From Candidatus Methylomirabilis sp. (GTDB lineage Bacteria > Methylomirabilota > Methylomirabilia > Methylomirabilales > Methylomirabilaceae): a DNA stretch of 37,962 nucleotides. Numbering within the stretch: the first letter of the stretch is position 1; the number at the start of each line of letters is the position of its first letter. The stretch spans positions 1-37,962 of the forward strand of contig JBGQJI010000005.1 in NCBI GenBank assembly GCA_041498975.1, given 5' to 3'. Below, one piece after another: positions 1 to 37,962 of this stretch. The notes below the pieces were generated by a model. The model worked only from the letters and a program-made list of their open reading frames with translations, was not told the DNA's origin and did not search any database. The translations under genes were made by a program, and so were the position numbers.

Positions 1-1786
1 ACGACGACGCCTGGACGGCATTCTGGGCTCGATCCTTCTTGAGCGCGAGAAACTGTTCCTGGAGCCGCTCGACCGTTTTGTGGTCCCCGGCTCGTTCGGC
101 CTCGGCCAGCTTCCGCTGAAGCTCCTCACCGGCGCGACGCTCGCCCCTGGCTGTGATGCGCGATAGGCAATCAGAGAGGGCGCGGTCGATCGCCTCTTCG
201 TCGTCGTATTCCCCGAGATCCGTCGCCAGCAATTCGGTGAGAACCCGCTGTACTTCCGGTTCTTGCGTGGCGATCGGCGCTGGTCCGGGGGCCGCACCGG
301 GTCCCCTCAACGCGTATTGAAAGATCCGCCGAAGGACATGATCCTCCACCTCGTCCGGCCGCATGGCCTCCCGCACCCGTTCGGCCGAGCGGGAATGGTG
401 GAGCGCCAGGTGAATCAGCCTCCACTCAATGGACGGGAGCGACCTGACTCGCAAAGTCGGCGGCACTGGGTCGCGCCTGCGTCCCCTCACCTGGAGATTG
501 AGCTCCCGAACAATAGCATCACTTGAAAGCGCTACTCGACGGGCCAGCTTTCCCGCATAACGCTGCCGCGTGATTTCATTCTCGACTGCGGCCAAGAGTG
601 GAAGGACGGCGTTCACTGCGGTCGCCTGGCCTTCGGCGCTGGTCAGATCGAACCCCGAAACCCTCCGATCCAGTAAGAACTCCATCAGATCCTTCGATCG
701 ATCCAATGCGTCGGCGAAGGCCGAAGCGCCTCGTTCCTGAAGGAACTGATCGGGGTCTTTTCCGTCCGGTAGCAGGATCACCCGCCAGTCAAGTCCGCTG
801 TTGAGCAGGCTCTCCACGCTCCGACGGGCAGCGGCGATCCCTGCGGCGTCCGGATCGAACGCCAGGACCGCCCGCGTCGTATGACGGCGGAGCACGGCGA
901 TCTGCTCGCCGGTCAGCGCGGTCCCCAAGACTGCCACGGTGTGGTGGAAGCCATGTGTGTGCAGCGCGATCAAGTCGAAATACCCCTCCACCACAAGTGC
1001 CGTCCCCCGATCACGAATGGCTGAAGCCGCCAAGTGCAGGCCAAAGAGGTGAGCCCCTTTCCTGTAGAGAGGGGTCTCGGGCGAGTTGAGGTACTTCGGT
1101 TCGGACCCGTCGAGAGCGCGCCCTCCGAAGGCTATCACCGTGCCCGCCGGATCCCAGATCGGGATCATCAGTCGGCTCCGGAAACGGTCATACGCCCCGC
1201 TCCCCTCTTTCCGCTCGAGGGCCAGTCCGGCCCGCTGCACCAACTCTTTAGAGAAACCCTTGCGCAACAGGAGCCGGAGTAGCCCTTCCCAGGAGGCCGG
1301 CGCATAGCCCAGCCCGAACTGTTCGACCACCGATTCGGGGATGCCGCGCCCGTGCAGATACGCGCGGGCGGCCGCCCCGTCCGTCTGATGGCTGAGCTGC
1401 TGGCGGAAGAACTCGGCGGCCGCTTTGTGGATCGCCAGCAGCTGGAGGCGCCCGTCTTCATCCCGCCCTGCCCCGGCTCTCGTGGTCCCGCCGATACGGG
1501 CCGGAAGCTGAATCCCTGCTCGGTCGGCCAGTGAGCGGATCGCCTCGGGGAAGCTGAGGTGTTCCTGCCTCATCAGGAATCCGACAGCGTCCCCGCCCTC
1601 TCCGCAGCCGAAGCAATGGAAGATCTGGCGCTCCGGGTTGACGATGAAGGATGGGGTCTTCTCGTTGTGGAAGGGACAGAGTGCCTTGAAATAACGTCCG
1701 GCAGGCTTCAGCGGGAAGCAGCTTCCAATGAGCTGCACGATATCGGTGCTGGCCAGGACCCGGGATACCGCGTCTTCTGGGATCAC
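1..1786 (-). CDS. dnaG: DNA primase (3' end runs off the window)
   Basis: Not in the ORF track because there is no stop inside the window. Manual translation from GTG at 1786: MIPEDAVSRVLASTDIV... with zinc finger CPFHNEKTPSF...FHCFGC, YDRFRSRLMIPI, PKYLNSPET and TOPRIM motifs VVEGYFD, FDPDAAG, KDPD. The frame stays open to position 1. Confidence 0.95.
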   Translation of the reverse strand, partial: MIPEDAVSRVLASTDIVQLIGSCFPLKPAGRYFKALCPFHNEKTPSFIVNPERQIFHCFGCGEGGDAVGFLMRQEHLSFPEAIRSLADRAGIQLPARIGGTTRAGAGRDEDGRLQLLAIHKAAAEFFRQQLSHQTDGAAARAYLHGRGIPESVVEQFGLGYAPASWEGLLRLLLRKGFSKELVQRAGLALERKEGSGAYDRFRSRLMIPIWDPAGTVIAFGGRALDGSEPKYLNSPETPLYRKGAHLFGLHLAASAIRDRGTALVVEGYFDLIALHTHGFHHTVAVLGTALTGEQIAVLRRHTTRAVLAFDPDAAGIAAARRSVESLLNSGLDWRVILLPDGKDPDQFLQERGASAFADALDRSKDLMEFLLDRRVSGFDLTSAEGQATAVNAVLPLLAAVENEITRQRYAGKLARRVALSSDAIVRELNLQVRGRRRDPVPPTLRVRSLPSIEWRLIHLALHHSRSAERVREAMRPDEVEDHVLRRIFQYALRGPGAAPGPAPIATQEPEVQRVLTELLATDLGEYDDEEAIDRALSDCLSRITARGERRAGEELQRKLAEAERAGDHKTVERLQEQFLALKKDRAQNAVQASS

Positions 1787-1802
1787 CGCCGGCTGATCCT
1801 CA

Positions 1803-4250
1803 TCATTCCGCTCCGCCCAGGCGGCCGCCATGGGAGTGAAGCTCGATAATCGTCACGCCGATCCCGCCCTCCCGATAGTCGGCCAGCCTGAAGCTCGAGA
1901 CCAAGGGGTGGTTCTGAAGCAGCTCCGCGACGGTTCTCCTCAGAATGCCTCCGCCCTTTCCGTGGATGACACGCAGGGTGGGGAGGCCAGCCAAGAATGC
2001 GTCACCCACATATCGATCCAGGCGTCGCGCCGCTTCCTCGGCATCGCAGCCGATCAGGTTCAGCTCGGACGAGGCCTCCTCGATCGCCCTGGTGACCTGG
2101 ACCAAGGGGACGGCCTCTCCCCGGTGGGCATACTCCTCCACAATTAGGGCCTTCACTGGAAGTCTGACTCTCCCCAATGGGAGCTGGACCTCTACCAGCC
2201 CCGCAGACGTGAGGGTCCCGATGACAGTCCCTTGCTGGTCGAGCCCCTTGATCCGAACCTGCTGCCCATGGCGAATGGACGCCGCACCGGGAGCCTGTGG
2301 TGAGCCGGTTTGGACCGCGCTCGGGAAGCCACTCGGGTGCTCCCGATCGGCCACATCGCCGAGCACCTCCCCGGCCTGTCGCTCCAGCTCGGTCAGCCGC
2401 ATGCGAACCACCTGGACTGCTCGCTCCCGCGATTCGGCCGACCTGAACTCCCGGAGAAGCCGACCGATCTCAGCTCGGGCGCCCGAAACGGCCCCCTCGA
2501 CCTGCTGGTGGGCCCGACGAGAGAACTCCTCAGCCTCAAGACTGGCGGCCTCCCGCCGCGCTTCGGCCTCGCCGCGAGCCTTCGCCGCCTCCGCAATCTC
2601 GCTGGCGAGAGCCGCGCGCTCCTCCGCCAAGCGCCGCCATTCTACCTCCAAGCCCTCCACCAGCGAGTGCAGGGGATCATCCCCATCGCCTAACAACGCC
2701 CTAGCTCGTTGAATAACCAAGGGCAGCAGCCCTATCCGAGATGCGATCGCAAGGGCGTGGCTGCGGCCAGAAAGCCCAATACTTAATTTATACAGAGGTC
2801 TCAGGGTGTCAAGGTCGAACTCGACACAACCGTTTTCGATCCGAGGATGCGAATAGGCGTAGGCCTTGATGGCGTCCAGATGCGAGGTCGCCATCACCAG
2901 CGTGCGCCGCTCCAGGAGCGCCTCGAGGATCGCAATCCCCAGGCACGCCCCCTCGACCGGGTCGGTGCCGGCGCCCAACTCGTCCAGCAAGACCAGGGTT
3001 CCCGGGCTAACCGCTTCCAGGATTCCCTGGATATGACCGATATGGGAGGAGAATGTGCTCAGGCTTTGCTCGATACTCTGCTCGTCTCCGATATCGGCAA
3101 ACACTCCGCTGAAAAAGGGAACCTCCGAATCCGGCGACGCCGGCAGATGCAGCCCGGCCAGCGCCATCAATGAGAGCAGGCCTGCCGTCTTCAGGGCAAC
3201 TGTCTTGCCACCGGTGTTTGGACCGGTGATCAGCAGCGCGTCGAAGTCATCACCCACGCGGAGGTCGATGGGGATGGCTTCCCCCTCCGCCGCCACTGAG
3301 CCCTGTTTCAGCAGGAGGGGGTGCCGCGCTTGGAGCAAGATCAGCGGCGCCGCTTCCTTGAGGGAGGGCGGAGCAGCCTGGAGAACGTTTGCCAGTCTCG
3401 CGGCGGCACACCGGACGTCCAGCTCAGCGGCCACGAGCACCGTCCCGAGGATCGCATCCGCTCTCGGCCGGACTGCTCCGGTGAGCCCCGACAGGACCTT
3501 CCTGACCTCCTCCTCTTCCGATCGTTGCAGCAGACGGAGCTGGTTGTTGAGCTCAACGACCTGTTGCGGTTCAATAAAGAGGGTCACCCCGCTAACGGAT
3601 CGATCTTGCACCACACCCCTGAGAACAGTCCGATAATTGGGCTTGACGGGGATGACGTACCGTTCGTTCCTGAGGGTGATGATCGGTTCGGCGATGAACG
3701 GCTGCATGCTCGAATCGCCGAGCAGGGACTGCAATCGGCTTTGAATGAGACCGCGAAGCTCGTGCAAGCGACGTCGAAGGTGGGCCAGCTCCCGGCTCGC
3801 GGTGTCCTTGACCTCCCCGGTTTCTTCGATGGCAGCGCGGATCTCCGACACGAGATCGGATTGCCCGTCGAGCCTCGAGGCGAGCGCCTGAAGCCGCGGA
3901 CAGAGGCCCCTGGAGCGGACGATGATGAGGCGGATCACCGACGCCGCTTCCAACGATGCCGCGATCCTGACCAGATCCATCGCAGTCAGGACCGCACCTT
4001 CCGGCCTTGACCGGTGAACCGACTCCCTGATGTCAAAGAGGCGGTCAAAGGGAAGCGCCGTTTCCTTGGATAGGAGGACTCGGAACTCCGCGATCTCGTC
4101 CCGGACTCCTGTTGCCTCCTCAAGTGTCTGAAGCGGGCGGACTCTTCTCGCCAACTCGCTCCCCACCTGCGATCCGGCCTGTCCCGCCAACATCTCCTGG
4201 ATGGCAGGCCACTCCAACACCTCAAGGGTGTGTTCGTCTACTCGATTCAT
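1803..4250 (-). CDS. mutS2: Endonuclease/ribosome-rescue ATPase MutS2
   Basis: Walker A TGPNTGGKT, DIGDEQSIEQSLSTFSSH, LLDELGAGTDP and C-terminal Smr domain (VIHGKG). Start trimmed to ATG 4250 (MNRVDEHTLEVLEW). Confidence 0.95.
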   Translation of the reverse strand: MNRVDEHTLEVLEWPAIQEMLAGQAGSQVGSELARRVRPLQTLEEATGVRDEIAEFRVLLSKETALPFDRLFDIRESVHRSRPEGAVLTAMDLVRIAASLEAASVIRLIIVRSRGLCPRLQALASRLDGQSDLVSEIRAAIEETGEVKDTASRELAHLRRRLHELRGLIQSRLQSLLGDSSMQPFIAEPIITLRNERYVIPVKPNYRTVLRGVVQDRSVSGVTLFIEPQQVVELNNQLRLLQRSEEEEVRKVLSGLTGAVRPRADAILGTVLVAAELDVRCAAARLANVLQAAPPSLKEAAPLILLQARHPLLLKQGSVAAEGEAIPIDLRVGDDFDALLITGPNTGGKTVALKTAGLLSLMALAGLHLPASPDSEVPFFSGVFADIGDEQSIEQSLSTFSSHIGHIQGILEAVSPGTLVLLDELGAGTDPVEGACLGIAILEALLERRTLVMATSHLDAIKAYAYSHPRIENGCVEFDLDTLRPLYKLSIGLSGRSHALAIASRIGLLPLVIQRARALLGDGDDPLHSLVEGLEVEWRRLAEERAALASEIAEAAKARGEAEARREAASLEAEEFSRRAHQQVEGAVSGARAEIGRLLREFRSAESRERAVQVVRMRLTELERQAGEVLGDVADREHPSGFPSAVQTGSPQAPGAASIRHGQQVRIKGLDQQGTVIGTLTSAGLVEVQLPLGRVRLPVKALIVEEYAHRGEAVPLVQVTRAIEEASSELNLIGCDAEEAARRLDRYVGDAFLAGLPTLRVIHGKGGGILRRTVAELLQNHPLVSSFRLADYREGGIGVTIIELHSHGGRLGGAE

Positions 4251-4386
4251 CCGACGCCGATCTGCTCCGGTGGCTCCGGTCCGAGGACGAGTCCTCGAGA
4301 ACTGAAATGGAACACCAGCCGGAACGTTACTCGCCCTGACGGGATGGCGAGGAAAAGGAACCACACCCCAAACTGGGAGGCCCGGG

Positions 4387-4416
4387 AAAAAATAAGGGAC
4401 CCGATGTCGGGTCCCC
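4387..4416 (-). terminator. Intrinsic terminator after rpsU-yqeY
   Basis: Minus strand reads GGGACCCGA-CA-TCGGGTCCC followed by TTATTTTTT. Confidence 0.7.
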
Positions 4417-4472
4417 TGAACCACGGTTCATGATCAAGGGGGTGAAGGGGTTGCGACGGGATCGCGCCGCCA

Positions 4473-4925
4473 TCACCGCCGTGACAACGCCTCTCTTACC
4501 ATCTGGCTTGCGACCTTCCCATCGGCCCGGCCGGAGATCTCCGGCATCAACAACGCCATGACCTTCCCCATGTCCTTCAGAGAAGCTGCGCTGGACGCCA
4601 GGATCGCCTCGTCCACCTTCTGTCGAAGCTCTTCTGGGGAAAGAGACGGGGGCAGGTATGACTCGAGGATCTTTAGCTCAGCCTCCTCCTTCGCAGCCAG
4701 ATCGTTTCGTCCGCCCTTGACATACTGTTCCATGGCCTCCTTCCGGAGCTTGCACGATGCAACAACCGCCTGGATGATCTCCTGATCGTCCAACTCTCCT
4801 CGCTTTTCGATTTCCCTGTTCTTGATAAGCGATGCCAGGAGACGAATCACGGACGTTTTCAGCCGGTCGCCGCGCTTCATGGCCTCCTTGAGGTTTTCGG
4901 CCAATCGAGCCTTCAAGACCCCCAC
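4473..4925 (-). CDS. yqeY: GatB/YqeY domain protein
   Basis: LKEAMK...GRNDLAAKEEAE...DMGKVM...GRADGK signature; directly follows rpsU. Confidence 0.9.
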   Translation of the reverse strand: MGVLKARLAENLKEAMKRGDRLKTSVIRLLASLIKNREIEKRGELDDQEIIQAVVASCKLRKEAMEQYVKGGRNDLAAKEEAELKILESYLPPSLSPEELRQKVDEAILASSAASLKDMGKVMALLMPEISGRADGKVASQMVREALSRR

Positions 4926-4928
4926 GCT

Positions 4929-5126
4929 CTACTCCACAGCAAAGCGGATCCGCTTCAAGGCCTTTTTCCTGGCGGCCATGGCCTTCTTCTTGCGGCGAAC
5001 GCTGGGCTTCTCGTAATGTTCCCGCTTGCGGAGCTCCGATAGTACCCCGGCCTTCTCGCACTGCTTCTTGAAACGGCGGAGGGCGCTCTCAAACGACTCA
5101 TCCTCCTTGACCGTCACACTTGCCAT
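4929..5126 (-). CDS. rpsU: 30S ribosomal protein S21
   Basis: [36 protein letters not shown] at 5126. Confidence 0.97.
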
Positions 5127-5232
5127 TCCCTTCACACCCCCTTATATGTAGCGGAGTTATGGGATATACTTCAACAAAATTCTCGATAAAACCGTGGACG
5201 TAGCCGATCAATTATCCCAGTATCCTTGAAAA

Positions 5233-5262
5233 ATTTTTGCACAGATCAGGCGCAGTTGTCAA
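5233..5262 (-). promoter_or_regulatory. Putative sigma70 promoter for rpsU
   Basis: TTGACA (5262-5257), 18 bp, AAAAAT in an AT-rich intergenic region; weak -10 match. Confidence 0.4.
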
Positions 5263-5271
5263 CCATTTTCC

Positions 5272-5616
5272 CTAGGCGGGATGCCAGCGCAGCGGCCGCC
5301 CTCCCAGCAAGTGAAGATGCAAGTGGAACACCACTTGCCCACCCTCGCTGTTGCAATTCAACACCAGGCGGAAGCCCCGTGCGGCGATCCCCTTCTGCCT
5401 CGCGATGTCATTCGCCACCAAGAGGAGGCGCCCAAGCAGCCGGTCATCATCCTGGTTCGCGTCCAGGAGTGTTGCCATGTGCCGGCGTGGAATGATCAAG
5501 ACATGGACCGGAGCCTTCGGGTTGATGTCTTCGAATGCGACAAACTCGTCATCCTCGTAGACGATCTTGCCGGGAAGTTGCCGATTGGCGATCTTACAAA
5601 AGAGGCACTGGTCCAC
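5272..5616 (-). CDS. Histidine triad (HinT-like) nucleotide-binding protein
   Basis: CLFCKI N-terminus and GQVVFHLHLHLLGGR HIT motif. Confidence 0.93.
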   Translation of the reverse strand: MDQCLFCKIANRQLPGKIVYEDDEFVAFEDINPKAPVHVLIIPRRHMATLLDANQDDDRLLGRLLLVANDIARQKGIAARGFRLVLNCNSEGGQVVFHLHLHLLGGRPLRWHPA

Positions 5617-5625
5617 GCCCTCACC

Positions 5626-6321
5626 TCAACGGTAATCCGCCTTGCTCTTCTTTCCGTATCGTTGACGCAATTCCTGAGCCACCTCCTGCGGCGCAATCCC
5701 ATGATACCCCAGCAGGACGAGCGTGTGGAACCAGAGGTCCGCCACCTCGTAAATGATCTCTCCGACCTTCCCATTCTTGGAGGCCACCACCAGCTCAGCC
5801 GCCTCTTCCCCGACCTTCTTGAGAATCTGATCCTGTCCTTTTGCGAACAGGCCCGAAACGTACGAATCCGCTTTTGGATTGGCCTTCCGATCGCTGATGA
5901 CCTCGAAGATCTGCTGGATGATCGCGAGGCTTCCGCCATACACCGCCTCAGGGTCGAATTGCTGACGGGCAAGTTCTACCGGCACGTCAGGCGAGGGATG
6001 AAGGCGGCGATAGAAGCACGACCGATGCCCGGTATGGCAGGCCGCCACCACCTGCTCTGCCTTGACCAGCAGGGCATCTTCATCGCAATCGAAGAAGATC
6101 TCGTGCACGCGCTGAATGTGCCCCGACTCCTCGCCCTTTTGCCAGATCCGCTTCCGAGAGCGGCTGTAGAAGTGCGTGAGGCCGGTCTCCATGGTGAGGC
6201 GCAGCGACTCCGCATTCATGTAGGCAAGGGTCAGCACCTGCCCATTTGTCACATCCTGGACGACGGTCGGGATCAGCCCGAGGTCGTCGAATTTCAGTTG
6301 GCCGATATCCAATCGCTCCAT
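5626..6321 (-). CDS. hisIE: Bifunctional phosphoribosyl-AMP cyclohydrolase / phosphoribosyl-ATP pyrophosphatase
   Basis: [31 protein letters not shown] (HisI) and [17 protein letters not shown] (HisE). Confidence 0.95.
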
Positions 6322-6327
6322 GACACG

Positions 6328-7230
6328 TCAATCCCTGACCGGGACACCCCGGCGGCGGAGAAAGGCTTTGGCATCCTGAATCGACCATTCACGAAAATGG
6401 AAGATGGAGGCGGCCAGCGCGGCATCGGCCCCCCCCTGCACGAACGCCTCATACAGGTGATCAAGCGTGCCTGCTCCGCCCGACGCGATGACCGGGATCC
6501 CGACCGCATCTGACACGGCCCGCGTCAGGGGGAGATCATAGCCATCCCTCGTGCCATCCCTATCCATGCTCGTCAGCAGGATCTCCCCGGCCCCGAGCGC
6601 TTCCCCCCGCCTCGCCCACTTTACAGCGTCGAGTCCGGTCGGGGTCCGACCGCCATGAGTATATACCTCCCATCGAAGTTCCGAGTTCCGAGTTCCAGGT
6701 TCCAAGTTTGGCTTCGCAGTTCCCGATTCCGGAATCTGGGTTCCGGGTTCTACGCTTGGACCTTGGAATCTGGAACCTGGAACTCTCTCCAACACGGAAC
6801 TTGGAATCTGGAACCTGGAACTGCCATTGATTCGTTTCGCGTCGATTGCGAGCACAATGCATTGACTCCCGAACCGCATGGCGGCCTCCGTAATCAACTC
6901 CGGCCGCTCCACTGCCGCCGTGTTGAGGGAAACCTTGTCGGCGCCCGCCAGAAGAAGGGTCCGGATGTCTTCCACCGTCCGGACCCCGCCTCCGACGGTG
7001 AGGGGGGTAAAGGCCATTTCGGCCGTCCGCTGGACCACCTCGATGAGGATCTGTCGGCGCTCATAGGACGCTGTAATGTCGAGGAAGACTAGTTCGTCGG
7101 CCCCCTGCCGGTCATAGAGGGCCGCCACCTCTGCCGGGTCGCCGGCATCGCGGAGATTCACAAACCGCGTCCCCTTCACGACCCGGCCATCCTTCACGTC
7201 GAGGCAGGGTATGATCCGCTTGGTCAGCAT
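6328..7230 (-). CDS. hisF: Imidazole glycerol phosphate synthase cyclase subunit with an ~50-aa repeat-derived insertion
   Basis: [45 protein letters not shown]. 300 aa versus about 250 typical. Confidence 0.96.
6677..6822. repeat. Palindromic heptamer array inside hisF
   Basis: Left arm AGTTCCG/GGTTCCA-type units; right arm TGGAACC/TGGAATC-type units (reverse complement). Confidence 0.9.
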
Positions 7231-7233
7231 GCC

Positions 7234-7956
7234 CTATCTCGCGGCCGCGATCGCTTCTTGCAGGGAGAACCTGCCCTCGTAGAGGGCCTTGCCCACCAGA
7301 GCTCCGACGATACGAGAGGGGTCCAGCACAGCGAGCTTCTTCACGTCATCAAGCGTCGCGATCCCGCCGGAGGCGATGAGCGGGTGGCGGGTCGCCTGGG
7401 CCATTCGGCGGAGGGCTTCCAGGTTTGGCCCAGCGAGCATCCCGTCCCGCCCGATGTCGGTGTACACGATCGCGGCCAGTGCGAGGTCCGCCGTCCCGGC
7501 CGCCAGCTCGGTCGCCGAGACGCCGGTGTCCGCAGCCCAGCCTCGAACGGCCACCTTCCCATTTCTGGCGTCGATCCCCAGGACGACTCGACCGGGATAG
7601 CGGCGGCTCGCTTCGGCCAAAAACTCTCCGTCCTCGATCGCCGCCGTCCCGAGGACCGCCCGCTCGATCCCGGACTCGAACGCCTGTTCCAAAGCCGCCA
7701 GACTTCGGAGCCCGCCGCCAAACTGGACCGGCACCCTGACCGCCCTGGCCACTTCGGCGACGATCGAAAGGTGTTGTGGCCTGCCGCGGAAGGCCCCGTC
7801 AAGGTCGACCACATGCAGAATCGGCGCCCCCTCCGTCTCCCACCTCCTGGCCATGGCGACCGGATCGGCGGAATAGAAGGTCTGGCGCAAGGGGTCACCC
7901 TGGGCCAACCGAACGACCTGACCCCCTTTCAGGTCGATCGCCGGAATGACCAGCAT
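7234..7956 (-). CDS. hisA: ProFAR isomerase
   Basis: VIPAIDLKGGQVVRL, HVVDLDGA, YTDIGRDGML, IASGG. Confidence 0.96.
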   Translation of the reverse strand: MLVIPAIDLKGGQVVRLAQGDPLRQTFYSADPVAMARRWETEGAPILHVVDLDGAFRGRPQHLSIVAEVARAVRVPVQFGGGLRSLAALEQAFESGIERAVLGTAAIEDGEFLAEASRRYPGRVVLGIDARNGKVAVRGWAADTGVSATELAAGTADLALAAIVYTDIGRDGMLAGPNLEALRRMAQATRHPLIASGGIATLDDVKKLAVLDPSRIVGALVGKALYEGRFSLQEAIAAAR

Positions 7957-8601
7957 CTACGTGAGCGACGCGAAGTTCTTCAAAAGTTGCAGGCCGAGGC
8001 TCTGGCTCTTCTCGGGGTGAAACTGGCAGGCAAAGAGGTTGTCTCGCCAGAGGACTGAGGTGAAGGTCAAACCGTATTCGGTGGTAGCGGCGATCACGCC
8101 TTCATCCTCGGGCTGCACGTAGTACGAGTGCACGAAGTAGAAGAATCCGCCGTCAGGGATGTCCTTGAAAATCGGGGCTTGTCGTTCGATCCGGATTCGG
8201 TTCCACCCCATGTGGGGAATCTTCAGCCTTGCCTTTGTCCCACCCCCATCGCTGAATGATGCGGCTTCCGGGAATCGGACCACGCGGCCCTTGATGATGT
8301 TAAGCCCCTTGTGGTGCCCAAACTCCTCGCTCTCGCTGAACAGGAAGTGAAGCCCCAGGCAAATGCCGAGGATGGGCTTCCCAGCGTCGATCGCCTGGAG
8401 CAGCGGCTCGACGAAGCCGCCATCCTGAAGCTTTGTGATCCCTTCTCGAAAGGCGCCGACGCCCGGCAGGACGATCCCGGAAGCGTCTCGAAGCGCCCGG
8501 GGACCATCCACGATCTTGGCGTCGGCCCCAACGTGCTCGAACCCCTTCTGGACACTCCGGAGGTTCGCGATGCCGGAATCGATGATGGCGATCATGGTCA
8601 C
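7957..8601 (-). CDS. hisH: Imidazole glycerol phosphate synthase glutaminase subunit
   Basis: LPGVGAF, GICLG, PHMGWN, YFVHSY, QFHPEKS. Start may be ATG 8595. Confidence 0.96.
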   Translation of the reverse strand: MTMIAIIDSGIANLRSVQKGFEHVGADAKIVDGPRALRDASGIVLPGVGAFREGITKLQDGGFVEPLLQAIDAGKPILGICLGLHFLFSESEEFGHHKGLNIIKGRVVRFPEAASFSDGGGTKARLKIPHMGWNRIRIERQAPIFKDIPDGGFFYFVHSYYVQPEDEGVIAATTEYGLTFTSVLWRDNLFACQFHPEKSQSLGLQLLKNFASLT

Positions 8602-8609
8602 CTTGTATC

Positions 8610-8714
8610 AGGTTCCATGTTCCGGGTTCCGGGTTCCGGGTTCCGAGTTCCCTTTTGCACTGTCGTGGTCCTGGTTCTCAACCTGGCACCTGGCACCTGG
8701 CACTCGGAACCTGG
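8610..8714. repeat. Palindromic heptamer array between hisB and hisH
   Basis: Six GGGTTCC-type units, a spacer, then five CACCTGG/AACCTGG-type units. Confidence 0.9.
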
Positions 8715-8717
8715 TTG

Positions 8718-9305
8718 CTAGAGACTTCCCTTGGTCGAGGGGATATCGCCGATCCTTGGGTCGATCGCCGTCGCCTGATCGAGGCTCTTGGCCAACGCCT
8801 TGAAGATCGCTTCAACGCAGTGGTGCAGGTTTTCGCCGTAGAGGATCGAAACGTGGAGGTTCACCTTCATCTGCATGGCGAAGGCACGCAGGAACTCCTT
8901 GACCAGAGCGACGTCGAAGTGTCCGATCCGTCCCGTAAGCTGGGGCGCTTGATAGACGAGATAGGGCCGCCCGCTGATGTCGACCACCACCTGGGCCAGC
9001 GCCTCGTCCAGTGGAACGAGGGCCGAGGCGAAGCGACGGATTCCGCGCCTGTCACCCATCGCCTGACCGAACGCCTCGCCGAGCGCAATCCCCACGTCCT
9101 CGACGGTATGGTGAAGATCGACCTGAAGGTCACCCTTGGCCTTGACGTTCAGGTCGAAAAGGCCGTGCTTGGCGAGTTGGGCCAGCATGTGATCCAGGAA
9201 GGGGATCTCGGTTTGTACCTCGTGCCGACCCACTCCATCCAGGTTGAGCTCCACCGCCACATCCGTTTCCGCGGTTTTCCTGTGAACCAACCCCGTCCTG
9301 CTCAT
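8718..9305 (-). CDS. hisB: Imidazoleglycerol-phosphate dehydratase
   Basis: RKTAETD, DLHHTVEDVGI, GENLHHCVEAIFKA, IPSTKG. ATG 9305 overlaps the hisC TAA. Confidence 0.96.
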   Translation of the reverse strand: MSRTGLVHRKTAETDVAVELNLDGVGRHEVQTEIPFLDHMLAQLAKHGLFDLNVKAKGDLQVDLHHTVEDVGIALGEAFGQAMGDRRGIRRFASALVPLDEALAQVVVDISGRPYLVYQAPQLTGRIGHFDVALVKEFLRAFAMQMKVNLHVSILYGENLHHCVEAIFKALAKSLDQATAIDPRIGDIPSTKGSL

Positions 9306-10450
9306 TATCCGATCTCCGTCTTCTTCATTCCACCCCGCACTTCGCACTTCGCACCCCGCACTTCGCGCCCCTCAAACTGTCTCACCACCTGGGTCAATCC
9401 ATCCAGGAACTGCTCGTTCTCCTCTGCCGTGCCGATGGTGACCCGGAGGCAGTCGTTCAGGCCAAGAGCTGACCCCAGATTCCGCACCAGGACGCCCTCC
9501 GCCAGCAATGCTTCAAACACTCGATCGCCCGGAAGCCTGGTCCGGAATAGGACGAAGTTTGCCTCGGAGGGGAAGGTCTCGATCCCGGCCATCGCGGTCA
9601 ATCGATCCATGACGTGCGCCCGCTCCCGGACGATCTCTCGAACATTGGCATCGATCCACTCTCGATGCCGCAGCAGCACCACCGCTGCCGCCTGGGAAAA
9701 GGCATTCACATTGAATGGCAGGCGGACCTTCTCCAGTTCCGCGGCAAGCGAAGGATGGACCACGACGTATCCAACCCGCAGGCCGGCCAACCCCACCTTG
9801 GAGAGCGTGCGGAGGATCACCAGTCGCTCCTGCTCGACCAGGTGCGGCAGCATCGTCCTTCCGGCATAGGCGCCGTAGGCTTCATCGACCACGACCAATC
9901 CTGGGGAGGCCGCCAGGATCTTCAAGATCTCCGCCTCAGAGAAGACGCCACCCGTCGGGTTGTTGGGCGTGGCGAGAAAGACCGCCCTGGGGCGCACCTG
10001 CTCGATCATATCGATCATCCCGGGCAGGTCCGCCTCAAAACCGGGCGCGAGAGGAGCCCCCTCGAAGCGAAGCCCCTGAGCTCTCGCGATCAACTCGTAC
10101 ATCGAGAAGGTCGGGACCGGCGCGAGGACCGTTTCACCGGGCCTCCCGATCGCCAGGAGCAACAGTTGGATCAGCTCATCGGACCCGTTGCCCAGGACGA
10201 GTTGTCCCGGCGTCACCCCATGCTCAGCAGCCAGGACCGATCGGAGACCATCTGCTTTGGGATCTGGGTAGCGATTGACCGCCACCTGCCCCAGAGACTG
10301 GAGCAACTCCTGCCGAAGCCCCTCCGTGAGGGGAAACGGGCTCTCGTTGGCATCCAGCTTCACGAGATCGGGCCGTGGTTCCTCGGCCCGATACGCCGTG
10401 AGCCCCCGCACTTCGGGTTTGATGAGATCGAGAAGGCGGGTCGGCTTCAT
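9305..10450 (-). CDS. hisC: Histidinol-phosphate aminotransferase
   Basis: KLDANESP, NRYPDP, GNGSDELI, PNNPTG, DEAY, RTLSKVGLAGLRVGY. ATG 10450 overlaps the hisD TGA (ATGA). Confidence 0.95.
   Translation of the reverse strand: MKPTRLLDLIKPEVRGLTAYRAEEPRPDLVKLDANESPFPLTEGLRQELLQSLGQVAVNRYPDPKADGLRSVLAAEHGVTPGQLVLGNGSDELIQLLLLAIGRPGETVLAPVPTFSMYELIARAQGLRFEGAPLAPGFEADLPGMIDMIEQVRPRAVFLATPNNPTGGVFSEAEILKILAASPGLVVVDEAYGAYAGRTMLPHLVEQERLVILRTLSKVGLAGLRVGYVVVHPSLAAELEKVRLPFNVNAFSQAAAVVLLRHREWIDANVREIVRERAHVMDRLTAMAGIETFPSEANFVLFRTRLPGDRVFEALLAEGVLVRNLGSALGLNDCLRVTIGTAEENEQFLDGLTQVVRQFEGREVRGAKCEVRGGMKKTEIG
9333..9371. repeat. Heptamer array (CGCACTT/CGCACCC family) in the hisC 3' end
   Basis: CCCGCAC TTCGCAC TTCGCAC CCCGCAC TTCGCGC; encodes EVRGAKCEVRG. 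Confidence 0.85.
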
Positions 10451-11805
10451 GGTACGTGGGGGGTGCGGGGTGCGGGGTGCGGGGTGGGCTCCTCTCGCAC
10501 CTCGCATTTCGGACCGCGGCCCTCGCACCTTATCGCCGCGGCCCTCGCATGGGCCTCAAGACCCTCCAGGCGGGCCAGCTCCACCAGTGCCGGCGCCAGC
10601 GACTCCAACTTCTCCCGGCTGAAGGCGATCAGCGATGGCCAGCGCAGAAAATCATCCACGGAGAGCGGCGAGGCAAAACGCGCCGTCCCGCCGGTAGGCA
10701 AGACATGGCTCGGCCCGGCCAGGTAGTCGCCCAACACCTCCGGGCTTGTGCTGCCCAGGAAGATGGCGCCGGCATGTCTGACCCTCGGCAGAAGCGCCCA
10801 CGGGTCTTTGACCAACAGCTCCAGGTGTTCCGGCGCAATCTCGTTGGCCAATTCAGCCGCCTCGATCAGGTCCCCGACGACGACGGCCGCCCCGAATCCT
10901 TCGAGGGACGCCTCCGCGATGTCCCGCCTCGGCAGCACGGCCACCTGACGTTTCACCTCGTCTGACACCTCCTCAGCCATTCGTTGGGACGGCGTGAGCA
11001 GCACCGCGCTAGAAACCGGATCGTGCTCTGCCTGAGACAGGAGGTCGGCGGCGGCCCAGTCTGCTCTGGCCTCCTCGTCGGCAATGACCAACAGCTCGGT
11101 AGGCCCAGCGATCATATCGATCCCGACCTGCCCGAAGACCAGACGCTTCGCTGCCGCGACGTAGATATTCCCGGGCCCGACGATCTTATCCACCTTCGGG
11201 ATCGAAGCGGTCCCGTACGCCATGGCGGCCACTGCCTGAACACCGCCCACTTTATAGATCGCGCGCACACCGGCGAGGTGAGCGGCAGCCAGAACAGCAG
11301 GTGCTACCCTGCCATCCCGCCGCACCGGCGTGCACATCACGATCTCCTGCACTCCGGCAATCGCGGCGGGGATCGCGCTCATGAGGACCGTCGATGGGTA
11401 GGCCGCGGTGCCGCCCTGGACATAAATTCCCACCCGCTCCAGCGGGCGGCAAAGCTGTCCGACGATCGCCCCGTCCTCCTCTGCAAACCACGAGACGCGG
11501 ACCTGGCGGAGATGGAATGCCCTGATTCGCGACGCCGCCGTCTCAAGCGCCTCAAGGGAAGCAGGCGCCAGCGCAGCATAGGCCTCCGTGATCTCCTCCG
11601 GCATCACCCTCACCGAGGCGGCATCAAGCCGGGCGCCGTCGAACCGCGCCGCCTGTTCGAAGAGGGCTGCGTCCCCACCTGTCCTGACACTTTCCAGGAT
11701 GGCTCGAGCCGACTGCTCAACCTCGGCAGGGATCGTGCCCTGCCGCGCCTTGAGGTGGGCGAGAAAGGCCTGACACTCGCGCGACCCGGCCTTCAGTATC
11801 CTCAT
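10447..11805 (-). CDS. hisD: Histidinol dehydrogenase with a repeat-derived C-terminal tail
   Basis: KIVGPGNIYVAAAK, IDMIAGPTE, SQAEHD, APEHLEL, GDYLAGPSHVLPT, EGLEAHARAA. Confidence 0.95.
   Translation of the reverse strand: MRILKAGSRECQAFLAHLKARQGTIPAEVEQSARAILESVRTGGDAALFEQAARFDGARLDAASVRVMPEEITEAYAALAPASLEALETAASRIRAFHLRQVRVSWFAEEDGAIVGQLCRPLERVGIYVQGGTAAYPSTVLMSAIPAAIAGVQEIVMCTPVRRDGRVAPAVLAAAHLAGVRAIYKVGGVQAVAAMAYGTASIPKVDKIVGPGNIYVAAAKRLVFGQVGIDMIAGPTELLVIADEEARADWAAADLLSQAEHDPVSSAVLLTPSQRMAEEVSDEVKRQVAVLPRRDIAEASLEGFGAAVVVGDLIEAAELANEIAPEHLELLVKDPWALLPRVRHAGAIFLGSTSPEVLGDYLAGPSHVLPTGGTARFASPLSVDDFLRWPSLIAFSREKLESLAPALVELARLEGLEAHARAAAIRCEGRGPKCEVREEPTPHPAPRTPHVP
10455..10530. repeat. 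Palindromic heptamer array (GGGGTGC...GCACCTC family) forming the hisD tail
   Basis: About four GGGGTGC units, spacer GCTCCT, then TCGCACC/TCGCATT-type units. Confidence 0.85.
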
Positions 11806-12467
11806 TCGCGCGCCTCTCCCGGACGCCGCTCGACCTGCTTCCGGATCTGTTCGATCAGTGTCTGAACCCTGAGGTACTTCGTCTTGAGGCTCGCGCGATT
11901 GACGATGAGCCGTGCCGTGGCCCTGGCGATCTCCTCGACCTCCACTAACCCGTTCTCCTTAAGGGTTTGGCCCGTTGCCACTAAGTCCACGATCCGTTCT
12001 GCCAGGCCCACAAGGGGCGCAAGCTCGAGAGAACCGGTCAACTTGATGATCTCCGCCTGGATCCCCTTTCGGCTGAAGAACTGTTCGGCGAGGTTGGGAT
12101 ATTTGGTGGCAACCCTCAAGTACGACCAGGAACGAGGGTCGTCCTTCTCGCGCAGTTCAGCCGGCTCCGCGACGACGAGCCGGCAGGCCCCGAAGCCGAG
12201 GTCCAATGGTTCGTAGATATCCCGATGCTGCTCGAGAAGCTGGTCCTTCCCTACGATTCCCATGTCGGCAGCTCCGTGCTCAACGTAGGTGGGGATATCG
12301 GAGGGCCTCAGCGTAAGGAACCGGAGCTGTCGCTCCTGGTCCTCGCAGATCAACCGGCGCGAATCAGAGAATCCTTTCACGCAGGAAATGCCCATGCCCT
12401 CGAATAGTTGAAGGGCATCGATCAAGAGCCGACCCTTCGGGAGCGCAATGGCGATTAACTCATTCAT
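11802..12467 (-). CDS. hisG: ATP phosphoribosyltransferase, short form
   Basis: IALPKGRL, DIPTYVEHGAADMGIVGKD, RVATKYP, GSLELAP, IVDLVATGQTLKENGL; no C-terminal regulatory domain. The alternative start at 12479 lies within the repeat. Confidence 0.95.
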   Translation of the reverse strand: MNELIAIALPKGRLLIDALQLFEGMGISCVKGFSDSRRLICEDQERQLRFLTLRPSDIPTYVEHGAADMGIVGKDQLLEQHRDIYEPLDLGFGACRLVVAEPAELREKDDPRSWSYLRVATKYPNLAEQFFSRKGIQAEIIKLTGSLELAPLVGLAERIVDLVATGQTLKENGLVEVEEIARATARLIVNRASLKTKYLRVQTLIEQIRKQVERRPGEARE

Positions 12468-12470
12468 TAA

Positions 12471-12600
12471 AGGTTCCATGCGCCAGGTTCCGGGTTCCGG
12501 GTTCCATGTTCCAAGTCCAGGGTTCAGCGTTCAAGGTTCAAGGTTCGAAGTTGCAAAATCAGCCCCTCAACATTGAACCTCGAACATCGAACTTTGAACA
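12471..12600. repeat. Palindromic heptamer array between murA and hisG
   Basis: GGGTTCC/AGGTTCA-type units followed by TTGAACC/TCGAACA/TCGAACT-type units. Confidence 0.9.
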
Positions 12601-12606
12601 GTCCGC

Positions 12607-13863
12607 TTATTCGGGGACTCGCTCGATGTCGGCACCGAGACCGAGCAGCTTGCGCTCAAGCGACTCGTATCCCCGATCAAGATGGTAGACCCTCGAGAGT
12701 GTCGTCACCCCATTCGCAGCCAACCCCGCCAGAACCAGCGAAGCGCTCGCGCGGAGGTCGGTGGCCATCACAGGTGCGCCCGACATCCTAGGGACCCCTT
12801 GGACGAAGGCCGCGTTGCCAAGCACCTTGATATCAGCCCCCATCCTCAACAGCTCATTCACATGCATGAACCGGTTCTCAAAAACCGTCTCGGTGATCAC
12901 GCTGGTGCCTTCTGCGGTGCACAGGAGGGCCATCATCTGCGCCTGCATATCGGTTGCGAAGCCGGGATAAGGGTGTGTCCTGATGTTGATGCCACGCACC
13001 GACCGGTCTGCCCAGACTCGTATCCTGTGATCTCCCCACTCTACGCCCACGCCAGCTTCTTGCAGTGTGTCGGCAAAGGCTTCCAGGTGCTGCGGAAGGC
13101 AGCGATTGACCGTCACATCGCCGCCGGTGATGGCGGCGGCGACCATGAAGGTCCCAGTTTCGATTCTGTCCGGGATCACCTCGTGGTCCGCCCCATGCAG
13201 CGATTCGACACCCTCGATACAGATCGTGGGGGTTCCGGCGCCCTTGACTCTCGCACCCATGCGATTCAGGAGAGCGGCAAGATCAGACACCTCGGGCTCG
13301 CATGCTGCGTTCTCCAGTACGGTCGCGCCGTCTGCCAGGGTGGCGGCCATCATCAGGTTCTCGGTGCCGGTGACGGTCTGGCCATCGAACGCAATCCGGG
13401 CGCCCTTCAGGCGTGACGCCTTCGCCTCCACGTATCCGGCATCCAGGTTGATCTTCGCGCCCATCTTCTCCAGACTCGCGAGATGTAAATTGATCGGCCG
13501 CGGGCCGATGGCGCAGCCCCCCGGCAATGAGACCCGTGCCCGGCCGAAGCGGGTGAGCAGAGGCCCCAGAACCAGCACCGATGCCCGCATCGTCTTGACC
13601 AGCCCATAGGGAGCCTCCAATTCGCCCACCCGAGCTGCGCACAGGGTCAACGTCTTCTGGCCAAATCCTTCGACCCACACACCCAGATGGCTCAGCAGGG
13701 CAGTGATAGTTCTCACGTCGCCCAGTCTCGGGACGCGAAAGAGCCGGATCGGCTCCCCCGTCAGCAACGAGGCGGCCATGGCGGGCAAGGCGGCGTTCTT
13801 TGCGCCACTTGCATCCACCTGACCCCTAAGGGGAATCCCGCCCCTGATGATCAGCTTATCCAT
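12607..13863 (-). CDS. murA: UDP-N-acetylglucosamine 1-carboxyvinyltransferase
   Basis: [32 protein letters not shown] (catalytic Cys present), DRIETGT, TDLRASA, HLDRGYE. Confidence 0.97.
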
Positions 13864-14914
13864 GTGGCCTCGGTCTCCGTTGCGCCAGGATGACTCGGTC
13901 ACGTCCTGAGAGATCCTGTTTCACCCCGACCGGTCCGAAGATTTCGGTCTCGTCGATCAGTCTCATTACAGAGGGCGCCTGACCCTCGCCGATCTCGACG
14001 GCCAACCACCCATTTGCCCGAAGCCGCGCCGGCACCTCCTCGATAATTCGCCGATGAAAGTGCAGCCCGTCCTCGCCGCCGTCAAGGGCTTGATGGGGCT
14101 CGTAAGCGAGAACCTCCGGAGGAAGCCTGGAGAGCTGACCCGAAGGGATGTACGGTGGATTTGAGACGATCAGGTCAAACCCGTGTTGGATCGCACGAAG
14201 CGGCTCAAACAGATCCCCTTGCACGAAGCGAACCTTGCCCGCGAGTCCCAAAGCCTTCGCGTTCCTGCTGGCGATCCGCACGGCATCCGCAGAGCTGTCG
14301 AGCGCATAGAGGCGCGCGTGAGGGATCTCTCTGGCCAACGCGAGCGCGATGGCGCCACAGCCGGTGCCAAGGTCTAGAATCCTAAGTTCCGGGTTTCGGG
14401 TTTCGGGTTTACACCCTGGAGCCTGCCATTCGGAACTTGGAACCCCTATCGACTCGAAACTCGAAACTCGAAACTCGAAACGTATCTTCTCAAGGACTGC
14501 TTCGACCAGCGTTTCGGTTTCCGGCCTCGGGATCAGGACGCCACGGCCCACCGAAAGGGAGAGGGACCAGAACTCCTTCACCCCTAGGATGTACGCGATC
14601 GGCTCTCTTGCCTCGCGACGGCACAGCATCGCCTCCAGGAGGTCAGATGTCCCGGATGCAATCGCTCGCTCCGGTTCCACGATGAACCGCCACCGCCGGA
14701 CCCCCGAGGCGGCCTCCATGAGGCAGGCAGCGTCGAGTAACGCGCTGTCAACATCGGCACGTGCCAGGCGCTCAACTGCGCGACGATACGTGAACACGCG
14801 TGGGGTGCGGGGCGCAGGGTGCGGGGTGCGCTCCTTTCGCACCTCGCGCTTCACGCTTCGCACCATGTACTCCATGTCTTGCACTTGCCCCGCCGGCATT
14901 GAACCCGTCTTCAC
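13856..14914 (-). CDS. prmC: Release factor glutamine methyltransferase with two repeat-derived insertions
   Basis: [48 protein letters not shown]; follows prfA. Start uncertain. Confidence 0.93.
14385..14481. repeat. Palindromic heptamer array inside prmC
   Basis: Three GGGTTTC-type units ... four CTCGAAA units; translated as FEFRVSSFE...KPETRNPE. Confidence 0.9.
14797..14863. repeat. Palindromic heptamer array (GGGGTGC family) in the prmC 5' end
   Basis: About four GGGGTGC-type units, spacer GCTCCT, then TCGCACC/TCGCGCT/TCACGCT/TCGCACC; translated as [22 protein letters not shown]. Confidence 0.85.
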
Positions 14915-14927
14915 GTCACGGCTCTTC

Positions 14928-16013
14928 TTAAAGCAAGGCCTTCAATCGTTCGTGTTGATCGTGCGCCGCCAGTTGCCTGATCAGCTCCTCCAGCTCCCCC
15001 TCCAGGGTTCGCTGGAGGTTATGAAGGGTGAGGCCGATCCGGTGGTCAGTCACCCGGCCCTGCGGGAAATTATAGGTTCGAATCCGCTCACTCCGGTCCC
15101 CTGTCCCGACCTGTTGACGGCGCGTCTCGGAGATCTCTGCCTCCTTTTCCGCTCTAGCGAGCTCGAGCAACCTCGCCCGCAAGACTTTCATCGCCTTGGC
15201 ACGGTTCTTGTGTTGCGACTTCTCGTCCTGACAAGTGACCACCATTCCGGTCGGAAGGTGCGTGATCCGCACGGCCGAATCGGTGGTATTCACAGACTGC
15301 CCCCCGGGACCGGTGGATCGGAAGACATCGATCCGCAGGTCCTTGGGATCGATCTGCACCTCCACCTCCTCCGCCTCAGGCAGAACCGCCACCGTGACAG
15401 TGGAGGTATGGATTCGGCCACTCGATTCAGTGACAGGCACCCGCTGCACACGATGGACGCCGCTCTCGAACTTGAGGCGGCTGTAAGCTCCGCGCCCTTC
15501 GATGCTGAAGATCGCCTCCTTCACCCCACCGACACCGGTCTGGTTGGAAGAGAGCATCTCCACCTTCCAGCCCTGTGACTCGGCGAATCGGCTGTACATC
15601 CTGACCAGCTCGGCGGCGAAGAGCGCGGCCTCTTCGCCGCCAGTTCCTGCCCGCACCTCCAGAATGATATTTTTCTCGTCGGCCGGATCTCGCGGGAGCA
15701 GCAGAAGCTTCAGCTCTTCCTCCATCTTCTCCCGCTTGACCGCCAAATCCTGCAGCTCCGCCTCCGCCAGCTCACGCATGTCATCGTCCTCGCCGCTGCC
15801 GAGCAGCGCCCGCGTCTCCTCCGCGCTCGAGAGGATCTTCCGGTAGCGCCGGTACGCTTCCACGACCGGCTCCAGATCCGCATGCGCCTTGGCCAAGCGC
15901 TGAAAGCGCGCTTGATCGCCGATGACAGCCGGATCACCCATCTGCAGCACGATCTCCTGAAGACGCTGCTCGACGGCCTCCAGGCGCTCCAGCAACTCCG
16001 GCATCGAGATCAC
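14928..16013 (-). CDS. prfA: Peptide chain release factor 1
   Basis: [12 protein letters not shown] (PxT motif), [22 protein letters not shown]. Start may be ATG 16004. Confidence 0.97.
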
Positions 16014-16037
16014 CCTCCCTGATGGAGCGGCCTCTCG

Positions 16038-16313
16038 TTATGAGGCCACTTCCCCTGGCGCCACTGCGGGGGACTCAACAGGAGCGCCCTCCTCGACCGT
16101 TGCCTCCGCCTTCGGCTTCTTGCGATACTTCCTCCGGAACCGATCGACCCGGCCTTCGGTGTCGATCAGTTTCTGCCGTCCGGTGAAGAGCGGGTGGCAC
16201 TTGGAACAGATTTCCACGCGGAGAGCTGGGGCCGTAGAGCGGGTGTGAATCACCTCGCCGCAGGCACACGTCATCGTAGTGGGCTGATAGTTGGGGTGGA
16301 TATCAGGCTTCAT
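16038..16313 (-). CDS. rpmE: 50S ribosomal protein L31 (zinc-binding type)
   Basis: [13 protein letters not shown]...[18 protein letters not shown]. Confidence 0.96.
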
Positions 16314-16325
16314 GACTCTCCCTCC

Positions 16326-16518
16326 CTAGTGCCGGGCCAATCAACGTCGCCTAGCTGGGTTGCTAGCCCCTGGGGCCCTCCCTGCGACGTACCTGACAAC
16401 GTACGCCGGGTACCCGCGCAGTGGTTGCGGCCCCAAGGCGCCGCGCCTTGCTATGCTCGTTCCTGGGCCCGGGACGGCGTGCGTCAACTCTTCAAGAAAA
16501 GAGTTTGGAGCGCACTGG
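16326..16518. mobile_element. MITE-like element, copy 1
   Basis: Starts CTAGTGCCGGGCCAA. Degenerate inverted end TGGGCCCGGGACGG (16464-16477), then a second short hairpin unit ending TTGGAGCGCACTGG. About 120 bp homologous to 26675-26798. Confidence 0.7.
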
Positions 16519-16553
16519 AACCTACCGATTTTTCAGTGTCTTAGACGACTCAT

Positions 16554-16583
16554 ATTATACGTCTAAAGGCTGAGACCTCTCAA
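16554..16583 (-). promoter_or_regulatory. Putative sigma70 promoter of the rpmE-prfA-prmC-murA-his cluster
   Basis: TTGAGA (16583-16578), 18 bp, TATAAT (16559-16554). Confidence 0.65.
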
Positions 16584-16584
16584 T

Positions 16585-16615
16585 AAAAATACAGCCCGTC
16601 TCGCGGCGGGCTGTA
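16585..16615 (-). terminator. Intrinsic terminator after rho
   Basis: Minus strand reads TACAGCCCGCC-GCGA-GACGGGCTGTA followed by TTTTTA, 27 bp after the rho stop. Confidence 0.75.
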
Positions 16616-16642
16616 GGTTGGTATCGGTTGTGGGAAAATCGC

Positions 16643-17977
16643 TCAGGAATTCATCGCCTTCAAGAACTCCTCGTTGCTCTTGGTCTCTTTCAATTTCTCA
16701 AGGAGGAGTTCCATTGCCTCCACCACACCCATGGTATGAAGGACCTTGCGGAGGACCCACATGCGATTGAGCTCCTCCTGGGTCAGCAGGAGTTCCTCCT
16801 TGCGGGTGCCTGAGCGGAAGATATCGATGGCAGGGAAGACACGCTTATCCACCAACCTTCGATCCAGGACGAGTTCGCAGTTGCCTGTCCCCTTGAACTC
16901 CTCGAAGATGACATCGTCCATCCGGCTGCCGGTGTCGATGAGGGCCGTGGCCATGATCGTGAGGCTCCCGCCCTCTTCGATGTTCCGAGCGGCCCCAAAA
17001 AAGCGTTTGGGGCGTTGCAGTGCGTTGCTGTCCACTCCACCCGAGAGGACCTTTCCGCTCGGCGGGACGATCGTGTTGTAGGCTCGCCCCAGGCGCGTGA
17101 TGGAGTCCAGCAGGATCACGACATCCCGCTTATGCTCGACCAACCGTTTGGCCTTCTCGATCACCATCTCAGCCACCTGGACGTGGCGCGTGGCCGGTTC
17201 ATCGAACGTCGAGCTCACCACCTCCGCCTTGACGGAGCGCTGGAAGTCTGTCACCTCCTCTGGCCGCTCGTCGATCAGGAGAACGATCAGGATCACCTCG
17301 GGATGGTTTTTTGTGATGCTGTTCGCGATCTTCTGGAGGAGAATAGTCTTGCCCGTCCTTGGCGGAGCGACGATCAATCCGCGCTGCCCCTTGCCGATGG
17401 GTGTGAGGAGATCCATCACTCGCATGTTCAACTCATCAGCGGCGGTCTCAAGGCGAATCCGTTGATTCGGGAAGAGCGGCGTCAGGTTATCGAAGAGGAT
17501 CTTTTCCTTAATCAGCTCCGGGTTTTCGAAGTTGACCGCCTCCACTTTGAGGAGGGCGAAGTAGCGCTCCCCTTCCTTGGGGGGTCTGACCTGCCCCGAC
17601 ACCGTATCGCCTGTCCTCAAATCGAAACGCCGGATCTGAGATGGCGAAACGTAGATGTCGTCGGGCCCTGGCAGGTAGTTGTAGTCCGGCGCCCGCAAGA
17701 ATCCGAATCCGTCGGGCAGGACCTCCAGAACCCCTTCGGCGAAGATCAGCCCGCTTTTCTCCGTTTGCGCCTCAAGGATTTTGAAGATCAGCTCCTGCTT
17801 CCGGAGGCCACTGGCGCCCACAACGTTCAGGTTCCTGGCAATGGAGGTCAGCTCAGAGATGGTCTTCTCCTTCAACTCCACGATGTTCATCGATGCCCCC
17901 CTGGGAAGGGCCGCGGTCGTCTCCTTCGCTTCTGAGGCAGTGGTTCGCCTGGTCGGTTCAGATGTTGATGAGGCCAT
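16643..17977 (-). CDS. rho: Transcription termination factor Rho
   Basis: [66 protein letters not shown] upstream of ATG 17977. Confidence 0.98.
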
Positions 17978-18277
17978 CTACGCGCGCTCCTACTCCTTGA
18001 TAATACTGTTGACGATGATCCTGCCTTGCGACCTCGACTTGGTACCCCCCTTACCTGCGAACGATCTGTAGCGTGACGCACATAAGCATGACAGCCCGGT
18101 CACAAGGAATAGGGGCCCTGCCGGAAGCGTGGGAAGCAACGGTCTGAATCGGAATGCAAGATGGGCCAAATCTCAGGCAGCTCCACCCCGGACCAACCTG
18201 CCCTCCACACCTTTGGGCAGGACAATCGAGAATGGACGCTCTACAGAAGTCAAATCCTCAGCGAGAATTTCATTGTC

Positions 18278-18306
18278 AGTCTAGAGAGGCCCATGTGCTT
18301 TGTCAA
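18278..18306 (-). promoter_or_regulatory. Putative sigma70 promoter of rho
   Basis: TTGACA (18306-18301), 17 bp, TAGACT (18283-18278). Confidence 0.7.
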
Positions 18307-18385
18307 GCCTTTTTTCGAGGCTCTTTCAGTGTGAGACCCGTTCGGTTGCGGTTCGGCTGAGCATGAGGCGTGCAGGGTCGCGCGC

Positions 18386-18991
18386 TCACGACGAGGCCTC
18401 GGCGGCCAGTTGCTCCCACAGAGCTTTCACCTGGCGCTCGGTATCTTCGAGGGGTCCTCCATTGTCGATGACGAACTTGGCATGGCGAAGTTTCTCCTCC
18501 CGCCGCATCTGTGACCGGATGCGCCGTAGCGCCTCCTCCCGGCTCAGGCCCATCCGCGACATCAGCCGGTCGAGCTGGACAACTTCGCTCGCGTCGACGA
18601 GGATCATCATGTCGAAGCGGGCGTGCCTCCCGCTCTCGATGAGAAGCGCAGCGTCCAGGAGGCACACGGCTGCCCCGGAAGCGTGCGCCTGCTGGATCCG
18701 CCGCTCGCACTCCTCGACGATAGCCGGATGCAGGATCTCCTCCAATCGGGCGCGGGCCTTGGGGTCTGCGAACACGATGGCGCCCAGTTTCCGCCGGTCG
18801 ATCTGACCCTCCTCCCCTACTACCTCACGGCCGAATGTCGAGATGATCGCGTCGAACACCGGCCGGCCCGGCGCCTGCAGCTCGTGAGCGACCTGATCGG
18901 CATCGATCACCACGGCACCCAACCGCATAAACATGGCTGCGACCGTGCTCTTGCCTGAGCAGATGCCGCCGGTGAGGCCCACCACTAACAT
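18386..18991 (-). CDS. coaE: Dephospho-CoA kinase
   Basis: VGLTGGICSGKSTV, IDADQVAH, LEEILHP, VIDNGG. Confidence 0.96.
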   Translation of the reverse strand: MLVVGLTGGICSGKSTVAAMFMRLGAVVIDADQVAHELQAPGRPVFDAIISTFGREVVGEEGQIDRRKLGAIVFADPKARARLEEILHPAIVEECERRIQQAHASGAAVCLLDAALLIESGRHARFDMMILVDASEVVQLDRLMSRMGLSREEALRRIRSQMRREEKLRHAKFVIDNGGPLEDTERQVKALWEQLAAEASS

Positions 18992-19011
18992 GCGTCCGGC
19001 TCCCCCTCACA

Positions 19012-19253
19012 CTAGTACCGTTCCAACTTTATCCGCCTAACATCACAATGACCCGCAGGCATCCGGATCGGCCGTCGCAACGCCTGGTCATGTGTCCGAA
19101 CAGATTGGGACGGCACGAAGGAACGCGAAAGTTCTTCGCAGGGCTCCTGTGGGCGATTAGTGCCGTTCCAACTATTTGGGCAAGACGATATCTCGGCGAT
19201 TGGCCAAGACAAGTTGGAACGGCATTAGCCGTAACAAGCTGGAACGGCACTAG
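19012..19253. mobile_element. Composite/nested MITE-like element with five terminal-repeat copies
   Basis: CTAGTACCGTTCCAACT (19012-19028) and TTAGTGCCGTTCCAACT (19157-19173) face GATTGGGACGGCACGAA (19103-19119), AGTTGGAACGGCATTAG (19212-19228) and AGCTGGAACGGCACTAG (19237-19253). Bounded by CTAG at both ends. Confidence 0.75.
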
Positions 19254-21871
19254 CTGTGGGCCTCGGCCCAGTTGGCCCCTACGCCGATGTCTACCTTCAG
19301 GGGAACGCGCAGGGATGCCGCCCGCTCCATCTCCCCGGTGACCACCCTCTTCGCGACCTCTAACTCGATCTCCGGCACCTCGAACAGAAGTTCGTCGTGA
19401 ATCTGAAGGATCATCCTGGTCTCCAGGGCTCCCCCACTCAGGCGCCGATAGATGTTGATCATCGCCACCTTGATCAGGTCGGCAGCGGACCCCTGAATCG
19501 GGGTGTTCACCGCCAGCCGCTCCCCGAGCTGCCGGACGGCCTGGTTGGAGCTTAGCAGTTCCGGGATGGCCCGCCGGCGCCCCCAGAGGGTGGTCACGAA
19601 ACCGCGCTCCCTGGCCTCCTGTACCGTTCGTTCGATAAATTCCTTGACTCCCCGATAGACCTGGAAGTACCGCTCGATGTAGTGAGCTGCCTCCCCCTGT
19701 GAAATCCCGAGATCCGCGGCAAGGCCGAAAGGGCTCATGCCGTAGATGATGCCGAAGTTGATCGCTTTTGCCCGCCGCCGCATCTCGGCCGTCACGACAT
19801 CCGGCGCCACGCCGAAGATCTCGGCCGCAGTGCTGCGGTGGACATCGGAATCCGCCGCGAAGTCGGCGGTCAAGGCCCGGTCCCCGGAAAGGTGCGCCAG
19901 AACCCTGAGCTCCACTTGAGAATAGTCCGCCGAAAGGAGCCGATGACCCGTCTCGGCGACGAAGGCCCGTCGGATCCGCCGTCCGAGCTCAGTTCGCACC
20001 GGGATATTCTGCAGGTTCGGCTCGCTGGAACTCAGGCGTCCCGTGGCGGCGACCGCCTGATTGAACGATGTGTGGACCCGGCCGGTCCGGGGATCGGCAA
20101 GCTGCGGGAGGACATCGACATATGTCGATTTGAGCTTCGCGAGGCTCCGGTAATTCAGGACCTCCGCAGGCATCTCGTGAGTCCCGGCCAATTGCTGAAG
20201 CACCTCCATATCGGTAGAATAACCGGTCTTGGTCCGCTTCAGCGGCTTGAGCTGAAGCCGCCCAAACAGCACATCCGCCAACTGCTTCGGCGAATTGATG
20301 TTGAACCGTTCGCCAGCCAGGCTGTAGATCCGCGATTCGAGCTGGCCAAGCTGTGTCTCGAGCTCCTTGCCCAGCTCGCGAAGCTGCTCGCCATCGACCC
20401 TGAAGCCGGCCATTTCCATCGAAGCCAGGACCTCGATCAATGGCATCTCGATAGAATTGAACAGCGGAAGGAGTCCAAATGCCTCGAGCTTCGGAAGGAG
20501 GATCCTTTTCAGTTGTCGCGCCAGGTGAGCCTCCCCGGCTGCCCGCCTCATCGCCTCTTCTTGGCTGGCCCTTCGCCCCCTCGGCGCCGATCCCTCCTCG
20601 GGCTTGACACCCAACTGCTCCAGCGCCACGGCCTGAAGCGAATGGTCTGCCCGGTTGGGGTTGAGGAGATAGGAGGCCACCATGGTGTCGAAGGCGAGTC
20701 CTCCCATGTCGATCCCTTCCTTCCGCAGCGCGGCCACAGCCCGCTTGAGGTCATGCCCGATTTTCGCCGGCCGCTTGTCTGCCAGGGCGGGGCGTAGCCG
20801 CTCGAGACCGGGGCCGGGCGTCGTTCCGCCGAATAGGCCAACTCCAACATCCGGGTCAACACAGACGGCAATGCCCCCCAATTGCAGACCGGTCGCCTCG
20901 CCGTCGCTGATCGCGACGGCGATCGCCGCTTCGTCGGAGGCCATCAGGTGTCCGATAAACTCTTCGACCTCCTCTACGCGGTCCAAGGAGATCAGGCGGA
21001 CCGACGCCGATGAGACCTGACAGGTGAAGGCCCCCTGGAGAGCCGTGAACTCCAGCTCGCGAAAAAGGGCCTGCAGGGCGGCATGATCGGGCTCCTGCAG
21101 CACCAGCCTTTCGAGATTCGCCTCGACTGGAAGATCGGTCCTGATCTGGGCCAGACTCCGGCTGAGGCGGGCCTGCCCGGCCTGGCTCTTCAGGATCTCC
21201 CGGACCTTCCCCGATTTCACCTCGGGGAGGCGAGCGAGCACCTCCTCTATGGTCCCAAATTGTTTGATGAGACTCGTGGCGGTTTTCTCCCCGATCCCGC
21301 GTACCCCGGGGATGTTGTCGATCGCATCACCCATGAGCCCCATCACTTCCACCACATGATCGGGTGGCACACCAAAGCGCTCCATGACCTCGGGCTCCCC
21401 GTAGACCTTCTCTTTCATTGAATCATAGACCTGTACCCGCGGTCCAACGAGTTGGAGCATATCCTTATCTCCCGTGACGATGGTCACCCGGAGACCCTCC
21501 GCGCTCGCCTGCCTGGCTACCGAGCCGATCAGATCGTCCGCTTCCTGGCCGGGCTGCATCAGGAGCGGGATCCGCATCGCCTCCACCACGCGATAGATGT
21601 ACGGCAGTTGCCGACTTAAATCATCGGGCATCTCCTCGCGATTGGCCTTGTAGTCGGCGAAACGCTCATGTCGTTCGGTTGGCCCGGGCGAATCGAAGAC
21701 CACGACCAGGGCATCCGGACCCTTCTCGCGGATGATCTTCAGCAGCATGTTGGTGACACCATAGACGGCACCTGTCGGCACCCCCTTGCTGTTGCTGAGA
21801 GGCGGAAGCGCATGATAGGCGCGAAACAGGTAAGAGCTGCCGTCGATGAGGTACAGCGATTCCCCTGCCAC
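19250..21871 (-). CDS. polA: DNA polymerase I
   Basis: LIDGSSYLFRAYHA, EADD, TGDKD (5'-3' exonuclease); TGRLSSSEPNLQNIP, ADYSQVELR, AKAINFGIIYG, QIHDEL. Confidence 0.98.
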   Translation of the reverse strand: MAGESLYLIDGSSYLFRAYHALPPLSNSKGVPTGAVYGVTNMLLKIIREKGPDALVVVFDSPGPTERHERFADYKANREEMPDDLSRQLPYIYRVVEAMRIPLLMQPGQEADDLIGSVARQASAEGLRVTIVTGDKDMLQLVGPRVQVYDSMKEKVYGEPEVMERFGVPPDHVVEVMGLMGDAIDNIPGVRGIGEKTATSLIKQFGTIEEVLARLPEVKSGKVREILKSQAGQARLSRSLAQIRTDLPVEANLERLVLQEPDHAALQALFRELEFTALQGAFTCQVSSASVRLISLDRVEEVEEFIGHLMASDEAAIAVAISDGEATGLQLGGIAVCVDPDVGVGLFGGTTPGPGLERLRPALADKRPAKIGHDLKRAVAALRKEGIDMGGLAFDTMVASYLLNPNRADHSLQAVALEQLGVKPEEGSAPRGRRASQEEAMRRAAGEAHLARQLKRILLPKLEAFGLLPLFNSIEMPLIEVLASMEMAGFRVDGEQLRELGKELETQLGQLESRIYSLAGERFNINSPKQLADVLFGRLQLKPLKRTKTGYSTDMEVLQQLAGTHEMPAEVLNYRSLAKLKSTYVDVLPQLADPRTGRVHTSFNQAVAATGRLSSSEPNLQNIPVRTELGRRIRRAFVAETGHRLLSADYSQVELRVLAHLSGDRALTADFAADSDVHRSTAAEIFGVAPDVVTAEMRRRAKAINFGIIYGMSPFGLAADLGISQGEAAHYIERYFQVYRGVKEFIERTVQEARERGFVTTLWGRRRAIPELLSSNQAVRQLGERLAVNTPIQGSAADLIKVAMINIYRRLSGGALETRMILQIHDELLFEVPEIELEVAKRVVTGEMERAASLRVPLKVDIGVGANWAEAHS

Positions 21872-21875
21872 AGCT

Positions 21876-22634
21876 CTAGCCCCCGCTCGCTACTCCCAGA
21901 TCTCCCAGCTCGTACTGGAGGATGCCCAGTGCCACCAGAGTGGCGGTTTCTGTCCGCAAGGTCCGTTGGCCCAACGAGGCGGTGACAAGCCCTCGATCCC
22001 CTGCCATCTTTACCTCGTCCGGTGCGAGGCCACCCTCCGGCCCGACGAGCAGGTTCAGGTGCTCAACATGGCCGATAAGCCTTACTGCTTCTCTGAGGCC
22101 TCTGCCACCTTCGCGCTCCCAGAGCGCGATCCCGCAAAGGCCGGCCCCCCCATCGGCACCAAAGAAGGCAGCGAACGAGACCGGGTCGTCGATTGGGGGA
22201 ACGATGGCCCGGCCACACTGTTCCGCGGCCTCACGCGCAATGATTCGCCACCGCTGGAGACGTCCGGAACCTCTGGAGACACTCCGCGCACACAGGAGGG
22301 GAACGATCCTGTGGACGCCGAGTTCGGTCGCTTTCTGGACGATCAGCTCCATTTTCTCCGCCCTCGGAAAGCCCTGCAGAAGGGACAGCCGGAGTGCGGG
22401 CTCCGGCACGGTCGCCCGGTTCCCAGTGAGCAGCGCGGTTGCTTCACCGCCGGCAAGCGTGATGAGTTCAACGAAATACTCTGCGCCCGTCCCGTCGAAG
22501 ACAGCCGCCATATCGCCGCGCCGCATCTTCAACACCCGGACGATCTGATGGGTCTGCTCCCGGGAGAAACGAACCCGGTCCTCGGAGATCTGCGCCGGCG
22601 TGACGCAGAAACGATGGAGGGTCTTCAGCCGCAT
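21876..22634 (-). CDS. rsmE: 16S rRNA m3U1498 methyltransferase
   Basis: HQIVRVLKM, VQKATELGV, EAAEQCGR, VGPEGGL, LGQRTLRTETA. ATG 22634 overlaps the prmA TGA. Confidence 0.95.
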   Translation of the reverse strand: MRLKTLHRFCVTPAQISEDRVRFSREQTHQIVRVLKMRRGDMAAVFDGTGAEYFVELITLAGGEATALLTGNRATVPEPALRLSLLQGFPRAEKMELIVQKATELGVHRIVPLLCARSVSRGSGRLQRWRIIAREAAEQCGRAIVPPIDDPVSFAAFFGADGGAGLCGIALWEREGGRGLREAVRLIGHVEHLNLLVGPEGGLAPDEVKMAGDRGLVTASLGQRTLRTETATLVALGILQYELGDLGVASGG

Positions 22635-23635
22635 CAGCGCGAGACAGGGGGAGATACGGCAGGCCTGCGAAACATGAGACCCACCCATCCCGAACCCCGT
22701 CGCACCCGTTCCAGGGCCATGCCGCATTGCCGGAACTTGGCCGCTACCACCCGCTCCTGATCCTTCAGGATCCCCGAGGTGATCAAGCGGCCCATGGGGC
22801 GCAGTGACCGGGCGAGACGGGGTGCCAGGCTCATGAGCCCTTCAGCCGTCAGGTTGGCAAGAACCACGTCAAAGGTCCGCCGCCCAGCCGTATCCAAGGA
22901 GCCCTGTTTCACGACAATCCGGCCGTCTCCCCCGTTCCGGCTGATGTTCTCCAAGGCGACCTCACACGCGACCCTGTCGATATCCAAGGCGAGGACTGGC
23001 CCCGCGCCACACTTGAGCGCGGCGATCGCCAGTAGGCCGGAGCCGGTCCCGAGGTCCAGCACCGATGGACGGCGGTTCGGAGTTCGGAGTTCATAGTTCG
23101 TAGTTTTCACATTCTGGCCCGATAACTCCGGCCTCCGAACTCTGAACCCTGAACTATGAACTCTGAGCTGCTCCATGGCAGCTTCCAGCAACTCAAGACA
23201 CATCTTGGTCGTGGGGTGCTGCCCGGTGCCGAAGGCCATCCCCGGGTCAAGCTCCACCACGATGTCGTCCTCCTTCACAGGAGTGCGCTCCCACGACGGT
23301 CTGATCACCAGGCGCCTCCCAATCCGCAGCGGTCGAAAGAACTCCTTCCATCGGACCCCCCACCCCGGATCATGAACGCGCCGGGAAGTGAGTGTTGCAG
23401 GGCCGACGACGACGCCCTCTAATCGGAGAGACACCAGATAACTTCTCACACGCGCGAGAGAAGTTCCAATGGTAGGATCGTCTGGAAGGTGTGTGAGGAG
23501 GCGATGCGATGCCCCCTCCAAAACAGCGACCGCGGTCGCACCCGATTCGAAAAGCAGCGTGGAGACGAGATCGGCGGCAGGGGGGGAGACCGTGATGATG
23601 ACCTCGACATAGGGGCATCCGGCAGATCCGGACAC
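22634..23635 (-). CDS. prmA: Ribosomal protein L11 methyltransferase with a repeat-derived insertion
   Basis: WKEFFRP, IRPSWE, LDPGMAFGTGQHPTT, VLDLGTGSGLLAI, LANL, ITSGIL. Start uncertain (GTG 23635). Confidence 0.93.
   Translation of the reverse strand: MSGSAGCPYVEVIITVSPPAADLVSTLLFESGATAVAVLEGASHRLLTHLPDDPTIGTSLARVRSYLVSLRLEGVVVGPATLTSRRVHDPGWGVRWKEFFRPLRIGRRLVIRPSWERTPVKEDDIVVELDPGMAFGTGQHPTTKMCLELLEAAMEQLRVHSSGFRVRRPELSGQNVKTTNYELRTPNRRPSVLDLGTGSGLLAIAALKCGAGPVLALDIDRVACEVALENISRNGGDGRIVVKQGSLDTAGRRTFDVVLANLTAEGLMSLAPRLARSLRPMGRLITSGILKDQERVVAAKFRQCGMALERVRRGSGWVGLMFRRPAVSPPVSR
23074..23169. repeat. Palindromic heptamer array inside prmA
   Basis: GGTTCGG AGTTCGG AGTTCAT AGTTCGT ... CCGAACT CTGAACC CTGAACT ATGAACT CTGAGCT. 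Confidence 0.9.
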
Positions 23636-23684
23636 GACACTGCGCGGACGCCTCGCCGAGTCTTTCCGAAGAGGAGCGGCAAGG

Positions 23685-24776
23685 TCAGCCGAAGAGGCTT
23701 TTGACCTTCTCAAAGAAGCTCTTGACCAGAGGGCTCCCGTCCCCGTTCTCAAGCTCAGCATAGGCCTCGAGCAGCTCGCGCTGCTTCACGCTGAGCCGGG
23801 TCGGCACCTCGACCACAACCCTCACCACGAGATCGCCACGGCCACGGCCACGCAGGCTCGGCACCCCCTTCCCGCGCAAGCGGAATTCCGAGCCGGACTG
23901 GGTCCCGGGCGGGATCTTGAGCATCATCATCCCGGACAAACTCGGGACCTCGAGCTCGGCACCCAGGGCCGCCTGAACGAAGCTGACGGGGACGTCGCAG
24001 GTGAGATCGTCGCCGCTGCGTGAGAAGAGCGGGTGCTCCTGAACCGTGATGACGACGTAGAGATCACCGCGATCTCCCCAACGGAGACCGGCCTCTCCCT
24101 CGCCTGTCAGCTTCAAGCGTGTTCCGGTCTCCACGCCCGCCGGGATTTTCACCGTAAGCGCTCGATCGATCCTCGACCGGCCCGTCCCCCGACAGTCCCG
24201 GCACAGATGCTCGATAACACGTCCCTCGCCTCGGCAGGCCGAACAGGTCTGGCTGATCGTCAGAAACCCTTGGGAGTATCGGACCTGACCGCTTCCCCGG
24301 CATGAACGGCAAGTGGTGGGAGAGGTCCCCGGCTTGGCGCCACTCCCCTTGCACGTGCCGCAGGGCTCCAGCCGTGGGATGGTGATCTCCTTCTCCGCCC
24401 CGAGGACGGCTTCCTCAAGGCTGATCTCGAGATTGTAGCGGAGATCGGCGCCCCGGGAGGTAGACCGGCGAGGAGCGCCTCCAAAGAACCCCTCGAAGAG
24501 ATCTTCGAAGACAGAGCCGAATCCCACATCTCCGAATCCCCCGAGACCCGCCCCTTCCCCGACAACACCGAACCGGTCATAGGCCGCCCGCTTTTCGTGA
24601 TTGCTCAGGATTTCGTAGGCCTCAGTGGCCTCTTTGAAGCGCTCTTCTGACGCCTTATCGCCAGGGTTCTTATCCGGGTGATATTTATGGGCCAACCGGC
24701 GATAGGCCCGCTTGATCTCTTCGGGGGCGGCCTCTCGGTCCACCCCAAGCACCTGGTAGTAGTCTCGCTTGCTCAT
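23685..24776 (-). CDS. dnaJ: Chaperone DnaJ
   Basis: J-domain with HPD, G/F-rich region and four CxxCxGxG repeats. ATG overlaps the grpE TGA. Confidence 0.97.
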
Positions 24777-25411
24777 CACTCAACGGTTTCGCGTTCCTGG
24801 TTTCGGGTTTCGGGTTCATTCTCCTCAGAACCCGGAACTCGAAACTCAGAACTCGAAACTCTCGTTTTCGATACCTTGACCATCGATGGCCGGAGCAGAC
24901 GGCCCTCCAGCAGGTAGCCTCTCTGGACCTCTTCAACAACGATGCTGTCCCGGCCATCGGCAGACTCCACCTGAGCCACAGCCTGATGGAGGTTCGGATC
25001 GAACTCATGCCCCAGCGCCCCGATCACCTTGACCCCAGCCTTCTCCAGGATTGTGTGAAAGAGCCGAAGAATGATATCGAGCCCCTCAGCGACACCCTGT
25101 GCGTCCGTCCCGGACTTGGCTGTGGCGATCGCACGCTCCAGGTTGTCCAGGACGGGAAAGAATTCCAAGAGCAGCGCCTCATTCGCGAACTTCATGAACT
25201 CGCTTCGCTCGCGCGCCATTCGTTTCTTGTAGTTCTCGAATTCGGCCTGGAGGCGAAGCAGCCGGTCGTTCAGGGCCTCCACCTCGGCGATCCTCTCCTT
25301 CAGGTCGGTCTGCAATCGCGCAATCGTCGCCTCCGGTTCGGTCCCCGCGGCAACTGGAACTCCCTGGACCTCCTCCGTCGTCGTCTTGGCTTCTTCGCTT
25401 CCTTGCTGCAT
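24776..25411 (-). CDS. grpE: Nucleotide exchange factor GrpE with a repeat-derived C-terminal tail
   Basis: [54 protein letters not shown] before ATG 25411. Confidence 0.96.
24785..24870. repeat. Palindromic heptamer array forming the grpE tail
   Basis: GGGTTTC/TGGTTTC-type units followed by GAAACTC/GGAACTC-type units; translated as [26 protein letters not shown]. Confidence 0.88.
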
Positions 25412-25497
25412 GATTCGGTTGGCTCCACCAGGTTGATGAACACCCATGAGTCATCGACCCGCCATGATGGCCGGAACTACGTTATCAGGATCACGGG

Positions 25498-26541
25498 TTA
25501 GGCATCCACTTCCGTAAGGATTTTGCTCACGAGCCTGGCCGTGAAATCAACCAGGGCTACCATCCGGTCGTAGGCGATCCTTTTCGGGCCCACGATCCCG
25601 AGAACGCCGAGAACATGATCTCCACTCCTGTATGGCGAGGCGATCAAACTGAGCTCGCGCATCTCCTTAATCGCGCTCTCACGGCCGATGATAATCCTTA
25701 ATCCTTCCCGGGTCAGGCATTGATCGAGGATCTTGATGAGCTTCGACTTCTCCTCGAAGGCCTCGAAGATCTCCTTCATCTTCTTGACATCGGCAAACTC
25801 AGGCTGGTGGGCGAAGTTGGCCGCCCCGCCGATATACACCTGCCCCTCCTCTCCCTCCAGCGTCTTGTTGCTGAGTTCCAGGGCCCGGCGCATCAATTGA
25901 TTGAACTCATCACGCTCCTCGGCCATCCGCGCGACGATGCGATCCCTGACCTCCCGGAGAGTCACCCCGCCAAGCACGGCGTTGAGATAGCGGGATATCC
26001 GATCCAGCTCCGGCTGATCGATCACCTCATCGATCGCAATCACCTTCTGCTGAACGAGGCCCGAATCGGCCACCAGGACCACCAGGATCCGCTCCCGATT
26101 GAGGTGAACGAAGTCGATGCGCCGCCAGGTGTTCTGAGCGAGCTTTGGCGCTAGAACCACGGCGGTGTACCGGGAGAGATCGGAGAGAATTCGGCTGATC
26201 TCCTGCATCAGCTCTTCGGGTTGACCCGAGCCAGGTCGGATTCCCTGCTCGATCCGGCTTTCCTCTGTCTTTGACAACCTTGGCCGCTGCATGAGGCTAT
26301 CGACGTAGAAGCGGTATCCCAGGTCGGTCGGCACCCTGCCGGCCGAAGTGTGTGGCTGGAAGAGGTAGCCGATCTCTTCCAGGTCGGCCATGACATTGCG
26401 GATGGTCGCGGCGCTGAGGTGCTCCAGATATCGTCTGGCGATGATCCGGGAGCCCACGGGCTCCCCGGAGGTGATGTAGTCATGAATGACCGCCTTGAGA
26501 ATCTGACGCTGTCTCAAGTTGAGTTCACGGGTTAGCATCAT
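25498..26541 (-). CDS. hrcA: Heat-inducible transcription repressor
   Basis: EPVGSR, SAATIRNVMADLE, PHTSAGRVPTDLGYRFYVD, LGIVGPKRIAY. The second ATG (26538) fits the AAGGAG RBS better. Confidence 0.97.
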   Translation of the reverse strand: MMLTRELNLRQRQILKAVIHDYITSGEPVGSRIIARRYLEHLSAATIRNVMADLEEIGYLFQPHTSAGRVPTDLGYRFYVDSLMQRPRLSKTEESRIEQGIRPGSGQPEELMQEISRILSDLSRYTAVVLAPKLAQNTWRRIDFVHLNRERILVVLVADSGLVQQKVIAIDEVIDQPELDRISRYLNAVLGGVTLREVRDRIVARMAEERDEFNQLMRRALELSNKTLEGEEGQVYIGGAANFAHQPEFADVKKMKEIFEAFEEKSKLIKILDQCLTREGLRIIIGRESAIKEMRELSLIASPYRSGDHVLGVLGIVGPKRIAYDRMVALVDFTARLVSKILTEVDA

Positions 26542-26589
26542 CTCCTTTTAGTTCTCTCTCCCTCGCCGCCTTCACCCTTGTCTCTACAC

Positions 26590-26616
26590 TTAGCACTCTC
26601 ACCGAGAGAGTGCTAA
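26590..26616. promoter_or_regulatory. CIRCE element (HrcA operator)
   Basis: Perfect TTAGCACTC-N9-GAGTGCTAA upstream of hrcA. Confidence 0.97.
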
Positions 26617-26627
26617 GTCCACGAAAA

Positions 26628-26659
26628 TTATTATTAGGAGAAAGAGCGGCTATTGTCAA
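26628..26659 (-). promoter_or_regulatory. Putative sigma70 promoter of the hrcA operon
   Basis: TTGACA (26659-26654), then TAATAATAAT starting 17 bp downstream, immediately upstream of CIRCE. Confidence 0.65.
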
Positions 26660-26674
26660 GCGGATTTGCCACGC

Positions 26675-26884
26675 CAAGTGTCGGTCCAATTAACTTCGTC
26701 CAGCGGCGTTGCCGGCCCCTGCGTCACTCCCTGCGATGTACCCAACAACGTACGCCGGGTACCCGCAAAGTGGCTGCGGCCCCAGGGGCCGCGCCTGCAT
26801 TCACCTTCGGCGGGGTACCCAGCTCGATTCTTGGTACGACACGGTGCCCGCCAACTCAAGCTAAACTTGTTGAAGGCACACTCG
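26675..26884. mobile_element. MITE-like element, copy 2
   Basis: Starts CAAGTGTCGGTCCAA. Inverted end TTGGTACGACACGG (26831-26844), then a short hairpin unit GTGCCCGCCAAC...GTTGAAGGCAC. Shares the 22-mer ACAACGTACGCCGGGTACCCGC with copy 1. Confidence 0.7.
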
Positions 26885-26896
26885 CAAACCCCTGAA

Positions 26897-28111
26897 TTAC
26901 AGAAGCTGGGCGATCAGCTCATTCGCCACCAGGAGCCCCCGCTCCGTGATCTGTAGCCGCCCCTCTTTCAGGCCAAGGAATCCGGCATCGAGCAGCCACA
27001 TGACTCGATCAGATTCGGCGAGGTCCTCGATGTCCAGCAACTCCCTGAACGTCTGCAGGTCCAGTCCCTCCCGCAACCGAAGCCCGAGCATCAGCCGCTC
27101 GGACCGGAGCAGCTCCTTGGAGAGCGTTTCGCGGGCGGCCACCGCGGTGCCACGCTCCCCGATCGCGCGCAGGTAGCTGGCGGGCAGCAGCTCGTTAGAG
27201 AACCGTTCGCCGCCGAGGAATGAGTGAGCCCCGGCCCCCAGGCCGATGTACTCCTGGTGTCCCCAATACACCAGATTATGGCGGCAGCGGAACCCGGGGC
27301 GCGCGAAATTCGAGATCTCGTACTGGTCGAAGCCGGCGTCGGTCAGCCTGTCCAGGGTCATCTCGTACATCGCCGCCTCCGTCGCCTCATCGGGCAGTCC
27401 GAGAGAGCCTGCGCGATGCTCCTGGTGGAGTCGAGTCCCCTCCTCGAGGATCAGGCCGTAGGCAGAGATATGTTCCGGTCTCAGGTGGATGGCCCATCCA
27501 AGCGACTCGGACCAGTCATCGAGGGTCTGACCGGGCAGGCCGAACATCAAATCCAGGTTGATGTTTGTGAAGCCAGCGTCCCGCGCCAACCAAAAGGCCC
27601 GTTCGGCCTCCTGCACGCCATGCGCCCGACCGATCCGCTGCAGGAGTGTGTCCTGCGCGGCCTGTGCGCCGAAACTCAAACGGTTGATGCCGCCTTCCCT
27701 CATGGCGCGGAGCTTCGGAGGATCTACTGTCCCGGGATTTGCTTCAAGGGATATCTCCACCCCCTCCTCGACCGCGAAGGCCGCCCGGCAGCGATCGACG
27801 ATACCGACAATCTGCGACCCCTCCAGAATCGACGGGGTTCCGCCGCCGAAGAAGATGGAGCACAGCCGACGACCCCGGACCGCTTCCACGGCGGCGCGCA
27901 GTTCGATCTCCCGCGCCAGCCCGTGCAGATATTGCTCTGCCTGGGTTGCATCGAACTGATAGGTGTTGAAGTCACAGTAATGGCAGCGCGAGGCGCAATA
28001 GGGAATGTGGATGTATAACCCCAGAGGTTTCGGGTTTCGGGTTTCGGGTTTCGGGTCAAGGGAAGAGCCCGAACTCAAAACTCGAAACTCCAAACTCGAA
28101 ACGGTGTTCAT
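26897..28111 (-). CDS. hemW: Radical SAM heme chaperone (HemN-like) with a repeat-derived N-terminus
   Basis: LYIHIPYCASRCHYCDF, FFGGGTPS, EANP, YEISNFA, HNLVYW; located between lepA/lepB and hrcA. Confidence 0.9.
   Translation of the reverse strand: MNTVSSLEFRVLSSGSSLDPKPETRNPKPLGLYIHIPYCASRCHYCDFNTYQFDATQAEQYLHGLAREIELRAAVEAVRGRRLCSIFFGGGTPSILEGSQIVGIVDRCRAAFAVEEGVEISLEANPGTVDPPKLRAMREGGINRLSFGAQAAQDTLLQRIGRAHGVQEAERAFWLARDAGFTNINLDLMFGLPGQTLDDWSESLGWAIHLRPEHISAYGLILEEGTRLHQEHRAGSLGLPDEATEAAMYEMTLDRLTDAGFDQYEISNFARPGFRCRHNLVYWGHQEYIGLGAGAHSFLGGERFSNELLPASYLRAIGERGTAVAARETLSKELLRSERLMLGLRLREGLDLQTFRELLDIEDLAESDRVMWLLDAGFLGLKEGRLQITERGLLVANELIAQLL
28026..28101. repeat. Palindromic heptamer array in the hemW 5' end
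   Basis: Four GGTTTCG units, spacer, then CGAACTC/AAAACTC/GAAACTC/CAAACTC/GAAAC. Confidence 0.92.
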
Positions 28112-28782
28112 CGGATTAGCATCCCGATCCGCCCCCAGCGAGGTCGGAAGCGGTCCCGATCCCAGGACCAGTAAATGATGAAGGCTTTCCCTTTGATCTT
28201 CTTCATGTCAAGAAAGCCCCAAAACCTGCTGTCCATGCTGTAGTCCCGGTTGTCGCCCATCATGAAGAGGTTGCCTGGCGGAACCACCACGGGCCCGAAA
28301 CTGTCCCGCGGGGAGAGCGGACTTTCCTGGATCGTGCGATCCATGTGGACCGCATACGGCTCCCGAAGCGGCTTGTCATTGACGTACACCTGCTTTCCCC
28401 GGACTTCCACTCTTTCACCCGGCAGGGCGATGACCCGCTTGATGAAGTCCCTCCCCTCATCTTGTGGGAACTTGAACACGATGATGTCGCCCCGCTGCGG
28501 GTTGCGCAGACCAGGCATGCGCCAGTCGAGGAACGGGATCTCCGCGCCATACAGGAACTTGTTGACCAGGATGTGATCCCCAATCAACAAGGTTTGCTGC
28601 ATCGAGCCGGACGGGATTTTGAACGCCTGGACCACAAAGGTCCTGATCACCAGGGCCAAGACAATGGCAATGACGAAGGCCTCTGCATACTGACGAATGA
28701 CCGACTTCTCCGGAACCGGCCTATCCGACACGACCGACTCCCGGCGTTCCTCCGTTTGAGGATTCATGATCTCTCTTGTCAT
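28108..28782 (-). CDS. lepB: Signal peptidase I
   Basis: TM segment, [36 protein letters not shown]. Confidence 0.96.
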
Positions 28783-30587
28783 GGGCTTTTCACTTTCAGG
28801 ACCGCCATGAAGGCTTCCTGTGGAATTTCGACCCGCCCCACCTGTTTCATCCTTCGTTTCCCCTCTTTCTGCCGTTCAAGCAGCTTCCGTTTCCGGGTGA
28901 TATCCCCCCCGTAGCACTTGGCCGTCACGTTCTTGCGCAATGGCCGCACGCTTTCCCTGGCTATGACCTTGCCGCCCAGGGCGGCCTGGATCACCACCTC
29001 GAAGAGTTGCCGGGGGATCAACTCGCGCATCCGCTCCACCAGCGCCCGGCCTCTGAGGTACGCTTGGTCTTTCGGGACGATGGAGGAGAGCGCGTCAACC
29101 GGCTCGTCGTTCACCAGGATGTCCAATTTCGCCAGGCGGCCTTCGCGATACTCGAGGAATTCGTAGTCCATGGAGGCATAGCCACGGGTCGCCGACTTGA
29201 GCCGGTCATAGAAGTCCAGGACGATCTCGTTCAGAGGAAGGTCGTACGTGATAAGGACTCGCCCCCCTTCAAGATACTCCACGTCTCGCTGGACCCCCCG
29301 CTTCTACTGACACAGTCCGAAGATCGGGCCAACATACTCCCCGGGCGCCATGATGGAGGCCTTGATGTAGGGTTCCTCTATCCGCAGAAGCTGCTGGGGG
29401 GAGGGAAGGTGACTGGGGTTCTGCACCTCAACGACCGACCCATCGCTTTTGGTGACACGGTACACCACGGTCGGGGCGGTGGTGATGAGGGTCAGGCCGA
29501 ACTCCCGCTCCAACCGCTCCTGGATGATCTCCATGTGAAGCAGGCCGAGGAAGCCGCAGCGGAAACCGAAGCCGAGGGCCAGCGAGGTCTCCGGTTCGAA
29601 CGTGAAGGAAGAATCATTGAGGCGGAGTTTCTCCAACGCCTCCTTGAACTCCAGATACTGCTCGCTCTCGATCGGGTACAGCCCGGCGAACACCATCGGC
29701 CGGATCTCCTTGAAACCGGGGAATGGTCTGGTTGTGGGTCTGTCTTCGGCGGTGATGGTGTCGCCCACCCTGGTTTCACGCACGTCTTTGATCCCGGCAA
29801 TGATGTACCCGACCTCTCCGGCCGACAGGAGGTCCGCCGGCCGCATCTGGGGTGCGAAGACCCCCACCTGGGCCACCTCAAAGGCAGCCCCGCTGGACAT
29901 CAGGAGGATCCGCATCCCTGGGACTACCTGTCCTTCGTAGAGCCGCACGTAGACGATCACGCCCTGATACGAATCGAACAGGGAGTCGAAGATCAGAGCC
30001 TTCAAAGGCGACTCCGGGGAGCCTTGGGGGGGCGGAACCCGTTTGATCACCGCCTCCAGGACCTCCTCGATACCGATCCCCTGTTTGGCACTGCACAGGA
30101 TCGCCTCCGAGGGATCGATGACCAGGATCTCCTCAATCTGTCTCTTCACCCGGGGGATATCCGCATTCGGCAGATCGATCTTGTTGATCACGGGGATGAC
30201 CGCCAGCTCGTGCTCCATCGCGAGGTGGACATTGGCGAGCGTCTGGGCCTCCACCCCCTGGACGGCATCGATCACGAGCAATGCGCCCTCGCAGGCGGAG
30301 AGGCTCCGCGAGACCTCGTAACTGAAGTCCACGTGGCCTGGTGTGTCGATCAGGTTCAGGATATATTCCTGGCCACCCTGCCGCCTATAGCGAAGGCGAA
30401 TGGCCTTGGCCTTGATGGTGATGCCTCGCTCCCGCTCGAGATCCATCTGGTCCAGGACCTGGGCCTCCATCTCGCGGGGCGGCAACGCATCGGTCGCCTC
30501 CAGGATCCGATCGGCCAGAGTTGACTTGCCATGATCGATGTGCGCAATGATGGAGAAATTTCGAATCCTGTTCAATTCGGTCGCCAT
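28779..30587 (-). pseudogene. lepA: Elongation factor 4 (LepA) interrupted by a single in-frame TAG
   Basis: [20 protein letters not shown] and DTPGHVDF in the 5' [17 protein letters not shown] in the 3' ORF. Both are in the same frame, with TAG at 29306-29304 in L-C-Q-*-K-R-G-V-Q. Gene identity is certain; pseudogene status is not. Confidence 0.85.
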
Positions 30588-30591
30588 GAGA

Positions 30592-30651
30592 TCAGTGCTC
30601 AGCTCTCAGCCGTCAGCGTTCAGCACACATGCTGATTGTTGACCGCTGGGC
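30592..30651. repeat. Palindromic heptamer array (TCAGC family) upstream of lepA
   Basis: TCAGTGC TCAGCTC TCAGCCG TCAGCGT TCAGCAC acat GCTGATT GTTGACC GCTGGGC. Confidence 0.8.
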
Positions 30652-30711
30652 AGCTCGGGAGGGGGACGGGGCGAAAGGAGCGCTCCTGCCAAGGGGGGGG
30701 CAAGCCAGAGA

Positions 30712-31689
30712 TCACCAGTCTCGATCCCGGACGAAGTCAGCCATCAGGATGAGCGAACGCTTGGCAGCCGAATCTGAAAAGATAGCAAGGGAGTCCTTGG
30801 CTTTCTCGAGGTAGGTGCGAACTTGCTCCATGGTGGCCGCAACGGCACCGTGTCGTTCCACTATCTCTTTCACCTCTGCTAGGTGGGACTCCCCAATCGT
30901 CTCCTTCGCCGCAAGTTCCCTGAGCCTGCTTCGATCGGCCTCCGATCCCGCCCGTAGGACGTGGAACACCGGAAAGGTCACCTTTCCCTCCTTGAAATCG
31001 TTCCCGACGGGCTTGCCCAGTCTGTCCTCCTTGGCGACGAAGTCCAGAGCGTCATCCACCAACTGGAACCCGATCCCCAGATTCAACCCGAATCCCGTCA
31101 ACGCGGCCACCGCCGACGCGTCCGCCCCTGCGATCAGCGCGCCAGCTCTGCAGGCGGCAGAAATAAGGGCGGCGGTTTTCGAAATGATGATCTCCAAATA
31201 CTCGTCGTAGGTCAGGTCAAGGTTGCCGGCCATCTGCACCTCGCGAACCTCCCCCTCCGTCATGCGGACAGTGGCGTCGGCGAAAGCCTGCATCACGGCA
31301 AGATCGCCATCCGCCACCAGGATCTGGAGCGATCTGGCATACAGAAAATCCCCCGCCAGCACAGAGATCTGAGGACCCCAGATGCTGTTCGCCGAAGGCA
31401 GTCCGCGGCGTTTGTCGGCGTGATCGATGATGTCGTCATGGATCAGCGTGGCGGCGTGCATGTACTCCGCCACGGCGGCGAGGGCGATGTTGCGCGTGCC
31501 ATCCCGATAGCCACAGAGCTTCGCGGAGAGCAACAGGAGAGCGGGCCGGATCCGTTTCCCGCCGCTCTTCAGGACATACCGCGTGATCTCGCCGATCAAC
31601 TCGACGTTCCCGCCGATCTCTTGGAACAGCCGGTCTTCGACTTCGGCCAGCTCCTGGATCACGGGGAGGAGAATCCTCTCGACACTCAC
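30712..31689 (-). CDS. Long-chain trans-polyprenyl diphosphate synthase (IspB/HepT-like)
   Basis: GGKRIRP, ATLIHDDIID...RRG, KTA, FQLVDDALD, GKPVGNDFKEGK. GTG 31689 has GGAGG 7 nt upstream. Confidence 0.92.
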   Translation of the reverse strand: MSVERILLPVIQELAEVEDRLFQEIGGNVELIGEITRYVLKSGGKRIRPALLLLSAKLCGYRDGTRNIALAAVAEYMHAATLIHDDIIDHADKRRGLPSANSIWGPQISVLAGDFLYARSLQILVADGDLAVMQAFADATVRMTEGEVREVQMAGNLDLTYDEYLEIIISKTAALISAACRAGALIAGADASAVAALTGFGLNLGIGFQLVDDALDFVAKEDRLGKPVGNDFKEGKVTFPVFHVLRAGSEADRSRLRELAAKETIGESHLAEVKEIVERHGAVAATMEQVRTYLEKAKDSLAIFSDSAAKRSLILMADFVRDRDW

Positions 31690-31719
31690 GCACACGCCTC
31701 CACATGCACCCAAGCGGTC

Positions 31720-33420
31720 TCAACGACGCTGACGACTAGAGTATAGGACATATCCCCACCGCCTGTCCAAAGGGAAAATATCCGGGACCTCCTCTAATCG
31801 GGGCGCCGAGGCAGCCTTGGCGACGATGAAGACTCGGCCACCTGAGGCGGCAAGCGTCCGGAACCGGGCTTCATCGAATCTGCCGACTCTCGTCACCCTG
31901 TGACGCGAATAAAACACCAGGCTCGGCGCATTCAGATCGTAGGTCGCCAGAACGTCGGCGGGACCAAGCTCCTGTCGGGCGACATGAGCGAGGTCCCGGA
32001 GGCCTCTTTGGACACTCTCTTCGATAACCGGAGCGACCCGCAGGGCGCCCAGCAGGATGGTCAGCACCATTGTTGTTGTCAGGGCAGCCAGCGCCATGTT
32101 TCCCCGCCCTCTCCGCCGGGCCAAGACCGCGATGGCGGGACCGACGAGGAAGAGGATGGCGAGGGCGTACGGGCCAAGACCGAAGCGAAACGGGGGGATG
32201 TCCGGCGCCTCTCGGAGGCGGATGTTACCGGCAATCCATGGCACGAGAGGGAGGACGACTCCGAGCGAACAGGCGATCCCCCCCACCACCCAGTCGAATG
32301 CCTTCCCGAACCCTCCTGCCGCGGTCCCCTCGTCGAGAAGGCGCTCCCCAGCGGCTCCTGCCAGCATCGCCAGCGCAGGAAAGGCGGGGAAGATATAGGA
32401 GGGGAGTTTCGTGCCAGAGAGGGAGAAAAAGACAAAGACGACGCCGAACCAGAGCCATGAAAAGAGCAGGAGTTCCTCCCGCGCTGTGAGGTCGCCGCGA
32501 AGTCTCACCCTGATAGTCCACAGATCGCCGAAGGCCTTGGGCAACATCCCGCTCCACGGGAAAAAGCCCAGCAGGACCACCGGCAGGAAGTAATACGGGG
32601 CACCGGCATTCCCGGAGATCACCCCCGTATACCGGACCAGGTGGTGCTTCACGATGAATCCCTGGATGAAGTCCCATCCGTTCTCCCGCATCACCAGGAG
32701 ATACCATGGGAGCGCAATGGCAGCGAAAATCGAGAGGCCGATAAGCGGCCGAACCTTGGAAAGGCTGGCCCCCGCACCTCTACGGACCATCAGAAACAGG
32801 CCGACGACCAAGCCAGGGATGAGAAGGCCGATGGGGCCTTTGGTCAGGACCGACAGCGCCATGGCAACATAGCCAGTGAGCATGCATCCCCCACCGGTCC
32901 TGCCCGTGGCGCGAGAAGCGTCAAAAAAACAGAAAAACGTCCACGTCATAAAAAAGGTGAGCGTCATGTCTGTGACGGCCGCTCGCGCCAGGATGGCCGT
33001 CCCGAGGTTCGTGGCAAAGGCCAAGGCGGCAATCAGCGCGCCTCGCCGACCCAGCACCCGCCGCCCGAACAGGTAGATCGACAGGACCAGGGCCGTGGCG
33101 AACAGCGCAGACCAGAACCGGGCGGCGAACTCGCCAATCCCGAAGGCTTTGTACCCAAGAACGATCAGCCAGTAGAACAAGATCGGTTTGTCGAAACGCG
33201 GCTGGAAATTGAACTGGGGCGTAATCCAATCGCCCGAGACCAGCATCTCCCTTGCCGCCTCCGCGAAGGCCGGTTCATCGGCGTCGAACAGCGCGAGAGA
33301 GCCCAGGCGATGAAAAAAGAGGAGCAGGCTCAGCAGGATGAGAAGGGCAACAGCTCCGCCATCTCGAGTTCGTCGGCTGGAGCCCGCGTCTGTCGTTCTC
33401 GCCTTCTCAGATTCGGTCAT
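31720..33420 (-). CDS. ArnT/PMT-family (GT-C) membrane glycosyltransferase
   Basis: DADEPAFAEAAREM, DKPILFYW, LTKGPIG, KLPSYIFP and many TM segments; ATG 33420. Confidence 0.88.
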   Translation of the reverse strand: MTESEKARTTDAGSSRRTRDGGAVALLILLSLLLFFHRLGSLALFDADEPAFAEAAREMLVSGDWITPQFNFQPRFDKPILFYWLIVLGYKAFGIGEFAARFWSALFATALVLSIYLFGRRVLGRRGALIAALAFATNLGTAILARAAVTDMTLTFFMTWTFFCFFDASRATGRTGGGCMLTGYVAMALSVLTKGPIGLLIPGLVVGLFLMVRRGAGASLSKVRPLIGLSIFAAIALPWYLLVMRENGWDFIQGFIVKHHLVRYTGVISGNAGAPYYFLPVVLLGFFPWSGMLPKAFGDLWTIRVRLRGDLTAREELLLFSWLWFGVVFVFFSLSGTKLPSYIFPAFPALAMLAGAAGERLLDEGTAAGGFGKAFDWVVGGIACSLGVVLPLVPWIAGNIRLREAPDIPPFRFGLGPYALAILFLVGPAIAVLARRRGRGNMALAALTTTMVLTILLGALRVAPVIEESVQRGLRDLAHVARQELGPADVLATYDLNAPSLVFYSRHRVTRVGRFDEARFRTLAASGGRVFIVAKAASAPRLEEVPDIFPLDRRWGYVLYSSRQRR

Positions 33421-34129
33421 TCCCGAGCGGGAGAACAGCAAGCCGACAGACGATCCACCCCGCGAAGAGCCCGACGGCTGCCCCGGCCACGACATCAGAA
33501 AGGAAATGTCTCGCGAGATAGATCCTGGGGAAGGCGACGAGAATCGACACCCCGTAGAAGACGACCGACCCTTTGGGGTAGGCCCGGGAAAGGACATATG
33601 CCAAGGCAAAGACGGTCACAGAATGACCGGACGGGAAGGAAATGAGCCCCGAGCCCTTGCCTAGACAGGGAAAGTCGGCGAAAAACCGTCCCTCCCCTCC
33701 GGCGAGGGGGCGGAGCCGACAAAACAGGTGTTTCAGTACCTGTACCAGGACTCCACCGGCGATCACCGCAAACAGCCCGAGGCGACCCGCCACCTTTTCG
33801 CGCGGCCGGCCCGCAATGAGGCCGGTGGCCAGAAGTGCGACGGCGATTGCGGCATTCACAAGGCCATAACCTACAGCGCTGACAAACTGTGCGATCCAGA
33901 CGCCCCAGTGGGCTTGCACCGACAGGATGAACATTTTCACGGAACCGTCGATGTAGAGCACGAGCAGGGGTAGAACGGCGAATAATGCGACGATATATCC
34001 CAGCTCCCTGATGTCGGGCAATCGATCGAGAGGGCTGGGCAATCGCGAGAGATTCTGCAATCGGGGACCTCCTTTTGTCGCTCCTGCCAAAGGCGAAGCA
34101 AGGATAGCATCGCGCAGGGAGTGAAACAA
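33407..34129 (-). CDS. PAP2-family membrane phosphatase
   Basis: KHLFCRLRP, SFPSGHS, RIYLARHFLSDV (three PAP2 motifs). The true start is probably downstream of 34129. Confidence 0.88.
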   Translation of the reverse strand: MFHSLRDAILASPLAGATKGGPRLQNLSRLPSPLDRLPDIRELGYIVALFAVLPLLVLYIDGSVKMFILSVQAHWGVWIAQFVSAVGYGLVNAAIAVALLATGLIAGRPREKVAGRLGLFAVIAGGVLVQVLKHLFCRLRPLAGGEGRFFADFPCLGKGSGLISFPSGHSVTVFALAYVLSRAYPKGSVVFYGVSILVAFPRIYLARHFLSDVVAGAAVGLFAGWIVCRLAVLPLGNDRI

Positions 34130-34283
34130 GAAATTTTCGGCCGACGCGTGAGTCGCGCTGCATCACCTGCGATTCGTAGCCCATCAATGTTTTCGAACAA
34201 CGCTTAGCGAGAAACACAGCCCTTGATCACGATAATTCCTGCACCGTGGAGCCTTCTTTCCCGGTCCGACAACCTGTCAGAGG

Positions 34284-34370
34284 CCCCTCACCCTGCCCCT
34301 CTCCCACACCGGAAGCGAGGGAGGGCACAGTTGCGCCCTCTCCTGAAGAAGGAGCGTGCGTGGGGGAGAG
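34284..34370. repeat. Degenerate REP-like palindromic repeat pair
   Basis: CCCCTCACCCTGCCCCTCTCCC...GCGAGGGAGGG, then an inverted degenerate copy GCCCTCTCC...GGAGCGTGCGTGGGGGAGAG. Confidence 0.55.
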
Positions 34371-34458
34371 TGCTAAGCGCGATCACGGATAACCCGGGCT
34401 ATGGGGGATCCTCTGCCTGGTCGTGAGCATGAACTCTACTTGAACTCGCGATGCCGTA

Positions 34459-34487
34459 TTGACATCTGCCGGGAGGGTGCATATCAT
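34459..34487 (+). promoter_or_regulatory. Putative sigma70 promoter of the two-component operon
   Basis: TTGACA, 17 bp, TATCAT. Confidence 0.65.
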
Positions 34488-34703
34488 ACTCTGCCCCTTT
34501 CGCGTATATGGAGAGAACGATCTGTCGGGATTCTTCGGAGCCGGGGGACGCGGGGAAGGCCTGCAGGGCAGGATCGATGCCGGCGGATTCGTGAAGCCGA
34601 AGAGCGGTGACCGCAATCCAGCCTATCGGACGCTGCGCTGGCCGGCGGGCTCCTTTTCAGCGGCTCCAAGGCTCGCCCACCCCAAGCCTCCGTTGAGGAT
34701 GTC

Positions 34704-36266
34704 ATGATGCAATCGCTCGCACGTGGCCGTCGCTGGCGGAAGCCGCTGACACTGAGCGCGAAGGTGTCACTCGCCGCCATCGTGGTCGTGACAAGCGTGA
34801 TCGGTTTTTTCCTCGTCGAAGGGATCCGGGAGCAAAGGATCATCCTTGGTGACGCGGCCCGCGGCGAGGCCGAATCCAAGGCAACACTCCTTCGGGCGAG
34901 CCTTGAGGATCCCCGGCTGTGGGAAGATCCGCGGGCATTGCAAGCCTTTCTCGGTCGGCTTCCGGCGCCGCGGGCCGACGGCGTGACCAGTCGAAATCAA
35001 TCTGCCAGGAATCCTGAAGGGCTCGACATCCTGATCCTGGATGCCAACGGCATGGTCATTGCGGGAAACGTCGCTGAAGACGTTGGAAAGAAATACGCCC
35101 GTGATTCAAGTGGCGAGATCGGCCTGACCATGGCAGATGGAAAGATGCGCGAGTTCGAGGAGGCCGGGACCACGGCGATGTCCTGGGTCGCTGTTCCGCT
35201 CGAGGTGGACTCGGTGAGAAAAGGCATCCTGCTCTTCAGATCCCCGCATGCTGCTGCGGCAAGCCGCGCCCGCAGCCTGGTCGTGGAGGTCTCCAGGGAG
35301 GCGATCCTGGTCGCCATACCCGCGCTCTTGCTCATCCTTTGGCTGACCAGGCGATATATCCTCACGCCCGTCCTCCTCCTCAAGCGGGGCGCTTCCGCTT
35401 GGAAAGGCGGGGATCTCTCTCATCGAATCTCCTTCTCGGGGGAGGACGAGCTGGGTCAGCTTCGGGATGCCTTCAACGACATGGCGACCGCCATTGAGGC
35501 CCAACACGCCGCCTTGGCGCAAAAACAGGCCGAGATCGAGGAGAGCCTTCGACGTAACCGCGAGGCACAGGCGCAACTGGTCCAATCCGAGAAGCTCGCC
35601 TCGGTCGGCACGCTCGCCGCAGGTGTCGCCCACGAGCTGAACCAGCCACTCATGCTGATCAGGGGGTATGCGCAGCGACTCTTGGGCAGAGACAACGACG
35701 CCGGCCCCACGGCGCGCGAGGAGATCAGGATCATCGAAGAGGAAACCGCTCGGATGATGAAAATCATCCGGCACCTCAGGGATTTTTCCAGGAAATCGAC
35801 CGGCGAATACACGGAGGTGGATGTCAACGCCAGCATTCACAGCTCCTGCGCTCTCCTCGCAGAAGAACTCCGCCTTCGCAAGATCGACGTCAGGCTGGCA
35901 CTCGATCAGACATTGCCTCGCATCTGGGGCGATCCCATCCAACTCACGCAGATCTTCGTCAATCTCCTCACCAACGCGCGCGACGCCATGGACGGTACGG
36001 GAGGTGGGATATTGACGGTTCATAGCTGTCGCCGAGAAGACAACAGCGTCGAGGTCTCATTCACCGATACCGGGCCAGGAATCGACCCTGAGGTTTTTTC
36101 CAGAATATTCGACCCGTTCTTCACGACCAAACCGGTCGGATCGGGAACCGGCCTTGGCCTCTCCATCGTCCTCGGACTTGTGCAGGCCCATGGGGGGCAG
36201 CTCAACGTGAGCAATGATCCAGGGCAGGGAGCCAGGTTCACGATCTCCCTGCCGGCGGGAGGTTAG
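34704..36266 (+). CDS. Membrane sensor histidine kinase (2 TM, extracytoplasmic domain, HAMP, HisKA, HATPase)
   Basis: DELGQLRDAFNDM (HAMP), QSEKLASVGTLAAGVAHELNQPL (H box), NLLTNARDA, DTGPGI, FDPFFTTK, GTGLGL. Confidence 0.95.
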   Translation: MMQSLARGRRWRKPLTLSAKVSLAAIVVVTSVIGFFLVEGIREQRIILGDAARGEAESKATLLRASLEDPRLWEDPRALQAFLGRLPAPRADGVTSRNQSARNPEGLDILILDANGMVIAGNVAEDVGKKYARDSSGEIGLTMADGKMREFEEAGTTAMSWVAVPLEVDSVRKGILLFRSPHAAAASRARSLVVEVSREAILVAIPALLLILWLTRRYILTPVLLLKRGASAWKGGDLSHRISFSGEDELGQLRDAFNDMATAIEAQHAALAQKQAEIEESLRRNREAQAQLVQSEKLASVGTLAAGVAHELNQPLMLIRGYAQRLLGRDNDAGPTAREEIRIIEEETARMMKIIRHLRDFSRKSTGEYTEVDVNASIHSSCALLAEELRLRKIDVRLALDQTLPRIWGDPIQLTQIFVNLLTNARDAMDGTGGGILTVHSCRREDNSVEVSFTDTGPGIDPEVFSRIFDPFFTTKPVGSGTGLGLSIVLGLVQAHGGQLNVSNDPGQGARFTISLPAGG

Positions 36267-36273
36267 AAAAGAG

Positions 36274-36960
36274 ATGGAACATGATCGGATCCTCGTGGTC
36301 GATGACGATGCGCGGATTCTCCGATTCCTTCAGCGTTGCCTGGCCGAAGAAGGATATCGCGTGGCCACGGCCTCCGACGGGGCAGAAGCCATCAGCCGTA
36401 TGAAAGAGGAGACGTTTGCGCTCGTCCTGACCGACATGAAGATGCCGCAGATGGACGGGCTGGCGTTGCTCAGAGAGGCACGCCGGCTAACACCTGATGT
36501 CGCGATTATTGTCTTGACAGGACACGCGACCTCCGAGAACGCGATCGCAGCCCTCCGGGAGGAGGGGGCCTACGACTACCTCTTGAAACCGCTGGAGACA
36601 CTCGATGCTCTGAGCGAAGCGGTACGGAAAGCCCTGGCGCGCCGCAGGCAACTGCTCCGTGACAAGGAACTTCTCCGGGAGCTGGAGGAGGAAAACCGGG
36701 TGCTCTCCCAAGAGGTCGAGGAGCGGATCCGGGAGGGTACGCTGGCCCGGCAGAAGCTCGAAGCCTGGAAAGTTGTCGATCGAGCCCGGAGCATCCTGAT
36801 GAAACGGCTCGGCCTTCCTGCTGATCGGGCGCTGAACCTTCTCCGGGAGAAGAGTCGGAGAGAACAACGGACGATGCATGACACCGCCTCGGAGATTATC
36901 CTCAAGGACGCGTTCTTCGCAGAAATGGAAAAAGAGCTTCACGACTCCCCGAGGACATGA
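36274..36960 (+). CDS. Response regulator, REC + coiled coil + ANTAR
   Basis: ILVVDDD, LTDMKMPQMDG, LTGH, YLLKP; C-terminal KVVDRARSILMKRLGLPADRALNLLREKSRREQRTMHDTASEII resembles ANTAR. Confidence 0.88.
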   Translation: MEHDRILVVDDDARILRFLQRCLAEEGYRVATASDGAEAISRMKEETFALVLTDMKMPQMDGLALLREARRLTPDVAIIVLTGHATSENAIAALREEGAYDYLLKPLETLDALSEAVRKALARRRQLLRDKELLRELEEENRVLSQEVEERIREGTLARQKLEAWKVVDRARSILMKRLGLPADRALNLLREKSRREQRTMHDTASEIILKDAFFAEMEKELHDSPRT

Positions 36961-37119
36961 CAGCAAATGATATGAGATGGCCCCCACGCCTGAGGAGAAG
37001 CTGCAGATCGGGCGCCAGTTGGAAGGATTCTAGAATGGCCAGCTCATGAGGGCATGACTCGGCTTGCCGGCGCGGCCCGATCGTCCGACGCGGCTTCACA
37101 GCGGCTTCACCATTTTCGC

Positions 37120-37181
37120 TTGACATGGATTGCCTGCCGACTCCATAGTCTGGTCAGACCACCAGACCACCAGACCACCAG
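37120..37181 (+). promoter_or_regulatory. Putative promoter with a GntR/FadR-type operator
   Basis: TTGACA (37120-37125), 18 bp, CATAGT (37144-37149), then palindrome TGGTCAGACCA (37151-37161) extended as CAGACCAC x3. Confidence 0.6.
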
Positions 37182-37225
37182 GTAATACAAGACCCGCATG
37201 AACCTGAAATTCAGGGGAGGGCTAT

Positions 37226-37962
37226 ATGGCGCACCTGATCTGTGAGGTCGTGTACCGGGGCATTTTCCAGAAGAACCTGGCCTCCCGAATCACGCGAGGG
37301 ATTGTGCTCTCAGCTCGCAAGTCCGGAAGGTGGGGAATCGCTTTCGGCCGCTACGGTGACAGTCCCCAGCGGAACGGGGTCCCCGCGAAGGACTTCGCCA
37401 TCGTGGCGGACACTCAGGAAGAGCTGGAGCAGAACATGGCTCGGTACGAGCCTAAGGAGGTGGACGTCACCATCTGCGTCGATGACACCCTCTTTAAAGG
37501 CGTCGAGTCGTGGGCCTGGTACGGGCTCCAGCCCATCAACGCGCTCACAGTCCCTAATGGCACCGTGCTGGTGACCTCCACGCAAAGCTGTGACGAGCTC
37601 CTGAAGGACGCCCACCGCAAGAAGACCCCATATAACCTTTCCATCCTTCCCGGAAAGGCCTCCTTTGCCGGCCTGTGGGTGTACAAGGAGGATCACACCG
37701 AGGTGCGGGTCCTCGGGGCGTTGGCCAAGATCGCCCCCAAGTTTCTCACCATCGAGGCGGTCTCGGAGGCGATCAAGGCGGCCGAGTGGGGCTCCGACCT
37801 GAAGGTCCAGTCGGCCCGAAAGGCGTACGACCGACTGCAGGTCCGGGCGGTGATGCCACACGAGGGGAACCCTGAAACCCCCTACTCCTTCACGCTACCC
37901 AAGTGGTGGGAGATGCGCGAGGGCGTCAGCATTCCGTCGCTTCCGATCGGCAAGCCCATCGA
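37226..37962 (+). CDS. 2-oxoacid:ferredoxin oxidoreductase gamma(-delta)-type subunit (3' end runs off the window)
   Basis: Manual translation from ATG 37226 (GGGGAGG RBS): MAHLICEVVYRGIFQKNLASRITRGIVLSARKSGRWGIAFGRYGDSPQRNGVPAK...VDVTICVDDTL...NGTVLVTS. Recognised by pattern as PFOR gamma-like; open to the window end. Confidence 0.65.
   Translation, partial: MAHLICEVVYRGIFQKNLASRITRGIVLSARKSGRWGIAFGRYGDSPQRNGVPAKDFAIVADTQEELEQNMARYEPKEVDVTICVDDTLFKGVESWAWYGLQPINALTVPNGTVLVTSTQSCDELLKDAHRKKTPYNLSILPGKASFAGLWVYKEDHTEVRVLGALAKIAPKFLTIEAVSEAIKAAEWGSDLKVQSARKAYDRLQVRAVMPHEGNPETPYSFTLPKWWEMREGVSIPSLPIGKPI

Follow-up and report, generated by a model that had tools for sequence, protein, structure and literature searches.

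Palindromic elements with heptamer-repeat arms in and between housekeeping genes of a Candidatus Methylomirabilis genome

In this study, we examined a window of 37,962 nucleotides (the whole stretch of DNA analysed) from Candidatus Methylomirabilis sp. of the NC10 phylum (GCA_041498975.1, contig JBGQJI010000005.1, positions 1–37,962) and found arrays of degenerate 7-nt repeats inside, at the ends of and between its housekeeping genes. We suggest, with a probability of about 0.6, that these arrays belong, as forms without cargo, to a class of palindromic elements with heptamer arms, which has PF05635-bearing relatives in sister genomes. The genome is a metagenome bin of 241 contigs and is 85% complete. 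Our search of the literature found no publication on this element class.

Arrays in the window and their host proteins

The initial annotation claimed at least 11 heptamer arrays, and all of them were recovered: with TRF run on the window, 10 of the 11 showed period-7 arrays, and the one at 30592, which was below the TRF score, showed five phased TCAG units in a pattern search (one match, against none in 100 shuffles). The design of units, spacer and reverse-complement units had been claimed for nearly all of them. It was confirmed by script as inverted pairs at eight of the 11 sites, and a partner arm is visible at the 14802 site, but the 9336 site has one arm only and the 30592 site a rudimentary partner. 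The statement that eight arrays lie inside intact ORFs was roughly right, but these split into three that are internal to proteins supported by both Pfam and PDB (HisF, PrmC and PrmA), four that form protein termini (C-terminally in HisD, HisC and GrpE, N-terminally in HemW) and one, at 14797, that is only in the longest prmC ORF. The latter is counted as ambiguous together with the three intergenic arrays at 8611, 12471 and 30592, which makes four of the 11.

The hisF gene (6328–7230, minus strand) harbors in frame a 150-nt composite element at 6676–6825, consisting of two nested pairs of GT-rich and AC-rich arms (TRF arms 6676–6708 and 6764–6821). It encodes residues 137–186 of HisF (50 amino acids) and splits the Pfam His_biosynth domain into 5–133 and about 190–290, while residues 1–136 and 187–299 align to positions 1–136 and 138–250 of 4evz. 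The AF2 model had a confident and intact barrel and pLDDT below 50 at residues 136–183 (about 30 in the insert), and the insert is predicted to be disordered. The HisF orthologues of all 26 relatives were open through this site, and the insert lengths were all 0 mod 3 across eight genomes of the genus. In relatives this loop was empty or had 4–50 additional residues from differing heptamers, always in frame. Only 1–4 extra residues were present in it in six of the 26 relatives; elsewhere in the order it held 7–50 array-derived residues.

In prmC (13856–14914, minus strand), the palindrome (GGTTTCG)n ... (CTCGAAA)n at 14386–14481 (arms 14386–14410 and 14452–14481) is in frame at residues about 145–176, where the N-terminal domain is joined to the methyltransferase fold; residues 44–144 and 177–318 align to positions 8–106 and 111–248 of 1t43. 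This site was filled in all eight genus genomes with eight different units, and the insert lengths had an identical residue mod 3 in each. The palindrome (GTTCGGA)n ... (CTCTGAA)n of prmA (22634–23761, minus strand), at 23075–23166 (arms 23075–23105 and 23133–23166), takes up residues about 198–232 immediately before the SAM-binding strand, and residues 141–197 and 233–366 of PrmA align to positions 2–59 and 63–195 of 3grz. The host fold is kept around all three inserts, as HisF, PrmA and PrmC match PDB chains on either side. The proposal that the arrays add peptide segments to core enzymes agreed with these clean insertions against solved structures, but only three of the 11 are strictly internal, and it is from the conservation of the frame that we regard the inserts as probably translated. 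The single RNA run compared yielded short fragments only.

Among the terminal elements, the palindrome (GGGGTGC)n / (CTCGCAC)n at 10452–10530 on the minus strand (arms 10456–10486 and 10494–10530) makes up the last ~26 codons of hisD; Histidinol_dh spans residues 23–426 of 452, and the ATGA stop/start overlap with hisC is retained. The HisC tail contains a single A/C-rich arm at 9333–9371 (minus strand gene, with CGCACTT/CGCACCC units on the plus strand; 9336–9366 by TRF), which overlaps the hisB start, with the hisC stop at 9305; the ORF has 407 residues, and its Pfam aminotransferase domain extends to residue 377. In GrpE (24776–25447), whose domain ends at residue 194 of 223, the C-terminal tail is formed by (GGTTTCG)n ... 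(AACTCGA)n at 24785–24861 on the minus strand (arms 24785–24816 and 24836–24861); the element adjoins the dnaJ start, and the frame of the upstream gene runs through it. The palindrome (GGTTTCG)4.4 ... (AACTCGA)4.4 at 28026–28102, also on the minus strand (arms 28026–28056 and 28072–28102), directly follows the ATG (28111) of a hemW-like radical-SAM gene that overlaps the lepB stop and has Radical_SAM beginning at residue 33. No in-frame ATG, GTG or TTG was seen by inspection between this array and the conserved LYIHIP motif, and the element is a probable N-terminal extension.

Of the intergenic elements, the palindrome (GGTTCCG)n, spacer, (ACCTGGC)n at 8605–8716 (arms 8611–8651 and 8681–8714) separates the stop of hisB (8718) from the start of hisH (8601), and that at 12471–12600 (arms 12471–12546 and 12569–12600) is between a murA-like gene (stop 12607) and hisG. 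A further palindrome, (GGGGTGC)n / (CGCACCT-like)n at 14797–14870 (14802–14830 by TRF), has the prfA stop (14928) on one side and the conserved prmC start on the other, lies upstream of the first conserved residues and is either intergenic or a 5' extension. The degenerate array of five TCAGNNN units at 30592–30640, with its rudimentary GCTGA partner, is upstream of lepA (start 30587); the four other TCAGC-type pairs in the genome have the same orientation.

The element class across the genome and its relatives

The genome-wide scan found 272 period-7 rows with at least three copies in this genome, whereas a Markov-simulated genome gave 4 and a triplet-shuffled one 7, and chance is excluded by this difference. 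The usual design was about four G/T-rich heptamers, a spacer and about four roughly complementary A/C-rich heptamers, the arms having ~4–5 tandem heptamers with a median of 31 nt, G/T-rich at the 5' side and A/C-rich at the 3' side on either strand. Four was the most frequent copy number (95, 125 and 20 rows at three, four and five copies), and the GT-rich arm came first in 52 of 56 inverted pairs; the four exceptions all have TCAGC-type units of balanced composition. The three heptamer families of the initial annotation grade into many units, with 63 canonical heptamers among the 272 arrays. The common units AACCTGG, AACTCTG and AAACTCG are without G3 tracts, and the spacers of the window elements are not conserved. 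Part of the similarity of arrays with the same unit follows necessarily from their repetitive nature.

The class is mostly intergenic, and most elements are found in tiny gaps between co-directional genes; 20 of the 198 classified rows (~10%) were in frame and gene-internal. Pfam domains spanned or flanked the element on both sides in 13 of 15 further host ORFs, and these hosts include TsaD, QueA, HolB, a P-type ATPase, AOR and a histidine kinase. The predicted stems reach -30 to -70 kcal/mol. The hairpin was weaker on the sense than on the antisense strand in 24 of 33 elements, and z was below -3 in 14 (sense) and 21 (antisense) of 46 orthologous elements, many of which are poor hairpins.

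Orthologous sites in relatives also carry arrays, including those of a complete single-contig genome. The murA-like/hisG site was filled in seven of the eight genus genomes compared. The units differed between species of the genus at the HisF and PrmC sites, and the units of relatives include GGGGATT, GGGGTGT and GGGGGTT. Empty alleles were also found: hisB and hisH overlap as GTGA in three relatives, and the element at the hisD end is present only in this genome, G014 and G016, with 10–15 nt in its place in five other relatives. No target-site duplication was visible at these two empty/filled junctions, the flanks of which have diverged.

The 150-nt composite element was found in five copies at three gene sites (hisF, prmC and hisB–hisH) in three genomes and in both orientations. 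These copies are 74–91% identical and have non-repeat landmarks in common. Over 150 aligned positions, the hisF element of the window shares 79% identity with the hisF and prmC-site copies of G014 and the hisF copy of G016, and it is 74% identical (93/125) to the hisB–hisH copy of G016, which is in the opposite orientation. This recurrence at three gene sites in both orientations shows that the elements are copied. Together with the differing units at the same sites, it favors the earlier view of one dispersed class, or one mechanism that generates repeats, in which period and hairpin design are conserved rather than sequence.

It had also been stated that the window holds no mobilising gene, and we found none there; PF05635, reverse-transcriptase and Y1-transposase genes were likewise not found in the genome, which is 85% complete and in which arrays interrupt the contigs. 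As this genome gave no PF05635 match, we describe its own arrays as cargo-less. The check for flanked small four-helix-bundle genes that the initial annotation suggested was fruitful, as genes of PF05635 sit between inverted heptamer arrays in relatives: period-7 arrays were on both sides of 11 of 12 such genes in four genus relatives, and across the phylum on both sides of 16 and on one side of 7 of 28 loci, the background density being 0.39 arrays per kb. A cargo-less palindrome of this genome (C48:10806–10922) shares its gene junction with a 657-nt PF05635 element of G005; the flanks of the PF05635 loci of G025 and G056 map around this junction, and one flank of the G128 locus maps beside it. 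The complete relative G008 has arrays at five of seven compared sites and lacks the PF05635 gene, so this gene is not needed for persistence. Y1_Tnp gave no match in this genome (85% complete) or in the array-bearing G010 (99% complete), and was present in G008, G006 and G012. The 23S rRNA genes of G008, G010, G012 and G006 contained no period-7 arrays and were continuous, at about 3027 nt.

Origin of the elements

In our reading, the elements are copied between sites, full-length relatives in sister genomes carry the PF05635 gene between their arms, and, as we infer, the PF05635 elements may serve as source or helper. A colonised site stays filled over genus- to order-level divergence while its content is replaced or homogenised quickly, and therefore the period, arm length, polarity and hairpin potential persist and the heptamer sequence does not. 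Heptamer arrays visit all three frames, and many units are without a stop codon, so that frame-keeping copies could survive within genes, in surface loops, inter-domain linkers and termini, and be read through as disordered peptide. Tolerance of the elements in disordered loops is the best reading of the in-frame cases.

The arrays may instead have arisen in place, by slippage that makes heptanucleotide repeats and fold-back or template-switch synthesis of the second arm, with no mobile element; loci would then resemble each other because they mutate by a common mechanism and because similar arrays convert one another. We consider this unlikely, although several observations agree with it, including the 63 canonical units, the different units of each species at the same site, the junctions without target duplication and the lack of a consistent mobilising gene. 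Moreover, the hisD/hisC array begins exactly at an SD-like AGGAGGTGCG that pre-exists in the empty alleles, and seeding by local slippage therefore fits this site better than insertion. The excess of heptamers is ascribed to polymerase slippage in passages quoted in PMC4679880. On the other hand, simple slippage does not predict the preference for about four units or the arm polarity of 52 in 56 pairs, and the composite element with its non-repeat landmarks at hisF, prmC and hisB–hisH, the PF05635 genes inside the same architecture, and the orthologous site that alternates between cargo and cargo-less forms all speak against a local origin. It is also hardly credible that the arrays are an assembly artefact of the bin. 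In favor of this are the 241 contigs of the bin, Logan contigs that end at the hisF array and an increased depth in those depth bins that hold arrays, but Logan contigs of three runs (X1, X2 and X5) crossed the PrmA array gap-free, and those of X1 and X2 extended, likewise gap-free, from inside or just before the hisB–hisH array across the hisC array. Independently assembled relatives, among them the complete one-contig genome, show arrays at orthologous sites in a preserved frame.

Two further explanations concern the in-frame elements. That the inserts are adaptive loops, selected because they serve the host enzymes and merely encoded by DNA repeats, agrees with sites occupied across the genus or order and frames always kept. 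It appears quite improbable, as a given site keeps its period and arm design from species to species but not its peptide, the HisF insert is predicted to be disordered, six of the 26 relatives have just 1–4 residues at this point, and most elements of this DNA class are intergenic. Alternatively, the hairpins might be removed from the RNA as in rRNA intervening sequences and never translated: RNase III would accept stems of -30 to -70 kcal/mol as substrates, and the architecture is common to PF05635 elements, which are named after sequences cut out of 23S rRNA. We think this very improbable because frame conservation would be unnecessary for an insert that is removed, and hisF is in frame and free of stops in 26 of 26 relatives, with length mod 3 kept in eight of eight genomes at both hisF and prmC. 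To our knowledge, bacteria do not re-ligate mRNA after RNase III-type cuts, and selection against stems in mRNA would account for the weaker sense hairpins.

Likeness to known systems

The Rickettsia palindromic elements (RPE), reportedly described by Ogata et al. in 2000, are small palindromic dispersed repeats that occur between genes and in frame in housekeeping genes, are seemingly tolerated as additional segments at the surface and contain no transposase. The elements found here are also small, palindromic and dispersed in both positions, and the 150-nt composite family is RPE-like in having copies at three gene sites. However, an RPE family is recognised by a conserved consensus of about 100–150 bp, which fits the 150-nt composite family but not the class as a whole; the invariants of the class are the 7-nt period, ~4 units per arm and the GT-then-AC polarity. 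It also differs in its many unit sequences, rapid replacement at a fixed site and PF05635-bearing form. As the phylum is different, we did not file the elements as RPE members.

The intervening sequences of 23S rRNA that carry a PF05635 gene are excised by RNase III. The elements of the relatives resemble them in placing a small four-helix-bundle gene between inverted repeats able to form a long stem, and both are inserted where the surface of an essential gene product tolerates it. The window elements differ in having no gene and in being hosted, not by 23S rRNA, but by protein-coding genes and operon junctions; in such hosts, a message cut out of its hairpin and not re-ligated would be destroyed. 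PMC10053308 gives PF05635 as the S23p or 23S-rRNA IVS protein family, which is Avd-like.

REP/REPIN-RAYT systems and MITEs are likewise short, hairpin-forming, non-autonomous dispersed repeats in intergenic positions of operons. In REPIN/RAYT systems, each genome with the repeats has a cognate single-copy Y1 (RAYT) transposase, but arrays occur here in two genomes (this one and G010) in which no Y1 transposase gene was found. MITEs are marked by target-site duplications and by terminal inverted repeats that match a transposon; no target duplication was visible at the two junctions examined, whose flanks have diverged. We know of no tandem heptamer substructure in REPs or MITEs.

Heptamer arrays have also been described from Xanthomonas and Nostoc. 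In Rehm et al. 2015 (PMC4692102), GGGAATC arrays of Xanthomonas with 70–75 "convergent" inverted pairs and the GGGGA(C/T)T heptamers of Nostoc (cyanobacterial STRR repeats) are reported, with a preference for four units, a G-rich run at the 5' side on both strands and locations mostly between co-oriented genes near stops and starts. The arrays here are also 7-nt tandem repeats, over-represented, with a mode of four units and convergent pairs. The same paper describes those heptamers as under-represented in coding regions and reads them as G-quadruplex formers, whereas many units here are without G-runs (GAGTTCC, GCGTTGA), ~10% of arrays are in frame in genes, and the class is linked to PF05635.

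Number and design of the heptamer arrays

The initial annotation had listed at least 11 heptamer arrays at 6677..30651 of the window. TRF returned period-7 rows at 10 of the 11 sites, and the eleventh array, at 30592, consists of five phased TCAG units, a pattern that matches once in the window and in 0 of 100 shuffles; the overall observation was thus confirmed. Inspection of the sequence also bore out the hairpin design, in which a G/T-rich run of heptamers is followed by a spacer, from a few bases to some tens in length, and a roughly complementary A/C-rich run. The minus strand carries nearly all genes of this interval, and Pfam gives their order as hisF-A-H-B-C-D-G, a murA-like gene, prmC and prfA, then prmA, dnaJ, grpE, hrcA, a hemW-like radical-SAM gene, lepB and lepA.

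The bin to which the window belongs as contig C5 is 2.68 Mb in 241 contigs, with 62% G+C and 84.9% completeness. Genome-wide, TRF found 339 rows of period 7 versus 95 of period 6 and 77 of period 8, and the period-7 rows with at least three copies numbered 272, where a Markov-simulated genome gave 4 and a triplet-shuffled one 7. Merging left 265 arrays, 112 of them in 56 inverted pairs and 153 single. Copy numbers have a sharp maximum at four (67, 95, 125, 20 and 14 rows at 2, 3, 4, 5 and 6 copies), and the median arm length is 31 nt. The G/T-rich arm comes first in 52 of the 56 pairs, a property that is the same on either strand, and the four exceptions are all TCAGC-type units of balanced composition. 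Because of this arm polarity a single telomerase-like template was considered; the dozens of different units within one genome speak against it. The commonest unit family, GAGGTGC/GCACCTC (28 arrays), is similar to the Shine-Dalgarno and anti-Shine-Dalgarno sequences.

Folding energies of the paired elements run from -17 to -70 kcal/mol. Among the 33 elements with co-oriented flanks, the sense fold was weaker than the antisense fold in 24, for example at 10456-10530 and 8611-8714 of the window (means over the 33 of -42.9 and -46.7 kcal/mol, respectively; Wilcoxon p = 0.012), because where the arms differ, the antisense strand mostly has G.U and the mRNA strand A.C. Most orthologous elements likewise fold more weakly in the sense direction; the prfA-prmC element of G008, a complete single-contig genome of the same genus (2,752,854 bp), reaches -7.7 kcal/mol in sense versus -40.0 in antisense. 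Among 46 orthologous elements, z fell below -3 in only 14 sense and 21 antisense folds, and hairpin potential is therefore common, not universal. We infer from the asymmetry that selection acts against very stable stems in the mRNA. Strand-biased cytosine deamination was weighed as another cause of the weaker sense hairpins, and by reasoning it predicts the opposite direction.

Elements within genes

The claim that eight of the arrays lie inside intact ORFs is broadly correct, but these fall into different groups. Three are internal insertions and four form the termini of Pfam-supported ORFs; those at 8611, 12471 and 30592 are intergenic, and that at 14797 is either intergenic or in a 5' extension of prmC. 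The clean insert of 50 residues in HisF is delimited by the alignment of residues 1-136 and 187-299 to 1-136 and 138-250 of the HisF structure 4evz. In PrmA, residues 141-197 and 233-366 align to positions 2-59 and 63-195 of 3grz, and in PrmC, residues 44-144 and 177-318 align to 8-106 and 111-248 of 1t43. At the termini, the array supplies the last ~26 codons of HisD, lies in the tails of HisC and GrpE, and supplies the first ~28 codons of the HemW-like protein, whose ATG overlaps the lepB stop. When the sequence between this array and the conserved LYIHIP motif was read for an alternative start, none was seen. In the same region, lepA on the minus strand holds one in-frame stop (29304-29306), after which the same frame resumes, giving ORFs of 427 aa and 167 aa; a nonsense mutation, strain variation, an error or read-through are the possible causes.

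An AlphaFold2 model of HisF, built with 26 orthologues, kept a confident barrel and gave the insert (136-183) a pLDDT of ~30 without secondary structure. The insert is predicted to lie between the two strands of the hairpin that follows the catalytic AIDAK segment. The hisF element is supported by relatives rather than by reads, because Logan contigs end at its array (6708, 6833). The contigs of the RNA run X23 are 50-241 nt long, none of them crosses an array, and they are uninformative on translation or excision.

For the rest of the genome, a frame classifier was trained on the Pfam-validated genes of the window, placed 80 of 80 test windows correctly, and was applied to the flanks of 209 elements, 11 of which lie at contig edges. 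Of the remaining 198 rows, 20 were in frame and internal (5 pairs and 15 single arrays, ~18 distinct elements). Another 95 stood between co-directional genes (58, and 37 with same-frame flanks and an intervening stop), 17 in convergent and 12 in divergent gaps, and 54 had at least one flank that was not coding-like. When 15 further host ORFs were compared with Pfam, 14 had domains, and in 13 the element fell within the envelope of one domain or separated two: a P-type ATPase, a Mur ligase, TsaD, HolB, a radical-SAM/DUF2344 protein, a HemD-HemE open frame, an aldehyde:ferredoxin oxidoreductase, QueA, a histidine kinase, a staphylococcal-type nuclease, DnaE and two TPR proteins. A number of short single arrays (CCGCTGC, CTGGACC, ATGGGAT and CGCCCCC units) may fall outside the class, as ordinary coding repeats. 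Similar peptides are encoded repeatedly, with the G/U-rich arm giving strings rich in S, F, V, G and R (e.g., VRGARCEV) and the A/C-rich arm strings rich in P, T, N and K (e.g., PRTPHPA). The HemD-HemE frame (contig C28 of the own genome, 19422-21431; L119) is a single open frame of 669 aa, with HemD (HEM4) at 51-293, the array at residues 310-320 and HemE (URO-D) at 331-665, and a read-through element may have fused the two genes.

Site history and copying among relatives

HisF was compared with 25 relatives of the genus and the order, 26 sequences including our own. Where the window HisF has its 50-residue insert, six of the relatives (L014, L016, L019, L020, L024 and L025) have only 1-4 residues and the others 7 to 50 extra residues; the site is open in all 26 sequences. 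Most other bacteria have 1-6 residues at this point, and some Nitrospirota hold an unrelated, conserved insert in the same loop. This non-repeat insert of 27-34 aa was seen in six sequences from Nitrospirota, Nitrospina and Thermodesulfovibrionales (L037, L043, L092, L028, L054 and L067), with the motif HDPDFKPPL.WA.DP.YK.LFLS or ..PPEWL... In a further HisF (L031), a heptad-like proline-rich tail comes after the conserved loop insert.

A comparison of eight genomes of the genus covered seven sites of the his-prmC region. All eight have an array at the prmC site, each time with a different unit (GGTTTCG, GGTTCCG, GAGTGCT, GAGTGTT, GGGTTTT, GCGTTGA, GGTGTTG and GGGGATT), and at the hisF site the array is GGTTCC-type, GGGGTGT, GGGTTTC or GGGGGTT, or else a 21-nt remnant is left. 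Among these eight, the array in the hisD tail occurs only in the own genome and its two closest relatives, and three relatives have just a GTGA overlap at the hisB/hisH junction. The insert lengths at hisF are 150, 150, 150, 87, 99, 78, 75 and 21 nt, all multiples of three, and those at prmC share a single residue modulo 3. It suggests that the inserts are probably translated, since their lengths keep the frame at both sites, and this is our main argument for translation.

The hisF element of 150 nt is composite, with two G/T-rich arms, then two A/C-rich ones, and the non-repeat landmarks GGTTGGAGARAGTTCC, CCAAGTGYAGAAC and GGAACTGCGAAGCCRAAC. It aligns colinearly with four other copies in two relatives: the hisF copies of G014 and G016 (118 of 150 positions identical each, 79%), the copy at the prmC site of G014 (119/150, 79%), and a copy in the opposite orientation at the hisB-hisH junction of G016 (93/125, 74%). 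An element of defined sequence is therefore placed at three different sites. At the prmC site it has taken the place of what the other genomes hold there.

The way in which the elements arrive was considered at the hisB/hisH and hisD/hisC junctions, two at which empty and filled alleles could be compared. No target duplication was seen at either, which argues against simple cut-and-paste. The hisD/hisC array (10452-10531) begins exactly where empty alleles have a pre-existing SD-like AGGAGGTGCG, AGGAGG(T/C)G, before the hisC ATG, and this start fits local seeding and also counts against simple cut-and-paste.

Other elements were met at the same junctions. A different dispersed element of ~160-200 nt (L112, L113), containing GGTGGCGACGCGTCGTCGAC and GTACAGGGACGTACGGCGAGAT, lies at two junctions in the relative G010 and at one in G006 (hisB-hisH, hisC/hisB), where the own genome has heptamer arrays. 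A small palindrome made of a C6 run, a T/A-rich loop and a G6 run (CCCCCCTTTGATAAAGGGGGG-like; L110 and L111, from the relatives G018 and G007) recurs at the hisC/hisB and prfA-prmC junctions and is flanked by CGCACC-type units.

The PF05635 form and the relation to known repeats

Profile searches of the own genome, 84.9% complete, gave 0 matches each for PF05635 (the 23S rRNA intervening-sequence protein family), RVT_1 and Y1_Tnp. PF05635 is present in 1-7 copies in four of five near-complete relatives and was matched in 32 of 121 genomes sampled across the phylum, concentrated in families of the own order (10/14, 10/12, 6/6, 2/2 and 1/1 genomes vs 3/73 in the largest other family). The unpublished genome G026 is present only in the tallies of relatives and of the phylum sample, and no claim depends on it.

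The initial annotation had suggested looking for genes flanked by arrays, such as small four-helix-bundle genes, and in relatives these were found. In four relatives of the genus, period-7 arrays stand within ~100 bp on both sides of 11 of the 12 PF05635 genes, irrespective of gene strand, usually G/T-rich upstream and A/C-rich downstream, as in (GGGTATA)5.6, gene, (CCCCAAA)4.4 or (CGAGTTT)4.9, gene, (ACCCGAA)4.3. Across the phylum, 28 loci, 4 of which also belong to the set of 12, had arrays on both sides in 16 cases, on one side in 7 and on neither in 5, against a background of 0.39 arrays per kb in the outer flanks. The junction at 10806-10922 of contig C48 in the own genome is a direct link between the palindrome without a gene and the PF05635 element. 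There, (AGGGTAT)4.7, a 58-nt spacer and TAGACCCTATACCC stand directly between a stop codon and the SD and ATG of the next gene, and in G005, of the same genus, a 657-nt PF05635 element lies between the same two flanks. By tblastx, both flanks of PF05635 loci in two genomes of another family (G025, G056) and one flank in G128 map around this junction.

PMC10053308 likens PF05635 to Avd, the accessory protein of diversity-generating retroelements (DGRs). In G018 (contig C28, 5886-6994; L138), a reverse-transcriptase gene adjoins the PF05635 gene as a DGR-like RT and Avd pair, with period-7 arrays on both sides. PF05635 is a candidate mobiliser only, as G008 has arrays at 5 of 7 compared sites and no PF05635 gene. 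Perfect tracking of the arrays by one gene was likewise rejected among the complete relatives, where PF05635 is absent in G008, Y1_Tnp is absent in G010 and RVT_1 is present in all five. PF05635 domains in long open frames (564, 322 and 264 aa) were considered as in-frame cargo, and they look like stop-to-stop artefacts beside the upstream gene. A search of the 23S rRNA of four relatives (G008, G010, G012 and G006) found no intervening sequence.

Taken together, the copies at three sites, the frame-keeping inserts and the units that differ per species support the interpretation first proposed, namely one dispersed element class, or one mechanism of repeat formation, that keeps period and hairpin design but not sequence and adds peptides to core enzymes. 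We give a probability of about 60% to the reading that these heptamer-armed palindromic elements form a class which would be copied from site to site, would keep colonised sites occupied while its sequence turns over, and would be tolerated in disordered loops, linkers and termini, where it is probably translated, with a full-length form bearing PF05635 in sister genomes. A broader version is tentative and rather doubtful: the palindromes would be the non-autonomous form of a widespread mobile-element class with PF05635 in its full-length form, uniting heptanucleotide repeats, rRNA intervening sequences and RPE-like insertions and seeding disordered loops in essential proteins of several phyla, and one copying mechanism would have left its traces in the 7-nt period, the ~4 units per arm and the GT-rich-5' polarity. 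Copying might then proceed by Avd-assisted reverse transcription, or by extension of 3' ends at breaks, and the polarity would be analogous to the layout of a head-to-head telomere fusion.

The own elements behave similarly to the Rickettsia palindromic elements; the likeness is one of behaviour, and as a whole they are not sequence-defined families. They share their architecture with the heptamer repeats of Xanthomonas and Nostoc. Rehm et al. (2015, PMC4692102) report that the GGGAATC arrays of Xanthomonas prefer four units, form 70-75 convergent inverted pairs, lie near stops and starts and occur less often than expected in coding DNA, the authors' reading being G-quadruplexes; they also mention GGGGA(C/T)T repeats in Nostoc. 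The own elements differ from these in that many units have no G-tracts, one element in ten lies in frame within a gene, and a form with cargo exists. TAACTGA repeats are described, and a general excess of heptamers is cited, by MacGregor (2015, PMC4679880). In the main texts of the literature open without subscription, we found no description of these elements in Methylomirabilota and no link between PF05635 and heptamer repeats, and the class may be undescribed so far.

If the broader version is true, the class would join the STRR and Xanthomonas GGGAATC repeats, a decades-old puzzle, with 23S rRNA intervening sequences and RPE-like in-frame insertions. In many bacteria, no long simple repeats are more over-represented than those of heptanucleotides, for which, to our knowledge, nobody has an explanation; the 23S-rRNA-IVS (PF05635) proteins are, as far as we know, equally unexplained. 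The window and its relatives present both in one architecture, with repeats that enter essential enzymes in frame, hold their site across the genus despite sequence turnover and are copied between sites. Methylomirabilis enrichment cultures exist, and the system could reveal how new disordered protein segments arise from selfish or mutational DNA, what the PF05635 protein does and what sets the period at 7.

The elements are also a practical cause of fragmented NC10 bins; they break short-read assemblies, lengthen ORFs, fuse genes (as in the HemD-HemE frame) and shift annotated starts and stops. Over 6300-26299 of the window, short-read graph contigs of public sediment metagenomes stop at the arrays, and the summed depth is several-fold higher in the bins that hold an array.
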